In this document: positions 1 through 64,000 of the stretch, one piece after another
How the letters are laid out: each line of letters opens with the position of its first letter
Numbering within the stretch: the stretch's first letter is position 1
Sequence record: NC_129898.1
From: a phage
Length of the DNA stretch: 64,000 bases
Reading direction: 5' to 3' (one strand)
The notes under the pieces: generated by a model
What the model saw: only the letters and a program-made list of their open reading frames with translations
Told to the model about the DNA's origin: nothing
Database searches by the model: none
Made by a program: the position numbers and the translations under genes

Positions 1-126
1 TTTAACGAAGACATCGAGGGTGCTGAACCTTACTATCAGACCCTTATCGTTGCGGAGTGTGTTGAGCTATCTGCAAACATGCACAGTTTGATTCTTTTTG
101 AGCTTGACTCTGAAGACCTTCAGTAG
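1..126 (+). CDS. 3' end of an upstream gene (partial, unknown product)
   Basis: Frame 1 is open from the window edge to TAG at 124-126; no start in window. Confidence 0.3.
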   Translation, partial: FNEDIEGAEPYYQTLIVAECVELSANMHSLILFELDSEDLQ

Positions 127-147
127 TTAGTAAGACGTGAGTATAAA

Positions 148-165
148 GGGGAGGAACTCCTCCCC
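148..165 (+). promoter_or_regulatory. 5'-leader stem-loop upstream of methyltransferase gene
   Basis: GGGGAGG-AACT-CCTCCCC inverted repeat followed by CA-rich leader and purine-rich RBS before ATG 191; same layout recurs before many genes. Confidence 0.4.
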
Positions 166-190
166 ACAAAACTGGGGAGAGCACCAAACG

Positions 191-1531
191 ATGAGCAAAA
201 CCAAATTAGAGCTTACCTGGACAGGCAAAAACGAGCGAAAAAAGTTAGATCCGTGCATTTTGTTAGAAGATACGAGCAAGTCTTATCACGCCAGTCAAAA
301 GGTTACCGAAAACGATATTTTTGATAATAAACTGATTTTTGGCGATAACTTACTGGCATTGAAGGCACTAGAGCAAGAGTATGCAGGCAAAGTGAAGTGT
401 GTTTACATAGACCCACCATTCAATACCGGAAGGGATTTTGAGCACTACGATGATAGCCTGGAGCACTCCATTTGGCTGGGCTTAATGCGGGACAGGTTAG
501 AAATAATTCGTAATCTGCTAAGCGATGATGGAGTAATATTCGTTCACCTAGATGACTGCGAAATGGCTTATTTAAAAGTTTTGATGGACGAGATTTTTGG
601 TCGTGCAAATCAGTTAAATACCATATCGATGACCACGAACTGTCCTTCGGGCTTTAAGGCAACAGGAACTACAGTTTTCTCCACAGCAAACTTTTTGCTT
701 GTATATGCAAAAGATCGTACCAAGAAGCCGCTTAACAAAATCTATATACCTAAAGGATATGATACGGGATATAACAAATATCTATTAAACCCGGATGACC
801 ATTATAAAAGTTGGACGTGGTGCGGTATTGCCGATGCGTTTGCAAAGGCCAATGGCTATAAAGATACAAAAGAGGCCAAGAAAAAACTGCCTGATACATT
901 TGATGATGAATTAGCACAATTTGCAATTGATAATGCAGAACGTGTATTTCAATCCGTTGCAATTGGCGGCGGTGCTAAGATAAAGAGAAAAGAAACTATC
1001 GAGAAGTCAAAGAAAGACAGGGATAAGGTTTATGTACATCCAAATGAGGATGTCGAAGGCTTTTATATCGTAAATGGTAGGCAAATGGTATTTTACTCTA
1101 ATAGGCTTTTGGAAATTGACGGTGAGATGCAGCCTGCTGAACTAATAACTGATGTTTGGACTGACATTAGTTGGAATGGAATAGCAAATGAAGGAGGCGT
1201 TAGTTTCAAAAATGGGAAAAAACCTGAAGCGCTTTTAAAGCGGATTTTCGAAATGTGTACGCGAGAAGGGGATTTAGTCTTGGATTCGTTCGGCGGTTCA
1301 GGAACTACTGCTGCTGTAGCTCACAAGATGAAAAGACGTTGGATCTCGGTCGAGCTAGGTGATCATTGTCATACCCATATCATCCCGCGCTTGCAAAAAG
1401 TGATCGATGGCGAAGATCAAAGTGGTATTTCTAAATCTGTAAACTGGCAAGGTGGCGGCGGCTTTCGCTATTACAAACTTACCCCGAACTTAGTTGTGAA
1501 AGATAGGTTTGACTCAGAAGAAGATTTATAG
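191..1531 (+). CDS. DNA methyltransferase, beta-class (Type III Mod-like N6-adenine/N4-cytosine family)
   Basis: LELTWTGK N-terminus; motif IV IDPPFNTG precedes motif I LDSFGGSGTT. Start moved from 137 to ATG 191 because 137 lies inside the leader hairpin. Confidence 0.85.
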   Translation: MSKTKLELTWTGKNERKKLDPCILLEDTSKSYHASQKVTENDIFDNKLIFGDNLLALKALEQEYAGKVKCVYIDPPFNTGRDFEHYDDSLEHSIWLGLMRDRLEIIRNLLSDDGVIFVHLDDCEMAYLKVLMDEIFGRANQLNTISMTTNCPSGFKATGTTVFSTANFLLVYAKDRTKKPLNKIYIPKGYDTGYNKYLLNPDDHYKSWTWCGIADAFAKANGYKDTKEAKKKLPDTFDDELAQFAIDNAERVFQSVAIGGGAKIKRKETIEKSKKDRDKVYVHPNEDVEGFYIVNGRQMVFYSNRLLEIDGEMQPAELITDVWTDISWNGIANEGGVSFKNGKKPEALLKRIFEMCTREGDLVLDSFGGSGTTAAVAHKMKRRWISVELGDHCHTHIIPRLQKVIDGEDQSGISKSVNWQGGGGFRYYKLTPNLVVKDRFDSEEDL

Positions 1532-1590
1532 TAATATTTAAAACATCGAAGGGGAGGTCTACTCTCAGCCCGAGATAAGGAGAACACCGA

Positions 1591-1896
1591 ATGATGAAGC
1601 GTTATAAACCCTACACTTTTGAAATCGATTTCGAACTTGACGATATGCTCACTGTAGAGGCTCAGGCAGTTGTCCAGCTGCCAGATCAGGAGTGCTGTGA
1701 TTCTGATGTTGATTATTATGGATTTAGACAAATTACTGATGTGCATGTTTACCACAACGGAGAAGAGGTGGATTTTCACCAGCTGCCAAACGATCTGCGC
1801 CACTCGATTTACAAACGTGCAGCACGTGAACTAGAGTCCTATTTGGATGCAGCAACAACAGCAGCAGCATTTGCTGAAGAAGTAGGAGGCTTCTAA
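1591..1896 (+). CDS. hypothetical protein (101 aa)
   Basis: ORF with AAGGAG RBS; stop overlaps next start; no recognisable motif. Confidence 0.5.
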   Translation: MMKRYKPYTFEIDFELDDMLTVEAQAVVQLPDQECCDSDVDYYGFRQITDVHVYHNGEEVDFHQLPNDLRHSIYKRAARELESYLDAATTAAAFAEEVGGF

Positions 1897-2294
1897 TGAT
1901 TACAGATGTGAAGATTATTCAATACCACTTAACCAAATTGGAAGATGCTGAAAAAGAGCTTGCAGAAGTTCTGAATAGTGGGTATACTTTACTTACATGC
2001 TCCTGTTCAGACACATACATTGTGTGGACACTTGCTAAGAAGGAAGAACCAGCAGGAATCTTGGTGCCAAACCCTAAGATTATTAGTGAGGTGGACGACT
2101 ACTCTCAGGATGGCCTGCCAGAAGGCTGGGAAGCATGGGAAGGTGGTGAAAACCCTGCACCAGGTAAGTGGGTAAAATACAAGCTGCGGAGTGGTACACA
2201 ACATGCTTACTACTCTGATGATCTGGACTGGGGTCACTCTTCACCAGATTCGTTTGAAAGTCAATATGATATCGTTGCTTATCAGGAAGAATAA
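1896..2294 (+). CDS. hypothetical protein (132 aa)
   Basis: ORF start overlaps upstream stop (TAATG); no recognisable motif. Confidence 0.5.
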   Translation: MITDVKIIQYHLTKLEDAEKELAEVLNSGYTLLTCSCSDTYIVWTLAKKEEPAGILVPNPKIISEVDDYSQDGLPEGWEAWEGGENPAPGKWVKYKLRSGTQHAYYSDDLDWGHSSPDSFESQYDIVAYQEE

Positions 2295-2306
2295 GGAGAT
2301 AGTGTT

Positions 2307-2789
2307 ATGTCAGATTTCATGTGGAAGGTAGGCTATGCTTCTCCTGAAATGTGCGAGGCCTGCTTTGTGAAAATAGGTCGAGAGGATATCGATAAAGTGA
2401 TCCTTAAGTTTCGTGATGTGGCTGTAATCGGCAACCGAGTGCTTAAGCACTTAAAGAATCTGAAGCTCACCAAAAAGAAGTTCTTTGGGCTTTTCGAAGA
2501 GAAAGTTGATGCTTGGACCCATTGCATTCAGGAAGCTAAATCTCACTACAGTGCTATCGTTACCCCAGAACGGGTAGCTAAGATGGAAGGATTCATCAAC
2601 AGCACAGAGTTTGAGTGCCTAAAGGCTGCCCTTGATAGCTATCCAAAGTGCCTCAAACACCTTGACAAGTATGTGGAAAAAGATGGGGAAATGTATCTCA
2701 CCCTGGATGCATACTATGAGATGCAAGAAATTTTAAATTTAGATTTGACATTGGTATCCACCGAGTATACAATAGGTATCCGGGTTTAA
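2307..2789 (+). CDS. hypothetical protein (160 aa)
   Basis: ORF with AAGGAGA RBS; no recognisable motif. Confidence 0.5.
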   Translation: MSDFMWKVGYASPEMCEACFVKIGREDIDKVILKFRDVAVIGNRVLKHLKNLKLTKKKFFGLFEEKVDAWTHCIQEAKSHYSAIVTPERVAKMEGFINSTEFECLKAALDSYPKCLKHLDKYVEKDGEMYLTLDAYYEMQEILNLDLTLVSTEYTIGIRV

Positions 2790-2795
2790 CACTAG

Positions 2796-2823
2796 GCCCT
2801 GCCCGAAAGGGTGGGGCTTTTTG
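2796..2823 (+). terminator. intrinsic terminator
   Basis: Hairpin CCCTGCCC-GAAA-GGGTGGGG followed by T-run; same element recurs at 13919-13948. Confidence 0.6.
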
Positions 2824-2840
2824 CATTAGGAGACAGCAAA

Positions 2841-3605
2841 TTGAAATTTATCTACAAAGAACACTACCACAAAGGTGTTGTGTGGAGTCTATTTGACGGG
2901 TCTGGTGGTGCAGTTATTGACTGGGCAAAAGCTGGATATCTGTGCCTGTGCTTTAACGCAGAAGGCGCTGACCATGGCAGTTATGCAGAGGTGATAACCG
3001 ATCATCCAAACATTCACTACGTGGATTATTGGATTGACCCGTGGTTTCCTCAAGAAACTTTTTGCATGTACCCAGCTCCAGACTTTATTCTTGCATTTCC
3101 TCCGTGCACGCATTTAGCAGTATCAGGTGCTGCACATTTTAAGAAAAAGCTGGCTAAGGATCCTCTGATTCAAATTAATGCTGTAAAAGATGCTCGGGTT
3201 GCAGAAGAGTTAGGAGAGATTTACGATTGCCCGTGGCATGTGGAGAATCCTGTGGGAGTTATGTCCACACTGTGGCGAAAACCTGATTACCGTTTTCATC
3301 CTTCAGATTATGGCGGGTATTTACCGGAGGATGATGTAAACCCGTGGTTTCCTGAATTTATAGCTCCACGTGATGCCTACCCAAAAATAACTTGCGGTTG
3401 GATAGGCAATGGATTTATAATCCCAGCCACAAAACCTGTTCCGCAAATAGTAGATGCGGTTAGTGGTTATTCTATGCAACACGCTAAGCTAGGTGGAAAG
3501 AGTGCAAGGACGAAGATGATTCGAAGCCTTACACCACGTGGCTGGGCTAAAGCTGTATTCTTAGCAAACGAGCCTGCAGTAAGGAGCAGAATTAATGGGC
3601 AGTAA
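2841..3605 (+). CDS. C5-cytosine methyltransferase-like protein (divergent, short)
   Basis: Motif I-like LFDGSGG, motif IV-like FPPCT (Cys kept, PCT not PCQ), motif VI-like HVENPV in canonical order. TTG start after AGGAGA chosen because ORF-track start 2811 lies in the terminator. Confidence 0.45.
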   Translation: MKFIYKEHYHKGVVWSLFDGSGGAVIDWAKAGYLCLCFNAEGADHGSYAEVITDHPNIHYVDYWIDPWFPQETFCMYPAPDFILAFPPCTHLAVSGAAHFKKKLAKDPLIQINAVKDARVAEELGEIYDCPWHVENPVGVMSTLWRKPDYRFHPSDYGGYLPEDDVNPWFPEFIAPRDAYPKITCGWIGNGFIIPATKPVPQIVDAVSGYSMQHAKLGGKSARTKMIRSLTPRGWAKAVFLANEPAVRSRINGQ

Positions 3606-5673
3606 ATTCATGGCATCTGCATACAACCGTTTCGGTGAGCCAAACCCGAAAGCAACCAAATATAAAAGTGGGGGGAGTGTGAAACGAGACTATCGTGATG
3701 AAAAAGAGGTCGAAACTGTAGAGACTGTTTTAGAAAATACTAAAATTGTCCCTGTCCCACAACAAAATATCGGACTAATGGCTGCACAATACTTTGGTGT
3801 GCGATCAGCATTGTCTCAAGAAGATGGGGTAACGGTCACTGCAACATATTTCCCATATTACGACCGCTACGGTAATCTATCTGGCTTTAAAAAGCGCGAC
3901 TGGACAATCCCTAAAGAGCAAAGAGGCCATTTCTCAGTTGTTGGCATAGTAAAGGCCAACTCTCAGATGTTTGGTCAAAAGCTGTGTGCATCCTCCAACA
4001 ACCGCAAGCAGATTAACGTTTGTGAGGGGGAAGGGGATGTTATTGCAGCATGGCAAGCTGCATATCAGATACAAGTGAAAGGTATTCTCACCAATGCTAA
4101 AGCCCCCGCGAAGGTGAAGCAGTGGGCTAAAGAAGTTCAGGATGGGATCGATGCAGTTATCAACGGCGGCGATCTGGCAGGAAAACCCTGCCTGCCTTTT
4201 GTTGGAATTAACTGCGGGTGTGCAAACGCCGTAGATACTTTTGCTAACAATGAGAAATTTATCCGTAGCTACGGAACAGTGGTCCTTGCAATGGACAACG
4301 ATGCAGCTAACGAGGTAGAGAAGCAAAAACACGTTATCAAAGGTGTTGAGGCCACACATAATATCGCAGCATTTTTGATGGCTGATAACGTTTACCACGT
4401 GGAATACCCAGGTGAGGTAAACGACCCTGATGGTGTAAAAGATATTCGTGACATGCTGAAGGCTAAAAAGCTGGAAGATATTGTCAACATGTTCCGTCAC
4501 CCAGTTAAATATGTGCCCGATGCTGTATCTGATTTAGAAGACTTCTCCATTGAGTCTCTTCGTAAGAAGACTTCCAATGGCGTGGATATCAGTGCGGAGT
4601 TCCCTAAATTGCAGAAGATGCTGAAAGGGCTCCACAAAGGCACCTTGATGATGCTGACAGGTCCATCTGGCGGTGGTAAAACAACTGTAGCCAAGAAGCT
4701 GGAACACTGCATCGCAAGATACTTGATGGATCCAACATGCCCTAAAGCTGATGATTATGAAGAGGATGATCGCCTGTGTCTGATTCACCTTGAAGAGGAT
4801 CCTGAGGAAGCAATCAACTCTCTGTACGCTAACCAGTTGGGGTTTGATGTTAAAGAGTTTGTTGAAGACCCTAGTCAGTTCCTGACCGACCAGGAGCACG
4901 CTGAGATTCATCAATCTTGGGCCAAGGCCGGAAAAATCAAAGTGTTCAAGCATTTCGGCTCCATCCCTGTGGATGAGCTGATCACTAAGCTTAAACAAAT
5001 GGTGTGCCTGTATCACTGCCGTTACATTGTGCTGGATCACTTGTCTATGGTGATTTCAGGGCTTAATGTTAAGGATGAGCGCAAAGAACTTGACATGGCT
5101 ATGACCCAACTAGCTGCGTTCTGTAAGCAGTTTAATGTGTTTATCCTGGTGATTGCTCACCTGAAACGTACAGAGATTGTACCTCCTAAGGATAAGGATG
5201 GGAATCCGTTGCCTTTCTGGTACCCTGTACGAAAAGAGAACCTTCGTGGTAGTGCCGGATTGGAGCAACTCAGCTGGGTAGTTGTTGGGGTAGAAGCAGA
5301 AGAGATGGTGGATCGTTCTCGTGGGCGTGTCCGTCTAGTAGGTCTTAAAAACCGTCCAGCAAAAACGTTAGGTATTGCGGACACTTTAGTTATGGATCCG
5401 CACACAGGCAAGTTCCACGATGCCAGCAATTGGTACTGGGATAAAGAAATGCAAATGTTTACAGACGGAGAAGGTGGGGAGGTTGTTTGGAGACCTCAGG
5501 CTATGTTTGAGGATCAGGATCATGCAGTTGTGGAAACACCTATGGGCAAGGTTGTGGCTGATAAGGTTGTAACTCCTACTGTTACCCCAGTTGACACACA
5601 GGAAGACCTTCAGTATGATGATCCGTCCTCTAACCACGTTCCTGGTTTTGAAGACGACGAAACACCTTTTTAA
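3595..5673 (+). CDS. DNA primase-helicase (TOPRIM plus T7 gp4-like helicase)
   Basis: TOPRIM-like CEGEGDV and MDNDAANE; Walker A LTGPSGGGKTT; IVLDHLSMV like T7 gp4 helicase motif. Confidence 0.85.
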   Translation: MGSKFMASAYNRFGEPNPKATKYKSGGSVKRDYRDEKEVETVETVLENTKIVPVPQQNIGLMAAQYFGVRSALSQEDGVTVTATYFPYYDRYGNLSGFKKRDWTIPKEQRGHFSVVGIVKANSQMFGQKLCASSNNRKQINVCEGEGDVIAAWQAAYQIQVKGILTNAKAPAKVKQWAKEVQDGIDAVINGGDLAGKPCLPFVGINCGCANAVDTFANNEKFIRSYGTVVLAMDNDAANEVEKQKHVIKGVEATHNIAAFLMADNVYHVEYPGEVNDPDGVKDIRDMLKAKKLEDIVNMFRHPVKYVPDAVSDLEDFSIESLRKKTSNGVDISAEFPKLQKMLKGLHKGTLMMLTGPSGGGKTTVAKKLEHCIARYLMDPTCPKADDYEEDDRLCLIHLEEDPEEAINSLYANQLGFDVKEFVEDPSQFLTDQEHAEIHQSWAKAGKIKVFKHFGSIPVDELITKLKQMVCLYHCRYIVLDHLSMVISGLNVKDERKELDMAMTQLAAFCKQFNVFILVIAHLKRTEIVPPKDKDGNPLPFWYPVRKENLRGSAGLEQLSWVVVGVEAEEMVDRSRGRVRLVGLKNRPAKTLGIADTLVMDPHTGKFHDASNWYWDKEMQMFTDGEGGEVVWRPQAMFEDQDHAVVETPMGKVVADKVVTPTVTPVDTQEDLQYDDPSSNHVPGFEDDETPF

Positions 5674-5731
5674 TGTTTAACCAAGAGTGGGAGGGGTAGT
5701 ACAACCGCCTCCCCTTTAAGGAGAACTGTAT

Positions 5732-8155
5732 ATGAGTATGTGGTCTTTCGATCTGGAGGCCTCTGGCTTGCTGGAAGATCCAGATCTTTATTATCACTGC
5801 GGTTTGTTTAAAGAGCTGAATAAGAACCGTTTTATGCTGTTCCTTCCTCTAAATGACCGCACACACTACTCGGAAGAGGATGTAGAGAAGGCTAAGAACT
5901 TTATTCTGGCAAAGAGAACTCTTTATAAAGATTTTGAGGTTCGCATAGCAGATTTTTCAGAGTTGGAAGGTTGGCTTACAGGCAACTCAGACTGGTCACC
6001 TACGGCTTTGAACTGTCATAACTGCTACAGCTATGACTTTATGCTGATGGAAAGATTATCCGGTGTTCATTTTGATATGTTCCGTGATCCTAAATGTATG
6101 GGGACTATTAACGACCACCAGGTTAATCTGTTTGATACGTTGGCGATGAGTCGAATCTTGTGGCCTGACCGCCCTTTGCCAAAAGGTTGTCCGGACGCAG
6201 TATTCAATCCAGTTACCAAGAAAATGCAGCCTGTTGGGCCTCATGGCCTTATGGCATGGGGCTATGCCCTTGGTAACCAGAAAGTTCAAATCGATGACTG
6301 GCGTGAGCTTCCGCTGTGGAAGTATGTGGATCGTGTGTTCGAGGACGTTATCATCCAGGAGTTGCTCTGGAAAGAGTTGGTAGCGGAATCAAAAGGTGTA
6401 TTCTACGGCAAATCTGACATGCAGAACTTTATGTATGACCCTGCCAAAGAGAAGCCTAAAGGATTCAAGAAGATTACCTGGAAGAATGCATTACGCCGAG
6501 GCATGCTGCAGCATTTCCTGATGGAGCTGCAGGCTCGACAGGGTGTGTATTTCGACATAGATGGGGCTATTGCTTTACGTGACCGCTGCGATGCGTGGAT
6601 GAAAGAGATCGCTGATCGTGTTGAACCACAACTTCCTTTAAAAGAGTTATCAATGTCTCAGCGGCCTAAGTTCCCTGAAAAGCCGTTTAACCAGGATGGG
6701 ACAATCTCCAATAATGGTTGGAAATGGTTAAAAGACAAGCTTGGCTATCCTGTGGATATGAGCGCTTTAGAGTTCAAAGCTCCTCCTAAGCGAGCATTTA
6801 CCTCCACAGGGGATGTCAGTAAAATGGGGATAAAATGGTGTGAAGAGATGGGCTGTAAAGACCCAGATAAGATGGCTGATTTCTTGAGAGGGTATATCAA
6901 AGGAACTTCTACACCACACCCTTTACCTAAAGAGCTAATGGATCAGGCAATAAGTGACCTACAGCAGAAGCGAATGCCTGACTGCAAGATACCTATGAAA
7001 ATCAGCAATCAGGACGACATCAAGCGATACCTGATCAGTGCTGGTTGGCTCCCAACAATGTGGAGAACTAAGGATGTAACTAAAGACAGCAAGAAGAAAG
7101 CTCTGCCTGATGCTGATGTTGATGCACGAGTATATGCATATATGGACGAGCTTTTAGAGTCAGAGTATTGTGACCTAATTATCAACTTCTGGAACAAAAC
7201 TGATGCTAAGTTTCAGACAACCGTGCACAAGTTCCGAAGCTTCCCTAACTCAGAAAGGATTAAAAAGGAAGTGTTTGGGAAGATACGTAGAAAAGCCAGA
7301 GCGCTTATTACTTCTCCGCAACTGAAAGATACGTTTGGACACCTATGTCCGAATCTTGAAAAGTTGAACGGAGAGATGGCTAAAGATATCGTCTTGTGGT
7401 TATCCTTGCGAAACCGTAGATCGGTCCTTGATCCAATCAAGGAGGATAAGGTTGATACTGGTCTTCTTAATCATCCACGTTTGAAGATTGACCATAAGCT
7501 TCCTGCTAAAAGTTCTGGATTAACAAACACTTCCAGACAGAAACACAGCATTTGTGCAAACATGCCTAAACCATCTCCTAAAGTGGTTATGGGTAAAGAG
7601 ATGCGTAGTCTGTGGGGTGTTCCTCCAGGATACTTTGAGATCGGTATTGACGGGTCCAACTTAGAGCAGCTTATCGGGGCTTGGGGTGCCTTTGAGTTCG
7701 ACAACGGCCTGTACTATGATGTTGTAAGTAACGGGGACGCGCACCAAAACAATGCTGAGGCATATACAAAGGTAGCAGGTAGGGAGGTGTCTCGTAACGA
7801 TGGTAAACCTATCACGTATGGGGTTATGTATGGGGCACAAAAAGATAAAGTTGCAGATATGCTGGATATCTCTCCAGAGCTGGGGCAGAGAGTAATCGAT
7901 GCTCTCTGGGATGCCAACCCAGGCCTTAAGGGGCGTAAAGAGGATCTGGAGAAATTCTGGGAAGCAACAGGTAAGAAATTTATCTACTCTTTTGACGGTC
8001 ATGCCATTTGGACCCGCTCTAAACACTCTTTGCTTAATGCATATCAGCAAAATGGCGGTGCATCGTTGTGCGACTTGGTCGGAATCCTCATGCACCACCA
8101 AATGGTGAAGCGTGGATGGTATGATGAGGGTGTTCGTCGTATTATTTATTACCAT
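5732..8155 (+). CDS. DNA polymerase, family A (T7-like), exon 1
   Basis: FDLEASGL exo motif; GIDGSNLEQL (motif A) and RNDGKPITYGVMYG (motif B) align to T7 gp5; frame stops just before expected motif C. Confidence 0.85.
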
Positions 8156-8483
8156 AAATAACATTGTGGCTTCGTGCAGTGATGCACGTCGAAAACCTCT
8201 TTAATTGACGGGAAGGCTAAGTTGACTTTTACACCTAAACATGGTAAAAGCTCAATATGCTAATCCGCAGCGAAGCATCCGAGAGGATGAACGTTCAGAG
8301 ACTATCGAAAGCATAGCTCCAACACAGTTTGGGGTGAAGAAGCGAGTAGAGTAGGCCAGCAAGTGCGGTCGAAATGAGAGGTGCCTTGGTAACAAGGCAG
8401 TGAGATAGTCCGATCCATACGGGAAACTGTATGGCTATGCACGTAATGGTGCGGGGTAGCTTAACGACCTACCTGAACTATTG
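8156..8483 (+). ncRNA. group I self-splicing intron (ORF-less) in DNA polymerase gene
   Basis: 328 nt break between YYH and DEYQ; exon ends in U, intron ends in G; UUGUGG guide can pair CCAU|AA; P7-like CAGAGACUA (8296-8304) and UAGUCC (8406-8411). Confidence 0.65.
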
Positions 8484-8837
8484 GATGAGTACCAACTTCA
8501 AGTCCCTGACACACCTAAGTATAAAACTGTATACACCTTCGACACAATTGAAGAGCTGGAAACATTTAAGTCCCAGCAGGAGGCTAAACTTCATGTGTTC
8601 GACGGTCATAAGTACAAAAAGGCACGCAAGGATGAAGAAGGAAACGAAGTAGTTGACAGTGATGGAAATACGGTATACGATCCTATCTTGAACGATGACG
8701 GAAAGCTTGAACTTATCTGGAGCCCTGTGGGCGAAATGGTGGTACATTGCTTCTGGCAAGCTTCTAAAATGATGGGCGTTCCGTTCCAGATCACAGGTGA
8801 ATACTTGTGTGGACGTAACTGGGGCGATTGTCACTAA
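8484..8837 (+). CDS. DNA polymerase, family A, exon 2
   Basis: Joining restores motif C as YYHDEYQLQV (T7 AWVHDEIQV); C-terminus NWGDCH resembles T7 PNWAICH. Confidence 0.7.
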   Translation, partial: DEYQLQVPDTPKYKTVYTFDTIEELETFKSQQEAKLHVFDGHKYKKARKDEEGNEVVDSDGNTVYDPILNDDGKLELIWSPVGEMVVHCFWQASKMMGVPFQITGEYLCGRNWGDCH

Positions 8838-8886
8838 TGTAAACTATCAACACACGGAAGTGTTGTTAGACAGAGAGGAGACTTTT

Positions 8887-9171
8887 ATGGTAGTAGAACC
8901 GACAAAAACATTCACCTCCATGACTATTCCTGTTATTATGCAGGTAGAGTGCGTTCAGGTGTCCCAAGTGTGGCCAGGTACTAAAATTCCAACAGGGCCT
9001 GATTTCTTCCAGGTTGGAAAGGTGTACAATGTATGGAAGGCACCGGATTGTTACCCTTTCATTAAAGATGACCGTGGAATGTTATGGTATCTAGGAAATG
9101 ATTTGACACTGCATCTTGGAAATGCTATTATTGCAGTGTTCCGGCTCAACAAGAAGGAGACAGATCAATGA
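8887..9171 (+). CDS. hypothetical small protein (KDDxG...W family)
   Basis: GAGGAG RBS before ATG 8887; motif IKDDRGMLWYL shared with neighbouring paralogues. Confidence 0.5.
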   Translation: MVVEPTKTFTSMTIPVIMQVECVQVSQVWPGTKIPTGPDFFQVGKVYNVWKAPDCYPFIKDDRGMLWYLGNDLTLHLGNAIIAVFRLNKKETDQ

Positions 9172-9395
9172 CAACTTTGGTTAAAGCTACGTTTGTAGAA
9201 GAAAAGATGACAGGCTTGTCATTCTTTAAAGAAGGAAAGACCTACAAGGTTTATTACGATAAGGATCGCGGAAACAATATGATCGAAGACGAGGAAGGTA
9301 TTTCCTGGTATATCTCTCACCTGGCAAATGGTGAGTATCATATCTATGGAACCACCCTACTTGCCAAGTTTGTAGCTGTTGAAGAGGATCTATGA
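9168..9395 (+). CDS. hypothetical small protein (KDDxG...W family)
   Basis: Start overlaps upstream stop; IEDEEGISWYI motif. Confidence 0.5.
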   Translation: MTTLVKATFVEEKMTGLSFFKEGKTYKVYYDKDRGNNMIEDEEGISWYISHLANGEYHIYGTTLLAKFVAVEEDL

Positions 9396-9586
9396 AAGTA
9401 AAGTATCTGGCTGAAGGTATGAGTAGGTATTTTACCCTTGGAGAAGAGTATTGGCCCTTTACGGAAAATGGAGATGTATACGTGAAGGATGACCAAGGTG
9501 TGCCGTGGTTTCTGCACCATAATGGGTTGGGGTATTCCATCTACTGCGGTGCAGTGAACAACACAACCCTTGCAGAGTTTGTCTAG
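9392..9586 (+). CDS. hypothetical small protein (KDDxG...W family)
   Basis: Start overlaps upstream stop; VKDDQGVPWFL motif; MKVK N-terminus. Confidence 0.5.
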   Translation: MKVKYLAEGMSRYFTLGEEYWPFTENGDVYVKDDQGVPWFLHHNGLGYSIYCGAVNNTTLAEFV

Positions 9587-9596
9587 AGGAGGCAGA

Positions 9597-9968
9597 ATGT
9601 TAGTAAAAGGTACCCACACAGTCAAGCAACGTATTGAAGTTGAGATCGATGATTGTGAGCTGAAGCATATTTTACGGTCATGCTCCAACGTTTTGCTCCT
9701 TAGTATTCTCCAGGAGCGAGCGGAGAGCGAGTTCCTAAATGCACTAGCAGGCCGTCCTGGGGACTTCTGTGTGCGTAAGCGTGAAGATCATAAGTCATGG
9801 TTGTGGGAAATCGATGCCGACTGGGATTACCACAAAAATGAGGGCATAGATGAGCCTATTCGTGAATTGACAGATAAAGAGATTCAGATGTACAATGAAG
9901 TTTGTCATTGGGCAAAACGCCAACAAATTTACCTCGACCCTGTGTGGATGATTGAAAATAGCCATTGA
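9597..9968 (+). CDS. hypothetical protein
   Basis: GAGGAGG RBS before ATG 9597; no recognisable motif. Confidence 0.5.
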   Translation: MLVKGTHTVKQRIEVEIDDCELKHILRSCSNVLLLSILQERAESEFLNALAGRPGDFCVRKREDHKSWLWEIDADWDYHKNEGIDEPIRELTDKEIQMYNEVCHWAKRQQIYLDPVWMIENSH

Positions 9969-10044
9969 CAAGAAGTAAGATTGGATATAAGATGCTTCAC
10001 ACAAACAGAGAGTTGATTTTTAAATAATTGAGGAGACTGCTAAG

Positions 10045-10299
10045 ATGCAAATCACTTTGAAGCCAGAATGCGTTGCAAATGACCGAGCTTTTAAAGATTG
10101 CACAATCGGTGCAATTTATGAAGCAGAGTTTTGTGAGAACCCTCTGGTAAAAGCTCTTCTGGAAGAAGGGACCTATTTATCACAAGAAGAACTTGATGAG
10201 TTGGAAAACTCAGCCCAGTGCCTTACCTTTAAAGATGATGAAGGAGATTCTGTCTGGTGCACCGTTAACGAAGTAGTTTTTGTAAAACCTGAGCATTAA
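10045..10299 (+). CDS. hypothetical small protein (KDDxG family)
   Basis: GAGGAG RBS; DRAFKDCT and FKDDEGDSVWCT shared with 10363-10635. Confidence 0.5.
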   Translation: MQITLKPECVANDRAFKDCTIGAIYEAEFCENPLVKALLEEGTYLSQEELDELENSAQCLTFKDDEGDSVWCTVNEVVFVKPEH

Positions 10300-10362
10300 T
10301 ACTTGACAACAGCGATAGGGCCTAATATAATGGTCCTATCAAAACGAAAGGAGACCACAACA

Positions 10363-10635
10363 ATGACCAAACAGTATCAACGAATTAAAGCCAAGGTTAA
10401 GCCAGACTACTTGGAGAAGGACTCTGCTTTTCGAGACTGCACCGCAGACAAAGTTTACACAGGTGCCGTTCTGTTAAACGACGAATTTGAAGTGGATGTG
10501 CTGGGTAAAGAGGCTACTATCAAGGACGACCAGGGAGATTATGTTTGTTGCACCACCAGAGAGCTGGAGGTATTAGAATACTTCGGTGAAATCTTCACCT
10601 CTCTTGATGATTACTTAGATGACGAGGAAGAGTGA
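10363..10635 (+). CDS. hypothetical small protein (KDDxG family)
   Basis: AAAGGAG RBS before ATG 10363; DSAFRDCT and IKDDQGDYVCCT; acidic tail. Confidence 0.5.
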   Translation: MTKQYQRIKAKVKPDYLEKDSAFRDCTADKVYTGAVLLNDEFEVDVLGKEATIKDDQGDYVCCTTRELEVLEYFGEIFTSLDDYLDDEEE

Positions 10636-11036
10636 TGAAAAACATTTGGGATATTAATATCTTTGAAGCCTCTGAGCTTGACGGTGCCGATGGTGTTATT
10701 ATAGTTTCTGATGGAAAGGTAACATTGACCTCTGGACTGACCTACTATGACACTACCTACGTATTGGGCGATCTTGCCTTGTTGAAATCAACAGGCGACT
10801 CTCTGGAAGAACGTCTGCAAGGATTTGCCTTTAAAGAAGGCACAAACACCACACTGATGTGCACTACACGCACTGTTCAGTTGGGCAACGGGGTATATAT
10901 GGTCATTGCAGTGTGCCCCAAATTCAGCAACATTAATAAAGATGATGCTGACGCTGTCAACGACGTGGTTGTCCTCTTCGTGGGTGACGCTATGGCAGAT
11001 CTGATGAATGCAGGAGAAGCAGCAAATGAAGACTGA
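10632..11036 (+). CDS. hypothetical protein (134 aa)
   Basis: Start overlaps upstream stop; no recognisable motif. Confidence 0.5.
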   Translation: MMKNIWDINIFEASELDGADGVIIVSDGKVTLTSGLTYYDTTYVLGDLALLKSTGDSLEERLQGFAFKEGTNTTLMCTTRTVQLGNGVYMVIAVCPKFSNINKDDADAVNDVVVLFVGDAMADLMNAGEAANED

Positions 11037-11328
11037 AAACATTACACCAGAAGGATTCCTGAAAGTATACCGTGAACTATTGTATACCACAGAGGATAGT
11101 GTTCTAGAGTACCCAGAATATCTTTTGCTGTATAAGTATCTGCAGGAAGCTGGTGAAAATCTTCCAATTAGCGCAGAAGGTGGTCCAAACTGGGTCTACA
11201 GTGCATGGAGAAAGGTTGACATTCTCCCAGATCCCGGTAAAGATATGGTAGTTTGGCAGCTTATCAACAACATCGGGATTCCAATCTTTGATGAAGCTGT
11301 TAAAATCTATTTTGAACTTGACGATTAA
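11026..11328 (+). CDS. hypothetical protein
   Basis: Overlapping ORF; start 11008 or 11026 uncertain. Confidence 0.45.
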   Translation: MKTENITPEGFLKVYRELLYTTEDSVLEYPEYLLLYKYLQEAGENLPISAEGGPNWVYSAWRKVDILPDPGKDMVVWQLINNIGIPIFDEAVKIYFELDD

Positions 11329-11344
11329 TATCAGGAGACTTAAG

Positions 11345-11590
11345 ATGGCTGAAGTAGTTGCTCGTGCAGGACAGAAAGTGCGTTGTGTTGAAGTGGGTTT
11401 TGGTGGCAAAGGGTGTCAAAACTTGACTCAAGGTAAGGAATACACTGTTATTTCTGGCGGTGGTGACGAAAGTATTGTGTTCGATGATCATATTCTGGAT
11501 GCTGAAAACTTTGAAATAATTGACGATGATGGTGATCCGATCACCTGCCTGCTGAACGGGAGTTGGGGAACTTTCGAAGTAATTGGCTAA
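11345..11590 (+). CDS. hypothetical small protein
   Basis: CAGGAGA RBS; IDDDGDPITCLLNGSWG motif related to KDDxG family. Confidence 0.5.
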   Translation: MAEVVARAGQKVRCVEVGFGGKGCQNLTQGKEYTVISGGGDESIVFDDHILDAENFEIIDDDGDPITCLLNGSWGTFEVIG

Positions 11591-11627
11591 CAAATACCTG
11601 TTGTAATTTACAGAAGGAGATGCTAAA

Positions 11628-12038
11628 ATGGTGTCTCCTTTATGTTGTTCAAATAAAATCGGAGATTCCACAATGGAACAAATGAACGATCAAGCGTCGG
11701 TTGCGATGAACGAGCAAGAACAACCTCAAGACTTTTTCTTAGGGTTAAGCAAAGATCAAGTGTCTCTTCTGTTGGTACTTTCTTCTTTCATGGGGAGACT
11801 TCAGGAGCTTACACAACAACCGGAGGCTGAACAGTTATTTCAGGCCCTGCGTGAAGAAGAAAAATATCGTCGTTTGGATTATGCCTTAGGTTGGGTAGCT
11901 CAACAACGAGATATGCTAATGGCCCTTTCTGGGACAACAAGTTTTGCAATGGGACTGTTGGCTCAAGTCCAGGACAAATTAATTCAGGCAGGGTTTGCAA
12001 ACACAGCGACCACTAACGAAGAACAAGGAGACAAATAA
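11628..12038 (+). CDS. hypothetical protein (136 aa)
   Basis: ORF ends TAATG overlapping next gene; no recognisable motif. Confidence 0.45.
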   Translation: MVSPLCCSNKIGDSTMEQMNDQASVAMNEQEQPQDFFLGLSKDQVSLLLVLSSFMGRLQELTQQPEAEQLFQALREEEKYRRLDYALGWVAQQRDMLMALSGTTSFAMGLLAQVQDKLIQAGFANTATTNEEQGDK

Positions 12039-13309
12039 TGAGCGTTATTCAACAATTCACCAACCCGATGAATCCGCGTGAAACTGTTTTACTGGCTCAC
12101 GGTATGATTAAACGTGTCAGCATCAAGCCTATCAAAGGTGCTGATCCTACAACAGGTATTAAAACCACTGTGTGGCAAGGTAAGAAAATCGAGTCCAGTC
12201 ACACCATCTCTTTACTGATTTCTGAACTGGATTCTTCTGATAACCTACTTCAAGGTGGTGAAGAAGTTTGGATCAGCATGGGTGATAAATTGCTCAAACC
12301 CGGTCATCAAGATTCCGTCTCTGTTAAAATTGATGACAAGTGGGAAACAGTAACGCCAGGATGGATCGTAAATATCCCTTTAAAGGCAAATGAGCATAAC
12401 GGTAAGACCTACTACAAAGGCTCATTGGCTAAAATGGTTAAGCTGGGGGCAGGAGATGCTCCAGCAGCCCCACAGCAACAAAAACAGCAACAAGGCACAC
12501 AATCACAAGGCCAGAAGCAGAAACCTCAGCAGAATGCCAATCAGGACGTTTTACGCATCTATGGTGATGTGACTCAGATTGTTGGTAACGTGGTTACTGT
12601 CAATGACCACAAGATTGGCGAAGGTGCTATGGTTGTCTCCGATGAGCAGCTTAAAGACCTGGTGGTTGGCGGTCGTGTTGCAGCTATTGTTGACAAAGAC
12701 ACCGGGAATATTATCAGCGGCTTCAAGGCCTACCCGCCTAAAGCAGAGAACGGTACACAAGGTTCTGGTGGTAAGCGTAAATCCTCTTACGACCCCATCG
12801 GTGTAGAGACAGGGCACAGTATCAATGCGTTGCAGATCATTCTGGATCGCGGGTTTAAGATTGACAGTCCTTTAGATGTGGCTAAAACACTGCACGTGGT
12901 CACCATCGAGCTTAAGAAAGAGTACGCTCAAGCCACCAACCGAACTGAAGATGAAGTAGGTGCCAGTGTTGGTAATGCGGTATTGAACGCTTGTCGCCGT
13001 ATTGACAAGAAGACGAAAGTTGATGATTTTGCAGTAGCAATTACTGCAGAGGCAAAAGATGTCTTGACTAATCTTGCTGAACCGTTGTATGATTGGATCA
13101 AGAACGGTGCTGGAGCCACTGACCATCAAGAGCCTCAAGCTGCCAAACAGGAAGCCTCCCCACAGCAAAACACTGTAGACGCCCCTCCTGTAGATGATGC
13201 GGAAGATGACCCAATGGATCAGAATCCAGCACAGTATGACTTCTGTGATGACATACCTTTCGCTCCGGTGGGTTTGCAATATGGCAAAAGTAGAATCCAC
13301 GCATTGTAA
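12038..13309 (+). CDS. putative single-stranded DNA-binding protein (SSB-like acidic DDIPF motif)
   Basis: Q-rich linker; acidic region ending DFCDDIPF (matches bacterial SSB tail DDDIPF) but frame continues 16 codons; position after polymerase as in T7-like modules. Confidence 0.4.
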
Positions 13310-13904
13310 GAGGTGCATCAAGTGCGGAGAGGTGAAAAACCTCTCCGAGTTCTACAAACACCCAAAGATGTCTGACGGTCATCTTAATAAGTGCAAAGAG
13401 TGTTGTAAGAAGGCCAGTAGGGAGGCTGACCAGTTTTCCCACGACTCTTCAGAAAAAGGTGTAATACGCGTGTTGTACAAGGCTCAAAAGTGCAACAGCA
13501 AGCAAAGAGGTCACCCTCCTCCGACTTACACCAAAAAAGAGTTTAAGGAGTGGCTATACCTGAACGGTTACAAAGAGTTGTATGACCAGTGGGTAGCCAG
13601 CGGATACGACAAAAGGAAAAAGCCCTCTTGTGACAGGATAGATGATTTCAAAGGGTACTCTTTTGATAATATCCGTTTAACGACCTGGGGAGAAAATAAA
13701 GACAAGCAGACGGAGGATATTCTGTTGCATAGAAGCACCAGCGGTAGACGGTGTAAAAATGTAAGGAGGTTGGACATGAATGGCAACGTTCTTAAAGAAT
13801 GGGTATCCCACAATTCTTGTAGAAGAGAAACCGGAATATGTGTTGATTACTACATTCATGAAAAAATTCCAGCTCCCGATGGATACCTCTATGAATACTT
13901 TTAG
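13281..13904 (+). CDS. HNH_3-like endonuclease-like protein with N-terminal zinc ribbon (possible free-standing homing endonuclease)
   Basis: [11 protein letters not shown]...KCKECC zinc ribbon; [23 protein letters not shown] resembles HNH_3 core with His positions replaced; start overlaps end of SSB-like gene. Confidence 0.45.
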
Positions 13905-13918
13905 CACCTAACTGACAT

Positions 13919-13948
13919 AGCCCTGCCCGAAAGGGTGGGGCATTTTTG
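13919..13948 (+). terminator. intrinsic terminator (repeat of 2796-2823)
   Basis: Same CCCTGCCC-GAAA-GGGTGGGG hairpin followed by T-run. Confidence 0.6.
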
Positions 13949-13966
13949 TATAAGGAGATCTGAAAA

Positions 13967-14383
13967 ATGACATTAGAAGATATCATTGTTAAACCTGAGA
14001 ACTATGACCAATACAATCTATCAACTCAATCTGTGGACCTTGGATGCGCTACGGTCAGTGCGTGGCTGGTTAACGGAAAAGAGCTGGATAAATGCTTAGA
14101 AGCTCACATGACTGTGAACAAGTTCCTTGATGAAAATACTCACTGGCTTGAGGGTGCAGGCGTATATGCTTCATGGTTGGAGAGTATGGGATTCGACTAC
14201 CAATCTGAAGAGGGGTGGTGGAGCTATTTAGCTATCTGTCCAGAGACGCTACAATGCTTCATGAAATATTCTGAAGATTTGGAGTACCGGGCGAGGGTTG
14301 ATAGTGCTATTGCCCGTTATAGCCGTAAACCTTTTTCCCACGACATTAAAACTGTGGAAGAATTTGTTGAAGTTTTCTGTTGA
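13967..14383 (+). CDS. hypothetical protein (138 aa)
   Basis: ORF after terminator; no recognisable motif. Confidence 0.5.
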   Translation: MTLEDIIVKPENYDQYNLSTQSVDLGCATVSAWLVNGKELDKCLEAHMTVNKFLDENTHWLEGAGVYASWLESMGFDYQSEEGWWSYLAICPETLQCFMKYSEDLEYRARVDSAIARYSRKPFSHDIKTVEEFVEVFC

Positions 14384-14479
14384 CACAGATTGAAAGGTGT
14401 GCAATTATAACTTCATAGAACGGGAGGACGTGATGAACGAAGAAAACTGGGATGTATAACTAACAGGAGGCCACTGCCC

Positions 14480-14677
14480 ATGATTTATCGAATCCGTGTA
14501 AGAGAAGATGCACCAGGCTGTTACTTTGACTGGCGTGGGTGGTGGTTTCTCCACCCGATGGATGGACTCACAGATAGAATGCTGGATGCTGCCCTTTATA
14601 CAGATACCGACATAGAATATAATCTCTATCTGAAGGACGGTATAGATAACGGTCTATTTGAAGCAATTCCTGTGTAA
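14480..14677 (+). CDS. hypothetical small protein
   Basis: AGGAGG RBS; no recognisable motif. Confidence 0.45.
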   Translation: MIYRIRVREDAPGCYFDWRGWWFLHPMDGLTDRMLDAALYTDTDIEYNLYLKDGIDNGLFEAIPV

Positions 14678-14745
14678 GAGGATGTGATAGCCATGTTTTA
14701 TGATCTTCCTATAGCGCCACCACCTGTTGAACACGGAGAACTAAG

Positions 14746-15171
14746 ATGACCTATGAAATGCCAAAACTGATTCGTGATGATGCCCAAAACGCTCACACCA
14801 TTATTATGGGCAAACGCATGGATATTATTTGTCATAAAGATTTCTGGGAAGGAAGTTACTTCACAGAGTATTTTGGTAAACTGGACAATGGTCTGCTGAT
14901 CCAGTTCTACACCGATGCGGAAAACAACATTCACTGGGAGTTCGAAACTGAAGATATCCATAAACTTTTCACCTTCCTCGGTATCAAGGTTGAGGCCAAG
15001 TTTGAAGAAGGTGAGTGCGACGATTGTGGATTCTACGAGGTAACAGATTTCTATCTTCCGAGTGGTGAGAACCTTTACTATGAAAGCCACTTCGGTAACT
15101 CTAATATGCCACAGAGCTGGACTGAGTTTTTTGAAATTGTGGAAGAGGAGCTGGCATATCGTGATTATTGA
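14746..15171 (+). CDS. hypothetical protein (141 aa)
   Basis: ORF; no recognisable motif. Confidence 0.5.
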   Translation: MTYEMPKLIRDDAQNAHTIIMGKRMDIICHKDFWEGSYFTEYFGKLDNGLLIQFYTDAENNIHWEFETEDIHKLFTFLGIKVEAKFEEGECDDCGFYEVTDFYLPSGENLYYESHFGNSNMPQSWTEFFEIVEEELAYRDY

Positions 15172-15619
15172 TACTGTAGAGGGAGATTTAATCTCCCTTT
15201 TTAAGAGCGGCACTGGTCACCTGATCCACGGTTGTAACTGCTTCCACACAATGGGTAAGGGTGTAGCAAAACAGATTGCCCGTGAGTTCCCTCAAGCATT
15301 GGAAGCTGATAAAACGACTACCTACGGTTGCCTAAGTAAGCTAGGTGCGTTCTCTCGGTGGGAGCACTTATCTCCGAAAGGTATTGTATACGGAATCAAT
15401 CTGTACACTCAGTTCTACCCAGGGCCTAATGCTGAATATTTCTCAATTCTGAAAGGCTTTGAGCGAGTCAATGAGATATTTAAGGGATCGACTTTACCAT
15501 TCTACATCCCTAAGATTGGGTGCGGCATAGGCGGCTTGAAGTGGGGACACGTGGAGGACGTTATTAACCTTGCCACTTTTGATATAGATATTATCGTGGT
15601 GGAGTACAAAGAGTGTTGA
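15159..15619 (+). CDS. macro-domain protein (ADP-ribose binding / possible ADP-ribosyl hydrolase)
   Basis: GDL...IHGCNCFHTMGKGVAKQI and IPKIGCGIGGL resemble macro-domain signatures; GTG start after GAGGAG inferred. Confidence 0.6.
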
Positions 15620-15870
15620 CAGCAGGATTTTGAGGTGGTATAGTCACCACAACGACTAAGACAGGGGAACACTATGGAGACTAAAATCTTAATTCTAGCT
15701 GTGATAGATACAACAGAAGGAGCCATGTTTGAATCTGCAGGAGGGTATTTCTACCTGCCCTCTGGAAAAAGAACTTCCGAGCCGAGTAAAGATTCAATCC
15801 TTAAAGTGTTCCCGTGTGCTTTCTGGCTGGAGATTCTGATAGAGGATTGCAGAGGATTGGGGAGATAATT

Positions 15871-16065
15871 ATGAGAAACAAGAAAGAGCTTTACTCTGGA
15901 GAGTGGATCAACGATCAACAGGTCGGAGAGGTAACCTGCTTCCGGTGCTTTACTCGGTACAATCTTAAAACTGCACCAAAAAGTGTTCCAAAGACTGATG
16001 GTTATTACATAAAAGAACCTCATTGCCCAAAATGCAAATGCCGATTATACTGGAGTAACCTGTAA
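15871..16065 (+). CDS. small zinc-ribbon protein
   Basis: CFRC...CPKCKC cysteine pairs; ATG 15871 after GGGGAG. Confidence 0.45.
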   Translation: MRNKKELYSGEWINDQQVGEVTCFRCFTRYNLKTAPKSVPKTDGYYIKEPHCPKCKCRLYWSNL

Positions 16066-16128
16066 AAGGTTGACATCTGAAAACTGCAGTATATAATACA
16101 AACATAGACTAGCAGAGAGGAACAAATT

Positions 16129-16320
16129 ATGGTAATTTTTAATCGAGACGGTATCATAGTTAGACAGCACCCATTCCTTGAATACTATCAAATTGAGCAA
16201 TGGTGTTACGGAGATTGCAGTCACTCCTATGGGCAAAGTTGGGGATATCGCACAGTTTTTGAATCAACAGATCTTGATAAAGTAAAACAGAAAGTTTTAG
16301 AACTTCTTAACAACAAGTGA
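16129..16320 (+). CDS. hypothetical small protein
   Basis: ORF after promoter-like TTGACA/TATAAT at 16070-16100. Confidence 0.45.
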   Translation: MVIFNRDGIIVRQHPFLEYYQIEQWCYGDCSHSYGQSWGYRTVFESTDLDKVKQKVLELLNNK

Positions 16321-16330
16321 GTATTATACT

Positions 16331-16663
16331 ATGGTAACATTAGAAAGACGTAAAGCTATCGCCGCCACACTGGCAGACATCTTTTGGGATTGTAATTTAA
16401 AAGATACCCGATATTGCGGCGCATCTATAGATGTATTATTCCCACGGCCCACCATTGTTGCAATGGGTAGCCTACTGGGCGTAGTTGCAGGTGCATGGGA
16501 TAAGGAAGGCGGTTTCTATATCTGGCAGCCTGACTACGGGACCTGGAAAGAAGTAAGAGGTGCTGAGGACTTTGGACCTGCAGCTGCTAAGATGGATGGC
16601 TGGGAAATTTATGTTGGAAACGACATGAAGCTGAAAGGCGAGATTGTTTACTGGTTACCTTAA
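16331..16663 (+). CDS. hypothetical protein (110 aa)
   Basis: ORF in compact array. Confidence 0.45.
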   Translation: MVTLERRKAIAATLADIFWDCNLKDTRYCGASIDVLFPRPTIVAMGSLLGVVAGAWDKEGGFYIWQPDYGTWKEVRGAEDFGPAAAKMDGWEIYVGNDMKLKGEIVYWLP

Positions 16664-16683
16664 GAAAGTGCAGGAGATAAAGT

Positions 16684-16929
16684 ATGAACAAAGGGTGGAC
16701 ATTCGTAGACGGCGTTGAAAACATGCCTCTTGGAAAGTATATCGTAGCCATGGCTGACGAGAATGGCAATGTAGATTTCGGAGCTTGCGAGGTTGTTCTT
16801 GCAGGATCTGGTGACTATGTGCACAAAACTGGGGTAATTAATGGTCAGTTCTACTTTGATCACAACCCTGTTGTAGCGTATACGGCTATGCCAGAGTTCA
16901 AGTTCCCAAAGGAGGGTGCCGATGTTTAA
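16684..16929 (+). CDS. hypothetical small protein
   Basis: AGGAGA RBS; DENGNVDFG motif. Confidence 0.45.
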   Translation: MNKGWTFVDGVENMPLGKYIVAMADENGNVDFGACEVVLAGSGDYVHKTGVINGQFYFDHNPVVAYTAMPEFKFPKEGADV

Positions 16930-17116
16930 GCTTAAATCTGCATGGAACATTGCTGTAGGTGATGAGATCCGCATTCCGGGTGGGAAGACCGTTATGAAGA
17001 TATCTCGTATTGAATACGAAGGTGACCGTGTATTCCACATTTTTGCAAAAGATGGTCGAGAAATTTATATACAGGCAGGCTCACACATCTATATTCGTAA
17101 AGGGGATGACAAATGA
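16916..17116 (+). CDS. hypothetical small protein
   Basis: Overlaps upstream stop; IFAKDGREIYI motif. Confidence 0.45.
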   Translation: MPMFKLKSAWNIAVGDEIRIPGGKTVMKISRIEYEGDRVFHIFAKDGREIYIQAGSHIYIRKGDDK

Positions 17117-17454
17117 CAGAGATCATCATTTCAACTGCAGGGTATGTATTCCTGACAATCATTGCGCTGATCATCTTGGTGGTGGTGTATGGATTTGTTA
17201 TCCTGCCTATTCTTGAGACATTTAGTTTGTGTCGGTGTTGGAGAAAGGCTTACGGACCACAGCCGTGGAAAGACTGGCCTCATCTGTTACGCATAGCGTT
17301 CTCCTATGCCTATGATCACTCCAGCAGTGCATGCATAACTGGGTACCACGCCCACAATTGGAACTGGGAAGGGTTGGGGAGATGGAATGTTACAAAGACT
17401 ATACCTCTACGCATGTACAAAGGAAAAGGTGGGATTGATGGGAATACCTGTTAA
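17113..17454 (+). CDS. hypothetical membrane protein
   Basis: Hydrophobic N-terminal segment (TM helix). Confidence 0.45.
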   Translation: MTEIIISTAGYVFLTIIALIILVVVYGFVILPILETFSLCRCWRKAYGPQPWKDWPHLLRIAFSYAYDHSSSACITGYHAHNWNWEGLGRWNVTKTIPLRMYKGKGGIDGNTC

Positions 17455-18082
17455 AGACAGAAAAGTATGTGGTCGTGGAGTAAACGATTTAAAAGACAAA
17501 GTCCCAATGTACCAATCTGTTAATGGTAAGAGAGTACCAGAACCCCACTATGCTACATGGAAAGCATTATTCCAGAGGTGCTACGGCGATAACTCAAAGT
17601 ACCATACAGGTTGTGAAGTTGTAGAAGATTGGTGGTTGTTCTCAGAATTCTGGAAATGGATGGATACACAAGAGTGGAAAAGAGACGCTAAGAAGTTCAC
17701 TCTTGACAAAGATCTGAAAATCCCTGGAAACAGAATATACTCCCCAGAAACATGCATGTTTGTTCCACCACAAATAAACACCCTATTTGGCATAAGACAG
17801 GCAGCACGAGGGGATTTACCTTTGGGTGTGACACTTAGAAAAGATGTAAACAAGTATCTCGTGCATTGTCATCGAGATGGAAAAATTGTTCATGGCGGTC
17901 ATTTCGATGATCCACAGACAGCACACAAGGTGTGGCAAGAAATGAAACTTGAGGAGATGAAACTTCAGGCTATTAAAAACAAAGATGAGATTTGGCTGTT
18001 CGCCATTAAACGTGCAATAACTATCCTTGAGAATGATTTGAAAAATAATAAGGAGACTATAACATTGGTGAAATTTATTTAA
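17438..18082 (+). CDS. hypothetical protein, possible homing-endonuclease-associated DNA-binding protein
   Basis: HYATWKALFQRCYG...GCEVVEDWWLFSEFWKWM pattern recalled from phage HNH/AP2-type proteins; no catalytic motif identified. Confidence 0.4.
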   Translation: MGIPVKDRKVCGRGVNDLKDKVPMYQSVNGKRVPEPHYATWKALFQRCYGDNSKYHTGCEVVEDWWLFSEFWKWMDTQEWKRDAKKFTLDKDLKIPGNRIYSPETCMFVPPQINTLFGIRQAARGDLPLGVTLRKDVNKYLVHCHRDGKIVHGGHFDDPQTAHKVWQEMKLEEMKLQAIKNKDEIWLFAIKRAITILENDLKNNKETITLVKFI

Positions 18083-18410
18083 GATATTTATGGTAGTATT
18101 TATTTTAAAATTATAAAAATTTTAGGCGATGAGGGAAAATATGTAATGGATTTTCCCTTATTTATCAGATATTTGCAGATATTTGGAAATCCTTAGAAAA
18201 TCAGAAAATGGATCGAAAACTAAAATGGATTTTTTCAAGACAGGCACGATAAGCTGCGCTGCTCATTCTATCGTTCGCACCGTACTTCAAATCACCATTC
18301 CAGATTTTCCGCACATACTCTCACCCCTCTGCCAGAACTTTCCCAACTTACCTTCAGCCTTTTATGACAATAAGTTAATTATTATCAGTAAGTTTTGATA
18401 CATCTCTCTC

Positions 18411-18590
18411 AGTACTCGATCTGTTTTTCATTTCAAAGATTGGATTTTCTGAAAATTTTTCTCGATAAATTTTTCGGTACTCGATCTGTTTTTCGTTTTC
18501 TGAATCGGATTTTCTTGAAATTGGTCCAGCACCAGATCTAAAATTTTTGGGAACGAAAGCGATTTTTCGTTTTCAGAAATGGATTTTTAA
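18411..18590 (+). repeat. tandem imperfect direct repeats (about 60-70 bp period, 3 copies)
   Basis: GTACTCGATCTGTTTTTC[A/G]TTTC...GGATTTTCT at 18411 and 18477, diverged copy at about 18559. Confidence 0.6.
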
Positions 18591-18733
18591 AATTTCTATA
18601 TGGGAATATTTTATGAGGTATTATTTTATATAGAATTGTCACGGTAGGTAATTAGCATGCTAACTAAATTTATGAAATGCGAAAAGTTCTCATTTAGAAT
18701 TTTGAATGATAATCATTCTCGTTTGCAGAATAA

Positions 18734-18758
18734 CGGGCACCCCCGGTGATTGTCTCCC
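18734..18758 (+). repeat. 25-bp element CGGGCACCCCCGGTGATTGTCTCCC
   Basis: Near-copy at 18875-18894; exact inverted copy at 27133-27158. Confidence 0.6.
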
Positions 18759-19064
18759 GGCCCCTACTGCCCCGGCTTGTTATTATAGTATCACACAGGA
18801 CAAAGAAAGCAAGAAGTTTTTGCATAAATTTTTAGACGATAATGATAATCGTTCTCATTTCATGCAGCGCCCATCCCCGGTGGTTGTCTCCCCCGTCACC
18901 GGTGCCTGCCGTCCTTTCGATATGTATATTGTGCCACCTGGCGGGGCCGCTGTCAACACTTTTCAAAAAAATTCTAACCTGATGCGCTAACCGTTGCAAC
19001 CTGGCGGGGCCAGCCTGGTGGGCCTATGCTATAGGATAGTAACAATTGAAGAGGAGGTACAAAA

Positions 19065-19181
19065 ATGGAAGGTAATATGATCCCCCTGGAAAATGTAGCT
19101 ATTAATGACGCTGAGGCTATCGCCCTGGTTGAAAAGGCTATGGCGGGAGCGTTGGAACATAAAGAAGAGTACGAAAAATGA
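19065..19181 (+). CDS. hypothetical small protein (38 aa)
   Basis: GAGGAGG RBS before ATG; below ORF-track length cutoff. Confidence 0.4.
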   Translation: MEGNMIPLENVAINDAEAIALVEKAMAGALEHKEEYEK

Positions 19182-19243
19182 CGGTTAACCTGGCAGGGGC
19201 GGCGGCTGGGGAATTTTGCCCAAAAAATAATTTTAACTAGTGG

Positions 19244-19272
19244 TTGACAGCTCGGACAGTTTTTGTTATTCT
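19244..19272 (+). promoter_or_regulatory. sigma70-like promoter
   Basis: TTGACA - 17 nt - TATTCT upstream of ORF 19326. Confidence 0.5.
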
Positions 19273-19325
19273 TATCCTCGCAAGGTGAACAACACCACAC
19301 TAATTAACAGAGAGGATAAAAAATC

Positions 19326-19523
19326 ATGAACGCCTACGGAATCAAAGTACGTCGCAGCACTCGCCAGGTGGTCACCGATCAAATGATTTGCCAGGTGGAT
19401 GTGACCATCAACAACGGGCAAGGCCTTTATAAATTCCGTCGCGGTCAGAGCTATACCCGGCAACAGCTTAATCGTTGCGCCCTGACAAAAGGCCAGATCA
19501 ACCACTGGTTTAATAAAAAATAA
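19326..19523 (+). CDS. hypothetical small protein
   Basis: Promoter and GAGAGGA RBS upstream. Confidence 0.5.
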   Translation: MNAYGIKVRRSTRQVVTDQMICQVDVTINNGQGLYKFRRGQSYTRQQLNRCALTKGQINHWFNKK

Positions 19524-19526
19524 GTA

Positions 19527-19555
19527 TTGACATATAGGCCGACACCAAATACACT
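19527..19555 (+). promoter_or_regulatory. sigma70-like promoter
   Basis: TTGACA - 17 nt - TACACT upstream of ORF 19588. Confidence 0.5.
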
Positions 19556-19587
19556 AAAAGCACAAAAGACACTGAGAGGATAAAATC

Positions 19588-19986
19588 ATGAAAACCACCA
19601 CCTTTAATTTTGATAATGCGGACTTTTCTTTTTCTGATGTCAAAAACTGCCGCCGTGATCGTGGATTTTACAAGGCCTATAATCTGGTGGGCCTGGACGA
19701 TGACAATAATTTGCACGAAGTAGCTGAGATCCGGTATTATGCCGCCGCCAGCGGGAACACTTACTACTGCGTTTTTTGGATACACGACAACAAGAACAAT
19801 AAGTACGGCTATACTGGCGGCAAGGCGAGCGGTCACGGTTACGATAAAGCTAACGCAGCACTTGAGAGCGCATTAAATGCTATGGGGATCACTGCCGACG
19901 GCTGGATCTACGAAGAAGAGTTTTTGTCGGCACTTGCTGCCCATCTAGGGTATAAAAAGCACATTGTGACATGTGCCCACGAATAA
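19588..19986 (+). CDS. hypothetical protein (132 aa)
   Basis: Promoter and GAGAGGA RBS upstream. Confidence 0.5.
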   Translation: MKTTTFNFDNADFSFSDVKNCRRDRGFYKAYNLVGLDDDNNLHEVAEIRYYAAASGNTYYCVFWIHDNKNNKYGYTGGKASGHGYDKANAALESALNAMGITADGWIYEEEFLSALAAHLGYKKHIVTCAHE

Positions 19987-20068
19987 AAATCATTGACACG
20001 CTGCAAAATTCAAGTAAACTAGACACAAAAGGCGGGAATGTTTCCCGCCAACACAAAGGAAAAAGATC

Positions 20069-20473
20069 ATGAATAAGAACGTACGCCGCATCATGAACGA
20101 GTTGGCAAACGATGAAAAAATTATTGACATGCATTTGATCAACATTTGCCGCCGTTGTGTAACATATAACAACCGCGCCGCAAAAGCGCGTGAGATGAAC
20201 GCAAAAGGCACCTTAAAGCCATTCCAGGTGGTGGTAAAGGCCATTAAAAATGTAACTAATACGGCAAACCAGGTACAGGGGAACACCAACGAGAGTACCA
20301 ATATTGATCCGGCTTACATCATGAAACGGATCCGGACCTATAAGAACAAAGAGCAAGTGTATAATGTTATAGACTGGTTGGATTCTATGGGCGACGTGGT
20401 GTACAATAGATTCTCGGCAGCTATTGAGATCCAGCTTGACAGGTTGGACGGTAAAGTACTGAAAACTTATTAA
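20069..20473 (+). CDS. hypothetical protein (134 aa)
   Basis: Promoter 19992-20019, hairpin GGCGGGAATGTTTCCCGCC, CA-rich leader, RBS. Confidence 0.5.
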   Translation: MNKNVRRIMNELANDEKIIDMHLINICRRCVTYNNRAAKAREMNAKGTLKPFQVVVKAIKNVTNTANQVQGNTNESTNIDPAYIMKRIRTYKNKEQVYNVIDWLDSMGDVVYNRFSAAIEIQLDRLDGKVLKTY

Positions 20474-20521
20474 GTTTATTTTTAGATGGCCTTGACTCTA
20501 GGGCCATCAATAAAGTAAACT
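20474..20521 (+). repeat. conserved intergenic hairpin/promoter-like module (copy 1 of 4)
   Basis: ATTTATTTTTAGATGGCCTTGACTCTAGGGCCATCAATAAAGTAAAC; stem GATGGCC/GGCCATC with TTGAC in loop. Confidence 0.55.
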
Positions 20522-20553
20522 AGTCTCAACTAAGCGAAAAAGGGGGCTTTAAG

Positions 20554-20673
20554 ATGAGCACTACACGCCAATACACAAAGGTAACTATTATCGTTTGCGT
20601 TGTCGGTTACATCCTGGCGCAAATGTTAATGAGTAGCGCCAACAGTTTTGCAAAATTTTTCTTAAATTTTTAA
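20554..20673 (+). CDS. hypothetical small membrane peptide (39 aa)
   Basis: AAAGGGGG RBS; hydrophobic core. Confidence 0.35.
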   Translation: MSTTRQYTKVTIIVCVVGYILAQMLMSSANSFAKFFLNF

Positions 20674-20701
20674 TTGACAAGTAAATCTCAATAAGTATAC
20701 T
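20674..20701 (+). promoter_or_regulatory. sigma70-like promoter
   Basis: TTGACA - 16 nt - TATACT; near-identical promoter at 22512-22539. Confidence 0.55.
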
Positions 20702-20752
20702 TAAACACGTAAACGGGAAAACTTCCCAGAACACACAAAAGGAGAAAACACC

Positions 20753-21094
20753 ATGACTACTATGACCGCCGCAGAAAAAGCTATGCAGATCGCCGCGCTG
20801 AAAAAACAGATCGCAGACCTTGAGAACAAGATCGATAACTTTGAAATCGACGAGGACAAGTACGACGAAAACTATAATGAATGGCTAGACGAGATCCACG
20901 GCGAAATTATGATCGGTAACATTTCTTTTCTTCCGTCGCGTATCCTCAAAGAGTTAGATCCTATTGCTTACCGCTGCGGATTTAGCGATTACATCGATAG
21001 CCTGGATATTGAGGACGATGAAGAGTACCAAGAATTGCAGATAGAGCTGGGAGAAGTGAAAGAGGAGCTTTCAAAGCTGGAAGAGAACGAGTAA
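20753..21094 (+). CDS. hypothetical acidic coiled-coil protein
   Basis: Promoter, hairpin, leader, AGGAGA RBS. Confidence 0.5.
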   Translation: MTTMTAAEKAMQIAALKKQIADLENKIDNFEIDEDKYDENYNEWLDEIHGEIMIGNISFLPSRILKELDPIAYRCGFSDYIDSLDIEDDEEYQELQIELGEVKEELSKLEENE

Positions 21095-21095
21095 A

Positions 21096-21143
21096 ATTTA
21101 TTTTTAGATGGCCTTGACTCCAGGGCCATCAATAAAGTAAACT
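21096..21143 (+). repeat. conserved intergenic hairpin/promoter-like module (copy 2)
   Basis: Near-identical to 20474-20521. Confidence 0.55.
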
Positions 21144-21181
21144 TTACACTGTTAACACTGAACTAATGAGGAGTTAAAACT

Positions 21182-21427
21182 ATGGCAGCACTAATCACCA
21201 AATATTATGCGCCTACCAACACAAAAAGCGCCCGTATCATGGTAAAAGGCTTCGGACGTAAAAAGGTTTACGCCTGGGACTATTCCCTAGATATGGAAGA
21301 CAATTATACCAACGTAATGACCGATTTTATTAATGATCTGAATAAACAGATCTTAACCGACTACAAAGTGACCGATATTGCTTACATAGGTGAAGGCGGG
21401 ATCTGTTTTGTAGGCATTGTGAAATAG
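21182..21427 (+). CDS. hypothetical small protein
   Basis: GAGGAG RBS. Confidence 0.5.
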   Translation: MAALITKYYAPTNTKSARIMVKGFGRKKVYAWDYSLDMEDNYTNVMTDFINDLNKQILTDYKVTDIAYIGEGGICFVGIVK

Positions 21428-21470
21428 TTATTTTTCGGTGGTCCTGGTTGCAGGGCCATCTATAAAGATA
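21427..21470 (+). repeat. conserved intergenic hairpin module (diverged copy 3)
   Basis: TTATTTTTCGGTGGTCCTGGTTGCAGGGCCATCTATAAAG. Confidence 0.4.
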
Positions 21471-21502
21471 ATTTATTAACACCATGAAAGGAGAAAGTAC
21501 AC

Positions 21503-21856
21503 ATGATCAGCGGGGCTAGTTTTATTATTGGCGCTATTGCTACGGCTTTAATTGTAAACAAGATCCAGGATAAAAAGGAAAGAGGAAGTACCGCCCTTGC
21601 AGAATATCCATTTTGGACATTTAACGATAACGAAGATTATATTATAAAGTATAAAAATAAAGAAGGCGACCAAGTAACACCGCGACCGATCCCGGCTTAC
21701 AAAATGCAGGAAACACTATACCGCTTGGAGGCGGGGGGCGCAAAAATTGTTGACTTTTGGGGATACGACCACACAGATCAGGAAGTTATAAAGCGCCGTA
21801 TCCGGGCTATTCAGGCCAATATTGAGGTTAACAAGGGGGGAATATATGAAAATTAA
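21503..21856 (+). CDS. hypothetical membrane-anchored protein
   Basis: N-terminal hydrophobic helix; AAGGAGA RBS. Confidence 0.5.
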   Translation: MISGASFIIGAIATALIVNKIQDKKERGSTALAEYPFWTFNDNEDYIIKYKNKEGDQVTPRPIPAYKMQETLYRLEAGGAKIVDFWGYDHTDQEVIKRRIRAIQANIEVNKGGIYEN

Positions 21857-22043
21857 TTTCGAGAAAATTGTAAAGCGCCCTCATGATTCCGAAGAGTTGC
21901 CAGAACGCCGACAGCGCAACAATAAACTGAATAAGCCAAAAAGGTTTGGGAAGATCTGGCGGAATCATTATGATCGTAAATTGCCCGGCCTACTTTTGGA
22001 ACGTGAACGACAGGCAGAACGATACCGCCATAAAGACAAATAA
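21846..22043 (+). CDS. hypothetical basic small protein
   Basis: ATG 21846 after AAGGGGGG; Arg/Lys-rich. Confidence 0.4.
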   Translation: MKINFEKIVKRPHDSEELPERRQRNNKLNKPKRFGKIWRNHYDRKLPGLLLERERQAERYRHKDK

Positions 22044-22051
22044 CAACCAAC

Positions 22052-22080
22052 GCCCCGCCATTGTGCGGGGCTTTTTATTT
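22052..22080 (+). terminator. intrinsic terminator
   Basis: CCCCGC-CATTGT-GCGGGG hairpin followed by CTTTTTATTT. Confidence 0.55.
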
Positions 22081-22261
22081 CTATCCTACGAATAGCGCCC
22101 CTGGTTGGCCCTGTAAGCGCCAAAAAGGCCCCCACCTATGCAATCGCCCCCTTTAACCTGAAAACATCGCTCAGGGCCGTTTTATAGCGTTAAAAATATC
22201 ATTGACATCGTCAACAGGTTAGCTATACTAACCACATCAAAGAGAGAAAGGAGTAAACGCC

Positions 22262-22522
22262 ATGCGTAAATTAAAAAATTTTGATAAAGTTGATGTTATC
22301 CTGAATAATTTTTACTACTGCAACAACAAGGCTATTTGGTGGCGGGATAGTTCCACCGATAAAGTCAAGGCGCGCTTTCTTCAGGGGCACTGGCAAGGCC
22401 GCCCAGTGATTAAAATCATGGGGCAATTGGTAGCGTTTAAAAATTGCCGCCGTGTTGATGACGTTGAGGAGATTTTAAACATTTTGCGCCACAATAATTT
22501 AAAAAATAGTGTTGACAAGTAA
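22262..22522 (+). CDS. hypothetical small protein
   Basis: Promoter-like TTGACA at 22203; GGAG RBS. Confidence 0.45.
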   Translation: MRKLKNFDKVDVILNNFYYCNNKAIWWRDSSTDKVKARFLQGHWQGRPVIKIMGQLVAFKNCRRVDDVEEILNILRHNNLKNSVDK

Positions 22523-22539
22523 ATCTCAATAAGTATAAT
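22512..22539 (+). promoter_or_regulatory. sigma70-like promoter (consensus -10)
   Basis: TTGACA - 16 nt - TATAAT; followed by hairpin GGCGGGAAAACTTCCCGCC. Confidence 0.6.
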
Positions 22540-22596
22540 TAAACACACAGGCGGGAAAACTTCCCGCCACTAACAAAGAAAACAGGAGAAAATATC

Positions 22597-23220
22597 ATGA
22601 CCACCGTTAACATTACCACAGGTTACAATTTATCTTTCGACGTGCTGACCGACGAACAAAAAGAAAAAGCCATTGAAATGGTCCGCGAAAGAGAAGAACG
22701 CAGCGGGGATGATTTTTTCGCAGAAAATGTAATTGATTACTACAAAGAATATATCTTTCCAGAGTACGGCCTTGAGGATACCGAAGTACATTGGTCCGGC
22801 TTTTGGTGTCAAGGCGATGGCGCATCGATTAGTGCTGAAAATGTAGACTTAGAAAAATTCTTGCGTAAAGTCAAGGCCCTGACCAAGTTCAGATCAATTC
22901 GTCACTTGTTCGGCACAATGCACGATGGCGAACTATCCGCCAGTGTTGAACGCGACAAGTACAGCCATTACAGCCATGAAAACACTGTAAGCGGGTACAT
23001 TGATACCACTTGGATAGATCTGACCGCCAAACAAGAAAACAAAGTGGAAGATCTGGAAGAATTGATCACCGAGACGGTACGGGAGCTATCCCGCAAGGTT
23101 TACGTAGACCTTGAGGAGGCCTATCTAGAACAGTTCACCGCAGAAAACCTGATCGGCCTTATTCAGGCCAATGATTGGCGGTTTGATGTCGATGAATATG
23201 GTGAGATGACTTTTTCATAA
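22597..23220 (+). CDS. hypothetical acidic protein (207 aa)
   Basis: Largest ORF of the small-gene block; promoter, hairpin, leader, AGGAGA RBS. Confidence 0.55.
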   Translation: MTTVNITTGYNLSFDVLTDEQKEKAIEMVREREERSGDDFFAENVIDYYKEYIFPEYGLEDTEVHWSGFWCQGDGASISAENVDLEKFLRKVKALTKFRSIRHLFGTMHDGELSASVERDKYSHYSHENTVSGYIDTTWIDLTAKQENKVEDLEELITETVRELSRKVYVDLEEAYLEQFTAENLIGLIQANDWRFDVDEYGEMTFS

Positions 23221-23313
23221 ATAAAGTGTTGCAATAACCTAAAAACCTGCTATATTAAAACTCAAGGCGGGCGAGACGTTTGCCCGCCAACACAAAACAA
23301 AGAGGATAACATC

Positions 23314-23694
23314 ATGAAAAATACTACCAAGGCTATTGACACCGTTATGTTTAACCTGGTTACATTCCGTGAAGATATGAAAGATCTTCCGCGTGAAACA
23401 GTGTGCGACCATATCGAAAACTATCGCAAACTAATCAAAGAGTTGCCTTTAAAACGTGATCAATATGCGGCTAACGCCATGCTTAATGCCATGATCAAAA
23501 AGATGATCCAGTGTGATTTAACCCTGGCCTATGATTATGCAGGCGGTCGTTTTGCAGTATACAATCAGCCCGTGCCCGGTATGAGTACCACCGAAGAATT
23601 GCACGCGCTCAATCTAAAACAGGACGTGTGGGATAGTATGCCTCGCGTGGTGGTATGGGTAGAAAGCGGAAAGATTTACGGCGATAATTTTTAA
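23314..23694 (+). CDS. hypothetical protein (126 aa)
   Basis: Promoter-like TTGCAA/TATATT, hairpin GGCGGGCGAGACGTTTGCCCGCC, RBS. Confidence 0.5.
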   Translation: MKNTTKAIDTVMFNLVTFREDMKDLPRETVCDHIENYRKLIKELPLKRDQYAANAMLNAMIKKMIQCDLTLAYDYAGGRFAVYNQPVPGMSTTEELHALNLKQDVWDSMPRVVVWVESGKIYGDNF

Positions 23695-23758
23695 TCAGGT
23701 AGCAGGCGGCATATTTGCCGCCTTATTGTTGATCAGAACTGCAAAAGAGGTACATAGA

Positions 23759-24130
23759 ATGGAATTTATTATTTTGGCTGTATTGGTTGCCTTATTTAAC
23801 GCCTGGATCGCTGGCAAGATGGGAAGATCCGCCTTTTTATGGTTTATTATATCTATTTTCCTGGGGGTGGTTGCAACTATTGTATTGGTTATCCTTGCAA
23901 TTGTTGACAAGGGGAATAATAGAAAGGGTAAAGTATTTTCAGACCTGTACGACGCTCAAACTTTTGTTAACGCCTATTATAGTGATCTCCCAGTCTCCCT
24001 ACGTTGCAGCCTTGCACAACAGGTTTTCGATGAAGCTAAAACCAGAGACCACGCCCATGAGATTTGTTTAACTGAGGCGGATCGCTTATTTGAGAGGAAT
24101 AGAAAATATGTGGGCCAGCCGTTTAAATAA
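23759..24130 (+). CDS. hypothetical membrane protein
   Basis: Two predicted TM helices; ATG 23759 after AAGAGG. Confidence 0.45.
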   Translation: MEFIILAVLVALFNAWIAGKMGRSAFLWFIISIFLGVVATIVLVILAIVDKGNNRKGKVFSDLYDAQTFVNAYYSDLPVSLRCSLAQQVFDEAKTRDHAHEICLTEADRLFERNRKYVGQPFK

Positions 24131-24349
24131 TACCACGTTAATTAATCCATTTAGTGAAGATTTGAGGCCAGCCGCCTGGCGGGATGGATTCAATAACGAA
24201 AAATTTACTTTTAGGCCTGATCTTGAGGAATTTTATAACAATGGATCGAACAACGACAGAGATAATTTTTCTTGCGGTGTGTGTCGTGATCGGACTACTG
24301 GGAGCCATTGCAAACCACGTAACCGCTAACAGAAGGAAAGGGGGAGACG

Positions 24350-24469
24350 ATGACACCCAAGGATAAGCCCCGCACCGATAAGGCGCGCCGTGTTATGGTA
24401 TGGCTGGAGATCATCGCCCTTGAAATATTGTTAGGCGTAGGGATGTATTTTATCGCCGTACGTACCTGA
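24350..24469 (+). CDS. hypothetical small membrane peptide (39 aa)
   Basis: AGGGGGAG RBS; hydrophobic C-terminus. Confidence 0.35.
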   Translation: MTPKDKPRTDKARRVMVWLEIIALEILLGVGMYFIAVRT

Positions 24470-24615
24470 TAACGGCCCCCGATCCCTGGGGGCCTGACTT
24501 TTTTCAAAAAAATTTTTCTTCCGGGGTGTTGCAATCCGGTCCGGGATATGGATAATAACAATCAACGGGGAGACACTCCCCACCACACAGACAAAGTTCC
24601 AAAAGGAGAAACAAA

Positions 24616-24816
24616 ATGAGCAACAATATCCGCGTTATTAATTTCAAAAAAGAAGAAAAAATCGCTGTGCTGGTTGATGGTCAAGAAATATTCAAGGGGT
24701 ATTATGAAGATCATCAGGCGGCGATCAGTATTACCCGCGTAATTGGTTACCATAATTTTTACCCTCAAGGCGCTGAGGCAGCAGTAAAACGAATTAAAGA
24801 GATCGTAGGCCTGTAA
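24616..24816 (+). CDS. hypothetical small protein
   Basis: Hairpin GGGGAGACACTCCCC, CA-rich leader, AAGGAGA RBS. Confidence 0.5.
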   Translation: MSNNIRVINFKKEEKIAVLVDGQEIFKGYYEDHQAAISITRVIGYHNFYPQGAEAAVKRIKEIVGL

Positions 24817-24817
24817 A

Positions 24818-24866
24818 ATTTATTTTTAGATGGCCTTGACCCCAGGGCCATCAAATAAAGTAAATT
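24818..24866 (+). repeat. conserved intergenic hairpin/promoter-like module (copy 4)
   Basis: Near-identical to 20474-20521. Confidence 0.55.
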
Positions 24867-24908
24867 TAAACCCTGCTAAAATAATCAGTGCAAAAAGGAG
24901 CAATGATC

Positions 24909-25208
24909 ATGTTTATACCCGCCAATAATCTTTATTTCTTTGATGGTCAGATCGTAGACGGCGTGGAAGTTGAGATCACTGGATGTCAAGGCGGCCAGGT
25001 AATGATCTTCCGCAATAGTGCCTTTAACGATCATTTTATTACAATGACTGTGGAAGTTAAAAAGCTGGATGATAAGAAAACACTCATTGACTATTCCGTG
25101 AAAGATCATCCAGACTACCACATGATCTATGGTGATTTGTGCATTGTTGACCGTGACAAGGTGGGCGGCATTGTGATCGCTATTGTGAACGATGTTTTCT
25201 CTGAATAA
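24909..25208 (+). CDS. hypothetical small protein
   Basis: AAGGAG RBS; start ATG 24903 or 24909. Confidence 0.45.
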   Translation: MFIPANNLYFFDGQIVDGVEVEITGCQGGQVMIFRNSAFNDHFITMTVEVKKLDDKKTLIDYSVKDHPDYHMIYGDLCIVDRDKVGGIVIAIVNDVFSE

Positions 25209-25430
25209 TTCCGGCAAATGATGCAAAATAAGGCCCATGGCAGGGCCTGCAGCGATATAATCACACAAAGGCTATGCGGTTGCATGGCCTTTTTTATTTT
25301 AGCGCTACAGCGGCCCCCAAGGCGTTTAAAAAATTTTTAAAAGTACTTGCATCAAGTCCGACAATATGGATAATAAGACTTATCAGGGGGCGGCCCCCAA
25401 TCATTAACCGGATAGATAGGAGTTAAAATC

Positions 25431-25715
25431 ATGGCTATTGTTACTGTTGGCGATGTAGTAGAAATGGAAGCAAAATACTTAAAAGCGGGTATGCATATCC
25501 TACGCAACGATCTTGAACTAGTCCTGACAATGGTCGACTATAATCCCGGTCAGGATTATCCAAGCATCGACTACTTTTTCCAGTATGTTGATGAAGAATT
25601 AAAAGAGGATGAGGCTTATCAGGGTGAATTTTGTAATTTCTTTTGCCCTGACGAGATTGTAAAAGTTATCTATCAACCTGGCGTACCTTTCCCGTTGCAC
25701 GCCATCAATAAATAA
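25431..25715 (+). CDS. hypothetical small protein
   Basis: Hairpin GGGGGCGGCCCCC, leader, AGGAG RBS. Confidence 0.5.
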   Translation: MAIVTVGDVVEMEAKYLKAGMHILRNDLELVLTMVDYNPGQDYPSIDYFFQYVDEELKEDEAYQGEFCNFFCPDEIVKVIYQPGVPFPLHAINK

Positions 25716-25778
25716 GCCTGGCGGGGCCGAAAAAGGCCCCTCCTGAAAATATGAAAAAATAAAGATAGGTGAATCATC

Positions 25779-26012
25779 ATGATGGAACAAATTAAACGCG
25801 CTGAGGCTATTAATGGTAATGTGATCTATTTTGTCAGCAAAAACGAAAAAGGCGTACCCTATGCGGCGGTAATAGTACAGCCTGACGGCGATTATTGGTG
25901 CACTGTGTACGGCGCTTATTCTTTTGGGCGTCCAGTGCATGATAAAATTTTGAAAGTAGCGAACCCTACCGGGAAAAATATCACAGCAGAAAAATTTTTT
26001 GAAAATAGTTGA
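25779..26012 (+). CDS. hypothetical small protein
   Basis: ORF after hairpin GGGGCC-GAAAAA-GGCCCC. Confidence 0.45.
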   Translation: MMEQIKRAEAINGNVIYFVSKNEKGVPYAAVIVQPDGDYWCTVYGAYSFGRPVHDKILKVANPTGKNITAEKFFENS

Positions 26013-26076
26013 CAACAAACAACAATCTAACAAAGCATAATACATAAGGCGGCAATGATGCCGCCAACATGACAGA

Positions 26077-26340
26077 ATGAGAAACATCATTTACAGACTG
26101 ACAAAACGCAACATTATGATCGCCACCGTGATCGCTTGCCTTTTCGCTTTCGTGAGTAACGCAACGTTTAACGCCGTGGGCGGGGCGATGTTTAATGCTG
26201 GCAGCGTTTCAACAGCTAACACAATGATCGATTGTTTGCAACTTTTCTTTTATGTTGCCTTTCGTTTAAAAATAGCTTGCAAGGTAGACCGTTTTGATTT
26301 ACCTTTCATTTGTGGCGGCGTGATCGCTATCGTATGTTAA
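26077..26340 (+). CDS. hypothetical membrane protein
   Basis: Hydrophobic segments; hairpin GGCGGCAATGATGCCGCC upstream. Confidence 0.45.
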   Translation: MRNIIYRLTKRNIMIATVIACLFAFVSNATFNAVGGAMFNAGSVSTANTMIDCLQLFFYVAFRLKIACKVDRFDLPFICGGVIAIVC

Positions 26341-26613
26341 GGATCAGAAGATGGGAAAACTCTCAATTCTGTTGTTTTATCAAAAACCTTGACAATATCA
26401 GAATGTACAGACGGTTAAAAATAATTGTTGACACCAGGCGCGGATCTGGTAAAGTGTACGACATAGGGCGGGGCAATAAGGCAACGCCCATTAATGATGG
26501 TGGAATCATGTTAGAAAAAATTTTCACGGTTGTAGTAGTTGGCATGGCATTATCGGTTGGAGTGGTTGCAACTATGGCTAACATGATCCTATCTTCCCAC
26601 GGTATCGGGTAAG

Positions 26614-26838
26614 GTGAAACAAATGATCACGAACAAAACAGGGAAAACGGAATTTTTACGCGGCTTGCAAATAGGCAAGCCTGAGATCTGGCATTGCACT
26701 AAAACACCACGTGACGAAATGAAAGACTTTACCGCCACGCTGAAGCGGGTAAAAATATCCATTACGCAGAAAAAAGCCTTGATAGTGGTGGAAGGTGAGA
26801 TCCCTCAAACCGTTGTTATTGTTGAGCGTACAGCATAG
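26614..26838 (+). CDS. hypothetical small protein
   Basis: ORF; start GTG 26614 or ATG 26623. Confidence 0.4.
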   Translation: MKQMITNKTGKTEFLRGLQIGKPEIWHCTKTPRDEMKDFTATLKRVKISITQKKALIVVEGEIPQTVVIVERTA

Positions 26839-26927
26839 TTTAATCTATACCGTACGCCCCATTGACTAACAAAGCATAAGCAGGCGGCGGTGACCGCCTT
26901 GAACGCAACAGAAAGAGAATAGAAAAC

Positions 26928-27062
26928 ATGAGAAAGATAATTATTACCATGGGGATCGTGGCGGCAATGTTGGCGATCTTTCCCTTTATGGTTAGGTATG
27001 TGCTGATCAGTGTTGTCCTGATAGGCAGTGATCTATTGGAAACGGTTGGCAACTGGTTTTAA
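26928..27062 (+). CDS. hypothetical small membrane peptide (44 aa)
   Basis: Hairpin GGCGGCGGTGACCGCC, leader, AGAGAA RBS; hydrophobic. Confidence 0.35.
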   Translation: MRKIIITMGIVAAMLAIFPFMVRYVLISVVLIGSDLLETVGNWF

Positions 27063-27132
27063 GATAATAAACAGGGCTTGAAATGGTCCTGTTTTTTGTT
27101 ATACTTATCTCACGGGTGGCACCTGGCGACGG

Positions 27133-27158
27133 GGGGAGACAATCACCGGGGGTGCCCG
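27133..27158 (-). repeat. inverted copy of the 25-bp element at 18734
   Basis: GGGGAGACAATCACCGGGGGTGCCCG is the reverse complement of the 18734-18758 element. Confidence 0.6.
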
Positions 27159-27265
27159 TTATATAAAAAACTATAAAAACAGTTGACATCTGCCAGGTGG
27201 TTAGGTAACATTTATCTTGAAGGGGCAAAAGTGCCCACACAACAACCGGAAGAGAGGAAAACATT

Positions 27266-27538
27266 ATGTCAAGCTGGATTAATCAAGAAATCGAATCACG
27301 TTTTAATGCTATTTGGGATCTCATCGAAAAAGAGGACGGAACATCAAGCCCTTATCTCAATAACCTGGAATTTCATTTTGTGGAAGCGATGAACGCAGAA
27401 CATGATCACGAAGGTGGCGCGGATGAGTTCGCTCAAGGGTATGGCTTCAACAATGCCAACGAAATGATTGAGGCGGTTGTACTTCAGGCTGAGGAAGATT
27501 ATCAATTAAAAACACTTGAATTTTGCCGCCGTAAGTAA
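27266..27538 (+). CDS. hypothetical acidic small protein
   Basis: Promoter TTGACA 27184, hairpin GGGGCAAAAGTGCCC, leader, AGAGAGGA RBS. Confidence 0.5.
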   Translation: MSSWINQEIESRFNAIWDLIEKEDGTSSPYLNNLEFHFVEAMNAEHDHEGGADEFAQGYGFNNANEMIEAVVLQAEEDYQLKTLEFCRRK

Positions 27539-27599
27539 TAAGATAATGACACTGGCCAAAAGGCCCACCAAACCAGAACCCCATAAAGAGGAAAACATC

Positions 27600-27863
27600 A
27601 TGAAACGCCTTGATCAGCTCAAACTAGTTCAGTACATGGCCTACAAAGTTATTGAAGTCCAAAAAGGTAGTAAAAAGGAGGTTTGCGAGAAAGCGTACAA
27701 GATCTTTACTCGTAAAAAAGATGATTGGATGTTGCGCCAGACCAAAAAGGCTGATATCCTGGGGTACCTGGAAGAAGAGATCCGGCTTGAAGAGCAAGAA
27801 GAGATCCGCCGAAGTGAGGCAGATTATCAGGCAGCTTGGGAAAGCTGGATGAGCAACAAATAG
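27600..27863 (+). CDS. hypothetical small protein
   Basis: AAAGAGGA RBS; last gene of + arm. Confidence 0.5.
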   Translation: MKRLDQLKLVQYMAYKVIEVQKGSKKEVCEKAYKIFTRKKDDWMLRQTKKADILGYLEEEIRLEEQEEIRRSEADYQAAWESWMSNK

Positions 27864-27877
27864 TACAACATTATCAA

Positions 27878-27906
27878 GGGGCCTTAAGGCCCCTTTCTTT
27901 TTTGTT
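27878..27906 (+). terminator. intrinsic terminator ending the + strand arm
   Basis: GGGGCC-TTAA-GGCCCC hairpin followed by TTTCTTTTTTGTTTT. Confidence 0.7.
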
Positions 27907-28511
27907 TTCTCTTTTCCTACCATAAACGGCCCCGCCTGGCAAGTGGAATAATTAACGAGCCATCAATCCCGCACACTGTACAAATATACATGTAAAATAG
28001 TTATTGCATAACCTTTCATTGTGTGGTAGCGGTGCTATTTTTACCTGTTTTCTCTCCCAAAATTGCACGTAATGCAGCTATTGCACAAAATTTAACCTGA
28101 TGCACATCTTCAGTATACTGTCAACAATTAAAAACCCTTATAAGTCATACACTTACACAAACCAAAAAGCGCGTCCTACGTGAAAAATCGGGTGTAACTA
28201 TAGCCGACAGATCTCAGAATCCACGTACGATCACCATTCTATAGCCTGCAAAGTATTTATTCCAACCACAGAATAACGGAATAGTCAATACCTGTACAAA
28301 ATAATTATTCGTACAAACTGCATAACATAAACCTGCCCAGGTGTCAACATTTTTCGTAAACAGTTAGAAATTGTCACGATAGGTTACTATAATCAGAGAA
28401 ATATTTAGTCGTCTAATGTTTACTGTACATAACTATACTGACTGGAATCATTAGATGACTAAGAGAAAGATAAGAAATAGTTAACAATGTAATTGTTTTA
28501 CCTGTAACAAT

Positions 28512-28688
28512 AAGGCAACTATGCAAACGAATGGCATGGCGCGACGGAGTCGCGACATAATATAAAAGCAGTAACAATCACCCCCGTGATAGTTTGTCTG
28601 CAATCTATTAATCAGATCATAGTTGCCTTGTATTTAGTTAATCATGACATAACAAGCAAGGCAACTATAGATCTTCTAATAGTTGCCC
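28512..28688. repeat. paired inverted repeats AAGGCAACTAT / ATAGTTGCC
   Basis: AAGGCAACTAT at 28512 and 28658; reverse complement at 28619 and 28679; palindrome GCGAC-GGA-GTCGC at 28541. Confidence 0.6.
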
Positions 28689-28761
28689 TGCTTTTATATT
28701 ATGTCATAGAAACGCCCGAAGGGGTGACCTAGTCACCTGGCATAGCCAGCGAAATATTATT

Positions 28762-28821
28762 AACTTGTTAATTGTCAGCTTGTTGGCTGTTAGCTTGTCA
28801 ATTGTTAACTTGCTAATTGTT
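28762..28821. repeat. tandem 15-bp repeats (4 units)
   Basis: CTTGTTAATTGTCAG / CTTGTTGGCTGTTAG / CTTGTCAATTGTTAA / CTTGCTAATTGTTAA, contiguous. Confidence 0.65.
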
Positions 28822-30459
28822 AAACTCGGGAGCATAGCCCTCGTCTCAAGGGTGTTATCATGCAAACGAATGTCATGGCTTATCATCTATGCGTAAACTG
28901 TCAGGGTGTAGACTATTCAGGCGTAAACAGTCTATGCGGGAACAATCTATACGTGAACAGTGAAATATGAAATAATAACAGTCGTTATTGTATCGAAAGT
29001 GTATAAGGTGTCAGATTATGGCATATTGTGTGACATTGTGTCAGACAAGTTTTTCTCCTCTTTGTCAAGTGCTGCATGGAAAATTTACAATCTGGTATGG
29101 TAGCATTTTTGCGGCCCTGTTTACATTCAGGAGTGTATGTATAACCCTTGTTGTGTGGGCGTTTAGACGTCTGGACGGTCAGAAGTCTGCAGGTTAATAT
29201 CTAATCTATTGGTCGCTAACTATATCCCCCACAAATAATAAGAAATGCAATTGTTATATGCGTAAACAGTAACTCATGTTATCAATCCCTGTATGTATCG
29301 CCAGTGGTGCGCATAATGGGTATTATGTTAAATTGCCCGTAATGATAACAGTTCTCACAATGATAGGTATTCTCATTCACCCCCACAAAATAGATTGCAA
29401 ATGTTGTGCCACTGTGTGAACGGCCTCGCCTATTAATTTGCCTCACTGCTCCGATATTTGAGAATTGTTATAAGAATGAGAAGTATTCCCATTTCGTCCG
29501 CCTGGCAGCGCTCCTGTAGGTCAGGTCAAAATCGTGGTAGAACTGGACCCCTTCAGATATTTCTAGCTGACTCTTCAGGCCTGTGTGGGAAAAGCCAACC
29601 TCTCCGGCGGGGCAGGGGGGTCAATTAAAAAATTTACGTAGGGTACGAAGCGCTCTTCAGGTAAGGCATGTATTAGAGGATGAAACCCTCTTCAGGTGAT
29701 GATATTTGTGGGTGTGATATTTGCTGGAAAGCCAGATATGACGGGACTACCGGCGGGGATGGGGTAGTATAGGCAGGGAAAATGTGGAGAATGTGGTTGG
29801 TAAATTTATCAGGCAGGTAGAGTATGGGATATGTTACAGGTATGTTAAATATGGAGGTAGGATATTTGTAAGATTTGTGTGTAAAATCAAAGACTTAAGT
29901 GGTGTTGTGGTATTTTCTATAAATAATTCAAGTTTAATAGGTAATATTTGTCTCTATCCACTTTGTGGGGTAAACAGATTCTAATTGAATTGGTTTACAA
30001 GTGTATATAAAGTATACAAATTAAAGATATAAGAAACCCCCCTCCCCCTTCGGCTACCATTCACCTTTTCCTCTGACTGGTACTTAAACACTTATTCAGA
30101 CTCTTCAGGTTATCACCCATATACTATATGGCAGTGACTGGTGTCCTCTGGCCCCTCTTTCGTCACCCGTCCGCTTCGCCATGCTAATGCCATAGCTAAA
30201 GGTTCGGTTGTTCACCCTGTTCACTCAGGTGTATCTCCATACCCCTTCAAACCGAAGAGAACAGAAAACCCGAATTACTCGGTAAAAGAAAAGAGAAGAA
30301 CTTAATTTTATCAGGATAGGCAAGAATGTCAAGGCATGACTGCTCACTAAACAAGCAAACAGTCATGTGTGGGAGGTAAGTGATTGTGGTGGTAGGAAAT
30401 TTAGTTGAAAGATGTGTTATAGGTGCTTCCAGCACTTTAGCCGGGCAGCTAATTGTGTG

Positions 30460-30675
30460 TCAGTCCAGCGGTTCATCCTCTACTTCACTGAAATCGATGT
30501 TCAGGGTCTCTTCCCAACCATCGATCTCAGCACAAGAGTGGAGTTCTTTAGGGTTTACTCCCAAAGCCTCAGCAACAGCGTCTATATTTAACACCTCTGG
30601 CAGGTATGATTCATCAAATTCAAGGTAAATCAGGCCACGAGTGTTGTCAGCTCCACCAAATATTTCTATCTTCAT
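30460..30675 (-). CDS. hypothetical small protein (MKIEI family)
   Basis: Starts MKIEIFGG; last gene of - arm. Confidence 0.45.
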   Translation of the reverse strand: MKIEIFGGADNTRGLIYLEFDESYLPEVLNIDAVAEALGVNPKELHSCAEIDGWEETLNIDFSEVEDEPLD

Positions 30676-30795
30676 AAAATCTCCTCTGGAAATGAGAGTG
30701 TGAACAGGGTTATACGTTCCAATGCGCAGGAATTTATATACGTTTGCCTCTTCAGGCCATGCTTTAGCATGATAAACTTATGTGGGCTCGGTGCT

Positions 30796-31185
30796 TCATA
30801 GTCTGCCACCTCTGAACTCTTCGTGCTCAGGCAGGATAGATAACCAGATGTCTAAGATGTCTTCCCACGTCAGGTCATCAGCCTCAGGATCCACCTGAGA
30901 CGGAGATAAAGAATCCTCAGAATTGAAGTTTTCCTCTGTAGTCACTTCTTCAGATGACTCTTTAGGTGCATGTGTGTTGGTCATGTTCCACCCGTTAGTA
31001 TTCCGGCAACAGCTGCTATGGACGTAATGATCATCAGGATCACCACCAAAACCTCGGACAATGTTTTCATTGCGTATTCCATATTCTCCAAACGATGTGT
31101 GGATACTATCACAGGAGCTGTAATGTGTCAACAGAAACACCGCGAGGGTTTGGTTAAAATCCGAGCGTATGGTGATTTGGGTCAA
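30796..31185 (-). CDS. hypothetical protein (acidic)
   Basis: ORF; start uncertain. Confidence 0.3.
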   Translation of the reverse strand: MTQITIRSDFNQTLAVFLLTHYSSCDSIHTSFGEYGIRNENIVRGFGGDPDDHYVHSSCCRNTNGWNMTNTHAPKESSEEVTTEENFNSEDSLSPSQVDPEADDLTWEDILDIWLSILPEHEEFRGGRL

Positions 31186-31344
31186 AACGGACGTGCGTTC
31201 TCGCCACGCTCGAAATAGAGAGTTGTTTGCAGACCGCTCTTAAACGCTCTGTAGCGAGATTATTCATCTAAGGTATGCAATCGTGCACCAGATAAAGAAA
31301 AGGACGCCACAGAGCGTCCTAGGTGTCTTAAATTTGATATTTTG

Positions 31345-31644
31345 CTATACCCATGAGGGCTTATCAAGGTTGGAGTAGCTAAAAGGTGTCAAAAGGTGAC
31401 TGTCAAAATCTTTCAAACTATCCAAATCTTTTTCCTCGTCCTGACACCATCTGTGCCTACATTTATTGTTGTAGTGCATGGAATGCATAGCGTTCTGCAA
31501 TTTAACAGGCACAAGTGATTCAGGAGTAGATAGTATTGTAGGGTATGCCAGAACCACCTCAAACAGTGGAAACACATCGAAACTAAAGTCTACCTCTGCA
31601 GAGGTTGATGGCATATAGGAGTATTTAGCCGCCTTTGTAGACAT
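31345..31644 (-). CDS. hypothetical small protein
   Basis: GAGGTGG RBS before ATG 31644. Confidence 0.45.
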   Translation of the reverse strand: MSTKAAKYSYMPSTSAEVDFSFDVFPLFEVVLAYPTILSTPESLVPVKLQNAMHSMHYNNKCRHRWCQDEEKDLDSLKDFDSHLLTPFSYSNLDKPSWV

Positions 31645-31652
31645 AATCCACC

Positions 31653-31979
31653 TCACACAGGTTTGATAATACCTTTACCGAATAACTCTTCGTATCTAAT
31701 CTTATCCGGATCCCACTCCTGGATAATTTCGAAGACAATATCTAACCCAGGGATAATCACTTCTCCAGTGTCAAGTTTGGCAAGAACAAAACCAGAAGGC
31801 TGAATGGTTTCCCAGTTGCGACGATTGGAATAGAAGACCTCAAAAATATCACCGACCTCGATCTGTTGATCAAGATGTTCAAGATTCTCTTTCATACGGA
31901 CGCAGCGGATTTTTCGTGCAGGCCATAGACCACCTGCATCACGTTCATTCAACTCTTTTACAGTGATCGGTATACCCAT
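31653..31979 (-). CDS. hypothetical small protein
   Basis: ORF in compact array. Confidence 0.45.
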   Translation of the reverse strand: MGIPITVKELNERDAGGLWPARKIRCVRMKENLEHLDQQIEVGDIFEVFYSNRRNWETIQPSGFVLAKLDTGEVIIPGLDIVFEIIQEWDPDKIRYEELFGKGIIKPV

Positions 31980-32034
31980 CTCAAATCTCCTTCATAGATA
32001 GTAAAAAGAGGGGCCCAAGCCCCTCTCTTTGTCA

Positions 32035-32340
32035 TTATTCTACAGAGCGTTTGAACAGAATGTCTGCCTCGGACATGTGTTCAACCTCTTCTTCGATTTT
32101 AGCTCGACGTTTTTCAGCCTCATAGCGAATATCGAACTCGGTAGCCACTAGAGATTTGATGAATTTAGGAGAATACAGATGATCCTGCTTCTCAACAAGA
32201 ATGATATCCTTGATGGCATCTTTCAGATCTTTAATCTGAAGCTGGAGTTCCACCAGTTCTTCGATTGTTTTGCGAAGGCGATCACGTTCTGCAGTGTCAG
32301 AAGGAAGAGAGGTGAACAGTTCAACTTTAGATTTAGCCAT
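32035..32340 (-). CDS. hypothetical coiled-coil protein
   Basis: Charged heptad-like sequence. Confidence 0.45.
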   Translation of the reverse strand: MAKSKVELFTSLPSDTAERDRLRKTIEELVELQLQIKDLKDAIKDIILVEKQDHLYSPKFIKSLVATEFDIRYEAEKRRAKIEEEVEHMSEADILFKRSVE

Positions 32341-32368
32341 AGTAAGAGTCTCCTTATGTTGTTTTAAA

Positions 32369-32686
32369 TTAACGTTCTACAAAAATACCGTTCAGTTCAA
32401 TAACCAGGAATTTCTGGTCTTCACTATCGTCACGAGCCAGCACCTCGCAGACGTAGCGGTCATCTCCGTCATCATCACAGTCAAATACAAGGCTGAGGAC
32501 TTTATCATGATAAATCTTCGACACTACTGCCTCGTAAGTATTGCCGATTGTGAATCCAAGATAATCCCCGATGCATTTGACAACAACATGGTCGCCAGCA
32601 TTTAAGTCAATCTTCGTCATTACTGTGCTCCTTGGGTGATAATATGGTATGTAAAACTTTAACCAGAGATGTGAATAACGCCCCAA
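32369..32686 (-). CDS. hypothetical small protein
   Basis: ORF; start uncertain. Confidence 0.4.
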   Translation of the reverse strand: MGRYSHLWLKFYIPYYHPRSTVMTKIDLNAGDHVVVKCIGDYLGFTIGNTYEAVVSKIYHDKVLSLVFDCDDDGDDRYVCEVLARDDSEDQKFLVIELNGIFVER

Positions 32687-32775
32687 AACACACAGATAGC
32701 GCTAAAACGGATAAGGCCATCATTAAAGCTTCAGTAAAATCAGTCCTTCCTCACCTCTTGTTAGTAACTATACTA

Positions 32776-33039
32776 TCATTTATCTTCGCCGTCAAGAACT
32801 TTTTTAAATCTCTCAGGAATATCTCCTGTTCTTAGATAGCTCATGACCTCCCAAGGTTTCCACTTGAACTTCTTGCACAGTAAGGCAGCCGAGATCGTCT
32901 CGTTGCGAAAAGAAAGGATATTAATATCCCACTCTGAGAACCCCAATTTCCGAAGAGTGGCTATAGAAATCCTCACAGCAACCCAACAAGAGAGGCACGC
33001 AACAAACGCCACTGCCACAACCCACATCAGGATGTTCAT
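32776..33039 (-). CDS. hypothetical membrane protein
   Basis: N-terminal TM helix MNILMWVVAVAFVACLSCWVAV. Confidence 0.45.
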   Translation of the reverse strand: MNILMWVVAVAFVACLSCWVAVRISIATLRKLGFSEWDINILSFRNETISAALLCKKFKWKPWEVMSYLRTGDIPERFKKVLDGEDK

Positions 33040-33128
33040 ACAGCCCCCTTAATGAAATACAAGGCATAGTGTTAAGGTTGCTACCCAGCAAATAATTAAC
33101 AGTGCCGTTGCAACCTTGGCAAGATTTA

Positions 33129-33416
33129 TCATAGTGTCTCTAAAATTTCATACCCTTCGGGTCGGAAAACAAGCCACTCAGGTGCTCCATTTGGTCGATA
33201 CGCTTTATACAGAACAACCTGATCTCGGCACATGCACATGGCTACATAGTTTTCATCAACACCTGCCTCCTGCATTGCATCTTCTTCTCCGGCAACAGCC
33301 TTGCTTACAACTTCCTTGGTAGGCAGGTGGGCGATCAGCTCGTCACCATCGTTAATTCCAAAATGACTGAGTTCTCCATTGGTATCTTTAATCTTGATCT
33401 TAACCAAATCTTTCAT
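33129..33416 (-). CDS. hypothetical small protein (MK-I/V family)
   Basis: C-terminal EGYEILETL resembles family tail. Confidence 0.45.
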   Translation of the reverse strand: MKDLVKIKIKDTNGELSHFGINDGDELIAHLPTKEVVSKAVAGEEDAMQEAGVDENYVAMCMCRDQVVLYKAYRPNGAPEWLVFRPEGYEILETL

Positions 33417-33745
33417 TAGTCTTCCTCCAGGTTCAAAGGTCCTAAGATTTCATATGCTAGATTAGAAGTTACCAGAGGGTCTTCTGCATCTTTAGTATTA
33501 TACCATCCGTGAATAACCAGAGTCCCACTTTGCTTCATGTCTAACTGGAACTGTTCTGCCGTTTCCTCATCCATCTCCAAGATCTCCATGAGGTATTTGA
33601 TGTTAGGAAGGTATGCAGCTGTTACAGTCCCCTCTACCAGGCCTTCAGGCCAACCTACATCCGGATGACAAGTAGGGACCAGAGAGGTCAGCTTGATAGT
33701 GTATGCTTTTTCTGCACGAGCCTTCAGTAACGGATCAATTTTCAT
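33416..33745 (-). CDS. hypothetical small protein (MK-I/V family)
   Basis: MKIDPLL start; overlapping start/stop with neighbours. Confidence 0.45.
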   Translation of the reverse strand: MKIDPLLKARAEKAYTIKLTSLVPTCHPDVGWPEGLVEGTVTAAYLPNIKYLMEILEMDEETAEQFQLDMKQSGTLVIHGWYNTKDAEDPLVTSNLAYEILGPLNLEED

Positions 33746-34095
33746 TATTCTTCCTCCTCTTCGGTGCCTGCTTCCAGTAGTAAGTTAAGAACATCTTCAG
33801 CAGAAGGTTCGTAGAACTCTTGGCCTTCGTTGTCGATGATGCGATAGTCATCACCCCGAATAATCAGAGGATCGTCATCAAAACCTTCAAGACCTTTAAC
33901 AACGACAACACGGTCGATTGCCATCATTGTAAGAACTTTATCGACATCTTCCTCTGCTACACCATACTGCAGCAGAATGTCTTTGGTAGGAGGGACAGCA
34001 TCCACCACAACACCGTTACCAAAACCTTCCGGAAGTTTAGCTAAAATATCTTCCGGAACCACATTCATATCAAAACCTGTGATCTCTACTTTCAT
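33745..34095 (-). CDS. hypothetical small protein (MK-I/V family)
   Basis: MKVEITGFD start; acidic tail. Confidence 0.45.
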   Translation of the reverse strand: MKVEITGFDMNVVPEDILAKLPEGFGNGVVVDAVPPTKDILLQYGVAEEDVDKVLTMMAIDRVVVVKGLEGFDDDPLIIRGDDYRIIDNEGQEFYEPSAEDVLNLLLEAGTEEEEE

Positions 34096-34356
34096 TTACA
34101 GAACCTCTTCGTCAACTACTTCATAAAAATGGCTTGGGATTGCAATGGCGTTCTCGCCTTCACCTAAGAACACTGTCCCACTAACGATTAACATTAGAAG
34201 AACGTCTGCGATACCTTCCTCGGGGACGTTGCCAAAACCTTTAATCAGCTCGTAGGTTGGAAGATTTACCTCTAAGATGTCACCATCTTTGGAGCGGAAA
34301 TCAACACCATCCTGAATCTCTGCCGTTTCAAGGTTTTTCAATTTAATCTTCATCAA
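34096..34356 (-). CDS. hypothetical small protein (MK-I/V family)
   Basis: MMKIKLKNL start; YEVVDEEVL tail. Confidence 0.45.
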   Translation of the reverse strand: MMKIKLKNLETAEIQDGVDFRSKDGDILEVNLPTYELIKGFGNVPEEGIADVLLMLIVSGTVFLGEGENAIAIPSHFYEVVDEEVL

Positions 34357-34432
34357 TCAGTCTCCTGTCTTGTTAAGATGAAGGTATTATTGCACACAGG
34401 GTTGGTGTTGTCAACACCTGTGTGGAATAAAA

Positions 34433-34828
34433 TTACTGAAACAGTGCAGATAAATTACCTTCTGGTGGGAACTTATCTGCCAAGAACGGAGTCAGAACAG
34501 TGGCCTTCTGAAGATCTGGAGTCCACTCGTTGTTCAGAACATCCCAGTAGTACGCAATGTTGCTGTGTGGGTGCCGCATTACGAACTTTTTCCCTTCGTA
34601 GTCAGTTGAAACCTCTACAGAAGAAATAACAACAGAATCTTCAAGAGTTTCTTCATAGAAAGATCCACCCTCGAATTTCCAACGAGATGCAAGAGCTCCT
34701 GCCTTAAACGCTGCAGATAACGGACTGTCGGCAAGAACATACATTTCTTGCACTCTGTCGCTACGATCTTTGCTTCTTACGTTGTATACAGTATCTGAGC
34801 TATACTCAACACGGTATAGACTTACCAT
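34433..34828 (-). CDS. hypothetical protein (paralogue of 36644-37042)
   Basis: AGALASRWKFEG and KFVMRHPHSNIAYYWDVLNNEWTP match paralogue. Confidence 0.5.
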   Translation of the reverse strand: MVSLYRVEYSSDTVYNVRSKDRSDRVQEMYVLADSPLSAAFKAGALASRWKFEGGSFYEETLEDSVVISSVEVSTDYEGKKFVMRHPHSNIAYYWDVLNNEWTPDLQKATVLTPFLADKFPPEGNLSALFQ

Positions 34829-35160
34829 TACCGCACCTCCTCAATAACTTCCACATCTGAACCTACCACAAATGCAAAAGGGCAGGTTTCATGAAAGACA
34901 TCCGGATCGCCGCCAAGCTTGCTAACTATTTCTCCACCACTAATAAACACAAGCTCACCGATATTCATCAGATTGCTGAAATAGTATCCATAATGATTAA
35001 AGAATGCAGCAGGGTCAGGCAGACTGGTAGCCTCAAGCTCTACATCGGTTGAGATTACTTTCTTATCATACCCTCTGGCCTTTTGAGATGCAAGATCTGC
35101 AGAATCCTCAGGCGACCGGAGATGCACAGGAATTGTTTCACCAATAAAGCGTACTTTCAT
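34828..35160 (-). CDS. hypothetical small protein (MKV family)
   Basis: MKVRFIGE start preferred; DVEVIEEVR tail. Confidence 0.45.
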   Translation of the reverse strand: MKVRFIGETIPVHLRSPEDSADLASQKARGYDKKVISTDVELEATSLPDPAAFFNHYGYYFSNLMNIGELVFISGGEIVSKLGGDPDVFHETCPFAFVVGSDVEVIEEVR

Positions 35161-35164
35161 ATTC

Positions 35165-35428
35165 TCACCCAACAACCATAGCTTCAAAAGGGGTCATAAA
35201 CGAATAAACAGCATTATCATCTGCTTCAGGAAATGCCCCCAAAGACTTCATGTCTGAGCCCTTGACAAATACAAGGTTCTGATCAAAAGCTTCTTGTGGA
35301 TCAATCCGATACATATTTCGTAGGGTATCACTTACCTCCTCATCAAGAGGTGAGTATGCTGTGCACGTTTTTCCGATCAAGCTTTGAGAATCAGGATATC
35401 CACCTGAAGTTTTAAAATAAACAATCAT
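35165..35428 (-). CDS. hypothetical small protein (MKV family)
   Basis: VKGSDMKSLGA motif shared with family. Confidence 0.45.
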   Translation of the reverse strand: MIVYFKTSGGYPDSQSLIGKTCTAYSPLDEEVSDTLRNMYRIDPQEAFDQNLVFVKGSDMKSLGAFPEADDNAVYSFMTPFEAMVVG

Positions 35429-35523
35429 ATAGTATCACCTCTAGTAAGAGATTGGGATTCCTTTCCCACAAATAATTACAAACTTTTCTTTTTATTGAGA
35501 GAAGTATGCTAATCCAAGCAGGA

Positions 35524-35793
35524 TTACTCTTCTACAATCTCATACACATCAGGAGTTACAATCAACTCTTCTCCGTTACCCGGTGCAACAAACACCACCA
35601 AGCCTTCAGGTGTGTGCTTTTTAGCCATCTCGATAACATCTTCTCGCAGAGCTGGCTCCATCAGATCAAAGCCTTCACCCAAGGCATCACGAACTACCTT
35701 CATGTAGTCCACTGGTTGTGCTTCAACGATCATGCCTTCAACCAGTCCGCAGTTTTTGTCTTCCAGCTCAGTTTTGAATAATTTAATTTTCAT
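35524..35793 (-). CDS. hypothetical small protein (MK-I/V family)
   Basis: MKIKLFK start; DVYEIVEE tail. Confidence 0.45.
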   Translation of the reverse strand: MKIKLFKTELEDKNCGLVEGMIVEAQPVDYMKVVRDALGEGFDLMEPALREDVIEMAKKHTPEGLVVFVAPGNGEELIVTPDVYEIVEE

Positions 35794-35930
35794 TTAGAGG
35801 TCTCCTCAATTATTTGATATTAATAGCCGTAACCTAACACATTAACTACAACTGCGATTGCAAACATAATTTCAAAGCATGCAATCTCTACATTTGGGAC
35901 TAATTTCTTAATCACGCCCATTGTAGCACC

Positions 35931-36248
35931 TCATTCTCCAAAGTAAATCTTTACTTTGCCTTTCCCTTTACCTTTCTTTCCACCGCATTTAGCCAACTGA
36001 CGTGCTGCAACATCTACCATACGGTCAGTTGCCTCGTAAGCGTCACTGCCTTTAGCTTTGGCAATAACTTCTTTTCCGGAAGTGTCAAAAATGAACGCCA
36101 TGACTTCCTGGTGATCATTTTCAACTTTTACACTCACACGTGCATAGTTGGCAGAGGGGTGCAAACGCTCCAGCTTAGACATTTTGTGGGAAATGAAAGA
36201 CACCATACCTTCAGTGATTTCTACGTTGCCAGTGATTTCAATTTGCAT
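35931..36248 (-). CDS. hpf: ribosome hibernation promoting factor homologue (HPF/YfiA family)
   Basis: MQIEITGNVEITEGM...KLE...VKVE...AKAKGSDAYEATDRMVDVAARQLAK aligns along its length with E. coli Hpf as recalled; Lys/Gly-rich tail. Confidence 0.75.
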   Translation of the reverse strand: MQIEITGNVEITEGMVSFISHKMSKLERLHPSANYARVSVKVENDHQEVMAFIFDTSGKEVIAKAKGSDAYEATDRMVDVAARQLAKCGGKKGKGKGKVKIYFGE

Positions 36249-36335
36249 AACGTGCTCCTTTTAAGGAAGAGAGAATAACAACCATCTCTCTTTGAAAACA
36301 ATAATACTATAGCTGAAGCGTTGTGTCAACAGTTT

Positions 36336-36626
36336 TTACAACTTATTATCGATAGTATCTAAAATATCTACAGCAAGATCTGCCATTTTTCGAACATACT
36401 CTGCAAACTCAACAGGATCCTTGATCAAAGAATTCACAGGGTCGTACCCTAGAGCGTTCAAAATGGCTGCAGCATCTACAACCTTCTCATCATTTGCGAA
36501 GATCTCTCCGTCAAACTTGTGGGTCCATTTTGAGTCAATCTTGGCAGAGCATGGTTGGTCAATGCTTGTTACACCATCGTCTTTAAACTCTCCTGCGTTA
36601 TCAATATTCAGAACTAAATCCATCAT
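36336..36626 (-). CDS. hypothetical small acidic protein
   Basis: ORF in array. Confidence 0.45.
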   Translation of the reverse strand: MMDLVLNIDNAGEFKDDGVTSIDQPCSAKIDSKWTHKFDGEIFANDEKVVDAAAILNALGYDPVNSLIKDPVEFAEYVRKMADLAVDILDTIDNKL

Positions 36627-36643
36627 AGTGGCACCTCACTGTT

Positions 36644-37042
36644 TCAGTCTAGCTTTTCTTCAACAACCCCGTAGCTCGGGGCAGAGTCAAGAGCTTTTTG
36701 GTTTAAAAGTGGTGTAGCAGAATCTGCAAACGGTGTCCAAGTTTTTGTTCTGGCATTCCAGTAATGCTTCACTCTGGAATCTGGATGCACTATAACAAAA
36801 ACTTTTTCACTTGTCAACACATTAATTTCTTCTACACCCTTGCTGATAATTTCTCCGTCATAGCCCCCAGTCTGGTATCCTTCGTACCAGGTTCTTGCAT
36901 AGGCATAGCCAGCCTGCCAGCATGCAGCCTCCTCCGAGGTGGAGACTACGTAGAAGTCTTTCTCAAATTCTGGGATACGTCCTTGCTTTACGCTCCAAGC
37001 TCCGCGAATTTTCATTGTTACTTTGAAAAGCTTGTTCTTCAT
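36644..37042 (-). CDS. hypothetical protein (paralogue of 34433-34828)
   Basis: AGYAYARTWYEG and VFVIVHPDSRVKHYWNARTKTWTP. Confidence 0.5.
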   Translation of the reverse strand: MKNKLFKVTMKIRGAWSVKQGRIPEFEKDFYVVSTSEEAACWQAGYAYARTWYEGYQTGGYDGEIISKGVEEINVLTSEKVFVIVHPDSRVKHYWNARTKTWTPFADSATPLLNQKALDSAPSYGVVEEKLD

Positions 37043-37043
37043 A

Positions 37044-37298
37044 CTACCGCTCTACAATCTCTACGTCTGTTCCTACACCGAAGGCATAGTAATGTTCTTC
37101 CCCAAAGTAATACTTGGGGACACCAGCTTTGATCAGGTCTAACCCGCGAATAAATACCACACCGTGTGATACAGTGGAATGCTTCTGACGCACAGGATCG
37201 TTGTCAGGCAACCATTCAAAGTACACCGCAGGTACAACCTTCCCTTTAAGAAAGGATTGCCCCAAGTAGACGTTAGAATCAAGAATTTTGACCTTCAT
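37044..37298 (-). CDS. hypothetical small protein (MKVK family)
   Basis: MKVKILDSNVYLGQ...IRGLDLIKAG...DVEIVER. Confidence 0.5.
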   Translation of the reverse strand: MKVKILDSNVYLGQSFLKGKVVPAVYFEWLPDNDPVRQKHSTVSHGVVFIRGLDLIKAGVPKYYFGEEHYYAFGVGTDVEIVER

Positions 37299-37512
37299 GA
37301 TCGTCCTCCACTATCTCCACATCCTCCCCTAGGGCAAAGTTGTAGGTCCACTGACTGTCAAAGCAGTCCTGAGATGCTCCAGCGGCAATAAGATCTGCAC
37401 CCTTTATTTTTAAAAGGTCAGGATAATCTTCGTTAGGGACAGCGGTAAACACTTTACCCACTAAAGGCTCCTGACCAATATAGAAGTTTGAATCTAAAAC
37501 TTTAACTTTCAT
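37279..37512 (-). CDS. hypothetical small protein (MKVK family)
   Basis: MKVKVLDSNFYIGQ...IKGADLIAAG...DVEIVED. Confidence 0.5.
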   Translation of the reverse strand: MKVKVLDSNFYIGQEPLVGKVFTAVPNEDYPDLLKIKGADLIAAGASQDCFDSQWTYNFALGEDVEIVEDDHEGQNS

Positions 37513-37796
37513 CAGCGGTCTCCATCGGGCGGTTGTGGAACGTAAACACTGTTACGAATCTCGTCAGCAGTGTAGTAACAAGTTTTCCCCTCTCTGTCCC
37601 TGGCAGCAATGTATTCAGCTATACCAATAAGTGCCATAGCCTTGGTGGCGTATCTCTTAAGCTCGTTAGCTCCCCAGCAAAATCTCTGCCAAAACGGTAT
37701 GAAACCGAATAGGTACACCTTCTGTTTCACTATCCAATAAGTTCCTTTACAGATCACTTTAAACTCTGCAGCACTGTTACTGACACCATTGCTCAT
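37512..37796 (-). CDS. hypothetical small protein
   Basis: Overlapping start/stop with neighbours. Confidence 0.45.
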   Translation of the reverse strand: MSNGVSNSAAEFKVICKGTYWIVKQKVYLFGFIPFWQRFCWGANELKRYATKAMALIGIAEYIAARDREGKTCYYTADEIRNSVYVPQPPDGDR

Positions 37797-37808
37797 TATC
37801 TTCTCCTT

Positions 37809-38093
37809 TTATTTTTCTGGGTTTGGCAGATATTGCACATTGGCAGGAGGAACACCGGATAGCTCCCAAACAACCATAGTGCTGTACCCTGGCACACTTC
37901 TAACATTTAAAAGAGTAGGAGCACCAACACATTTAAACTTCCTTTTCCCAAATCCGTTCTCCATCATAACCCAGTATCCTGTATCCTGATCACCTGGAAT
38001 TTGTGTTCCATCATCGTCCACCCAGCGGACGGTCCATTTCGATACAGCAACGGCTCGGTATTTAAACTTTTTAAACCACTCAAACAGTTTCAT
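37809..38093 (-). CDS. hypothetical small protein
   Basis: ORF in array. Confidence 0.45.
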   Translation of the reverse strand: MKLFEWFKKFKYRAVAVSKWTVRWVDDDGTQIPGDQDTGYWVMMENGFGKRKFKCVGAPTLLNVRSVPGYSTMVVWELSGVPPANVQYLPNPEK

Positions 38094-38188
38094 AATTCAG
38101 CCTCGCATAGCCATAATAACTATAAACAGACAAATAATGAATCCGAATGCCACGCCACCCATAAACGTTAATATTGATGCGACCATAA

Positions 38189-38374
38189 TCAATCATCCTC
38201 GTTTGGCAGCTCTTCCATTTTGACATACCGGAAAGTGTTGCCGTAATAGTTGATCCATGACATCAGCTCGCTTTCTTGCTCTTCCTCTGGGATTGACTCT
38301 CGTATGCTGACAAGTTTTAAGAAAATCCAATCACAATCTGCACCCATCCTACCAGACAGGCAATAGTGCTTCAT
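38189..38374 (-). CDS. hypothetical small protein
   Basis: ORF in array. Confidence 0.4.
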   Translation of the reverse strand: MKHYCLSGRMGADCDWIFLKLVSIRESIPEEEQESELMSWINYYGNTFRYVKMEELPNEDD

Positions 38375-38392
38375 AGAACCCTCCCGACCGGT

Positions 38393-38587
38393 TTAGAATA
38401 TTGCTTCTTCCATTGCACCTGAGAGCAATAAAGAGGTAATATGGCTAACATTCATCTCAGACTCTACTTCCTCCCCTTTGAAAGGTTCGCGGCAGAATAG
38501 GACTGTTTCAGGACTTTTACTTCGAACAATATAATACAAATCATTCAAAGTGTTGTAGTAATAAGTGTTAAAACGTAAGTTTTTCAT
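38393..38587 (-). CDS. hypothetical small protein
   Basis: ORF in array. Confidence 0.4.
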   Translation of the reverse strand: MKNLRFNTYYYNTLNDLYYIVRSKSPETVLFCREPFKGEEVESEMNVSHITSLLLSGAMEEAIF

Positions 38588-38871
38588 TTTCTAGTCCCCT
38601 TCTTAGATTTTTGTGAAGAAACGCTTTCTGCAATACGAGACAGGCGTTCTTCTGAAGCTTTACCTACCCCAGGTTTCTTGAGCGGGTTATCTTTATGACC
38701 GCAATCCAATTGGATGCTAGATACCTCCCCAACCTTGTAAGTCAATTCTAGCAAAAGGTTGTCGTCCTTGTCAAATGTTTTTACGATAAATTTTTTATCG
38801 TTCTCCTGAACTTCATATCTGGTACCTGCAGTATACAGCATGGTGCCATCAGCATAGGATATCCAGATCAT
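38584..38871 (-). CDS. hypothetical small protein
   Basis: Overlapping start/stop. Confidence 0.45.
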   Translation of the reverse strand: MIWISYADGTMLYTAGTRYEVQENDKKFIVKTFDKDDNLLLELTYKVGEVSSIQLDCGHKDNPLKKPGVGKASEERLSRIAESVSSQKSKKGTRK

Positions 38872-39215
38872 TGAGCCTCCTTCTGCTGCAACAGCATTAA
38901 CTCTTTGTTGGAAATCTTTACTGCTGTCTTTATTGTTCCATCTTCACGGAACCACGACCAGAATTCTACAGTGTCACCACTATCAAGCAAGGCATGACCA
39001 TGGTAAAAATCCTTGTCCTTAGACAGTTTCTCATCTATATCTGCATCGACACATTCGTGATCCATAGCATTTTGCCTGAATGCATCGGTTATGCCAATGC
39101 ATGCCTTGCTCTCAAGACTGGCATATCCGATATCTTTTAATTCAGTTTCCCAAACCCAGAACCCTATAAAAGCCACAACAGCTACCCACATTAATATCGA
39201 TTTAATCTTTGACAT
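38868..39215 (-). CDS. hypothetical protein with N-terminal TM/signal segment
   Basis: ILMWVAVVAFIGFWVW hydrophobic N-terminus. Confidence 0.45.
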   Translation of the reverse strand: MSKIKSILMWVAVVAFIGFWVWETELKDIGYASLESKACIGITDAFRQNAMDHECVDADIDEKLSKDKDFYHGHALLDSGDTVEFWSWFREDGTIKTAVKISNKELMLLQQKEAQ

Positions 39216-39275
39216 TCTCTCTACCTCTTTCTTAATTTGTTTAATTATGGCACATCCTTTGTGCCTTGTTGCACA

Positions 39276-39746
39276 CTACTTAGACAACAGTTCAAAATAG
39301 TGCAAAATTAACAGAAGTTGAATTACGCCTAGCACAACGGCAAGTATGTTAATCTTAGAATCAAAAAACTTCTTAACTTTTACTCTAAAAGGTTCCTTAA
39401 TGTCCTTTACGATCCTATCTATAGATGACCTCATATCTCTGATTACCATCCTGAACATTAAAGACGGATGCTCCCCCATCTCTGTAACGGAATCGAAAAC
39501 ATACTCTCTTCGGTCATAAGGGCCGCCAGCTCTGCGTATTAACCTCTCCACAGAGACCTCGAACGTCACACCTGTAACGTAATCATCTATAACAAGTCGT
39601 GACGGGTCTTTACCTTTACTATCAAGAGGTATCAAAGTTATCTTTCCAGATTTTGTTAAAATTTCTCCTTTTTCAAGCAAGGTGTACCAATGCTCTCTAC
39701 CAAGATTGTTGAGGCACGTTTTTACATATTTAACAAACATCGTCAC
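39276..39746 (-). CDS. hypothetical protein with C-terminal TM anchor
   Basis: C-terminal ILAVVLGVIQLLLILHYF. Confidence 0.45.
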   Translation of the reverse strand: MTMFVKYVKTCLNNLGREHWYTLLEKGEILTKSGKITLIPLDSKGKDPSRLVIDDYVTGVTFEVSVERLIRRAGGPYDRREYVFDSVTEMGEHPSLMFRMVIRDMRSSIDRIVKDIKEPFRVKVKKFFDSKINILAVVLGVIQLLLILHYFELLSK

Positions 39747-39946
39747 CCCTTATCGCACGTCTGATATAACCATTCTATGAAATCTTGATACCACTCTCCC
39801 TCTGAGCGCTCCGTAGGCCAATAATCTTCCCCCTCTCTTGCATTAAAATCTGAGTATTCGACTTTCCACTCCTTTACCAGCTCGTGGAGAAGGTTTTCAG
39901 CCTGTTCTAAGGATTTATTTTTTGTCATTACTGTCCCCTTTTTCAA
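39743..39946 (-). CDS. hypothetical small protein
   Basis: Overlapping start/stop. Confidence 0.45.
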   Translation of the reverse strand: MKKGTVMTKNKSLEQAENLLHELVKEWKVEYSDFNAREGEDYWPTERSEGEWYQDFIEWLYQTCDKG

Positions 39947-40148
39947 GATAATTATACATCAGTGCCGCGCCACCCAAAATGGCTACTAGCAGTAATACTC
40001 CAGAGAGCATTTCAATAAACATGGCTTGAAACATTAGAAGGCCCCCTCTAATTTCACGCACCATTTTAAATACATACTCTTTTCCCATGAAGATGCTAAA
40101 CTAAGGTCTGTATAGAATGCAATCTCCCTAAGAACAGCATAAACAGTT

Positions 40149-40385
40149 TCAGGCACTGTTACCATTCTTATCTGCCTCCTTCATTTTCCTGACGGTTTTA
40201 CAGTGATCTACCAAGCACATAACCACAATGAAGAGAACAACAGGCCAAAAAGGTGCGGCAGTGATTATAGTTATAAAGTCGTCAAACTTAATTTTTCTAC
40301 AAGATATGATGCAAAGAGTTGCTAAAACAACCATTGTCAGAAAGGTCAATGCGCAATACCAAACCAGCACAGTGTCTATAGTCAT
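40149..40385 (-). CDS. hypothetical membrane protein
   Basis: Two hydrophobic helices. Confidence 0.45.
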   Translation of the reverse strand: MTIDTVLVWYCALTFLTMVVLATLCIISCRKIKFDDFITIITAAPFWPVVLFIVVMCLVDHCKTVRKMKEADKNGNSA

Positions 40386-40386
40386 A

Positions 40387-40914
40387 CTATATCTCCTGGT
40401 TCAAACTGTTAAGAAAGGATACCCTGTCTTCGCTATTTTTCTCTGTGATGTACCCTCCAAACATGGAAAGAATCACATGCTTCAAGTAATCTTTTTCTGG
40501 GTCGCTTAGATGATTGCGTGGCTTTATTTCCACATCATGGTAGTCATACAATCCACAATCATGATACCCCCAGTATCGACACACCTCAATACTGATCGGG
40601 AGTTTTTTGTCACACGAAACTTTCCAACGGGTTACGTTGTTACCAGGAGATAAATCCTCTCCCACCTTCACGAATGACAAATCATAATTCATAAACTTTT
40701 CGTACAGTTTAAGTACAAAACCTTCTACCTGTGGAGAAACACCAGCCACTAGCTGGGCGTATCTATATTTACTTTCAATAATTTTTCGGCGCTTTGCTGT
40801 AAGGTTTATTGCAGCAATTTGACTCTCCGAGTATCTCCAAGGCTTATATATAAATGCTTTCGGGTCTTTATCGCCATAAAAATCTTTCCAATCAACTAGC
40901 AGCATACCTGTCAC
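40387..40914 (-). CDS. hypothetical protein (175 aa)
   Basis: ORF in array. Confidence 0.5.
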   Translation of the reverse strand: MTGMLLVDWKDFYGDKDPKAFIYKPWRYSESQIAAINLTAKRRKIIESKYRYAQLVAGVSPQVEGFVLKLYEKFMNYDLSFVKVGEDLSPGNNVTRWKVSCDKKLPISIEVCRYWGYHDCGLYDYHDVEIKPRNHLSDPEKDYLKHVILSMFGGYITEKNSEDRVSFLNSLNQEI

Positions 40915-41144
40915 TCCTCCACAACTTCAAGGCCTTTGCCGCCTCGTTCTGGTAGATTACTTAAAGACAGGTAATACGTATAGTCAGGAGAGATCCTACC
41001 AGACTCTGCACCTGCAGATAGTAAATCTTTTCCCTTAACCATGACAACATTATCGTTTGCAGATAGTCGTTTTGCTTCCACAATTTTACCAACGCAGTCA
41101 ACCAAGGAAGGGTACCCTAAATCTGTAAGAAATTTAACTTTCAT
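40911..41144 (-). CDS. hypothetical small protein (MKVK family)
   Basis: MKVKFLTDLGYPSL...VKGKDLLSAG...LEVVEE. Confidence 0.5.
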   Translation of the reverse strand: MKVKFLTDLGYPSLVDCVGKIVEAKRLSANDNVVMVKGKDLLSAGAESGRISPDYTYYLSLSNLPERGGKGLEVVEE

Positions 41145-41183
41145 GCTACCTCCTACTTCTACCGTCCCTAGTAAGATAAATTA

Positions 41184-41582
41184 TTACTGAACAAAGCGCG
41201 GAGCTGGGAAGGATAACTCTTCTAAAGAGAAGATTTCATTCCCCACAATCCATGTTGCAGGATCATCCGGGTTGACTGGATAGATGATCATCACCTCGTC
41301 AGTGTTACATACCCGCTTTTTACCTGTGGAGTCATCAGCAACCAGCATGCGCGGTTCTTCAGAAATGCACAGGTAGCCTCCTCGGCCCACTGTTCCTTCC
41401 ACAGGGTCTTGTCCTTTGATCACGATGATTATCTTCTCTCCTGAGGCGATATTACCTTGCACACTCACCGTTTGACCAACCTTGGATGTGCCAATCTTAG
41501 TGACTTCGAACATTACATCCCGAATTACCGTTGCATAATCGCCAGACACTTTCTTACCTTCTTTAGTGATCTCAATCTTCAT
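41184..41582 (-). CDS. hypothetical protein (MKIEI family)
   Basis: MKIEITKEG start. Confidence 0.45.
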   Translation of the reverse strand: MKIEITKEGKKVSGDYATVIRDVMFEVTKIGTSKVGQTVSVQGNIASGEKIIIVIKGQDPVEGTVGRGGYLCISEEPRMLVADDSTGKKRVCNTDEVMIIYPVNPDDPATWIVGNEIFSLEELSFPAPRFVQ

Positions 41583-41818
41583 ACACTGGGCTCCTTAAAT
41601 GAATCTATGTAATCAATTAAATCCCAAGCATCCCTATGACCTGTCAGAGGGTATACTTCTTCAAGAGGGATCATAGCAGTAAGTCTATCAAAAACCCAAT
41701 CCGGACGCAACATCTTATGGTGATATTCCCACTCACCTTCTACAGACTTTTTCTGAGTGATCAGAATCTCTGTGTAGTGTTTTGCCTGTCTTGAGTAAAT
41801 TGAAAATGACTTATACAT
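41579..41818 (-). CDS. hypothetical small protein
   Basis: Overlapping start/stop. Confidence 0.45.
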   Translation of the reverse strand: MYKSFSIYSRQAKHYTEILITQKKSVEGEWEYHHKMLRPDWVFDRLTAMIPLEEVYPLTGHRDAWDLIDYIDSFKEPSV

Positions 41819-41855
41819 AGATGACCCTCCCTCTTGTTGAAAACAAAATACACTA

Positions 41856-42134
41856 CTACCAAGTCACTGTCAAGTAGGCAACCGTGTTATTTTTCTCCGG
41901 AGAGATGCCAACAACATCCACCTGCAGACCTCCTGCCCTCAAATCTCCAACGATGTGTGGAAAGTAGTCTGAGAGGTGTGATGGGAGATTTATCGAAAAT
42001 CCACATCCCAGAAAGCCTGCTAACGCTTTATTTTGTATATCCCCTACAATCGCATCATAAATAGAGTTAAGCTCGTCAGGAAGCGTTACAGGACGTTTTA
42101 GAGCTAACTGGTGCAACTTGTCCTTAGCACTCAT
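41856..42134 (-). CDS. hypothetical protein
   Basis: Start trimmed to ATG 42134 to avoid overlap with upstream methyltransferase. Confidence 0.4.
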   Translation of the reverse strand: MSAKDKLHQLALKRPVTLPDELNSIYDAIVGDIQNKALAGFLGCGFSINLPSHLSDYFPHIVGDLRAGGLQVDVVGISPEKNNTVAYLTVTW

Positions 42135-42136
42135 TT

Positions 42137-42670
42137 TCATTTCAAGTCTGCCTCTGGTGGTGCCAACCACATAAATGGCGGCAAGTCTAGACGGTTTTTC
42201 TTGTCCCATACAAAATATGCATATGCCTGCCCATCCGTTCTACCATTGGATTGGAATGACGGACGCTTAGATATTGTGATCACAGTGGTAGGTGCATTAT
42301 CAAGCCACCATTCAAATCTGGCCTTGCTTTCCAGAAAATTAAGACGCAAAAGCATAATAACTACATCGGCATCTTTCAACGCCTTGTCTACAAACTCACG
42401 AGCCAAGCTGTACGGTGGGTTGGTGATAATACAGTCAACATGGTTGTATTCTGTATTCAGATAGTCAACACCTTCTTGGATTTCTCCCCATGCAGATCCT
42501 AACGGCATACGGGAGTAGAACACACCTGAGGCACTATTCCTGCAAGGCTCTAAGTAAGTCCAGTCTTCTGGGAACGGAATAAGGTCATACAGCCCTTCTG
42601 CACACCACTCCGGTGTCACATACTCATCGTAAGCGTTACGTTGTTCATCAGGTTTTCTAGCACAAGTCAT
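42137..42670 (-). CDS. DNA N6-adenine methyltransferase (phage Dam-like, small)
   Basis: YVTPEW N-terminal motif and DCIITNPPY catalytic motif. Confidence 0.8.
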   Translation of the reverse strand: MTCARKPDEQRNAYDEYVTPEWCAEGLYDLIPFPEDWTYLEPCRNSASGVFYSRMPLGSAWGEIQEGVDYLNTEYNHVDCIITNPPYSLAREFVDKALKDADVVIMLLRLNFLESKARFEWWLDNAPTTVITISKRPSFQSNGRTDGQAYAYFVWDKKNRLDLPPFMWLAPPEADLK

Positions 42671-42721
42671 GCAAATCTCCAGATCATAAAAGCCCTCCGA
42701 AGAGGGCTTTAGGATTAATGT

Positions 42722-43771
42722 TTAAGCTTCTTCGACAATTCCTGCGCCCAGGATTTTTTCATTGAGCTCTTTTGCTGTTTTAATAATATTGTCCACCAGA
42801 CGCTTACGAGTCTTATCTTTCACCTGAACTTCTTCTCCGCCGTTCAGGGTGGTTTTCAATTGGGACAAAATGTCCTGAAGCTCTACCACAGAGAATCGCT
42901 GCAGATCTTCCGAGGTAATCTCACCCAGTGCAATCTTAACGGTCTCACCACTCTCCATCTGCAGATTCAGGAACACAGTGTGAACATCACCTTTCATACC
43001 ATTTTCTTTTGCAGACTCAACAGCATGAACCAGCTCGTCCAAAGATGTGCATTGGTGAATCTCTGGCAGGCCTGCTTCGCCTAGCACACCTTCTTCATCA
43101 CTTTTTGCCAAAAGCTTTTTCGGTTTCTGTCCATTCTGAATGCGCTGAATGTTTTCATCGTCCAGAATAATAGCACCAGTTCGAGATGCCAGCTCTTCTC
43201 CATCTAACCACACTTCGCCGCCAGCTGTGATGGATGCGATCTCATCTTCTGTTAGCACTCCACCGTAGTATTTTTCGATCAGGCGTTCAAAACGTTTCTT
43301 CCAGTAGTTGACCTGGGTATTCATGTTCACACCGTTACCATAGGTGCCACCTTGATAATAGTGGAACATAAATTCTGTGTCCGGAGCCACAGTTCGTTCT
43401 TTGCAACCCATCCATAAGATTGTTCCTGCTGAACAGCACATCCCTTCAGCGTGTACAACAACGCTTGCCTGAGACTCGCGGAATGCCTGCAAATACGCCA
43501 TAGCAATGTGAACGCAACCACCAGGGCTGTTAATGATTACACGGATACTTTCTTCTGGCTGAGCCATACGAATCGTCTGTAGACGAGACATATGATCTTG
43601 CAGGTCGTCCAAATCGTCAATATAAAGAACGTGGTCAACAACAGGTGTTGGGTAGCTGTATGTTTCCATAATACCACCCGGCATACCAAACATTTTGTTA
43701 CTCATAGGTTCGAAACCGTTCTGTTTTTCTTTCATGCCGTGTACCATGGTGCTGCGAGGTGTTAAATTCAT
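42722..43771 (-). CDS. ClpP/S14-family serine peptidase-like protein with C-terminal extension
   Basis: INSPGGCV and EGMCCSAGTILW resemble ClpP-fold motifs around the catalytic Ser. Confidence 0.55.
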   Translation of the reverse strand: MNLTPRSTMVHGMKEKQNGFEPMSNKMFGMPGGIMETYSYPTPVVDHVLYIDDLDDLQDHMSRLQTIRMAQPEESIRVIINSPGGCVHIAMAYLQAFRESQASVVVHAEGMCCSAGTILWMGCKERTVAPDTEFMFHYYQGGTYGNGVNMNTQVNYWKKRFERLIEKYYGGVLTEDEIASITAGGEVWLDGEELASRTGAIILDDENIQRIQNGQKPKKLLAKSDEEGVLGEAGLPEIHQCTSLDELVHAVESAKENGMKGDVHTVFLNLQMESGETVKIALGEITSEDLQRFSVVELQDILSQLKTTLNGGEEVQVKDKTRKRLVDNIIKTAKELNEKILGAGIVEEA

Positions 43772-43831
43772 GAGAAATCCTTAATATTGGAAGTTGAAAG
43801 CTATTTATTTAAACCTGATTCACATTTACCT

Positions 43832-44191
43832 TTATTTAGCAATCACTATAGAATACTTACGATTGTCAGAAGCATCACAGCTCAATGATTGCCAGTCTAC
43901 CACATACCACGTATCATTGTCAACAATTACTTTATCGCCTGTTCTGTAGCAGGTGCTGCTTTCAATAATCCTAGACTCGATAAAGAATCTGTGTCGGCGC
44001 TCACGTAGCAACGCTAAGTTGATTATATTACCACCACTGTCCTTGGTCCACACATTCTTGGATCCTTTATTTGCCAAAATTGTCTCGCCGTTATATACAA
44101 ACAGGCAGTATATTTTATTCAGTCTCTCTTGTATTGTAGCCATACTGTGTCCTTCTCCTTGTTTTGTCCAGTAATAATATCTAAAGCTCAC
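43832..44191 (-). CDS. hypothetical protein
   Basis: ORF; start possibly internal (MATIQERL). Confidence 0.45.
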   Translation of the reverse strand: MSFRYYYWTKQGEGHSMATIQERLNKIYCLFVYNGETILANKGSKNVWTKDSGGNIINLALLRERRHRFFIESRIIESSTCYRTGDKVIVDNDTWYVVDWQSLSCDASDNRKYSIVIAK

Positions 44192-44246
44192 CTGTTTGTC
44201 AACAACTGTTTTAGATATTTAAGGGTGGAATAACCACCCTTCTGTA

Positions 44247-45035
44247 TTACTCGGAAACAGGAGTCCAAATATGATTTGCACGATCCTCAATAAGATTGAG
44301 TGCAATCTGACGGCCTAACCCGGAACGAACGACATCGTCTGGACTATCAAAGCTAATCATTCCAACCTCAGGATCTGGATGACGCGTAAAGAAATCTGTC
44401 ACCCATGCAAGGCCAGATTTACCAGGGATGTCACGTTGGCTGTTATCGCCCATAATTACAAGGGTGGCCTGATCAGAGATCCTTGTGATAATTGACAACA
44501 TTTCTTCAGGATTGGTTTGCTGTGCTTCATCAATAAGGACAAAGCATCGTTCATCAAAACTACGACCACGAATGCTTTCAACCTCACAAATCTCGATACG
44601 GCTGTTCTGACCGTCTCCAAGCATTGCTGCAAAAGCACCTTTGCCAACACGACGACAAATCGTGTCCATCATGCTTCTAAGATAGGGCCACAGTTTCTGC
44701 ATTGCATTTCCAGGTTTAAATCCTGAAGTCTTTCCTGTCTGAACGTAAGGGCGTGCAACAATGATCTTATCAATCTCGTTCTTGCGCAGAAGATCCCCTG
44801 CATATGCAGATGCCATGAATGTCTTACCGGATCCAAACACACCGTTTACAATGATAATCTTACGCGACCCTAGATAATCAAGATACTTTTGCTGCTTTTT
44901 ATTCATTGGTCGGAGAGCTGGAGCGGTGTGCTCTCGTTCGTCAGCAAATTTTTCAGCAGCCTTACGCAGGCGATCAGATTTGCGAGCCTCTCTAGCTTCA
45001 TCACGCATGCGTTTTGTTTCTTTAGCTCGACCCAT
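44247..45035 (-). CDS. phoH: PhoH-like ATPase
   Basis: Walker A GVFGSGKTF, Walker B LIDEAQ, PhoH-like layout. Confidence 0.8.
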   Translation of the reverse strand: MGRAKETKRMRDEAREARKSDRLRKAAEKFADEREHTAPALRPMNKKQQKYLDYLGSRKIIIVNGVFGSGKTFMASAYAGDLLRKNEIDKIIVARPYVQTGKTSGFKPGNAMQKLWPYLRSMMDTICRRVGKGAFAAMLGDGQNSRIEICEVESIRGRSFDERCFVLIDEAQQTNPEEMLSIITRISDQATLVIMGDNSQRDIPGKSGLAWVTDFFTRHPDPEVGMISFDSPDDVVRSGLGRQIALNLIEDRANHIWTPVSE

Positions 45036-45073
45036 GTTGGGACTCCTTTCAGATTGAGATGTGCCAAGTACTT

Positions 45074-45424
45074 TTACTGCAATAGTTTTTCAATAGCCGC
45101 TTCCATGCTGCTTGCAACAGCCTGAACTCGGATATTCATCTCTTCTTGGTGGATCAGCTCCTTAAGCTCTTTAATGGTAAATTCTTTAGAGAAACCTTCT
45201 ACCATAATCTTGTGTAAGGCTTCTTGCGTGTCTACCTGCAAGAACTTTTCCAGTTTGTTGGCAGAGGCTTCTAAATCAGCCCGAATACGAGGGTCATCTG
45301 TGCGATTCAGCATCAGGCGTAAGCCATCAAGATTAGTAGAAATAGCGTCTGCATGTTGAGTAACTAATCGTGGCAAAATGAGATCTACAAACTTATTAGC
45401 CAAATCGATACGTTCTTGTGTCAC
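45074..45424 (-). CDS. hypothetical protein (116 aa)
   Basis: GTG start overlapping upstream stop (GTGA). Confidence 0.45.
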   Translation of the reverse strand: MTQERIDLANKFVDLILPRLVTQHADAISTNLDGLRLMLNRTDDPRIRADLEASANKLEKFLQVDTQEALHKIMVEGFSKEFTIKELKELIHQEEMNIRVQAVASSMEAAIEKLLQ

Positions 45425-45534
45425 TGTTGCACCCCCTCTTCATCCTCATGATGTTTCTTTTCACGCTTGTGTTTTTTCTTAAGCTCAAGCGCAATCTCTT
45501 TTTTGTACGCCTTCTTCAAGGCCTTTTTAGCCAT
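45421..45534 (-). CDS. hypothetical small basic protein (37 aa)
   Basis: GAGGAGG RBS before ATG 45534; Lys-rich; below ORF-track cutoff. Confidence 0.35.
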   Translation of the reverse strand: MAKKALKKAYKKEIALELKKKHKREKKHHEDEEGVQQ

Positions 45535-45596
45535 TTGGCACCTCCTCTGCTTTCATTACGCTAATTATAACCAACTTAACAAGACTTTGTCAACAA

Positions 45597-46070
45597 TTAG
45601 TCAACCTGAACCCAACCGCCTGCTACCTTTTTAAACATTCTTTGGTTATCACTGCCTCGGAATGGTTTCTTGGTTGGTAAATCTTTTACATACTTTCCAT
45701 CAATGACGATATCAGCCAGTTTAAGAACATCACTAGAGATATGCTCAAATGTGAACCCAGTATACACAAGAATAGTTTTCTTGTCACCAAACTTTTCCTT
45801 AATTCTCCTCATAAGGTTGATAATATCTGGCTCATTATAAGTAGCCAAAGGCTCTCCACCAAGTAAAGAAATACCGCATACAGATTCATTGTCTAAATCC
45901 AACAAAATTTTCTGCAAATCTTCTTCGGTGAACTCTCTTCCTTTATCTTTTGACCAAAATGCTTGATTAAAGCAACTGGGACAAGCGTGTGGGCACCCAG
46001 ATACCCACAAAGCTGTCCTAATACCTGGCCCCTCGGTGTAAGATATCTCTGTATACCCGACAATATTCAT
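45597..46070 (-). CDS. nrdG: anaerobic ribonucleotide reductase activating protein (radical SAM)
   Basis: GCPHACPSC cysteine cluster near N-terminus; next to nrdD; start set to ATG 46070. Confidence 0.75.
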   Translation of the reverse strand: MNIVGYTEISYTEGPGIRTALWVSGCPHACPSCFNQAFWSKDKGREFTEEDLQKILLDLDNESVCGISLLGGEPLATYNEPDIINLMRRIKEKFGDKKTILVYTGFTFEHISSDVLKLADIVIDGKYVKDLPTKKPFRGSDNQRMFKKVAGGWVQVD

Positions 46071-46183
46071 ACATACTCCGCATCGCATTTAGGACAATGC
46101 CAAATAAAATCGTCCAGTGCCTTACACCAACGAAGATTGCAATGACAACCACACTTGCAAATTTTATAAATACCTGTAGACAT
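46067..46183 (-). CDS. hypothetical small Cys-rich protein (38 aa)
   Basis: AGGAGG RBS; four Cys pairs; stop overlaps nrdG start (ATGA). Confidence 0.4.
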   Translation of the reverse strand: MSTGIYKICKCGCHCNLRWCKALDDFIWHCPKCDAEYV

Positions 46184-46246
46184 GCTGCACCTCCTAGTTT
46201 ACTGTGTGACAACAATATGCAACATCCTTGTGACTTTTGTCAAGTA

Positions 46247-47209
46247 TCAGCAACCACAACTTCCGTAGTGCTTAACCCGTTCTATAACCTCCGCTTGCTT
46301 ACCTTTATTGTAAGGACGGGAGTTTGGACTGGACAGATACCCGGATACACGTCTAATCACACTGATCGTTCCCTCTTCATGGTTTCCACACTCTGGGCAT
46401 ACAAAGCCTTTAGCTGTTGCACTGAACTCACCAGAGAATCCACACTTAAGACATTTATCCACAGGCTGGTTAATACCAAAATACATAATGTGTTTATATC
46501 CGAAATCAACAAGAGCTTCCAAAGCATCTAAGTTGTTTTTCAGATTTGGTGTCTCTATGTACCCAATGTTGCCACCAGAGGAGATCATAGCAAAACCTTC
46601 CTCATACTTCCACTTATCAAAAGGCGAGCTATTGATCCATACTGGCTGATGGAAACTGTTGGTGAGGTATTCATGCTCGTGCTTCAACACTTCTGGGTAT
46701 TCACGATCCAGACAGGTTGCAGCTTTATAGCATAAACTCTCAGAAGGTGTGCCGTACAAGCTAAATGCTAGTCCACTTTCCTTCTTGTATCGCTCACAAG
46801 CATCTTTCATGTGCTGAAGGATTCCAAGAGCTAAAGCCTTGTCACCCTCTCTGCCCAAAATCTGACAGGTTTCATACACACCAATATACCCAATACTGAT
46901 GGAAGCGTACCCGTCATAGAAGAGTTTATCGATACTCTCTTCAGGATCCAGGCTAGCAAGAGCTCCTTCACACCACATGATAGGGTTATGCCCTGCCTTT
47001 GTTCCTTTTAGACGGTTAACTCTTACAAGGTGAGCCTCATATGCCAAATCCAAATATTCGTCAAGAACTGCAAAGAAATCAACACCTTCCGTTTTAGCTT
47101 TTGCCGCAATCATTGGTAGGTTAAGGCTAACAACACCCAAGTTGAATCTGCCAAGGTATTTCTCCTCGCCTGTTACAGGGTCGCTATATTTCGATAAGAA
47201 ACTTCTACA
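46247..47209 (-). CDS. nrdD: anaerobic ribonucleoside-triphosphate reductase, exon 2
   Basis: Glycyl-radical motif RRVSGYL; zinc ribbon CLKCG...CPECG; begins CRSFL. Confidence 0.8.
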   Translation of the reverse strand, partial: CRSFLSKYSDPVTGEEKYLGRFNLGVVSLNLPMIAAKAKTEGVDFFAVLDEYLDLAYEAHLVRVNRLKGTKAGHNPIMWCEGALASLDPEESIDKLFYDGYASISIGYIGVYETCQILGREGDKALALGILQHMKDACERYKKESGLAFSLYGTPSESLCYKAATCLDREYPEVLKHEHEYLTNSFHQPVWINSSPFDKWKYEEGFAMISSGGNIGYIETPNLKNNLDALEALVDFGYKHIMYFGINQPVDKCLKCGFSGEFSATAKGFVCPECGNHEEGTISVIRRVSGYLSSPNSRPYNKGKQAEVIERVKHYGSCGC

Positions 47210-47971
47210 CATTATGTTCAAGGTGGTTCGCAAGGCCACCCCCGCACCATTACGTGCTGCTGCATGTCCCCATGCAGATCAGACTATATCTTCACACTTA
47301 GTGTGTCTACCATTTCGAGTGTCATCAGCTTACACCCTACACCGCTACATTCATCACGGTTAGTCGTTAGGCATTTCGTAACAGAACTCGTAATCATAGT
47401 TATTAGGTGCACCACGTTTCAGGATAGCAGATATTCTTTTTCTATCTATTCCTAAAACATCAGCACAACATCTCAGACTCTTAAAGTGAATAACCACACC
47501 AGTTAATTTGTGGGTGGCTTTCACCCCGTGACATCTTGTGTAAAAAGCATAACAGTTGTTGTCGTATCCTTCTTGAGTATTGTCTGGGCAAGCTCCCCAC
47601 TCAAGGTTGTATACGCTGTTATCTTTCCTGTTGTCACCTTTGTGCTTAACATATGGTAAATTGTCTGGATTTGGTAAAAACGCTTCAGCAACAAGTCTGT
47701 GAACCCTTAGGCAAACAGTCTTTTTGTTCTTGCGTATCCTGACAAGACGGTAACCTGTGTTTATCTCTTCCCACGAATGAATAATTCTTTCATTTTCGTA
47801 TCGGGTGCAATAAACATTGCCCATCTCGTCAATTTCATAACCTTCAAAATCACGAATTTGTTTTCTCATTTCAGGACTCCTCTTAGTCAGGAGTTCTGTT
47901 ACGTTTAGCACGGGATTGTCCGTTCTGGAGTTTCCCCGTTTAGATAGATTTTACATGAGCAGTTATAGTTT
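47210..47971 (-). mobile_element. group I intron in nrdD carrying an HNH homing endonuclease gene
   Basis: 762 nt break between ...TSMG and CRSFL...; exon ends in U, intron ends in G; HNH ORF in a different frame; P7-like GACUAA and UAGUCUGA downstream of the ORF. Confidence 0.65.
47360..47911 (-). CDS. intron-encoded HNH homing endonuclease
   Basis: HRLVAEAF...VKHKGDNRKDN...NLEW HNH core; C-terminal helix-turn-helix-like IDRKRISAILKRG; AAGAGGAG RBS. Confidence 0.8.
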   Translation of the reverse strand: MLNVTELLTKRSPEMRKQIRDFEGYEIDEMGNVYCTRYENERIIHSWEEINTGYRLVRIRKNKKTVCLRVHRLVAEAFLPNPDNLPYVKHKGDNRKDNSVYNLEWGACPDNTQEGYDNNCYAFYTRCHGVKATHKLTGVVIHFKSLRCCADVLGIDRKRISAILKRGAPNNYDYEFCYEMPND

Positions 47972-49132
47972 ACCCATGCTTGTTACTTTGCCGTCTGTTG
48001 AACCTGTCACTTTACGATTTAGTGGAACAGAAACAAAGTCAGGATAAATCCGCTCTGCAGAGCATTCTAGAGCCAATCGTTTCAAATCGTAGTTAGGATC
48101 CCCAGGGTTCATGTTGACACCCTCCTCTAAGAAGAACAGCACTTTAGGAAACACAGGGGTGATCCGTTCTTCACCAAGACCCATTTTGTGGACTTTCAAG
48201 TAGTTTTTGGTAATCATTCTACCAAAGACCGAGGTATCCAGTCCTAAACTTAATGTGATGAATGGAGTTTGCCCGTTGACAGAAGTTAACGTATTGATTT
48301 GGTAGAGCAAAGTTTGCATACTATCAAACACGTCTTTATCTGTCATTTGCATTGCAACAGTCTCAGCATCTGGCAACCAATGCTCCTGACAAAATTTAAG
48401 GTTCTTCTCATAGGTTGCTTCAGCATACTGTGCCAGATAATGATCAATATGGCTCATGGTTTGACCACCATATTGAGCACTAGCTACTGCACTAGAGATT
48501 TGGCTAAGGATTGTTGTTGCAACCCCTATTGACTTCGGCTTACTGACATGGGCGTTGCCAATGTTGAATCCGTTTTCCAGCATATCCGGATAATTTACCA
48601 AACAACAGTTTGTTAACGGACTGATCAGGTAGTCAAGATCATGCACATGGATGAAGCCTTTGTTGTGCTCTTCGGAGACACGGTCTGGCAGGATCTGTGT
48701 TGATGCAAGATGTTTGCTAAGGATGCCTGCAAGCAGGTCACGATGAGTGTGTACATGATTAGTAGGCTTATTTGCGTTTTCTTTTGTAAATTCATCACAA
48801 GTACGATCCAAGAAGCCACTAATATCTGCAAGCAGTTTTCCACCTGCCTCTCTGTTATTATCTCTTGTCTGTCTATACTGGATGTATTCTCTGGCTGCAC
48901 ATTTTAAACCCATATCCATAAGAGCATCTTCAACAAGGATATGGATATTTTTTACAGAGATCGTGCACTGGTCGGTTGGCAGATTGTTGGCAACAACTTC
49001 ATTAACCGCACAGGCAATCCGGTAAGCTTCTTCTTCAGTATGTCCAGACTCAAGTAAGGCGGACTCTGCCGCCTTGATCACCTTAATTCCGTTATAAAAC
49101 TCTTCTCTACCGTCCCGTTTTACAACTTTCAC
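47972..49132 (-). CDS. nrdD: anaerobic ribonucleoside-triphosphate reductase, exon 1
   Basis: ATP-cone-like N-terminus MKVVKRDGREEF; frame stops 3 codons after inferred splice point. Confidence 0.8.
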
Positions 49133-49407
49133 TTTTTCTCTCCAAAACCATTCTTAACAAAAGAGATGAAATCGTCAGCACCACCTATGTGGATACTGTC
49201 AAGGTTGCTTTCCAAGAAGATCTGAGGCAACGTTCTGGGAACAAATGGGCTACACTTCTCGATAAGCTCTTCTTTTGTGTATCCCTCACCTAGCGTCTTG
49301 TATACGAAAGGTATGCCTTTGCTGACTGCAAATTCTTTTGCTCTTACACAATGTGGGCAGTTATCCTTGCCGTAAATGATGATGAAAAAAGATTTTTCGC
49401 AGCTCAT
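49129..49407 (-). CDS. glutaredoxin-like protein
   Basis: Active site YGKDNCPHC; between nrdB and nrdD. Confidence 0.75.
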   Translation of the reverse strand: MSCEKSFFIIIYGKDNCPHCVRAKEFAVSKGIPFVYKTLGEGYTKEELIEKCSPFVPRTLPQIFLESNLDSIHIGGADDFISFVKNGFGEKK

Positions 49408-49410
49408 ATA

Positions 49411-50499
49411 TTAAAACTCCCAAATTTCTTCTTCAGCGTCGTTAACGGTTGTGTTGACGCGGTAGTCGGTGTTAGACATTTCCTGGTTAGCCGTCTGTTG
49501 CAGTGAAGGTTTCATCCACACCTGCATAAACGGTAGCGGGTCCTTTGTTGGCGGCACAAAGTCTTTGTCGATGTCGTAATAATCATAAATCGGTGAGCAG
49601 TTATAGTCAACCCATTCTTTAAGCAACGGGGAATTAAGACCTATAATCGCTCTTCCTTCGCTGAAAATATAGTCACTCCAACCGTACTCCTTGGTCCGCA
49701 CTTCGTCAAGAATTTCTTTTAACTCACCCTTAATCTCAAGAAAGCTTTGCTCCCATGCAGGATCATCAAGCAGGATATCGATGATAGCAAAATCACCTTT
49801 CGAATGCAGCATTTCATCAAGCATAATTTTTTGAACAAGTTGTGCCACTTGAACAAAAATACCTTGCTCAGCTACTGCGAACGTACATGCAAAACTTGCA
49901 ATAAACTCAATACTTTCTAGAGCTAAAAGTGCAAAAAGTGCTCTAAGGATACATTTCCGTACAACATCTTCTTCAACACTGGAAGGATCCAGTCGGTATT
50001 TTGCACCAATAACCTCAAGCTCTTGCATATATTTGACAATAACTCCAGATCTGCTCAGCACGTTCTGGTTTTCCTGAATCTCTTCTATAATCTCGCGAGC
50101 ATTAGGAAGGCATTGTCTAACAATCTCTGAGTAAGTTAGTGCATGAAGAACCTCAATCTCAGACTGCTTCATCAACAAGGTGAAAAGCTCACTGTTGGTG
50201 ATAAATGGTGAAAACAGACAAATGATAGATCTTGCTGCAACACTGTCTGCCTCCCATTGCCACATCAGTGTCTGCACCATCACATCGTAAGTTGACTTTG
50301 AGCATGTTACGAAATCAGAAATAGACTGTGACAAATCTACTTCGTCCTCTGCCCAATCTTGTTCTTTTTGTTTTTTGTATAGTTCAAACAGCTGTGGATA
50401 CTTTTTGTTAATAGAGTCGTACATCCCCATCTGCTGTCCTAGAAACAGCGGATAATCACCAGTTTTATGAGCAGTGTTCTCAGTATTAAATACGGACAT
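49411..50499 (-). CDS. nrdB: ribonucleotide reductase small subunit (class Ia)
   Basis: Ferritin-like helices; directly downstream of nrdA. Confidence 0.8.
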   Translation of the reverse strand: MSVFNTENTAHKTGDYPLFLGQQMGMYDSINKKYPQLFELYKKQKEQDWAEDEVDLSQSISDFVTCSKSTYDVMVQTLMWQWEADSVAARSIICLFSPFITNSELFTLLMKQSEIEVLHALTYSEIVRQCLPNAREIIEEIQENQNVLSRSGVIVKYMQELEVIGAKYRLDPSSVEEDVVRKCILRALFALLALESIEFIASFACTFAVAEQGIFVQVAQLVQKIMLDEMLHSKGDFAIIDILLDDPAWEQSFLEIKGELKEILDEVRTKEYGWSDYIFSEGRAIIGLNSPLLKEWVDYNCSPIYDYYDIDKDFVPPTKDPLPFMQVWMKPSLQQTANQEMSNTDYRVNTTVNDAEEEIWEF

Positions 50500-50537
50500 T
50501 ATTCTACCTCTAAAATGGGGCCGAAGCCCCTTTTAAA

Positions 50538-52853
50538 TTACAGTGCACAACTTTCGCAATACGGATCTTCAACTGAACTATCTGCAATCAAAGGATAGTT
50601 CTTTCTGGTTTCATCTTCAGCCTGTTTCTTCGCGTGAAGCTCCTCTGTCAAAGAGTCACCAGCACCAACCCGAGAGTTTAAGTAATACCATGTCTTCATC
50701 CCGAATTTAGTAGCACGGATAAGATACCCAAGCTGCTCCTTCATTGAAATTTTACCATCTTTCAACTTGGTGTAATCAATATATAGGTCAGCACTGATTG
50801 CCTGTCCTGTGAATTTTTGAATCACAGCATACATATCAATCATGTCGTTAGTATCAACGTCCCAAGCCGAGGTATAATACTCTTTCAGTTCATCATATTC
50901 AGGAACGATAAACAGCACCTGCCCTTGTGGTGACTTTTTAAAGATAATGTGTTCACGGACAGGATAAACCCCGTTAGTGGTGTTTGTTGCCAACGAAGAG
51001 CTTTCATTAGGCATGTATGCTTCAAGAACGCTATTACGTAGTCCACCGTTTTCAATAATTTCTTTACGTAACCCTTCCCAATCCTGCTTAAGAGAAGGAT
51101 CTTTCACCACACTATCGACCTCTTTGTTATAAGTGTCGATTGGTAACCAACCATCTGGGTATTTTGTTTTATGCATCCACTCGCAGACACCACGCTCTTT
51201 TGCCAATCGTAAACTTGCCTTATGCAAGCTGTAGCTGTGGAGCTCTGCAAGATCGTGAACAAGCTGTTTACTTTCAGGAGATCCGTAAGCAACCTTGTGG
51301 CTGGCAATAAAATGTGCAACATTGGTAAGGCCAACCCCGATGGATCTGCGTTTTTTAACAGTGCTCTCCATATTTTCATACGGATATGTCATGATTTCCA
51401 TAACATTGTCAATCATAAGCACAGTGTAGTATGCAACATCCTCATACTCCTCTGGGGTAACCCTTCCCGCTACAAGAGATGACAGGAAGCACAATGCAAC
51501 TTCGCCATCATCAACATCGTACTTGAAGATATTACGCATATCTGAATAGCCTTTTGTCGGGAGGGCTATTTCTGCACACAGGTTACTTGAATAGATTACA
51601 TCTTTAAAAGGTGTATGTCTATTCATCTCATCTGTCCAGTACACATACAATCTGCCAACCTCGGTACGCTGAGTGATCAGTTCAACAGCAAGGTCTCTAG
51701 CACGGATCCATGTTTTAGGAATGCTGTCATCTTTAGCAATACGATCAACCTCTGCATCAAACTCCTCCATAGACATGGTGAAGATACCCTCGTGCAGTTG
51801 AGGCGCGTGCTTATAGGAAACAAGCATCCAATCTAAATTCTTAGCCACACGGTTGATAAATGACCTATTAATACCTATAGAGTAGTCCATGGTGTTGATT
51901 CTTTTTGAAGCAACAGTCATAGGGTTTCTCAAACGGATTAGCTCATCAATCTGTGGGTCTAGCGCAAGAAATGATACCGTTGCCGAACCTCCGCGTGATT
52001 GTTGTCTATTCTCCTTAACCCCAGCATCAATACCTCGATAATATGGAAGCTTACCCATATGTTTAATAGTGTTACCACGAACACCATCACCTGCAGATCT
52101 TGATGATAAATAGTAGCCAATACCTGCTTGGTTAACCGTCATTGTGTACGCAACTTCACGTGCCACACCAATAGATTTTGCTGTATCGTCAGCTTTTATT
52201 ACACAACAAGATGCATACCCTGTCTTACCTGTGCGTAGACCGTTTAAGTACGGTGTCGGGGCATTGATCTTTAAGTCTGACAGATAAGTGTATAATTTTA
52301 CAACATCGTCAATACGGCGTTCTTTCGGCATATTTTTCATGACAGCCATCGCTATCCCCATGAACATCATCTGTGGGGATTCGAACAGGGTGTCTTTAAG
52401 AGTATCCTTGATCCCGTATTTGTCTCGAAACTGTTTAAGGACTGCATAGCCATAACCAAGGTCTTTACTGTGATCAATAACAGTGTCTAAAGTGTTTAAC
52501 TCGGTAAAGCTATAACCCATATCCTCCCAATACCCTTTATCAACCATGGTGTTGTAAAATGATGGTAAGGAAGGGATCTTTGTAAATCCTCCAAAAGCCT
52601 CTTTATAAATCTGACCGATAAGAACACGACCAGCCATACGAGAATGTGCTTCGTCCTTACGGCTAACACAGGAGTCTATAATAGCTTGGTTAACTTCTTT
52701 GGTTGTGCATCCATCATACAGCCGTTTGTATGCATCAAGTGCAATATGTGACCAATTGCCGTTACCGTCGTCACCGAAAATAGCTGCCTTATTTAAACGT
52801 TCCGGATCGAATGCCACTTCACATCCGTTGCTTTTAATTACCTTGGTGATCAA
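50538..52853 (-). CDS. nrdA: ribonucleotide reductase large subunit (class Ia)
   Basis: SSNLCAEIALPT active-site region; C-terminal CESCAL tail; aligns to E. coli NrdA. Confidence 0.9.
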   Translation of the reverse strand: MITKVIKSNGCEVAFDPERLNKAAIFGDDGNGNWSHIALDAYKRLYDGCTTKEVNQAIIDSCVSRKDEAHSRMAGRVLIGQIYKEAFGGFTKIPSLPSFYNTMVDKGYWEDMGYSFTELNTLDTVIDHSKDLGYGYAVLKQFRDKYGIKDTLKDTLFESPQMMFMGIAMAVMKNMPKERRIDDVVKLYTYLSDLKINAPTPYLNGLRTGKTGYASCCVIKADDTAKSIGVAREVAYTMTVNQAGIGYYLSSRSAGDGVRGNTIKHMGKLPYYRGIDAGVKENRQQSRGGSATVSFLALDPQIDELIRLRNPMTVASKRINTMDYSIGINRSFINRVAKNLDWMLVSYKHAPQLHEGIFTMSMEEFDAEVDRIAKDDSIPKTWIRARDLAVELITQRTEVGRLYVYWTDEMNRHTPFKDVIYSSNLCAEIALPTKGYSDMRNIFKYDVDDGEVALCFLSSLVAGRVTPEEYEDVAYYTVLMIDNVMEIMTYPYENMESTVKKRRSIGVGLTNVAHFIASHKVAYGSPESKQLVHDLAELHSYSLHKASLRLAKERGVCEWMHKTKYPDGWLPIDTYNKEVDSVVKDPSLKQDWEGLRKEIIENGGLRNSVLEAYMPNESSSLATNTTNGVYPVREHIIFKKSPQGQVLFIVPEYDELKEYYTSAWDVDTNDMIDMYAVIQKFTGQAISADLYIDYTKLKDGKISMKEQLGYLIRATKFGMKTWYYLNSRVGAGDSLTEELHAKKQAEDETRKNYPLIADSSVEDPYCESCAL

Positions 52854-53158
52854 TTTGCTTCCTCCACTTCATCAACGTATTTATCAAGGCAGGTATCAGT
52901 ATCTTGTTGGATAAAGGTATCCTCTTCTACGGAGATATTTATAATTTTACCTGTATACTCGTCATAATAAACATCATCATACATTTTAATATCATTTGTC
53001 AGGCCGTTGAACCAAAGCCAACCAACATACTCTGACCGACTTGCAAAACCAAGATCCTTCCACTTGGAGTTATGACTCATCTTCACCACCTTAGCTTTCA
53101 ATACCGAATAATTTTTCCAGGCGATGCAGATCTTCAAAATTGAAAGGTTCATCAACAA
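52850..53158 (-). CDS. hypothetical protein
   Basis: ORF overlapping nrdA start. Confidence 0.4.
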   Translation of the reverse strand: MLMNLSILKICIAWKNYSVLKAKVVKMSHNSKWKDLGFASRSEYVGWLWFNGLTNDIKMYDDVYYDEYTGKIINISVEEDTFIQQDTDTCLDKYVDEVEEAN

Positions 53159-53591
53159 TATGAATATCTTCAGCCTTTTCAGATTGTTTTGTATACTTTC
53201 TTACATTAACACGATCTTCTACAGGGATATCATACGGAAGATCTTGAACAAGCATTGCCTCACCGGGTGCTTTATCTACATCTAAAATATCTACACCGTT
53301 ATACATTTGCGGGTATCTAAAGTCTGCACGCATGACACCAGCAAATACATCTGCCTTTCGATAATGGGTTGGCTTATTTTTGCATCGAACGTTTTTTCCA
53401 CGAAGAACATCAATATTTTTTAAATCAAACCCTACAGCAAAGAGTGCAGCTCGGAGACCGTTTCGTGTGCGAACGTTAAATCCGGGAACAGTAGATAGGA
53501 AATCTAAAGTAACTGAAATAAATGTCTTTTTAGGAATCATAACATTACTCATATCTGTCTCCATTTCTGGCTCACCAACAAAGTGAGCCAT
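53091..53591 (-). CDS. hypothetical protein (166 aa)
   Basis: ORF between thyX and nrdA; no recognisable motif. Confidence 0.45.
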   Translation of the reverse strand: MAHFVGEPEMETDMSNVMIPKKTFISVTLDFLSTVPGFNVRTRNGLRAALFAVGFDLKNIDVLRGKNVRCKNKPTHYRKADVFAGVMRADFRYPQMYNGVDILDVDKAPGEAMLVQDLPYDIPVEDRVNVRKYTKQSEKAEDIHIVDEPFNFEDLHRLEKLFGIES

Positions 53592-53650
53592 TATTATAGA
53601 TTATCTGATGCTATTAGTCAACACAAAAGTTACCTATCGCTGTGATAGGA

Positions 53651-54634
53651 TTAACCTTTCATGAAGTGGTTATTAAGCAGCTGTCTGTGCTGAACCCACC
53701 CACAAAAGTTGGCAGACCAGAATTTACCATCACGGTCTTGATGGGTTACACCTTCCTGCCAAACACAGCTGTCCTGTGTGATTTCACATGAAGACAGGTA
53801 GTAGTTTAAACGTTCCATTGCGTTATCGTGATCCATAGGTGTTGCCTGGTGCTCGTAGGGGCTTGCATGAATACGATCCCCACCAATCAATTTTTTAGCC
53901 ACACTGTCTGCCTTTTCAAACGTGCTGTCAATATTTCGATAAGATACTTGTGCACAGCAACTAGCACTAATAGACAGAGCTTCTTTAGTATCGAGAATGC
54001 AGAGCTTTCCTTCTGTGTCACGTACAGCGTAGTTAAACTCTCCGTCCAAATAAACATGCTCTACATATGGGGTGTGCCATTGACCCGGTTTAAGGATTTC
54101 AGGAGTGCTATTCATAATAGCATCCTGCATGCAATTAGCCAACATCTGAATCGTAGGATCCGCATCGTGCCAGCAACGTAGGTGGAAAAAATTATTCCAC
54201 TCGGTGCTTGTTACAACTGTTTTCATGCGCTGAAACGGCTCTACTAAGCGGTTACATACTTGCTTATGGTAACCAGCAAGGGCGAACTTCTCTGCATGCC
54301 AAGCGGCGTTTTTTGCAGCTTCTTTCCAAAACTCTTCAGGGGTCATCTCCATGTCAGTGTATTCTACACGGATCTTTTGATCGTGTTCCCCTCCATCTTC
54401 CATTCCTCGCTTATTTACACCGAAGCGAACTGGCATTGCCGGATTCTCAACAATCTGCTGCAGCATCTTGCTGACAGGCACTGCACGAGAAGACATGGCG
54501 TTTCGGCTGAACATTCGATGTGTCATAAGCTCTGAGTGAATAATTCGAGGATATTCTAGCTCAAAAGTAGTGATACGCTTACCTTTCTCGGAAATGCTGT
54601 CGGCAATAATCTTTGCAGTGCACAGTTTTAGCAT
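53651..54634 (-). CDS. thyX: flavin-dependent thymidylate synthase
   Basis: ThyX signature region ELMTHRMFSRNAMSSR (variant of RHRx7S). Confidence 0.7.
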   Translation of the reverse strand: MLKLCTAKIIADSISEKGKRITTFELEYPRIIHSELMTHRMFSRNAMSSRAVPVSKMLQQIVENPAMPVRFGVNKRGMEDGGEHDQKIRVEYTDMEMTPEEFWKEAAKNAAWHAEKFALAGYHKQVCNRLVEPFQRMKTVVTSTEWNNFFHLRCWHDADPTIQMLANCMQDAIMNSTPEILKPGQWHTPYVEHVYLDGEFNYAVRDTEGKLCILDTKEALSISASCCAQVSYRNIDSTFEKADSVAKKLIGGDRIHASPYEHQATPMDHDNAMERLNYYLSSCEITQDSCVWQEGVTHQDRDGKFWSANFCGWVQHRQLLNNHFMKG

Positions 54635-54834
54635 TATTTAGCTCTCCTTGTTTTAATTTTGGAAATTTCGTCTGGGTTTATGTTGGCCTTAAATGCAAGG
54701 TATCTGTTAAACATATCGGAGCACATATCTTGGGTGATCCTAGAGGCATACACCAGCTTACCGCCCAGATCATACACCTCTATCCAGTCACCGTATCTGA
54801 CTACAGGATCGCCACCTTTAGAACATCTGCCCAT
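54634..54834 (-). CDS. hypothetical small protein
   Basis: Overlapping start/stop. Confidence 0.4.
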   Translation of the reverse strand: MGRCSKGGDPVVRYGDWIEVYDLGGKLVYASRITQDMCSDMFNRYLAFKANINPDEISKIKTRRAK

Positions 54835-54835
54835 T

Positions 54836-55429
54836 TCAAATACCTTCTAAAAACTTCCCTATTTTATACCAGCTGTTAGCGGTATAGTCAACACTAACCT
54901 TCAACTCCTCGAATTGCTCGTAAGGAGTGTCTTTTAAGATTTTAATAACTTCAGGACGTGAAGCGAATTGATTCAGGTATTCATGCCTGTCGTCAATTAT
55001 AACATCTACAGCCACATTACCTTTGAAATGTGTGGCGTAGAAGCCGTGACCCTGGGTGTGATCGTCCAGATCCATAAAATCGCTGGTCCAACGCTTTAAG
55101 AACCTTGATTTAGATGCAAGGTGACCTTTCTTACATACAGAGATAAATGCAAGCTTGTGACCACGAGCCACCAAATCTTTCATAACCTCAATAGCCCCCT
55201 CTTCAGGCTTAAGAAAGTCGTAGAGGAACGGGTCACTCCAGAAATCAAAAGGCCCTATGATGTTTTCTTTGGGGCGATCAGGCCAATACTTTGACAGATC
55301 GTAATACATCAGTCCGTTAGAAGGTTTAGCGACTGTCTTGCTGGCTGGGCCATACAAACGCTCTAGCCATTCCCACCATGCTGTTCCTGAGTCTACCAGT
55401 GTTAAATCTACATCAATTCCGATCAGCAT
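54836..55429 (-). CDS. HAD-superfamily phosphatase (probable 5'-nucleotidase)
   Basis: HAD motif I IGIDVDLTLVD and motif IV-like VIIDDR. Confidence 0.6.
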   Translation of the reverse strand: MLIGIDVDLTLVDSGTAWWEWLERLYGPASKTVAKPSNGLMYYDLSKYWPDRPKENIIGPFDFWSDPFLYDFLKPEEGAIEVMKDLVARGHKLAFISVCKKGHLASKSRFLKRWTSDFMDLDDHTQGHGFYATHFKGNVAVDVIIDDRHEYLNQFASRPEVIKILKDTPYEQFEELKVSVDYTANSWYKIGKFLEGI

Positions 55430-55434
55430 TGTTC

Positions 55435-56037
55435 TCAGACCTCTTTAGCATCAATATACTTGCACACAATCTCAGATGCGCACTCCCAAGGAGCTCCCTC
55501 AGGGTTAACAACATCAAACTCGATACCTTTTATCCCGTTCTTCTCTAGGCTAAGGTAAGTTCTGGAATCATTTCCCCAATCATATCCTGCACGGTGGATA
55601 CGGAACAGTAGAAGATCGCCACCTGTGCTGTATGCGTACTCGCCAAGGCATGCCAGCTCCTCTTTGAAGCCACCATCGGAGTAAACAACAACCCCTTTAC
55701 CTTCAGGGAAATCTTTCTTCAAGGATGCGACTGCGGCCTTACCGAAAGCATCTTCACCAAAGATAGGTTTAATCAGATTTTCACTACAATGGATCATCCA
55801 TTCTCGCGGAGAAACATGCTTGCCGTCTATCATTAAGAACGGGCACGGTTCTTCTTTGTAGCGGCGATCATAAAGTGCATTCCACAACTGTGGTGAAATA
55901 CCAGCTGCCTTAATTGCCACACTGAATAGCATTTCCTTTACCTCGCGGTGATGCGAGTTTGGAATGGCTTCCAACAAAAGATCTGCGATATGGTCTTTTC
56001 CAGAACTTGGTGGAGCATTAAGAACAATAATATCCAT
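55435..56037 (-). CDS. nucleotide kinase (dNMP kinase-like P-loop protein)
   Basis: N-terminal IIVLNAPPSSGKDHIADL resembles T4 gp1 dNMP kinase P-loop. Confidence 0.5.
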   Translation of the reverse strand: MDIIVLNAPPSSGKDHIADLLLEAIPNSHHREVKEMLFSVAIKAAGISPQLWNALYDRRYKEEPCPFLMIDGKHVSPREWMIHCSENLIKPIFGEDAFGKAAVASLKKDFPEGKGVVVYSDGGFKEELACLGEYAYSTGGDLLLFRIHRAGYDWGNDSRTYLSLEKNGIKGIEFDVVNPEGAPWECASEIVCKYIDAKEV

Positions 56038-56240
56038 TAAAAACCTCCGTGGTATTCTTCAACTGCATCAATAATACTTTTACACTTATCTACCAGTTCG
56101 TTAGCTACTACGGCATCGTCTTCCCAAACAGCCTCCTCAATCTGATCAAGCAGTGATCGCATCTTATTCATCATTTCTGGAACAAAGCTTTCTGAAAAGC
56201 TGTCTGGGATTGTTAACTCTGGTGTCATTGCGGTCTCCAA
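56037..56240 (-). CDS. hypothetical small acidic protein
   Basis: Overlapping start/stop. Confidence 0.4.
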   Translation of the reverse strand: METAMTPELTIPDSFSESFVPEMMNKMRSLLDQIEEAVWEDDAVVANELVDKCKSIIDAVEEYHGGF

Positions 56241-56255
56241 TCATACTGTGCGTTA

Positions 56256-56714
56256 TTAGAAGTTTGTTTTTACACGTCCCTTTTCATCTACTTCGTTGTT
56301 AGCTAAAAGCGTTACAAAGTCTGTAAAACGAACATGAAGAACTCTTTTCTTATCCAGGTATCCTAAAGCCACACCTGAGAAATTTACCATCAAAGGTGCT
56401 AAAGAAGCTCTAGCACTGAAATGCTGCTGTTCCACTCTTCCAACACCCTTAGTATAAGAAGGGTTGAGATTGTAAGTTCTGAATCCAAGTTTTGTTGGAG
56501 CTTTAGAATTAAAAACAACTTTATAACGTTTCTTACTCAGCTTATGTTCCAGAATAAGCATGCCCTTTTCGCCACGGATAAGCTGAAAATCTGTAAAATG
56601 CTCTTTTAAGACAAAAGGTAGTGCCAGCCCCATAGCCTGCCCCCTTTGCACGGCTGTCTCACCAAAAGCTTTTGCATCAGTAAGCTCTTTAGTCAAGTCT
56701 ATACTTTTGATCAT
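56256..56714 (-). CDS. hypothetical protein next to methyltransferase
   Basis: Overlaps 3' end of the methyltransferase gene by 26 nt; weak D-x15-E-H-K pattern. Confidence 0.45.
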   Translation of the reverse strand: MIKSIDLTKELTDAKAFGETAVQRGQAMGLALPFVLKEHFTDFQLIRGEKGMLILEHKLSKKRYKVVFNSKAPTKLGFRTYNLNPSYTKGVGRVEQQHFSARASLAPLMVNFSGVALGYLDKKRVLHVRFTDFVTLLANNEVDEKGRVKTNF

Positions 56715-57525
56715 ACCTGGTCTCCAAAATGTATTGTAGTTCTTTCTTGCCTATACTCTTCATTCCAGCAGTCTTACCTGCTTCTTCTTGAAAAGAAGAA
56801 TAGCATTCAGCAAACACTCTGTCAACACCATCAACTAAAGATTTTATGAAATATGTTGATTCTTCAGATTTTGGGTCATCCTTCCCCAATACTTTTCCAG
56901 CATTATACCCAACACGCCTTATGCAGAAGTCGTAGTCATCTGGTGTACTAAAAGAAAATAGCTTATTCTCCCCAATCTCTACAGGATCCCTATTGCACAC
57001 CTTTTTCTCCCAAATTTGGAAAACACATGGCACGTCATAAGGTTTGCCGTTGAGTAAAAACGAGTTCTTGGGGCACCTTTCGCTGTAAATAAGGTGCATC
57101 GACATGTCCAGTTTGTTTGCAAAAAATATTTTTTCAAATGTCCGTGGCAAGATGAAGGCTATAGCCCCACCAGGCTCTAGCAATGATGCACAGTGGTTAA
57201 AAAACTTGCAAGCTAAAGACGAATTTTTGCCGAATGGAGGATTACCTATGAAGACATCAGCTTTAGGGTACACCTCTAAGAAGTTTGCCTTAATACACGG
57301 TGTTGGGCCTTCAAATTCAGGATCTGGTACCAAATCGTACGACAGTATCTCTGAAAATAGTTTTGAAAAAGAACCCTTTCCAGCAGAAGGCTCAACGTAT
57401 GCACAACTCCCATACTTACCTTTTACTTTACCAACAAGATATTCTGCATACTCAGGGTCTGTGTAATATTTGTCGTTGGACTCTTTCTTGCTCAAGGTGC
57501 CTCCAAAATGAAAAGGGAGGCGCAA
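56689..57525 (-). CDS. DNA N6-adenine methyltransferase (gamma-class)
   Basis: Motif I EPSAGKGSF precedes motif IV GNPPFG. Confidence 0.75.
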   Translation of the reverse strand: MRLPFHFGGTLSKKESNDKYYTDPEYAEYLVGKVKGKYGSCAYVEPSAGKGSFSKLFSEILSYDLVPDPEFEGPTPCIKANFLEVYPKADVFIGNPPFGKNSSLACKFFNHCASLLEPGGAIAFILPRTFEKIFFANKLDMSMHLIYSERCPKNSFLLNGKPYDVPCVFQIWEKKVCNRDPVEIGENKLFSFSTPDDYDFCIRRVGYNAGKVLGKDDPKSEESTYFIKSLVDGVDRVFAECYSSFQEEAGKTAGMKSIGKKELQYILETRYDQKYRLD

Positions 57526-57540
57526 GCCTCCCTCTACTTG

Positions 57541-58524
57541 TCAGATTATCTGAATCAGGGTGTTTTTCATCTCTTCTCGGGTACGGATGTTGTTACGATC
57601 ACGAACAACAGACCCACAACCTTCGCAGCGGTAGGTTTTAAATGCACTCAGTTGAGTATACGCCAAAGCCTCTTCCTCGTGAAGGTGTTCTCCACCACAA
57701 CGTGGGCAACGAACTTTTGACTCCTCATCTTGGTAGTACAACGACATGTTGGGGTGCTGCTTAGCAAACGGACGCGCCAGCAAATACAGTCCTTCCAGAG
57801 ACAAGATGTCCCCAACATTATACTCCCGCATCTGTTTAAACGCCTCAAGATCACCATGAACACACTTGATCCACATTTCAAATGTGTGGTCAATTAGTTT
57901 CTGTCTGGCCAGTTGGAAGTATTTACATGCATACTCTAACGTGTTTGCATTCAAACGGAATGCCTTTTTAATCATCTTGAGGGTGTCAACCTCTTTGTAT
58001 GGGCTTGTTGGCGGCAAACCGTGAAATGCAAATCGTTGGTTAGCCCACCCACAGTCAAAACCAGAGTTGTGTGCTACTGCGACATCACATTTATCCAAAT
58101 AATACCACAAATCTTGAATCAGCTCAAGATCGTTGTGGATATCCTCGCCCCACATTTTGTAATCAGGAAGAGCACAGTCAACCACGCTAGGGCTGTCTAA
58201 CCATTTACCTGCGAAAGTTAGCATATAGGGCATAATTTCAATACCGCAGGTTTGAATGTTGGTCTTATAATGCCCAAAGAACCAGCCGTTTGTTGGGGAT
58301 GTCTCTGTATCATACACCCAAACTTTAGCACCTTTGTGTTCTTCAAGGAAGCGCTCCGTTGCCTCTCCTACAATCTCTGACATATTCTCTTGTGCACGTT
58401 TAAGCTGTAGCCGGATCCAGCTCTCACGTGACTCACTACCTAAAAATTCACGAGCAATTTGTCTATTAGTGTATCCCTGTTGCTTCAGTGTTAAAATTTG
58501 CTCAAGAGTTAACTTTGTCATCAT
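57541..58524 (-). CDS. DnaQ-like 3'-5' exonuclease with N-terminal HTH and C-terminal zinc ribbon
   Basis: Exo I VWVYDTETS, Exo II HNSGFDCGW, Exo III YNVGD; CPRCGG...CEGCG. Confidence 0.6.
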   Translation of the reverse strand: MMTKLTLEQILTLKQQGYTNRQIAREFLGSESRESWIRLQLKRAQENMSEIVGEATERFLEEHKGAKVWVYDTETSPTNGWFFGHYKTNIQTCGIEIMPYMLTFAGKWLDSPSVVDCALPDYKMWGEDIHNDLELIQDLWYYLDKCDVAVAHNSGFDCGWANQRFAFHGLPPTSPYKEVDTLKMIKKAFRLNANTLEYACKYFQLARQKLIDHTFEMWIKCVHGDLEAFKQMREYNVGDILSLEGLYLLARPFAKQHPNMSLYYQDEESKVRCPRCGGEHLHEEEALAYTQLSAFKTYRCEGCGSVVRDRNNIRTREEMKNTLIQII

Positions 58525-58536
58525 CGTTAAGATTCC

Positions 58537-58752
58537 TTAGTAAAACTGAAGAATGTCTTTTAAAGCGAAGTCACGATATTCGCCCTTGTCTACATCAAAT
58601 GCATGCATCAACCACTGCTCTTCTTTATGATACTCTGTAGATCCAAACCATAAACTAGGCTCAGTAACGCAGCGATCTGCAACAACACCTTTCCAGTTAC
58701 GGTATTTCATTCTGATCAGAACTGAATCGCAAGGATTGAATACCTTTTTCAT
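58537..58752 (-). CDS. hypothetical small protein
   Basis: ORF; start uncertain. Confidence 0.35.
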   Translation of the reverse strand: MKKVFNPCDSVLIRMKYRNWKGVVADRCVTEPSLWFGSTEYHKEEQWLMHAFDVDKGEYRDFALKDILQFY

Positions 58753-59302
58753 CCCCATAGAAATCTCTCTCCTCAGTTTTCTTTATAAACTCCTGCATGT
58801 ATGCCTCAATAGCCTCATGCTTGGTGTACTCTGAATTAATGACAAGATCGAGATCCGATTCTGCCCGTGCAATAATCGTAGCCTTAGAGCATCTCCTCAA
58901 GAACTTTGTCATATCATCTCTGTAGTTTTTGTGGAGCGGGAAGTCGCTGTAGTCTTTCTCCAGATAGTCAGCCATCCGGCGCAACGCCTCTGATAAACTG
59001 CAATCTGTGTACTCGTTACAGTATTTCATCCAGTATTTAAGCACATACCCCTCGAAGGTATTAGTGCATTGGGACAAAACACCCCTGCAACGACCAGTCA
59101 GATGATCATGATCTAAACAAGGCTTACGAAGTGGTTCACACAAGATCGGATCAAGACCATCCTGCTCTTCTGACAATTCTTTTCGAAAGTTGGCTATGTC
59201 CTTAGAATCTTTTAGCCACCCGCTATGAACGGGGGCTTTGACAGCTTTCTTTCTTATTTTACGCTTTGCGATAATCCCTCCAGATGCGCCCTGCCTATCC
59301 AA
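58697..59302 (-). CDS. endonuclease VII-family protein
   Basis: CLDHDHLTGRCRGVLSQCTN matches Endonuclease_7 hallmark. Confidence 0.7.
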   Translation of the reverse strand: MDRQGASGGIIAKRKIRKKAVKAPVHSGWLKDSKDIANFRKELSEEQDGLDPILCEPLRKPCLDHDHLTGRCRGVLSQCTNTFEGYVLKYWMKYCNEYTDCSLSEALRRMADYLEKDYSDFPLHKNYRDDMTKFLRRCSKATIIARAESDLDLVINSEYTKHEAIEAYMQEFIKKTEERDFYGDEKGIQSLRFSSDQNEIP

Positions 59303-59883
59303 TAAGCATCTGCAAGATCGGCCTTACCTTGTACCAAATTGATCCCATCCAGGAACCCCGGTTCAGATACTTCGCAGGCCTTAACCATCAACTTTTTATC
59401 CATCGTAACAGGTTTCTTCACAGTATGCTCTTTACCTGTCCTTTTGTCAAGCTTTTTCTTCTCCTCAAAAGCAAGTTCTTCAGGAAGATGACTACGAGCA
59501 AACTTTTTGGCAGTTGTTGGTGTCACTGTGTGGACCTTAAACAGGCCGTCATTTTCACAATCTGCTAAAGCATCCCAAAGCATAACTTCAAGACCATAAA
59601 ACAACCCAGCCAGTTCACGTGTGGCATCTCCTCGCGATCCGAAGGAGAGCCCTTCCATAACCACGGTGTCAACGCCGTGCGTGTGGATATAATATCTAAC
59701 CTGTTTGCAGATCCAGTCAATACGCTCAGCAGCTGTTGCAAAAGAAACCGTCCCTGGTTTCTTTTCTTTTGCAGACGAGCTTTGGGTTCGTAACACAACC
59801 TTATGAACAGGCCTACCATCGTCCCATACAACGCAGGCCGTGTGGGTAAGAGACTGGTCTATAGACAGCAGTCTTTCTCTCAT
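59254..59883 (-). CDS. RuvC-like Holliday junction resolvase
   Basis: LLSIDQSLTHTACVVWD N-terminus, MEGLSFGSRG and DAYWIGRAHL. Confidence 0.6.
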   Translation of the reverse strand: MRERLLSIDQSLTHTACVVWDDGRPVHKVVLRTQSSSAKEKKPGTVSFATAAERIDWICKQVRYYIHTHGVDTVVMEGLSFGSRGDATRELAGLFYGLEVMLWDALADCENDGLFKVHTVTPTTAKKFARSHLPEELAFEEKKKLDKRTGKEHTVKKPVTMDKKLMVKACEVSEPGFLDGINLVQGKADLADAYWIGRAHLEGLSQSVK

Positions 59884-60206
59884 GCTGTCTCCTCTTCATC
59901 TGGGGCATAAGCTTTGTCTTTGAACAACACAAGGGAGCAAAGCTTAACATCTGTTTCCACACTGGTAAACATGCATAACCGCTCGCCCTCGATCAGCTCA
60001 CAGTCCTCTTTTAAAACAGCAGACCATACACGATCATCTGCGTAATCATCAGTATACAAGATGTATGCAATAGTGTCATCTTCATACAACCGCCACATAC
60101 CTGTGGCAACAATAAATGTATTTTTTGTTTTAATGGTGCCTGTTGTATGGTCATCCTCAAAAACAGCTTCCATAATTGCATTATCTACAGAGTTTTTAGT
60201 CATCAA
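59880..60206 (-). CDS. hypothetical protein
   Basis: Overlapping start/stop. Confidence 0.45.
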   Translation of the reverse strand: MMTKNSVDNAIMEAVFEDDHTTGTIKTKNTFIVATGMWRLYEDDTIAYILYTDDYADDRVWSAVLKEDCELIEGERLCMFTSVETDVKLCSLVLFKDKAYAPDEEETA

Positions 60207-61342
60207 ATTGCTCCAACATTTCTAAGAACATTAACAAGTTTTGTTTGGTCATTGAATGATCGCTTCATATACAAACAGTCGAAAATTATACTCATCCACT
60301 GACCTACGGAAATCCTACGGTCGATACCATTGAAATCAGTATACTTAACGGCACCTTTCGGAAACCATTTTTTATACTGATCAATGATTGCTAACCACAT
60401 CTCCTTCGGTGTGCTGCACTGAGACAGCAAGGAGAATGCAGATGCATCTCCAAACTTTCCTTTACCAATAAGCCCTTGGTAAGGCTTAATATTGTCAGCT
60501 GAGTCACCACATAGCATTTGATAACCGAAGAACAACATTCCATACCCACCAACATCTCCGTTTGGTTTCATGAATATGTTACCCATACCGTTATCAATAA
60601 GCATAGGAGTTTCTCTTACAAAATCACCTTTATCGTTCCTCATCGGATCGAATACAAGCCCAGGAAGTGTTCGCTGGTCCTTATCTATAGAGATAATAAA
60701 CTTGTTGAACTTACCTGTTTTCTGGTAGTGGTTCCAACCTTCAAATTGCTGGATAGCTAACCAGTCGTCAGCTTCAATACCGTTGATCACCTGAGCGTTA
60801 TACTGCTTTTGGAGATACTGTCTTGCATCTTCAAGCAACAGTGGTCGAAGAGTATTGTTACGGTTGGCTTTATATCGTTCCGGCATGGGAAGATCTAGTC
60901 TGAAATTACCTGTGCCTCCAAGCACTCCTACGCACCGATCTTCAGGAATACCAAGATAGTTAAGGACTGCGTTAGCTTTACACTTAATTGTGTGCAAGCA
61001 GTTCTCTACAGGATCAGGGGTTTGGATATCCAAGACATCGAAATCTTCACGTGTCCACGGAATAAACTCCTTGCCAGCTTTTTTACATGCAGCTTCACGG
61101 TTGGTGTTCTCAGCCTTTAACCAACCGCCAACTGCGTTCTTCTGCCTCCCCCAAAACTCTGTTCGTGTTTTGAACACCTTCTTACGTCCGGAGGCTTTAT
61201 GTGTTACCTCAATTGTCCTTTTTTCACAACTTGCTGCAGCTTGATATGCAACCTGATCGAAGTCATAATAAACTATAGCGTCAGGTTCAAGAAGATCAGC
61301 TAGACAATCTATGGACTCAATAAGTGGATATTCTCTACTCAA
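60203..61342 (-). CDS. 5'-3' exonuclease / flap endonuclease
   Basis: GIEADDW and GDSADNI motifs typical of phage FEN/5'-3' exonucleases. Confidence 0.75.
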   Translation of the reverse strand: MSREYPLIESIDCLADLLEPDAIVYYDFDQVAYQAAASCEKRTIEVTHKASGRKKVFKTRTEFWGRQKNAVGGWLKAENTNREAACKKAGKEFIPWTREDFDVLDIQTPDPVENCLHTIKCKANAVLNYLGIPEDRCVGVLGGTGNFRLDLPMPERYKANRNNTLRPLLLEDARQYLQKQYNAQVINGIEADDWLAIQQFEGWNHYQKTGKFNKFIISIDKDQRTLPGLVFDPMRNDKGDFVRETPMLIDNGMGNIFMKPNGDVGGYGMLFFGYQMLCGDSADNIKPYQGLIGKGKFGDASAFSLLSQCSTPKEMWLAIIDQYKKWFPKGAVKYTDFNGIDRRISVGQWMSIIFDCLYMKRSFNDQTKLVNVLRNVGAI

Positions 61343-61643
61343 AGACCCTCCTGTTAGTTACTCTGCAAGATGGTTGGATGCTGTAATGGAATGCATCATC
61401 ACTCTCTGCAATAAGCGACTCAACATCCCAATATTTTTCAAAAAGGAACGGATTAGACCCCCAGTGGTGGGTTATTTTCATCAAGGAGTCTGGTATCAGA
61501 TAACCAGAGATCTTAACTACATCACCAGGTTGAATTGTGTTTTCATGAAGGTTGCTTGCCTTCTTCAGGATCATACCTTTATGATTCTCGTTTGCATACA
61601 ACTGGACAATATCTTTATCTTCAACAATAAAAATTTTAAGCAT
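61335..61643 (-). CDS. hypothetical protein
   Basis: ORF in array. Confidence 0.4.
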   Translation of the reverse strand: MLKIFIVEDKDIVQLYANENHKGMILKKASNLHENTIQPGDVVKISGYLIPDSLMKITHHWGSNPFLFEKYWDVESLIAESDDAFHYSIQPSCRVTNRRVFE

Positions 61644-61702
61644 ACCTAGTTCTCCTAGTTTATAAATATCTGACTGATACTATCAGATTAATGACACTTT
61701 TG

Positions 61703-61996
61703 TCAAGACTTTTTAGTCTTCCTTGGAGAGCTTTTTGTTGATCTTTTCCGTTTGTGGTAGATTCCAAGTGCAGCGTTTTCTTGTGCGCACGTTTTAACAG
61801 TTCTCAGACAAGAACTTTCAGCTTTAGGCAGGTTTAACTCCCACCAACCAAGCCAGTAAAGTTCTGATTCAGACAACTGCTCAGATTCAGCCTTCCGATA
61901 CAATGATTGCATACCTCTAATAATGTCGTCCAGAGGCGTATCGAATACAAAAGCTGTCTTATCAAATTTCTCTTTTACAGGTTTCTTAGCCATCAA
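61703..61996 (-). CDS. hypothetical protein (basic C-terminus)
   Basis: ORF in array. Confidence 0.4.
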   Translation of the reverse strand: MMAKKPVKEKFDKTAFVFDTPLDDIIRGMQSLYRKAESEQLSESELYWLGWWELNLPKAESSCLRTVKTCAQENAALGIYHKRKRSTKSSPRKTKKS

Positions 61997-62450
61997 GGTA
62001 ACCCTCTATCCACGAAAAGTCAGTCTTCCATTCCGGAACTTTACTAAGCTCACGCCACTCTGCAAAGCAGTCTCGGTAATAGGCCTCTGCCATACCTTTA
62101 GTGATCTTATTCACCTTAGCCAACTGATTAACTGCCTGAGCATACTTCCCACGGATATTTGCTAACCCAGGGTGCACCGATGTGTGACAATCCGGGCACA
62201 GAGCTATCAGTCCGACAAGCCGGATCACCCCCTCTTCGAAGGTGTAAAGTTCATGACACTCCACAGGGTGTTTGCTACCTTTGCCGCCACACACCTCGCA
62301 AGTGTAGTTGGCCTCTCTGTAGCACTTCTTACGGATCTTATCCCACTCACTCTTCTTCACAGCGTTTCGGAGGTTATTATACCAAGCTGTTTCTGGGATC
62401 AGTTGTACAATAAGCCTGCGTTCAGACTTCATTAAACGTCCGTCTTCCAC
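61986..62450 (-). CDS. HNH-type nuclease
   Basis: CEVCGG...HPVECHE...LCPDCHTSVH HNH-like Cys/His spacing. Confidence 0.5.
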   Translation of the reverse strand: MEDGRLMKSERRLIVQLIPETAWYNNLRNAVKKSEWDKIRKKCYREANYTCEVCGGKGSKHPVECHELYTFEEGVIRLVGLIALCPDCHTSVHPGLANIRGKYAQAVNQLAKVNKITKGMAEAYYRDCFAEWRELSKVPEWKTDFSWIEGYLDG

Positions 62451-62459
62451 GTATCCTCC

Positions 62460-62666
62460 TCATTCAAAGAAATGGGTGCGAGGGCAGGAACCTGCCTCAC
62501 CTTGCTTCACAAGCTCATATAGCTCACCTTGGCTTGTCTCATAAAGGCAAATACGTTTACCATTGTCCCGATATACATCTACAAGGTACGCTGTCTCACC
62601 TGCAAACACGACACCACAGGCAAGGCATGCAGCCATGAACAAAATTGCCAACAGAAAATCTTTCAT
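62460..62666 (-). CDS. putative lipoprotein
   Basis: Signal peptide with lipobox-like LAC(G); directly after lysozyme gene. Confidence 0.45.
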   Translation of the reverse strand: MKDFLLAILFMAACLACGVVFAGETAYLVDVYRDNGKRICLYETSQGELYELVKQGEAGSCPRTHFFE

Positions 62667-62729
62667 AGTTAAATCCTCCTTAACATTCTATGAGGTAACA
62701 ATACCACGTCCGTGTGGTCATGTCAATGA

Positions 62730-63200
62730 TTAATCTAGGACAACACCGCCTGACTTTTTAAACACCTCGATCAACTTTTCGATCTTCTGTTCGTGCTGAC
62801 CGTACCCTGCACCTGGAAGGCTTGCCCATCGAGATCTGCAAAGATGGATGGCCTGGTGAATACGACCTTCATCAATATCATCGAGCGCCTTACACTCACG
62901 GATCAGTTGCAACGCAATCTTGTCCTGACTGGCAGGGCCAAAATCTGGTAATCCTAACTGTTTCATATAGTGTTTAGCAAACTTCTCCAGAATCTGGTAA
63001 CGCCCAGCAGCAGAGGAGGTAAGTTTAGCATTTAGCTTAACGTAAACACCTGGATGCTTACTGTAATCGCTAAACAGCTTGCCCCCGACTATGACATCGT
63101 AGCCCCGATCCTTGGTAGGTTGTCTACCATTATCTGTACCTTCTGAATATGCGATCATATCCAAGAAAGCTTTTCGTTGAACATTTTTATCAAGTTTCAT
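62730..63200 (-). CDS. endolysin, lambda R-type lytic transglycosylase
   Basis: QRKAFLDMIAYSEGTDNGRQ...GYDVIVGG...AGRYQIL...WASLPGAGYGQ closely matches lambda R. Confidence 0.9.
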   Translation of the reverse strand: MKLDKNVQRKAFLDMIAYSEGTDNGRQPTKDRGYDVIVGGKLFSDYSKHPGVYVKLNAKLTSSAAGRYQILEKFAKHYMKQLGLPDFGPASQDKIALQLIRECKALDDIDEGRIHQAIHLCRSRWASLPGAGYGQHEQKIEKLIEVFKKSGGVVLD

Positions 63201-63341
63201 TTTTCATACTCTCCAGTTCACTCATAACGAGCCCTGATCAGCACGTGGCTAGGTTGCACAGTGCATACATCAGGGCATATGTAGGTGCCAATTGAAAACA
63301 CTCATTCAATTGGCTACCGTTATCTACTAAACATACCTACA

Positions 63342-64000
63342 CTATTCCAGAACATCCCAAGTGTCTGGATTAACATTTCGGACGCAGATACCGACAGGGA
63401 ATTGGTAGTTGTTGTCTTCTGTCCTTGCTTGATATTTAAAGGTGACAAACTTGCCGATCATTTCCTGCATCCTGCTATAGCTACGCTCCTCGTGCGTGCC
63501 TTTCATCTTCATTTTAACAACGATGCCTTCCTTGTCAACGCAGATAAGAACACCCTCATCATTCTTATCTTTCTCAACGTCAATAACTTTCACCTCTGCG
63601 TCGTTGAACTTTTTCCATTTCAATGCTTCAGATGTTCGCTGACCGTATTCGTATTTACCACAGAAGTTACGCATGATAGTACCTTCATACCCTTCGGACA
63701 TGAATACACCAACAGATTCTTCGCAATGATCAACTGTGTACGCAATCTCTGCGTCAACAACCTTGATATGGTCAAGCATCAGAGTGGTAATGGTATCTTC
63801 TGCATCCATAAGATCCTTGCAGCGTCCAGACTCTGTTTCTGGATCCCACCACACCTTGTCACTAGGGATATCAAAAATGTGATACTCTAAGTCATAGCTA
63901 CAGTACCCTCCGTAACGCAAATCATCACGAACAGGCTCAACATCAACAGGAATATCTACCTTATTGAAGTTTTTGTATGTTGATAAGCCTGCCTTAATTG
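63342..64000 (-). CDS. ATP-dependent DNA ligase (3' portion; gene continues past window end)
   Basis: Motif IV-like EGYEGTIMR and motif V-like LKWKKF; frame stays open upstream of 63920 to the window edge. Confidence 0.6.
   Translation of the reverse strand, partial: IKAGLSTYKNFNKVDIPVDVEPVRDDLRYGGYCSYDLEYHIFDIPSDKVWWDPETESGRCKDLMDAEDTITTLMLDHIKVVDAEIAYTVDHCEESVGVFMSEGYEGTIMRNFCGKYEYGQRTSEALKWKKFNDAEVKVIDVEKDKNDEGVLICVDKEGIVVKMKMKGTHEERSYSRMQEMIGKFVTFKYQARTEDNNYQFPVGICVRNVNPDTWDVLE

What the first reader, a model, noticed from the sequence alone, without database searches (positions are those of the whole stretch)
12038..13904. SSB-like protein carries an internal DDIPF motif followed by a 16-codon extension that overlaps an HNH_3-like gene
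Bacterial SSBs end exactly in ...DDDIPF, and the terminal Phe is needed for partner binding. Here FCDDIPF is followed by [15 protein letters not shown] before the stop, and the ATG of the HNH_3-like gene lies inside that extension. This looks like the footprint of an endonuclease gene inserted at the 3' end of the gene, or a small undetected intron. The HNH_3-like protein has Asp/Arg at the usual His positions (CDRIDD), so it may be catalytically altered.
Basis: inference. Interest (0 to 1): 0.6.

Follow-up and report, generated by a model that had tools for sequence, protein, structure and literature searches.

The report
Capped SSB tail plus homing endonuclease
An rV5-like coliphage's SSB-like replication protein carries the host-SSB docking motif (…DDIPF) buried under a conserved 15-residue "cap", next to a selfish endonuclease gene. 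The cap is not insertion debris: it is a widespread conserved peptide on many phage SSBs and helicases, and I found no description of it.

Summary
ORF 12038-13309 (423 aa) is the Vequintavirus SSB-like protein, the orthologue of Bas52_0087. It ends FCDDIPF + [15 protein letters not shown], and a 207-aa endonuclease gene starts at ATG 13281 inside that tail.

Within the genus, tail plus endonuclease form one 640-bp indel sitting exactly between the Phe codon and the ancestral stop:
- 31 records carry tail + endonuclease.
- 18 carry an endonuclease variant after IPF-stop.
- 62 have neither.

The tail, however, is not read-through junk. The peptide AP[VI]GL[QP][YF]xxxxI[HY]x[ILF] follows …DD[IT]PF in distant homologues, canonical phage and prophage SSBs and primase-helicases. 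Most of these have no endonuclease (PVP-SE1, BIS47, alia). Its codons show third-position-only variation, which indicates selection on the peptide.

No intron signal was found. The endonuclease is a PacI-like/I-HmuI-like ββα-Me enzyme. Its Asp-Arg…Tyr motif is invariant across the family, so it is non-canonical rather than decayed. Its clade sits almost always just after genes that encode an SSB-type tip.

What the cap does is unknown. My best guess is that it masks or re-targets the tip.

The parts
12038..13309 (+). Gene for the SSB-like protein (423 aa; phrog_4477; orthologue of rv5_gp209 and Bas52_0087)
12038..12457 (+). N-terminal OB-like beta domain (residues 1-140)
12548..12733 (+). Second small beta-barrel (residues 171-232), preceded by a Q-rich disordered linker (residues 143-169)
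   Evidence: The preprint describes two OB folds.
12794..13102 (+). Four-helix bundle (residues 253-355). It holds D252 and Y351, the DRT10 escape positions reported for Bas52_0087.
   Evidence: D252 is nearly invariant. Escape mutants are described.
13241..13261 (+). SSB-Ct-like acidic tip FCDDIPF (residues 402-408); FDDDIPF in most relatives
   Evidence: P407 and F408 are invariant in 52 homologues.
13262..13309 (+). 15-residue 'cap' [15 protein letters not shown] plus the TAA stop. It is a member of a conserved peptide family that follows DD[IT]PF on SSBs, SSB-like proteins and primase-helicases.
   Evidence: Codon-position entropy and permutation test.
13262..13901 (+). 640-bp segment absent from endonuclease-less Vequintavirus genomes (cap + endonuclease gene). 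The boundaries are ambiguous by 3-4 nt because of TT[TC]/TTTTA microhomology.
   Evidence: Alignment A1. Junction counts 31/18/62.
13267..13283 (+). Putative Shine-Dalgarno GGTGGG and ATG start of the endonuclease, both lying inside the cap-coding region
   Evidence: Sequence. Start as annotated in rV5. A weak hairpin pairs the SD with AUCCAC (z=-1.86).
13281..13904 (+). Free-standing homing endonuclease gene (207 aa; phrog_1035)
   Evidence: Presence/absence polymorphism.
13314..13403 (+). N-terminal CxxC...CxxC zinc ribbon (C12, C15, C38, C41 invariant), shared with endonucleases that carry a different (classic HNH) nuclease domain
   Evidence: It also aligns to the PacI N-terminus.
13623..13727 (+). 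beta-beta-alpha-Me nuclease core with [25 protein letters not shown] (D118, R119, D122, Y126, N130, N139)
13758..13901 (+). C-terminal NUMOD-like DNA-binding domain of the I-HmuI type
   Evidence: 17 of 53 homologues hit PF22083 and 15 hit NUMOD1. It aligns to I-HmuI residues about 100-171.
13902..13920 (+). Patch of 5 substitutions just after the insertion (TAGCACCTAACTGAC versus TAACATCTAGTTAAC in endonuclease-less and slur16-type genomes)
   Evidence: Alignment A1.
13920..13951 (+). Intrinsic terminator shared by all allele types. It ends the SSB-like/endonuclease transcript.
   Evidence: Conserved in A1.

Best explanation
The window comes from an rV5-like Vequintavirus. ORF 12038-13309 is its SSB-like replication/recombination protein: two OB-type domains, a helical bundle and a disordered acidic tail that copies the host SSB tip DDDIPF.

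In this phage the tip is not C-terminal. It is followed by a 15-residue cap that belongs to an old, conserved peptide family, A-P-[IV]-[GT]-L-[QP]-[YF]-x-x-x-x-I-[HY]-x-[ILF]. This family sits after DD[IT]PF on three unrelated kinds of phage proteins: canonical SSBs, this SSB-like family, and DnaB-type primase-helicases. The cap is translated and is under purifying selection as a peptide.

Immediately downstream, starting from an SD and ATG inside the cap-coding DNA, lies a promoter-less free-standing homing endonuclease gene. It encodes a zinc ribbon, a PacI-like beta-beta-alpha-Me core and an I-HmuI-like NUMOD domain. It is co-transcribed with the SSB-like gene up to the shared terminator. 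This endonuclease clade specialises in the 3' ends of genes that encode SSB-type tips.

Inferred steps:
- In the Vequintavirus lineage the ancestral allele ended ...DDDIPF-stop.
- Cap and endonuclease were then copied in together from a capped donor allele, by homing or recombination anchored in the conserved tip-coding sequence. That is why they form a single 640-bp indel.
- The endonuclease is probably active, using Tyr126 where canonical HNH enzymes use His.
- The cap removes the free alpha-carboxylate of the terminal Phe that canonical SSB partners such as ExoI need. It therefore most likely masks or re-targets the tip, giving a changed partner set, a phage-specific docking site, or controlled exposure by proteolysis. 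It does not simply destroy the tip, because DDDIPF stays conserved in capped proteins.
For: Identity of the phage and protein:
- 93-97% DNA identity to rV5-like phages.
- phrog_4477 E=2e-172.
- OB-fold hits.
- Bas52_0087 is described as SSB-like with an FDDDIPF C-tip and as the trigger of the DRT10 defence. Bas52 (RudolfGeigy) is an endonuclease-less relative (H81).

Indel anatomy: alignment A1. Counts are 31 cap+endonuclease, 18 IPF-stop+endonuclease variant and 62 neither.

The cap is a conserved module:
- Distant homologues at 30-45% identity carry it.
- Primase-helicases of GAP31, SalP219 and Mydovirus carry it.
- Canonical SSBs of about 160 aa carry it.
- In an unbiased scan of FDDDIPF-coding viral DNA, 36 of 120 sites are extended, and 21 of those extensions start with AP.
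- 228 of 5,426 complete E. coli genomes have a prophage ssb with the variant APVTLPFPRHAIHAI.

Selection on the peptide: codon-position entropy is 0.49/0.42/1.63 for cap codons 1-7, against 0.25/0.25/1.33 for the tip. The pattern is the same in the 20 sequences without an endonuclease. Permutation p<5e-5.

Cap and endonuclease are separable:
- Cap without endonuclease: PVP-SE1, BIS47, alia.
- Endonuclease without cap: slur16 type, L247, L271, L272, L275, L278, L279.
- The alia/nieznany indel boundary lies at the cap's stop codon.

Site preference of the endonuclease clade: the upstream gene ends in an IPF-type tip in 8 of 9 independently sampled homologues.

Endonuclease fold and motif. PacI uses Tyr in place of His (PMC5714182).

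Precedent: T4 SegG is a promoter-less free-standing endonuclease next to, and targeting, SSB gene 32 (PMC2988022).
Against: - No experiment here shows that the capped protein is made, stable or functional, or that the endonuclease cuts anything.
- Within Vequintavirus the cap is never seen without the endonuclease (31/31). There it could be hitch-hiking only, and 72% of genomes do well with a free Phe end.
- The direction of the event (gain versus precise loss) is inferred from allele frequencies and outgroups, not from a rooted tree.
- The entropy test does not correct for shared ancestry.
- The cap region is disordered in the model (pLDDT<50), so no structural clue to its partner exists.
- The last 8 cap codons show weaker periodicity (1.24/0.91/1.57) and overlap the endonuclease start in some genomes.
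- The functional reading (masking or re-targeting) rests on textbook knowledge of SSB-Ct recognition, not on data for this protein.
Confidence: 0.6

Rival explanations
1. One reading: the 15 residues are meaningless read-through created when an endonuclease gene landed in front of the stop codon. On this view the cap is a scar with no function of its own, and the tip is simply inactivated.
For: There is perfect linkage of extension and endonuclease in Vequintavirus (31/31). The indel begins exactly after the Phe codon. The endonuclease's SD and ATG lie in the extension, so part of its sequence is needed by the endonuclease gene.
Against: - The same peptide occurs on distant homologues, canonical SSBs and helicases, mostly without an endonuclease.
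- Variation is at third codon positions in the upstream frame, including in the subset without an endonuclease.
- The tip DDDIPF stays conserved in capped proteins.
- In Stephanstirmvirinae the cap lies outside the endonuclease indel.
Confidence: 0.08
2. The cap is part of the selfish element's kit: an adaptor evolved by this endonuclease clade so that insertion in front of the stop codon is harmless to the host gene. It might be trimmed off or be inert. Caps without an endonuclease would then be relics left after endonuclease loss, kept because altered caps would be harmful and because Ala-Pro codons cannot mutate to stop in one step.
For: The zinc-ribbon endonuclease clade is tied to tip-coding gene ends (8/9). 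Whenever both are present, the endonuclease starts inside the cap. Capped and uncapped alleles coexist in one genus. In alia the first 9 codons of the endonuclease frame survive inside the cap.
Against: - 31 of 42 distinct APxGL-cap loci have no endonuclease.
- None of the 16 Pseudomonas-type (APxHxLxGx) cap loci with enough downstream sequence, and only 1 of the 42 'other'-class extension loci, has one.
- Half of the endonuclease-adjacent tip genes have no cap and use a 24-92 nt spacer instead, so the endonuclease does not need it.
- BIS47 has caps on both its helicase and its SSB-like protein with no zinc-ribbon endonuclease at either site.
Confidence: 0.17
3. The cap is a cleavable pro-peptide or degron. 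A host or phage protease removes it, exposing DDIPF-COOH at the right time, or it targets the protein for turnover through a hydrophobic C-terminus resembling ssrA- or MuA-type ClpX tags.
For: The tip is conserved under the cap, which suggests it is still used. Caps end in hydrophobic residues (...IYAL...IHAI...LYALA...HCI) and begin with small-Pro right after Phe.
Against: There is no direct evidence and no recognisable protease motif was tested. The resemblance to ClpX tags is from memory only. Cap classes differ strongly between host clades.
Confidence: 0.12
4. A small group I or group II intron (or another splicing or recoding event) removes the insertion so that the mature protein ends at ...DDIPF.
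For: The insertion sits precisely between the last sense codon and the stop, where precise excision would restore the native end.
Against: - There is no Rfam intron hit even at E<=10 in 12900-14200.
- The endonuclease ORF occupies 624 of 640 inserted bases, leaving 19 nt 5' and 0 nt 3' for a ribozyme.
- No placement of the boundaries gives exon-U and intron-terminal-G.
- The cap is conserved as a translated peptide and exists without any insertion downstream.
Confidence: 0.02

Closest known systems
Bas52_0087 of phage RudolfGeigy (Vequintavirus): SSB-like trigger of the DRT10/UG17 defence (bioRxiv 10.64898/2026.04.29.721553)
   Same: It is the orthologue in a closely related Vequintavirus (the region is 92.5% identical in DNA to RudolfGeigy, H81). 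The predicted architecture is the same (OB folds, helical region, disordered acidic tail), as is the tip motif. D252 is conserved.
   Different: Bas52_0087 ends at FDDDIPF with a free Phe, and no endonuclease gene follows. The window's protein has FCDDIPF plus a 15-residue cap and an overlapping endonuclease gene. The preprint passages retrieved here do not mention capped alleles.
E. coli SSB C-terminal tip (SSB-Ct, ...PPMDFDDDIPF), the hub for ExoI, RecQ, PriA, chi, DnaG, RecO, RecG and phage SSAPs
   Same: Relatives of the window protein end with the identical 11 residues PPMDFDDDIPF. They share the disordered linker and acidic tip design.
   Different: The OB domain is not PF00436. In the window the Phe is internal, whereas partner binding as described for SSB-Ct uses the terminal Phe and its carboxylate (own knowledge; the importance of the tail is cited).
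T7 gp2.5 (SSB) and gp4 (primase-helicase) acidic C-terminal tails ending in Phe
   Same: Two replisome proteins of one phage share the same acidic Phe-ended tail. Here the SSB-like protein has ...DDIPF and the DnaB-type helicase 3595-5673 has ...EDDETPF, next to a family A polymerase-like gene.
   Different: There is no sequence relationship to T7 proteins. No 15-residue cap is known for T7 tails (own knowledge).
T4 SegG, and T4 seg/mob free-standing homing endonucleases generally (PMC2988022)
   Same: It is a promoter-less endonuclease cassette placed beside an SSB gene and inherited with flanking markers. Related phages are polymorphic for its presence or absence.
   Different: SegG is GIY-YIG and lies between genes 32 and 59. 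Here the enzyme is beta-beta-alpha-Me, sits at the 3' end, overlaps the coding region and comes with a coding extension. Cleavage site and activity are untested.
PacI restriction endonuclease (PDB 3LDY/3M7K; His-Me finger group 20)
   Same: It has an N-terminal CxxC...CxxC ribbon and the core motif VDRxDxxxGY...N...N. Arg sits where other HNH enzymes have His, and a Tyr is in the Omega-loop.
I-HmuI (PDB 1U3E), an HNH/NUMOD intron-encoded nicking homing endonuclease
   Same: Nuclease core plus C-terminal NUMOD-like DNA-binding domain are collinear (profile E=1.3e-4). PF22083 hits occur in 17 of 53 homologues.
   Different: I-HmuI's general base His75 aligns with Arg119 here. I-HmuI is intron-encoded and lacks the N-terminal zinc ribbon.

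Membership tests
phrog_4477 / rv5_gp209 / Bas52_0087 SSB-like family | Full-length sequence similarity to family members | tested here: met
   phrog_4477 E=2e-172 over residues 1-408. 79 homologues, the closest 97% identical.
phrog_4477 / rv5_gp209 / Bas52_0087 SSB-like family | Protein ends at the tip ...D-x-[IV]-P-F | tested here: not met
   The profile ends at F408, but the window protein continues for 15 residues. About 40% of the listed homologue clusters do the same.
Bacterial-type SSB (Pfam PF00436) | Match to the SSB OB-domain model | tested here: not met
   No Pfam hit at E<=0.1. No PDB sequence hit.
Bacterial-type SSB (Pfam PF00436) | OB fold resembling SSB/PriB/RPA | tested here: met
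Bacterial-type SSB (Pfam PF00436) | Disordered linker followed by an acidic tip whose Phe is the C-terminal residue | tested here: not met
   Linker and tip are present, but Phe408 is internal in this allele.
Bacterial-type SSB (Pfam PF00436) | Binds single-stranded DNA | not testable with these tools
   This needs EMSA or fluorescence titration.
Free-standing homing endonuclease | Nuclease-family ORF present or absent at the same locus among close relatives | tested here: met
   49 records with it and 62 without, at 93-97% flanking identity.
Free-standing homing endonuclease | Not inside an intron or intein | tested here: met
   No Rfam intron. The ORF is in a different frame from the host gene and has its own start.
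Free-standing homing endonuclease | Cuts the endonuclease-less allele and is over-inherited in mixed infection | not testable with these tools
   This needs in-vitro cleavage and phage crosses.
Free-standing homing endonuclease | Flanking-marker co-conversion or target-site differences next to the insertion | tested here: inconclusive
   There are 5 substitutions in 15 nt just downstream and D-to-C upstream. However, FCDDIPF-stop alleles exist, and the slur16 type keeps the endonuclease-less downstream sequence.
   No hit for the protein or any of 52 homologues at E<=1.
   Arg119 aligns with I-HmuI His75. R119 is invariant in the family.
PacI-like His-Me finger (group 20 of PMC5714182) | DRxD...GY...N...N motif, with Tyr substituting for His | tested here: met
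   [12 protein letters not shown]126...N130...N139 against PacI VDRSDSFEGY100.
PacI-like His-Me finger (group 20 of PMC5714182) | Significant overall similarity to PacI | tested here: inconclusive
Group I/II intron | Ribozyme core detectable and splice-site nucleotides present | tested here: not met
   plus boundary inspection.

The most novel reading that the evidence does not exclude
Short conserved 'caps' after the DDDIPF tip are a widespread, overlooked regulatory layer of phage SSBs and replisome proteins. About 30% of viral FDDDIPF-encoding genes carry one, about 4% of complete E. coli genomes carry one variant, and different cap classes occur in enterics, Pseudomonas and rhizobia.

By burying the terminal Phe carboxylate, a cap would stop the phage protein from engaging host SSB partners such as ExoI, or redirect it to a cognate phage partner (for example Rad52-type annealases or the phage polymerase). 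That could change sensitivity to tip-dependent defences such as DRT10.

A dedicated homing-endonuclease clade that targets tip-coding gene ends would then spread capped alleles between phages.
Probability: 0.25. Interest if true: 0.85.

Novelty: new variant of a known kind. Interest (0 to 1): 0.6.

Why it matters
In current models the SSB C-terminal tip works only as a free ...IPF-COOH end. It is the docking site for more than a dozen host genome-maintenance proteins and for phage recombinases, and it is now implicated in triggering an anti-phage reverse-transcriptase system (DRT10) through this very protein family.

A conserved peptide that sits on top of that tip implies one of three things: an unrecognised mode of tip recognition, a switchable (masked/unmasked) tip, or a partner-specificity code. 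The cap is found in many phages and in hundreds of E. coli prophages.

Natural near-isogenic phages with and without the cap already exist in the BASEL collection:
- Capped: EmilHeitz, DrSchubert, MaxBurger.
- Uncapped: RudolfGeigy, AlexBoehm.
- Endonuclease without cap: HeinrichReichert, WalterGehring.

The question is therefore directly testable.

Separately, an endonuclease clade that homes to the few codons encoding the tip would be a neat example of a selfish element exploiting one of the most conserved short coding motifs in bacteria and phages. It would also explain how tails of unrelated replisome proteins come to share the same appendage.

Tried and rejected
- **Pfam on both proteins:** no useful hit. 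A PDB sequence search with the SSB-like protein returned only noise.
- **Intron search:** Rfam at E<=10 over 12900-14200 returned only chance-level hits and no intron.
- **Bacterial genome scan:** the scan for DDIPF-AP coding DNA was too loose, and about half of the 120 hits were chance matches. They were filtered in Python to real SSB tails.
- **First unbiased pattern:** Repeated with FDDDIPF.
- **Frameshift idea:** I looked for a programmed frameshift that would fuse the zinc ribbon to the SSB-like protein or give an early stop. There is no slippery site and no nearby stop in the other frames (inspection).
- **IP(F)APxG resemblance:** the endonuclease C-terminus (…[12 protein letters not shown]) resembles the tip and cap (…[10 protein letters not shown]), which could mark a duplicated target. 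The endonuclease C-terminus is conserved family-wide at other loci, so I treat this as coincidence.
- **Cys variant as marker:** the FCDDIPF variant does not mark the insertion, because FCDDIPF-stop alleles exist.
- **RNA hairpin over the endonuclease SD:** only z=-1.86, so it is not claimed.
- **Literature searches:** searches for DDDIPF-extension strings and for capped SSB tips found nothing describing the cap. Absence from this library is not proof of novelty.
- **Association with Rad52-type annealases:** the neighbour-gene association is significant (7/8 against 13/117, p=2.6e-7) but not corrected for shared ancestry. It is a lead only.
Full report
**What is in the window**

The region is 93-97% identical to rV5-like coliphages (genus Vequintavirus); the best match is VB-EcoM-WM. 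ORF 12038-13309 encodes a 423-aa protein that ends ...[26 protein letters not shown].
- The Phe codon is 13259-13261.
- The 15-residue extension is 13262-13306.
- The stop is 13307-13309.

A second ORF, whose start matches the annotated start of rv5_gp208 at ATG 13281, runs to TAG 13902-13904 (207 aa). It overlaps the first ORF by 29 nt.

**Is the first protein SSB-like?**

Pfam finds nothing, and PHROGs places it in phrog_4477, a family of unknown function. That profile ends exactly at F408.

An AlphaFold model built on 52 homologues gives this layout:
- an all-beta domain (residues 1-140);
- a disordered Q-rich linker;
- a second small barrel (171-232);
- a four-helix bundle (253-355);
- a disordered tail (360-423).

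A 2026 preprint reports that the orthologue Bas52_0087 of phage RudolfGeigy is SSB-like with an FDDDIPF C-tip. It is also the phage trigger of the DRT10 reverse-transcriptase defence, with a link to ExoI/SbcB. So 'SSB-like' stands, although the protein is not a PF00436 SSB.

**The insertion within the genus**

Endonuclease-less relatives (FV3, Murica) end ...FDDDIPF-TAA. The window and rV5 carry 640 extra bases exactly between that Phe codon and the stop position, and the endonuclease's own TAG falls where the ancestral TAA was. The boundary is ambiguous by 3-4 nt because of TT[TC]/TTTTA microhomology.

A third allele (slur16 type) has ...DDSIPF-TGA, an 8-nt spacer and an endonuclease with a different 5' end, so its Phe end is free.

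Junction-specific searches of the phage collection give these counts:

| Allele type | Records |
|---|---|
| Cap + endonuclease | 31 |
| slur16 type (IPF-stop + endonuclease variant) | 18 |
| Neither | 62 |

Every cap-bearing Vequintavirus record also has the endonuclease. FCDDIPF-stop alleles exist, so the Cys is not tied to the insertion.

**The twist: the extension is a conserved module**

Many distant homologues at 30-45% identity also end ...DFDDDIPF-AP[VI]GLQY....[IL][HY].[ILF].

The same peptide follows ...DD[DN]TPF at the end of the primase-helicase of Seunavirus phages GAP31 and SalP219. The window's own helicase (3595-5673) ends ...EDDETPF-stop, without a cap.

A DNA-pattern scan of viral contigs found the peptide on helicases, on the SSB-like family and on ordinary Q-rich SSBs of about 160 aa.

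A scan of bacterial genomes found many prophage SSBs with DDDIPF followed by AP... tails. Only one of the 32 examined in detail (Sodalis) has this type of endonuclease downstream.

In an unbiased sample of 120 viral sites encoding FDDDIPF, 84 stop at Phe and 36 (30%) continue for 1-24 residues; one further read-through, probably a chance match, runs over 100 residues. Recognisable classes include:
- APVTLPFPRHAIHAI in enterobacterial phages;
- APLHHLAGA in Pseudomonas phages;
- A[AP]EWR(G) in rhizobial phages.

One variant alone is present in 228 of 5,426 complete E. coli genomes. There it is annotated simply as ssb and lies in a Rad52-like / ssb / anti-RecBCD module.

**Cap and endonuclease are separable**
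- PVP-SE1 gp038 and BIS47_17 carry the cap and are followed by a terminator and a convergent tail gene. Phage alia carries the cap followed by a terminator and a methyltransferase. None has an endonuclease.
- Phages nieznany and PsgM04F have the same cap with an overlapping HNH endonuclease. In the alia/nieznany comparison, identity runs through tip and cap to the stop codon and breaks right after it.
- Conversely, endonucleases of this clade follow uncapped tips in slur16-type phages, ECOO78, Vibrio phage 1.085.O and several metagenomic phages.
- Over distinct loci with the APxGL-type cap, 11 have the endonuclease and 31 do not.

**The cap is selected as a peptide**

Across 30 distinct DNA versions, per-site entropy by codon position in the upstream frame is as follows:

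| Region | Position 1 | Position 2 | Position 3 |
|---|---|---|---|
| Cap codons 1-7 | 0.49 | 0.42 | 1.63 |
| Cap codons 8-15 | 1.24 | 0.91 | 1.57 |
| The 8 tip codons | 0.25 | 0.25 | 1.33 |

The pattern holds in the 20 sequences without an endonuclease (0.53/0.48/1.58). Shuffling positions never reaches the observed third-position excess in 20,000 trials.

This analysis is not corrected for phylogeny. Even so, the signal is the signature of a translated, constrained peptide, not of a regulatory DNA site or neutral read-through. The tip itself remains conserved under the cap.

**The endonuclease**

No HNH Pfam model matches it or its homologues. 17 of 53 homologues hit the I-HmuI NUMOD-like domain.

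The family alignment shows four invariant Cys (a zinc ribbon) and the invariant or near-invariant core P115, S116, D118, R119, D122, Y126, N130, N139.

A family profile matches I-HmuI (E=1.3e-4), with Arg119 opposite the general base His75. It matches PacI more weakly (E=0.01), and PacI's VDRSDSFEGY motif and N-terminal ribbon are the same. PacI is an active enzyme in which a tyrosine takes the role of the missing histidine (PMC5714182).

So the 'odd' residues define a PacI-like subtype and are not decay. Activity is inferred, not shown.

**Where this endonuclease clade lives**

Homologues were sampled by their own similarity, without regard to neighbours. They sit immediately after a gene whose product ends in an IPF-type tip in 8 of 9 cases:
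- SSBs ending ...QEIPF, ...SDIPF, ...DDDIPFN or ...DEIPHSS;
- small SSB-like proteins ending ...TEIPF or ...DDIPF;
- helicases ending ...DDDIPF or ...DEDIPF plus tails.

Endonucleases with a classic HNH core but the same N-terminal zinc ribbon occupy the same position. I infer that the ribbon-bearing clade targets the conserved tip-coding DNA. This is comparable in spirit to T4 SegG beside gene 32.

The gene has no convincing promoter of its own and shares the terminator at 13920-13941.

**Intron alternative**

There is no Rfam intron match even at E<=10. The ORF fills nearly the whole insertion. No boundary placement gives group I splice-site nucleotides. The cap is conserved as protein. I reject the intron idea.

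**How it most likely works**

Shown:
- the anatomy;
- the polymorphism;
- conservation of the cap;
- separability of cap and endonuclease;
- the endonuclease's fold and motifs;
- its site preference.

Inferred:
- The short ...IPF-stop allele is ancestral in Vequintavirus. Cap plus endonuclease were copied in together from a capped donor by homing or recombination.
- The endonuclease is translated from the SD and ATG inside the cap region. A weak hairpin over the SD (z=-1.86) is not claimed.
- The cap changes what the tip can bind.

Canonical SSB-Ct recognition uses the terminal Phe and its carboxylate (established knowledge). A cap should therefore block ExoI-type partners, unless it is removed or it forms a new bipartite docking site.

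Two observations favour a real function over a mere scar:
- BIS47 caps both its helicase and its SSB-like protein without any zinc-ribbon endonuclease.
- APxGL caps on temperate-phage SSBs co-occur with Rad52-type annealases (7 of 8 against 13 of 117 in the background, p=2.6e-7, uncorrected).

Against a strong functional reading, 72% of Vequintavirus genomes keep a free Phe end, and within that genus the cap never occurs without the endonuclease.

**Novelty and verdict**

The SSB-like protein and free-standing endonucleases are both known kinds. I could not find any of the following described:
- a conserved peptide cap on SSB-type tips;
- its breadth across phages and prophages;
- an endonuclease clade dedicated to tip-coding gene ends.

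I rate the finding as a new variant of a known kind, with moderate-to-high interest.

Noticed in passing
window 3595-5673 (tip at 5650-5673) and 5732-8161: The DnaB-type primase-helicase ends ...GFEDDETPF-stop, the same acidic Phe tip as the SSB-like protein, and is followed by a family A polymerase-like gene. This recalls the T7 gp2.5/gp4 tail logic. In Seunavirus and Mydovirus the helicase homologue carries the same 15-residue cap, with or without an endonuclease.
   Followed up: partly
L022 (BIS47 helicase, motif at 7390) and L265 1501-2721 (BIS47_17): Klebsiella phage BIS47 has caps on both its helicase (APIGLQYAKHAIYVI) and its SSB-like protein (APIGLPYGRNFIHCI), with no zinc-ribbon endonuclease at either site.
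   Followed up: partly
L280 2666-3181 (E. coli PK5074 prophage ssb): 228 of 5,426 complete E. coli genomes carry a prophage ssb ending [21 protein letters not shown], annotated as plain 'ssb'. It lies between a Rad52/Rad22-family annealase and a P22-type anti-RecBCD gene. In the viral sample, Rad52-type neighbours are strongly enriched next to this cap class (p=2.6e-7, not corrected for ancestry).
   Followed up: partly
L015 4692-4745 and L017 603-656: Capped SSBs (…GKSRIHALS) are followed by an overlapping Abc2-like anti-RecBCD ORF. That ORF starts at the same ATG, and with nearly the same first eight codons (MEKAESTHY), as the window's endonuclease (MAKVESTHC).
   Followed up: no
L274 upstream ORF end (about 1380-1476): A ResIII/DEAD helicase ends ...SDEDIPF followed by a 22-residue strongly hydrophobic tail (SLSIAIPLASLSLYLEWYNLII). 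An endonuclease of the window's family lies 24 nt downstream.
   Followed up: no
(e.g. L025, L028, L147, L148, L185): Other cap classes exist after DDDIPF: APLHHLAGA-type (9 aa) in Pseudomonas prophages and phages, A[AP]EWR(G) in rhizobia, a ...W[RS]AM class and a ...PYRGxxxLI class. None of them had an endonuclease downstream in the sample.
   Followed up: partly
phage records MG065635-MG065690: About 20 records named 'Campylobacter phage' with host C. jejuni are roughly 94% identical to E. coli rV5-like phages across this region. This suggests mislabelled or contaminant genomes.
   Followed up: no
L007 2545-3042 (GAP31_256), L272 1494-1919 (ECOO78_27), P0045: Likely misannotations. Two zinc-ribbon HNH endonucleases are labelled 'baseplate wedge protein gp25' or 'gp25', and the SalP219 SSB-like protein is named 'Tail fiber protein' in UniRef.
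   Followed up: no
L005 (KP869102, O157 typing phage 4) 990-3562: The record shows a truncated copy of the SSB-like gene plus a duplicated downstream gene near its end. This is probably a terminal-repeat or assembly artefact.
   Followed up: no
window 15062-15619: A Macro-domain (Tk.4-like phosphatase) gene lies a few genes downstream and is conserved in all relatives examined.
   Followed up: no
window 13235-13345: The predicted RNA hairpin pairs the endonuclease's Shine-Dalgarno GGUGGG with AUCCAC, with the ATG in the loop. That would fit translational coupling or repression, but it is only marginally better than shuffles (z=-1.86).
   Followed up: partly

Follow-up and report, generated by a model that had tools for sequence, protein, structure and literature searches.

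I-HmuI, a member of the Pfam HNH_3 group (PDB 1u3e), is encoded by the DNA polymerase intron of Bacillus phage SPO1. PacI (PDB 3ldy/3m7k; His-Me finger group 20, PMC5714182) is a stand-alone homodimeric restriction enzyme of bacteria that lacks NUMOD and AP2 domains, and it is active even though Tyr replaces His (PMC5714182, PMC4081073). Further relevant enzymes are those of the IPA-HNH class (PMC10448857) and the HNH-AP2 endonucleases of cyanobacteria and phages. In T4, the free-standing homing endonuclease genes mob and seg are inserted between conserved genes or at gene ends, are present or absent among close relatives and co-occur with group I introns that interrupt genes for polymerase and nrd functions. 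The same is true of the selfish elements of the related Certrevirus CB7, reported to number 23 per genome; the introns of CB7 have been demonstrated to splice (PMC7344957). Group I introns of the T4 td/nrdD/nrdB type are collected in Rfam RF00028.

We analysed a window of 64,000 nucleotides that is, by its sequence, a genome segment of an rV5-like (Vequintavirus) phage of E. coli. A preliminary description had reported HNH-type genes at four open reading frames (ORFs), termed here HEG1 to HEG4. All four are present and encode His-Me finger (HNH-superfamily) nucleases, although these are not equivalent to one another. Each has strong homologs (PHROG E-values of 2e-41 to 2e-72, with hundreds to thousands of database relatives), and none is therefore a chance ORF; profile searches place all four within endonuclease families rather than outside them. 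The observation is thus confirmed, while the interpretation placed on it is partly supported. In the account that best explains the data overall, and that we consider probable, the replication and nucleotide-metabolism module carries three mobile endonuclease elements together with a group I intron that has no ORF and two fixed His-Me finger nuclease genes of housekeeping type.

Table 1. Positions of the endonuclease genes, introns and adjoining features in the window.
Feature	Position	Strand	Remarks
ORF-less group I intron in family A DNA polymerase gene, 328 nt	8156-8483	+	RF00028; bounds by alignment to intron-less ECP26
Core gene upstream of HEG1	12038-13309	+	3′ end rewritten by insertion
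HEG1 insertion, clean, 638 nt	13261-13898	+	Alignment to empty-site YP-6, FV3, A51.2, FFH2, Pr121LW
HEG1, free-standing homing endonuclease gene, 207 aa	13281-13904	+	PacI-like/I-HmuI-like fold and motif
Terminator-like hairpin, then T run	13920-13941	+	Just 3′ of HEG1; common to occupied and empty alleles
HEG2 insertion/replacement	17422-18177	+	Relative to rV5, about 756 nt replaces about 100 nt
HEG2, free-standing IPA-HNH-type homing endonuclease gene, 214 aa	17438-18082	+	
nrdD exon 2	46247-47209	-	
nrdD group I intron, 762 nt	47210-47971	-	Exact interruption in alignment to intron-less ECP26
HEG3, intron-encoded I-HmuI-like HNH endonuclease gene, 169 aa from ATG	47360-47869	-	PDB 1u3e, 6.3e-8
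nrdD exon 1	47972-49132	-	
Endonuclease VII homolog (recombination endonuclease VII)	58697-59302	-	Pfam PF02945 1.4e-7, above cut-off; PHROG 423 4e-37
HEG4, conserved core HNH nuclease gene, 154 aa	61986-62450	-	PHROG 5200 2e-72; Pfam HNH E 0.064, below cut-off

The gene previously recognized as an intron-encoded HNH is indeed I-HmuI-like. HEG3 aligns with I-HmuI over its full length and retains the His and Asn of the HNH motif. Like I-HmuI, it is a protein of about 170 aa with a C-terminal helix-turn-helix, and its gene lies in a group I intron that interrupts a phage gene of DNA metabolism. It differs in being hosted by nrdD instead of the polymerase gene, and in that its Pfam scores (HNH_3, 4.9e-4; I-HmuI_NUMOD-like, 1.7e-3) fall below the gathering cut-offs; PHROG 59 is matched at 3e-33. 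The interval first reported, 47360-47911, extends to a GTG and represents the longest possible ORF. Translation more likely starts at the ATG at 47869: a GAGGAG ribosome-binding site precedes it, the gene is then 510 nt long, as in the EPFV3 and JEP1 annotations, and the I-HmuI alignment begins there.

Both introns that had been proposed for this DNA are real. Like the T4-type introns, they split conserved catalytic regions, match the Rfam core and conform to the U(-1)/G(omega) rule. In nrdD, U ends the 5′ exon and G ends the intron, a predicted P1 pairs intron GCUCAU with exon AUGGGU, and removal of the intron in silico yields a continuous NrdD ORF of 707 aa. The 3′ core of the nrdD intron shares 72-80% identity with the introns of T-even td and nrdD. 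This intron differs from the T4 type in that its match to Rfam Intron_gpI (32.9 bits, E 2.9e-6) falls short of the gathering score, the 5′ part of the model being displaced by the ORF. For the polymerase intron the score is 75.6 bits, above the gathering score of 50; this intron interrupts the YYHDEY motif between H and D and is polymorphic across the genus. It differs from the T4 type in that its ORF was lost or never present; in FV3 a 514-nt HNH ORF is inserted in this intron at 8289/8290. The polymerase intron, the second of the two in the preliminary description, lies outside the range flagged there.

The nrdD intron with HEG3 is complete in 28 records, compared with approximately 120 vequintaviruses. 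Over the first 30 nucleotides of exon 2, identity to the intron-less allele drops to 60%, compared with 93.6% overall, and most of these changes are synonymous. By analogy with I-HmuI, the HEG3 product would cut or nick the intron-less nrdD of a co-infecting relative beside the insertion site, and repair would then copy the intron together with flanking exon sequence into the recipient gene. Self-splicing of the intron would leave NrdD intact.

HEG1, identical in length to the annotated rV5 gp208 (624 nt), begins with a Cys4 zinc ribbon and ends in a NUMOD/I-HmuI-like helix-turn-helix predicted to bind DNA, a NUMOD-like domain being found in homologs. Between these lies a PacI-like beta-beta-alpha-metal core that is devoid of His (D118, R119, D122, Y126, N139), in which Arg occupies the position of the catalytic His and the invariant Tyr matches that of PacI. 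The earlier label “HNH_3-like” fits only loosely: a search with Pfam HNH_3 gave no match, and the HEG1 family profile finds I-HmuI (E=0.0018) and PacI (E=0.011).

HEG2, which equals the annotated YP6_00071 in length (645 nt), had been listed as possibly associated with homing endonucleases, a suggestion that holds. It has the defining architecture of the IPA-HNH endonucleases, with an N-terminal HNH-related domain beyond the reach of Pfam HNH_3 and a C-terminal AP2 DNA-binding domain, and its family matches the class as described (PMC10448857). Like members of that class, it is free-standing, adjoins conserved genes and is patchily distributed. Membership is assigned by this architecture and by PHROG hits (953, 374). 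The core carries Lys at the catalytic His position (D90, K91, D92, Y101, N114), these D, K, D, Y and N residues are invariant, and Cys4 sites are absent. The family exceeds 9000 cluster representatives, and HEG2 itself occurs in only three phage records.

When the HEG1 and HEG2 families were compared profile to profile, no significant similarity emerged. Both differ from PacI in being phage-borne, in possessing separate DNA-binding domains and in their mobile behaviour, and sequence similarity to PacI is marginal. They also depart from the T4 mob genes, which encode a canonical HNH with His.

The HEG1 insertion lies after the last codons of the upstream core gene and before the terminator of that same gene, extending the protein beyond its DDIPF terminus by 15 codons. 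Among 57 evenly spaced genomes examined with a flank probe, the site is occupied in 25 (~44%) and empty in 32. A comparison of six occupied and five empty genomes, which are mutually related, uncovered only three fixed differences between the alleles within 1.6 kb flanks, all at distances of 3-8 nt from the stop codon of HEG1 and 9-14 nt from the right junction as mapped. The HEG2 insertion supplants the last ~7 codons of its upstream gene (17113-17454).

Each of the two genes is thus wedged against the end of a conserved upstream neighbour, whose final codons it overlaps or replaces, and is probably expressed from the transcript of that neighbour. Each protein joins a sequence-reading module (zinc ribbon and NUMOD-like helix-turn-helix in HEG1, AP2 in HEG2) to a beta-beta-alpha-metal nuclease core, wherein Tyr would act instead of His as in the PacI active site, whose Asp, Tyr and Asn are matched by invariant residues. 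Most likely, both enzymes cut empty-site alleles close to where the insertion lies and are spread by recombinational repair, while the sequence changes at the junctions would protect carriers from cleavage.

It is conceivable, though improbable, that HEG1 and HEG2 are catalytically dead through loss of the general-base His and are retained as DNA-binding proteins such as regulators, their patchiness reflecting gain and loss of accessory genes. The Arg and Lys at the catalytic position would fit such a fate, as would the absence of any nuclease domain for either protein in Pfam searches and the fairly high share of non-synonymous changes among altered HEG2 codons (6/15 and 2/6); moreover, co-option of AP2 or CapR-type DNA-binding domains from homing endonucleases is documented (PMC10448857). 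However, PacI is active despite exactly this substitution (PMC5714182, PMC4081073), its active-site Asp, Tyr and Asn vary little or not at all among 40 diverse homologs in each family, and the beta-beta-alpha topology of both cores is predicted with high confidence. The insertions are also clean and site-specific with junction-linked substitutions, and HEG1 is more similar between genomes (96.8-99.4%) than its flanks are (91-94%), both as expected under active homing. These identities bear equally on the idea, to which we likewise give little credence, that a vequintavirus ancestor possessed HEG1 and the nrdD and polymerase introns and that many lineages precisely deleted them. The intermediate frequency of HEG1 is compatible with such losses, and the polymerase intron, ORF-less in the window and HNH-containing in FV3, shows that an ORF can be precisely lost from, or gained by, an element of this kind. 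Yet HEG3 is identical at 510 of 510 positions in EPFV3 and JEP1 although the JEP1 flanks are 95.7% identical, and HEG1 is 99.4% identical to the JES2013 copy, which argues that these genes moved laterally not long ago instead of being inherited from a distant ancestor. The 5′ junction of HEG1 also exists in two forms (variants A and B), and HEG2 is limited to its three records. In any case, homing-cycle theory predicts exact deletion, restoring a stop codon or an intact ORF, alongside invasion, so loss is no alternative to it.

The preliminary description had gone further, regarding all four genes as selfish homing endonucleases in a genome heavily colonized by them. That every one is a His-Me finger nuclease and that the window holds two introns favour this reading, as does the frequent GenBank label “homing endonuclease” for homologs of HEG4, yet the distribution of HEG4 makes it quite unlikely. 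Presence/absence polymorphism, proposed there as a check, is seen for HEG1, HEG2 and the intron ORF but not for HEG4, which has a homolog at the same locus in 121 of 121 matching records, covering all ~120 vequintaviruses. A tblastn search finds it in 239 records, 118 at ≥95% amino acid identity and 121 at <60% (33-51% in the listed examples), the latter from other, distant genera of the Vequintavirinae. Relative to EPFV3 ORF174, of equal length (465 nt), its codon changes comprise 20 synonymous and one non-synonymous. It lacks a NUMOD- or AP2-type DNA-binding module, and its CxxC..H..CxxCH..H motif is intact, with C51, C54, H66, E67, C85, C88, H89 and H93 invariant. By these sequence criteria HEG4 behaves as a vertically inherited core gene under strong purifying selection and is not demonstrably selfish, although it may be an old, fixed homing gene kept active through other selection. 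As an intact HNH zinc-finger nuclease, it would be retained subfamily-wide for some nuclease role beneficial to the phage. A fifth His-Me finger gene, absent from the earlier list, lies within the flagged range; this endonuclease VII homolog is a housekeeping junction resolvase and not a homing element.

The description “heavily colonized” is likewise overstated. Three mobile endonuclease genes and one ORF-less intron per 64 kb are far fewer elements than the 23 per genome of CB7 (PMC7344957), and they occupy a subset of the approximately nine insertion sites known in the same module across the genus. The mobile load of the window is moderate and typical of the subfamily, and its homing-gene content is ordinary for the rV5-like group, as documented before.

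Two segments of the window match more than 100 rV5-like E. coli myoviruses (Vequintavirus) at 90-99% identity by megablast, with EPFV3-03/2025, YP-6, HMD-6 and 241Ecol014PP as the closest relatives. The window represents a replication and nucleotide-metabolism module, with genes for a helicase/primase, a family A DNA polymerase, nrdDG, nrdAB, thyX, an exonuclease, endonuclease VII, RNase H, ligase and lysozyme along with a long series of small early genes; a tRNA scan of the window identified no tRNA genes. Approximately 20 records (MG065635-MG065690) bear the name 'Campylobacter phage' and list Campylobacter jejuni as host; in every region tested they share 92-95% identity with E. coli vequintaviruses, and the host labels are probably wrong.

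A preliminary description of this DNA reported four HNH-type genes and two introns. All four open reading frames were located where described, three of them having the same length as annotated genes of relatives, and both introns were recovered, that of the polymerase gene at the Rfam gathering level and that of nrdD below the threshold with an exact interruption of its reading frame. The possibility that any of the four is a chance reading frame is excluded because all match PHROG families (E-values of 2e-41 to 2e-72) and have many database homologs. For the intron-encoded gene, 47360-47911 is the maximal frame, which begins at a GTG codon; an ATG at 47869 with a GAGGAG ribosome-binding site is the start annotated in EPFV3 and JEP1, and homology to I-HmuI begins there.

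Mobile elements, nucleases and associated features in the window and in related phages
Feature	Coordinates	Strand	Match or remark
N6/N4 DNA methyltransferase, 464 aa	137-1531	+	Pfam 3.9e-42
Other methyltransferase	2811-3605		PHROG scan
Polymerase intron (group I, 328 nt)	8156-8483	+	RF00028, 75.6 bits
Gene upstream of HEG1	12038-13309		
HEG1 insertion (638 nt)	13261-13898		
HEG1, free-standing	13281-13904	+	PHROG 1035 ('endonuclease VII'), 2e-41
HEG2, free-standing	17438-18082	+	PHROG 953 ('HNH endonuclease'), 5e-65
Other methyltransferase	42137-42670		PHROG scan
nrdD intron (762 nt)	47210-47971	-	RF00028, 32.9 bits
HEG3, I-HmuI-like HNH gene in nrdD intron	47360-47869	-	1u3e, E 6.3e-8
Endonuclease VII homolog	58697-59302	-	PF02945, 1.4e-7; non-selfish superfamily member within 13281-62450
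97-aa ORF	61703-61996	-	PHROG 6208; overlaps HEG4 3' end by 11 nt
HEG4, HNH gene	61986-62450	-	Pfam HNH (PF01844), 13.9 bits
241Ecol014PP: in-frame ~1-kb Hint-domain (intein-like) polymerase insertion	L002 7169-8170		
241Ecol014PP: NUMOD4+HNH_3 gene after polymerase	L002 9202-9849		
JEP1: T5orf172 gene between nrdD and nrdG	L006 737-1672		
JEP1: second nrdD intron with HNH_3	L006 3804-4337		
FV3: HNH_3-like ORF in polymerase intron	L008 897-1403		

HEG1, the first of the two free-standing genes, occupies an insertion that is cleanly absent from YP-6, FV3, A51.2, FFH2 and Pr121LW, and that separates the final codons of a conserved gene (408 aa) from the terminator hairpin of that gene. The frequency of the insertion was estimated with a joined-flank probe whose matches were sampled evenly down the ranking. 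Among the 57 genomes obtained, 32 have an empty site (1598 nt with the probe), 14 carry the variant present in the window (A) and 11 carry a second variant (B) with a different 5' junction, so that this one locus is occupied in 25 of 57. When six occupied and five empty genomes are compared, the sole fixed differences within 1.6 kb flanks are at 13907, 13911 and 13912, at the downstream junction; they are the sole, indirect evidence that the predicted enzyme may cut the empty allele close to the insertion and favor its own transmission in mixed infections. HEG1 itself shows 96.8-99.4% identity in genome comparisons where the flanks show 91-94%. This excess is suggestive of lateral movement, and we take it as no more than supportive because one small neighboring gene (198 nt) is equally conserved, at 99-100% identity, and the pattern is therefore not unique to HEG1.

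The HEG1 protein has no Pfam match at E≤1. Approximately 200 homologs of about 200 amino acids each are present in diverse phages, and none of the 40 that were aligned matches HNH_3, although a C-terminal Pfam I-HmuI_NUMOD-like domain is matched in 14 of them. The alignment reveals four invariant cysteines arranged as two CxxC pairs and a core of the form PSxDRxD...Y..N........N; no variation is seen at R119, Y126 or N139 and hardly any at D118, D122 or N130, and no histidine is conserved. Arg119 lies opposite His75 of I-HmuI. The predicted beta-beta-alpha fold, Asp and Asn metal ligands, omega-loop Tyr and Cys4 zinc sites are those of a PacI-like, Tyr-type His-Me finger nuclease (group 20 of PMC5714182). 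The gene had been called 'HNH_3-like', which is fair for its ancestry and architecture but not for Pfam membership, since PF13392 is unmatched, nor for its chemistry, with Arg119 in place of the catalytic His. Likewise, the 'endonuclease VII' label carried by its homologs in many GenBank records is a misannotation, because the real resolvase of this phage is the separate PF02945 homolog. Overall, HEG1 is a predicted homing endonuclease gene, free-standing and atypical in being His-less.

The insertion also alters the end of the gene upstream of HEG1. In empty-site alleles the protein encoded there ends in DDIPF, and such an acidic tip is a hallmark of E. coli SSB. In variant A carriers, including the window and rV5, the upstream frame runs 15 codons further and buries the DDIPF tip (13240-13309), whereas in variant B carriers the terminus stays ..SIPF. 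Pfam and PDB sequence searches did not identify this protein, and of its tblastn matches only a distant, partial one is annotated as SSB; the SSB identification is treated as no more than a lead. If this reading is true, extension of the SSB-like ..DDIPF C-terminus in variant A would amount to a fitness cost, or a modulation, that a homing gene places directly on its host gene.

HEG2, the second free-standing gene, also encodes a protein that has no Pfam match, and an exhaustive phmmer search recovered 9384 cluster representatives of its family. Their alignment has an invariant core, LDKD...N..Y....C.......N, followed by a YPLGV...Y.A.I...GK...LG.F....AH.AW segment. With its C-terminal AP2 DNA-binding domain, HEG2 shares the architecture of the IPA-HNH homing endonucleases of ICP1 and many other phages, whose HNH domain is also undetected by Pfam (PMC10448857). 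The gene occurs in only three phage records (YP-6, 241Ecol014PP and an EC22.5-2 contig), and rV5 has an empty site, the presence/absence pattern of a free-standing homing gene. Compared with rV5, HEG2 takes the place of the final seven codons of the upstream gene and of ~100 nt of spacer, and its start overlaps the new end of that gene. A PDB search with the single HEG2 sequence returned only a match to Argonaute, which is due to chance.

HEG1 and HEG2 were identified only by PHROGs, family alignments, PDB profile searches and predicted folds. Homology between the two families is not significant (hhalign E of 0.14), and we claim no such relationship. PacI is without a catalytic His; a loop Tyr takes the role of this residue, and Asp and Asn bind the metal (two reviews: PMC5714182, PMC4081073). 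Modest similarity scores suggest that the families of HEG1 and HEG2 may share this His-to-Tyr active-site arrangement. We raise, with somewhat less than even confidence, the idea that PHROG 1035 proteins and the AP2-linked IPA-HNH family may not be 'HNH' in the chemical sense, an omega-loop Tyr replacing the general-base His as in PacI. Both families are very large and mostly unannotated, with more than 9000 cluster representatives for the AP2-linked IPA-HNH group, and PHROG 1035 proteins are usually mislabelled 'endonuclease VII'. If the idea is true, PacI would have been domesticated from within a widespread lineage of mobile nucleases in which Tyr chemistry is the rule.

The third mobile gene resides within an intron. 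Alignment with the uninterrupted nrdD of ECP26 places the insertion from 47971 down to 47210. A U closes the 5' exon and a G closes the intron, and as read from the sequence a P1 helix is possible between exon AUGGGU and intron GCUCAU with a U.G wobble at the splice site, as expected for precise interruption by a group I intron. Joining the exons yields an uninterrupted 707-aa NrdD that is collinear with the ECP26 protein. The Rfam score, obtained in a 1.4-kb search (E 2.9e-6), does not reach the gathering score of 50; P7-P9 align well and the 5' part of the model is misplaced inside the ORF.

HEG3, the I-HmuI-like gene of this intron, lies entirely within the insertion, whose removal restores nrdD. 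Its product matches the I-HmuI structure 1u3e over its whole length, to residue 172 of 174, with ..VKHKGDNRKDNSVYNLEW..PDN.. opposite ..VDHKDGNKDNNLSTNLRW..KIN.., and its HNH motif keeps both His and Asn, the catalytic and metal-binding residues of a beta-beta-alpha-metal motif of the I-HmuI/HNH_3 kind. Pfam scores remain below the cut-offs for both HNH_3 (20.1 versus 24.8 bits) and I-HmuI_NUMOD-like, the profile of the putative C-terminal helix-turn-helix DNA-binding domain (18.3 versus 27 bits). The complete element is found in 28 phage records, and many of the ~120 vequintaviruses with an nrd region show an intron-less span; HEG3 is thus both intron-encoded and patchily distributed among close relatives. 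The ORF is identical at 510 of 510 positions in EPFV3 and in JEP1, and the surrounding 4 kb of JEP1 is 95.7% identical. Moreover, the first 30 nt of exon 2 (47180-47209, minus strand) share only 60% identity with the intron-less allele of ECP26, compared with 93.6% for nrdD overall; the differences are almost all synonymous, and the amino acids CRSFLSKY are unchanged. Such a diverged exon start would fit a co-conversion tract, divergence of the target site recognized by the endonuclease, or both. Taken at the sequence level, these are the standard signatures of a mobile group I intron that is probably active or was recently so. Splicing has been demonstrated for analogous introns of the related phage CB7 (PMC7344957).

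The intron of the polymerase gene, defined by alignment to ECP26, splits ..YYH|DEY.. precisely, and its removal restores ..YYHDEYQ..; its RF00028 score exceeds the gathering score of 50. In the window this intron lacks an ORF. In FV3 and many other phages, 514 nt that include an HNH_3-like ORF are inserted at 8289/8290, and members of the genus have at this site no intron, an intron without an ORF or an intron with one. An identical 18-nt block, GCACGTAATGGTGCGGGG, lies near the 3' ends of both the polymerase and the nrdD intron (8438-8483, plus strand, and 47210-47257, minus strand), and the hairpin after it shows a compensatory change of one pair between the two introns (GGTGG/CCACC versus GGTAG/CTACC). 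The similarity suggests that the two introns had a common origin or that their 3' domains were exchanged.

HEG4 presents a different picture. Its HNH motif is intact: C51, C54, H66, E67, C85, C88, H89 and H93 do not vary across 29 diverse homologs, some of them encoded in cyanobacterial genomes, and these residues provide the general-base His and the Cys4 zinc site (CxxC...CxxC) of a canonical zinc-finger HNH nuclease, although the Pfam HNH score does not reach the cut-off of 21.4 bits. There is also a weak match to the En domain of a group II intron maturase (6me0, E 0.015). Many GenBank records label the homologs of this gene 'homing endonuclease', and the preliminary description counted it among selfish elements. 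However, neither a sporadic distribution nor an empty site was found in any record covering the locus, the gene being present in 121 of 121 matching records, and the protein is without a NUMOD or AP2 module. By tblastn, 118 records have at least 95% amino acid identity and 121 more have less than 60% (33-51% in the examples listed), the latter from Seunavirus, Certrevirus, Phapecoctavirus-like and other relatives, such that the distribution is subfamily-wide. Among 21 nucleotide differences from EPFV3, 20 are synonymous and one changes a codon non-synonymously; HEG4 is under purifying selection. Because HEG4 lacks the only defining property of homing genes that could be tested, the best reading is that it encodes a nuclease that has become fixed and is maintained for its function, a core gene rather than a selfish one, and its 'homing endonuclease' label is probably wrong. 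An HK97-type packaging role has no positional support, since the gene is not adjacent to terminase.

The 97-aa ORF that overlaps the end of HEG4 is annotated as 'transposase-like' in many records. Fusion to a PF18974 domain is seen in some distant HEG4 homologs, and one such fusion protein (P0219) is called 'transposase-like' by JGI.

Searches with HMMs of the four families revealed no further copies among 338 window ORFs, and when the larger ORFs without annotation between 18 and 46 kb were scanned against PHROGs, methyltransferases and unknowns emerged but no other nuclease. Two window-specific segments (25.9-27.1 kb and 40.2-40.9 kb) contain only small ORFs that have no nuclease features. 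The methyltransferase gene near the start of the window fills a ~1.4-kb segment that 241Ecol014PP lacks at the same place. The window total is three mobile endonuclease genes and two introns. Several elements carried by relatives in the same module are missing: the HNH ORF of the polymerase intron, the in-frame Hint-domain insertion in polymerase, the NUMOD4+HNH_3 gene after polymerase, a second nrdD intron, the T5orf172 gene between nrdD and nrdG, and an extra HNH gene near lysozyme. The endonuclease load of this genome is therefore moderate, and the earlier phrase 'heavily colonised' overstates it; the selfish character ascribed to all four genes holds for HEG1, HEG2 and HEG3 and probably not for HEG4. 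It is already known that rV5-like phages and their relatives differ in the HNH genes and group I introns they contain: in the literature, the rV5 terminase gene has an intron that carries a homing endonuclease (PMC3606486), CB7 has 23 homing endonucleases and spliced introns (PMC7344957), and BASEL vequintaviruses bear 'putative homing endonuclease' annotations.

These findings leave the general picture of rV5-like phages and their relatives unchanged, and their main value is correct annotation, including that of the conserved nuclease hidden by the 'homing endonuclease' label on HEG4. If two abundant families of phage endonucleases do have a His-to-Tyr active site in common, this would be a modest biochemical lead. 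The three mobile genes mark recombination hot-spots and explain indels between near-identical phages used for therapy or typing.

What the first reader, a model, noticed from the sequence alone, without database searches (positions are those of the whole stretch)
15159..15619. Macro-domain protein among early genes
Sequence resembles macro-domain signatures (GDL...NCFHTMGKGVAKQI; IPKIGCGIGG). Macro domains bind or hydrolyse ADP-ribose derivatives, so a phage copy could reverse host ADP-ribosylation or degrade NAD-derived signals used in defence. Function is not established here.
Basis: partly seen in the sequence, partly recalled or inferred. Interest (0 to 1): 0.6.

Follow-up and report, generated by a model that had tools for sequence, protein, structure and literature searches.

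The report
Phage macrodomain, likely anti-DarT factor
This is a real, conserved macrodomain gene of an rV5-like E. coli phage, a relative of phage T4 Tk.4/AdfM, and it most likely strips the ADP-ribose that the bacterial DarT2 defence toxin puts on phage DNA; it is an ordinary, already annotated kind of gene.

Summary
A 152-codon gene (GTG 15161 to stop 15619, + strand) encodes a macrodomain. Evidence: Pfam Macro above its cut-off, PHROG 335 at 2e-59, an AlphaFold model with pLDDT 96, TM-score 0.78-0.85 to TARG1, and dN/dS of 0.13-0.28.

The window is a Vequintavirus (rV5/FV3-like). Near-identical genes are already annotated 'macro domain protein' or 'phosphatase'.

The protein is 40% identical over its full length to T4 Tk.4. 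A 2025 preprint renamed Tk.4 AdfM because its loss sensitises T4 to DarTG2.

The active site has Asn26 plus an invariant Gln84 where DarG and TARG1 have the catalytic Lys. SCO6735, a proven thymidine-ADP-ribose DNA hydrolase, has the same arrangement.

The main rival comes from the same phage family. Adpp of Vibrio phage Gary is an ADPR-1''-phosphate phosphatase that works with NARP1 against aRES. The window protein is 31-34% identical to Adpp, lacks the signature residues and longer loop of the NARP1-linked proteins, and has no NARP1 partner nearby or in FV3.

Verdict: a new member of a known kind. Anti-DarT2 DNA de-ADP-ribosylation is most likely (about 0.55) but untested. Interest is low to moderate.

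The parts
15161..15619 (+). Macrodomain gene: GTG start, 152 codons plus TGA. It is the orthologue of FV3_00191, bas58_0093 and the HMD-6 'macro domain protein', and a homologue of T4 tk.4 (adfM).
15145..15150 (+). Shine-Dalgarno-like GAGGAG, 10 nt upstream of the GTG start.
   Evidence: Read directly from the sequence
14746..15171 (+). Upstream 141-aa ORF (PHROG 8157, unknown function). Its stop overlaps the macro gene start by 11 nt, so translational coupling is likely. It is not related to T4 vs.
15227..15268 (+). Codons H23-A36 (HGCNCFHTMGKGVA): first ADP-ribose-binding loop. N26 is invariant and equivalent to DarG N22 and SCO6735 N27. G34 and A36 are also invariant.
15398..15448 (+). Codons N80-F96 (NLYTQFYPGPNAEYFSI... 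start). The NLYTQ motif carries the invariant Q84 (codon 15410-15412) at the position of the catalytic Lys of DarG (K80) and TARG1 (K84), equivalent to SCO6735 Q85. It is followed by the short 'PGPN-EY' loop shared with T4 Tk.4.
15509..15535 (+). Codons P117-G125 (PKIGCGIGG): second, diphosphate-binding glycine-rich loop. P117 and G120 are invariant.
14380..14623 (+). The two nearest upstream sigma-70-like promoter matches: 14380-14408 (TTGACA-17-AATTAT with TG) and 14595-14623 (TTTATA-17-TATAAT). They are candidate sources of the transcript.
   Evidence: consensus matches only
15616..15644 (+). Near-consensus sigma-70-like promoter (TTGACA-17-TATAGT with TG) overlapping the macro stop codon. 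It would serve the next small ORF (15674-15868).

Best explanation
The gene encodes a stand-alone macrodomain of the TARG1/DarG/SCO6735/Poa1p (ALC1-like) class. It is the Vequintavirus counterpart of T4 Tk.4, renamed AdfM ('anti-DarT factor macrodomain').

Proposed mechanism:
1. The gene is transcribed from the + strand arm, which is rich in host-type promoters, probably early in infection.
2. The protein binds the ADP-ribose that the host toxin DarT2 attaches to thymidine in single-stranded phage DNA.
3. It hydrolyses the ribose-base bond, releasing free ADP-ribose and restoring a replicable template. It thus acts as an orphan antitoxin.
4. Catalysis would follow the SCO6735 pattern rather than the DarG/TARG1 lysine pattern. 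Asn26 positions the invariant Gln84, which holds the distal ribose. The two glycine-rich loops (H23-A36 and P117-G125) clamp the diphosphate.

Shown here by computation: the gene is real and under purifying selection, the predicted fold is a macrodomain, the site residues are as described, and the protein is homologous to Tk.4.

Inferred: the substrate, the defence system targeted, and the timing of expression.
For: Homology to T4 Tk.4:
- 40% identity over the full length, E 1e-41, and the same PHROG 335.
- In the preprint, tk.4 was the single significant hit when a T4 transposon library was grown on a DarTG2 host, and a clean knockout sensitised T4 to DarTG2 (10.1101/2025.11.20.689424).

Active site:
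- In a 67-sequence family alignment, N26, G34, A36, N80, Q84, P117 and G120 are invariant.
- Q84 aligns with Q85 of SCO6735 and with the Lys of DarG and TARG1.
- SCO6735 cleaves thymidine-linked ADP-ribose from ssDNA and rescues DarT toxicity. Its Q85A mutant is inactive and its N27S mutant nearly inactive (PMC9411070).

Subfamily placement:
- The window protein shares HGCNCFHTMG, YTQF, the short PGPN-EY loop and GIGG with T4 Tk.4.
- Most NARP1-linked proteins instead have HQ[AC]NCF, YGQY and GL[AG]GG, and all have longer loops after the Gln.
- A neighbour-joining clade holding the window protein and T4 Tk.4, and excluding Gary Adpp, has 63% bootstrap support.

Other support:
- The defence-system HMMs for DarG match its macro half (PADLOC 46.8 bits; NCBIfam 43.3 bits).
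- Another phage macrodomain, PhiKZ AdfM, removes DarT2 marks from DNA in vitro (PMC13309987).
- The fold is confirmed.
Against: - No member of the Tk.4 subfamily has been assayed on ADP-ribosylated DNA. The T4 evidence is genetic and comes from one preprint.
- 40% identity does not guarantee the same substrate. Vibrio phage Gary Adpp belongs to the same family, is also Gln-type, is 31-34% identical, and is a proven ADPR-1''P phosphatase.
- The DarG HMMs score Adpp as well as they score the window protein, so they do not separate the two activities.
- Tree resolution is weak. One NARP1-adjacent Acinetobacter phage protein falls inside the Tk.4 clade.
- The Vequintavirus gene itself has not been tested. 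It is not among the Bas54 genes that the HIDEN-SEQ study names as hits, and the text read reports no DarTG2 screen of Bas54.
Confidence: 0.55

Rival explanations
1. It is an ADPR-1''-phosphate phosphatase of the Adpp/Poa1p type. It would convert ADPR-1''P to ADP-ribose. The ADPR-1''P could come from RES-domain NADases of the aRES defence, or from the phage's own NAD-dependent RNA repair.
For: - Gary Adpp is a biochemically proven phosphatase and belongs to the same Gln-type family (sequence from Table S1). It is 31-34% identical to the window protein.
- RefSeq and PHROG call this family 'phosphatase'.
- Poa1p is a structural neighbour, and the window protein shares its H23 and N26 positions.
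- aRES occurs in E. coli.
- rV5-type phages carry an RNA ligase 1 / Sir2 / MazG cluster (FV3_00075-78, outside the window) that has been predicted to do NAD-dependent RNA end repair.
Against: - Adpp only helps together with NARP1.
- No Adps or Namat gene flanks the window gene.
- None is annotated anywhere in the FV3 genome.
- No Escherichia phage appears in the table of NARP1-linked macro proteins.
- The window protein lacks the HQ[AC]NCF / YGQY signatures of most NARP1-linked proteins and the longer loop after the Gln that all of them have.
- The Sir2/RNA ligase cluster is about 50 kb away, in a differently oriented gene block of FV3.
Confidence: 0.2
2. It is a hydrolase for another ADP-ribose conjugate. 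Candidates are protein ADP-ribosylation, RNA base or ribose ADP-ribosylation (for example uracil-ADPr), and O-acetyl-ADP-ribose. Alternatively it is a promiscuous enzyme that covers several of these as well as the DarT2 marks.
For: - Enzymes of this class are promiscuous. SCO6735 acts on both protein and DNA substrates. SCO6735, TARG1 and DarG also remove uracil-ADPr from RNA (PMC13036486).
- Some database records name homologues 'O-acetyl-ADP-ribose deacetylase'.
- A Sir2-like gene exists in related genomes.
Against: - No ADP-ribosyltransferase or sirtuin is adjacent.
- The database names are automatic and untested.
- The only phenotype known for the nearest characterised relative is the DarTG2 one.
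Confidence: 0.15
3. It is a non-catalytic binder, either a sponge for ADP-ribose-derived immune signals or a stoichiometric inhibitor of DarT.
For: - Macrodomains can act as readers.
- Catalytically dead SCO6735, DarG and TARG1 still inhibit DarT in vitro.
- A 2022 survey argued that phage macro domains mostly target small soluble ADPr derivatives (PMC9503650).
Against: The residues needed for catalysis in SCO6735 (Asn and Gln) are invariant across 67 family members, which argues for an enzyme. No data link this family to cyclic ADPR signals.
Confidence: 0.05

Closest known systems
Phage T4 Tk.4 = AdfM (anti-DarT factor macrodomain), bioRxiv 10.1101/2025.11.20.689424
   Same: - Stand-alone macrodomain of about 150 aa, 40% identical end to end, in the same PHROG 335.
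- Same motifs: HGCNCFHTMG, NLYTQF-PGPN-EY and GIG.
- Both lie among small genes of a large virulent E. coli myovirus, and each overlaps the stop of the gene upstream.
   Different: - Different phage family (Vequintavirinae against Straboviridae), with no conserved synteny. The upstream gene is unrelated to T4 vs.
- 60% of residues differ.
- The anti-DarTG2 phenotype is known only for T4.
Adpp of Vibrio phage Gary (NARP1-AP pathway), bioRxiv 10.64898/2026.01.28.702374
   Same: Same family and same Gln-type site (NVYGQY). Similar size. 31-34% identity.
   Different: - Adpp lies between Adps and Namat and works only with them. The window gene has no NARP1 partner.
- Adpp has HQCNCF, YGQY, a 7-residue longer loop after the Gln, and GLAGG.
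SCO6735 of Streptomyces coelicolor (PDB 5E3B) and BT1257 (2FG1/2AFC)
   Same: - Best-scoring solved relatives of the family profile (E 2-3e-17).
- Same Asn + Gln pair in place of the Lys-based site.
- SCO6735 is a proven thymidine-ADPr DNA hydrolase and rescues DarT toxicity.
   Different: - Only about 25-27% identity.
- SCO6735 has a longer, Lys-rich mobile loop proposed to help bind DNA (its K89E mutant loses much DNA activity), and Val25 where the window protein has Gly24.
- It is a bacterial chromosomal gene.
DarG2 antitoxin macrodomain (T. aquaticus 5M31/5M3E, M. tuberculosis 5M3I) and the DarG-like AdfM of PhiKZ (gp104)
   Same: Macro fold (TM-score about 0.75). Conserved Asn (DarG N22, PhiKZ N23, window N26). 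The same proposed job, removing DarT2 marks from DNA.
   Different: - The catalytic Lys (K80 in DarG, K78 in PhiKZ) is Gln in the window protein.
- There is no C-terminal DarT-binding domain and no adjacent darT.
- Only 21-24% identity.
- PhiKZ AdfM scores 132.9 bits on the PADLOC DarG model against 46.8 for the window protein.
Human TARG1/OARD1 and yeast Poa1p
   Same: Top structural matches (TARG1 E 1.9e-10, TM-score 0.78-0.85; Poa1p E 6.6e-10). The His23 position is shared.
   Different: - TARG1 uses the Lys84/Asp125 pair; the window protein has Gln84 and Gly at those positions.
- Poa1p has Ser at the Gln position and a large insertion.
- 21-25% identity.

Membership tests
Macro domain superfamily (Pfam PF01661) | HMM match above the curated threshold | tested here: met
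   27.4 bits against a gathering score of 22, E 3.4e-6. Only profile positions 1-32 align. The family profile matches 15 solved macrodomain sequences (2fg1 to 7omu) at E 2e-17 to 5e-11.
Macro domain superfamily (Pfam PF01661) | Three-layer alpha/beta macro fold with two glycine-rich ADP-ribose-binding loops | tested here: met
   AlphaFold2 pLDDT 96.1. The top 19 Foldseek hits are all macrodomains of the TARG1/DarG/Poa1p group, probability 1.00, TM-score 0.65-0.79 on the query. Loops MGKGVA and IGCGIGG are conserved.
T4 Tk.4-type AdfM subfamily (within PHROG 335) | Full-length homology to T4 Tk.4 and shared subfamily motifs (HGCNCFHTMG; YTQF plus the short PGPN-EY loop) | tested here: met
   40% identity, E 1e-41. 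Same PHROG. Motifs shared. Neighbour-joining clade with 63% bootstrap.
T4 Tk.4-type AdfM subfamily (within PHROG 335) | Required for phage growth on DarTG2 hosts; removes thymidine-linked ADP-ribose from DNA | not testable with these tools
   This needs a phage knockout with plaque assays and an enzyme assay. Only T4 genetics exist.
Gln-type ALC1-like macrodomain hydrolases (SCO6735-like) | Gln at the position of the DarG/TARG1 catalytic Lys, held by the conserved Asn | tested here: met
   Q84 and N26 are invariant in 67 sequences. They align to SCO6735 Q85 and N27.
DarG2 antitoxin (NCBIfam NF048014, PADLOC DarG) | Score above the equivalog cut-off; two-domain protein (macro plus C-terminal DarT-binding domain); encoded next to darT; catalytic Lys80 | tested here: not met
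   43.3 bits against a cut-off of 250, with only model positions 3-143 of 338 matched. The protein is 152 aa. Neighbours are small unknown ORFs. Gln replaces the Lys.
Adpp (NARP1-associated ADPR-1''P phosphatase) | Encoded within or next to an Adps-Namat (NARP1) operon | tested here: not met
   Flanking ORFs have no Pfam domains and fall in PHROGs of unknown function. No such genes are annotated in FV3. No Escherichia phage appears in the authors' table.
Adpp (NARP1-associated ADPR-1''P phosphatase) | Sequence signatures common among NARP1-linked proteins (HQ[AC]NCF in most, YGQY, a longer loop after the Gln) | tested here: not met
   The window protein has HGCNCF, YTQF and the short loop. These signatures are correlative, not proven specificity determinants, and not every NARP1-linked protein carries all of them.
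Adpp (NARP1-associated ADPR-1''P phosphatase) | Dephosphorylates ADPR-1''P to ADPR | not testable with these tools
   This needs an LC-MS assay with purified protein.
TARG1/OARD1 | Catalytic Lys84-Asp125 dyad | tested here: not met
   The window protein has Gln84, and Gly at the Asp125 position (GCGIGG against GCGLDR).

The most novel reading that the evidence does not exclude
The Tk.4-type macrodomains may not be dedicated anti-DarT2 enzymes. They could be a distinct specificity class within the phage Gln-type family. In Vequintaviruses the protein might act on a different or additional substrate, such as ADP-ribosylated RNA (uracil-ADPr or another defence-made mark) or the ADPr by-products of the phage's own Sir2/RNA-ligase repair module. 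The short loop against the long loop after Gln84 would then be the switch between nucleic-acid de-ADP-ribosylation and ADPR-1''P phosphatase activity.
Probability: 0.12. Interest if true: 0.55.

Novelty: new member of a known kind. Interest (0 to 1): 0.27.

Why it matters
If the assignment is right, rV5-like phages, which are popular candidates for therapy and biocontrol of E. coli O157, carry a ready-made counter to DarTG2. That helps predict their host range on strains encoding this defence.

One widespread phage family (tblastn matches in 2,738 of 50,697 phage records) now contains members assigned to two different anti-defence jobs: AdfM against DarTG2 and Adpp against aRES. The signature differences listed here (residue after His23, residue before Gln84, loop length) give a testable hypothesis for how specificity is split. 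None of this is surprising to a specialist.

Tried and rejected
- **Synteny with T4.** The upstream 141-aa ORF is unrelated to T4 vs (E 31), so no synteny argument is available.
- **Flanking genes.** Ten flanking ORFs gave no Pfam domain. PHROG matches were unknown-function families, plus two homing-endonuclease-like ORFs. There is no operon partner.
- **ADPr/NAD genes in the - strand arm.** Twenty larger - strand ORFs (42.7-63.9 kb) showed nucleotide metabolism and other domains only: RNR, NrdD, ThyX, PhoH, ClpP, ligase. No ART, NADAR, Nudix or NARP domain was found, and 8 of the 20 had no Pfam hit.
- **Whole-genome check in FV3.** No NARP1 or NARP2 genes are annotated. A Sir2/RNA ligase cluster exists but lies far from the macro gene.
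- **Finding Gary Adpp by tblastn with Poa1p.** This failed; no Vibrio phage appeared among the 60 records listed or the organism groups named. The contexts of Vibrio phage EniLVp02 and Bacillus phage Nate were not NARP1 either. The Adpp sequence was finally taken from the preprint's Table S1.
- **DarG HMMs as a discriminator.** Rejected, because they score Adpp and the window protein alike.
- **Bas54 conditionally essential gene bas54_0108.** By gene order it is about 15 genes away from the macro gene (bas58_0093, bas59_0089), so it is not this gene.
- **Bootstrap tree.** The first attempt timed out and was redone with a faster distance method.
- **Rfam and tRNA scans.** These gave nothing at the locus.

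Full report
**What is at the coordinates**

The longest ORF over the region is 15062-15619 (+). The conserved start is GTG at 15161, giving 152 codons plus TGA at 15617-15619. The same GTG start and length are annotated in Escherichia phages HMD-6, rV5_ev146 and FV3.

A GAGGAG site lies 10 nt upstream of the start. The start overlaps the stop of the preceding 141-aa ORF (14746-15171).

**Is it a real gene and a macrodomain**

Yes, on all the evidence gathered:
- Pfam Macro scores 27.4 bits against a gathering score of 22, though only the N-terminal third aligns.
- PHROG 335 matches end to end at 2.1e-59.
- A single-sequence search of PDB finds DarG, Poa1p, SCO6735, BT1257 and TARG1. A 66-sequence family profile raises these to E 1e-14 to 2e-17.
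- An AlphaFold2 model built on that alignment has mean pLDDT 96.1 and pTM 0.91.
- Foldseek against PDB gives TARG1 (E 1.9e-10, TM-score 0.78 on the query and 0.85 on the target), then T. aquaticus DarG, Poa1p, M. tuberculosis DarG, BT1257 and SCO6735, all at probability 1.00.
- Against three orthologues, dN/dS is 0.28, 0.21 and 0.14, so the frame is under purifying selection.

**Genome and context**

The window is a Vequintavirus (rV5/FV3-like E. coli myovirus). Window positions 14000-17000 are 93-96% identical to 115 full-length phage records.

The gene is the orthologue of FV3_00191 ('phosphatase'), bas58_0093, and the HMD-6 'macro domain protein', which is 98% identical at the protein level. 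So the gene and its domain are already in public annotation.

It lies in a long + strand run of small ORFs downstream of the replication genes (methyltransferase, primase-helicase, DNA polymerase). That run ends at an ORF-poor zone of about 2.9 kb (about 27.9-30.8 kb), beyond which genes run on the - strand.

Sigma-70 consensus promoters are strongly enriched on the + strand here (60 against 32.2 +/- 5.8 expected). Several are perfect TTGACA-N16/17-TATAAT sites. This fits host-polymerase, hence early, transcription but does not prove it.

The ten neighbouring ORFs have no Pfam domain. They fall in PHROGs of unknown function, apart from two homing-endonuclease-like ORFs. The upstream partner is unrelated to T4 vs.

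**What relatives are known to do**

tblastn finds homologues in 2,738 of 50,697 phage records, mostly large myoviruses of enterobacteria, Pseudomonas, Vibrio, Acinetobacter and Aeromonas. Three members or neighbours of the family have experimental data.

1. **T4 Tk.4.** It is 40% identical to the window protein over the full length, E 1e-41. In a transposon screen, tk.4 was the single significant T4 gene needed on a DarTG2 host. A clean deletion sensitised T4 to DarTG2, and the authors renamed it AdfM (bioRxiv 10.1101/2025.11.20.689424). This evidence is genetic only.
2. **PhiKZ gp104.** It is also called AdfM. It removes thymidine-linked ADP-ribose from oligonucleotides, and its N23A mutant is dead (PMC13309987). 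It is a close DarG relative (132.9 bits on the PADLOC DarG model) and only 21% identical to the window protein.
3. **Adpp of Vibrio phage Gary.** This macro protein is encoded between the NARP1 genes Adps and Namat. It dephosphorylates ADPR-1''P so that NARP1 can rebuild NAD+ after cleavage by the aRES defence (bioRxiv 10.64898/2026.01.28.702374). Its sequence, taken from the preprint's Table S1, belongs to the same family as the window protein (31-34% identity).

**Active site**

In a 67-sequence alignment that includes T4 Tk.4, residues N26, G34, A36, N80, Q84, P117 and G120 are invariant. Residues H23, G24, C27, M31, D50, G62, Y82, T83, G88, I119, G122 and G125 are at least 90% conserved.

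Profile and multiple alignments place Q84 at a known catalytic position:

| Protein | Residue at the window Q84 position |
|---|---|
| Window protein, T4 Tk.4 | Gln |
| SCO6735 (Q85), BT1257 | Gln |
| Gary Adpp and all NARP1-linked proteins examined | Gln |
| DarG (K80), PhiKZ AdfM (K78), TARG1 (K84) | Lys |
| Poa1p | Ser |

SCO6735 is the biochemical precedent. It cleaves thymidine-ADPr from ssDNA and rescues DarT toxicity. Its Q85A and Q85E mutants are inactive and N27S is nearly inactive. The proposed mechanism is water-mediated, with Gln holding the distal ribose (PMC9411070).

The whole phage family, including T4 AdfM and Adpp, is therefore of this 'Gln type'. PhiKZ AdfM is 'Lys type'. 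I did not see the Gln-type classification in the parts of the two AdfM papers I read. It is an inference from alignments.

**Choosing between AdfM-like and Adpp-like**

Points favouring the AdfM reading:
- Identity is 40% to T4 Tk.4 against 31-34% to Gary Adpp.
- The window protein shares every Tk.4 subfamily signature: H-G-C-N-C-F-H-T-M-G, N-L-Y-T-Q-F, a short P-G-P-N-x-E-Y loop, and G-I-G.
- Most NARP1-linked proteins in Table S1 instead have H-Q-[AC]-N-C-F, Y-G-Q-Y and G-L-[AG]-G-G. All of them have longer loops after the Gln, by 3-7 residues.
- A neighbour-joining tree puts the window protein and T4 Tk.4 in one clade with 63% bootstrap support. That clade excludes the Gary and Pakpunavirus NARP1-linked groups.
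- There is no NARP1 gene beside the window gene or anywhere in the FV3 annotation. No Escherichia phage appears in the authors' list of NARP1-linked macro proteins. Adpp was shown to work only together with NARP1.

Points against:
- The tree is weakly resolved. One NARP1-adjacent Acinetobacter phage protein falls inside the Tk.4 clade, although it carries the long loop.
- The DarG HMMs score Adpp (44.6 bits) and the window protein (46.8 bits) alike.
- Enzymes of this class are promiscuous.
- rV5-type phages carry an RNA ligase 1 / Sir2 / MazG cluster (FV3_00075-78, outside the window). It has been predicted to do NAD-dependent RNA repair and could generate ADPr by-products.

**Conclusion and confidence**

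| Reading | Confidence |
|---|---|
| Orphan-antitoxin-like DNA de-ADP-ribosylase against DarT2, using the Asn26/Gln84 site | about 0.55 |
| Adpp-like ADPR-1''P phosphatase | about 0.20 |
| Other or broader ADP-ribose conjugate hydrolase | about 0.15 |
| Non-catalytic binder | about 0.05 |

Supported by computation here: the gene, the predicted fold, the conserved site residues, the homologies and the absence of a NARP1 partner. Inferred: the substrate, the defence countered and early expression.

**Novelty**

The gene is already annotated as a macro domain protein in near-identical phages. Its family has characterised members. The Vequintavirus copy itself is untested, so it counts as a new member of a known kind. 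Interest is low to moderate. The useful by-product is the set of signature differences between the Tk.4-type and the NARP1-linked proteins.

Noticed in passing
window 8146-8433 (+), with ORFs 5732-8161 and 8481-8837: Rfam finds a complete group I intron (RF00028, 75.6 bits, E 2e-17) overlapping the end of the large DNA-polymerase ORF. The next ORF corresponds to FV3_00206, also annotated 'DNA polymerase', so the polymerase gene appears to be split by an intron. FV3 carries an HNH endonuclease ORF (FV3_00208) at this place; the window lacks about 530 bp there, so its intron has no endonuclease gene.
   Followed up: partly
window 13261-13898 (ORF 13194-13904) and 17421-18177 (ORF 17387-18082): Two insertions are absent from both FV3 and HMD-6. 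Each carries a free-standing homing-endonuclease-like gene (PHROG 1035 EndoVII-like, and PHROG 953 HNH). They lie about 1.3 kb upstream and 1.8 kb downstream of the macro gene.
   Followed up: partly
window 46247-49132 (-): The anaerobic ribonucleotide reductase gene nrdD is split. The N-terminal part with the ATP cone is at 47963-49132 and the C-terminal glycyl-radical part is at 46247-47239. An HNH-like ORF (47360-47911) lies between them. FV3 also has a split nrdD, but its HNH insertion sits at a different position.
   Followed up: partly
window about 27900-30800: An ORF-poor zone of about 2.9 kb lies where the + strand and - strand gene arms converge. It has clustered copies of ATAGTTGCC/GGCAACTAT in both orientations at 28505-28696 and an 18-nt perfect inverted repeat at 28554-28571 / 28688-28705. 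A transposon study of the related phage Bas54 reports that its roughly 2 kb intergenic region between oppositely transcribed genes, apparently the same one, tolerates no insertions. It may be an origin or a non-coding element. No Rfam family matched.
   Followed up: partly
window 8000-24000 (+): Consensus sigma-70 promoters are very dense on the + strand (60 sites against 32.2 +/- 5.8 expected). Three are perfect 12/12 matches, at 10303, 16070 and 22512.
   Followed up: no
related records: Sixteen GenBank records named 'Campylobacter phage' (for example MG065658, C7; host given as C. jejuni for 15 of the matching records) are about 93% identical to this E. coli rV5-like sequence over 3 kb. This suggests mislabelled or contaminant assemblies.
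   Followed up: no
FV3 66025-68805 (L007 16025-18805), outside the window: Relatives carry an RNA ligase 1 / unknown / Sir2-like / MazG-like pyrophosphohydrolase cluster. A published survey predicted that it performs NAD-dependent RNA-end repair in phage V5. It is the only other NAD/ADP-ribose-linked module seen in this phage type.
   Followed up: partly
window 12038-13309 (+): A 423-aa protein with a long Gln/Lys-rich low-complexity middle section (PHROG 4477, unknown function, no Pfam hit), conserved in rV5-like phages.
   Followed up: no
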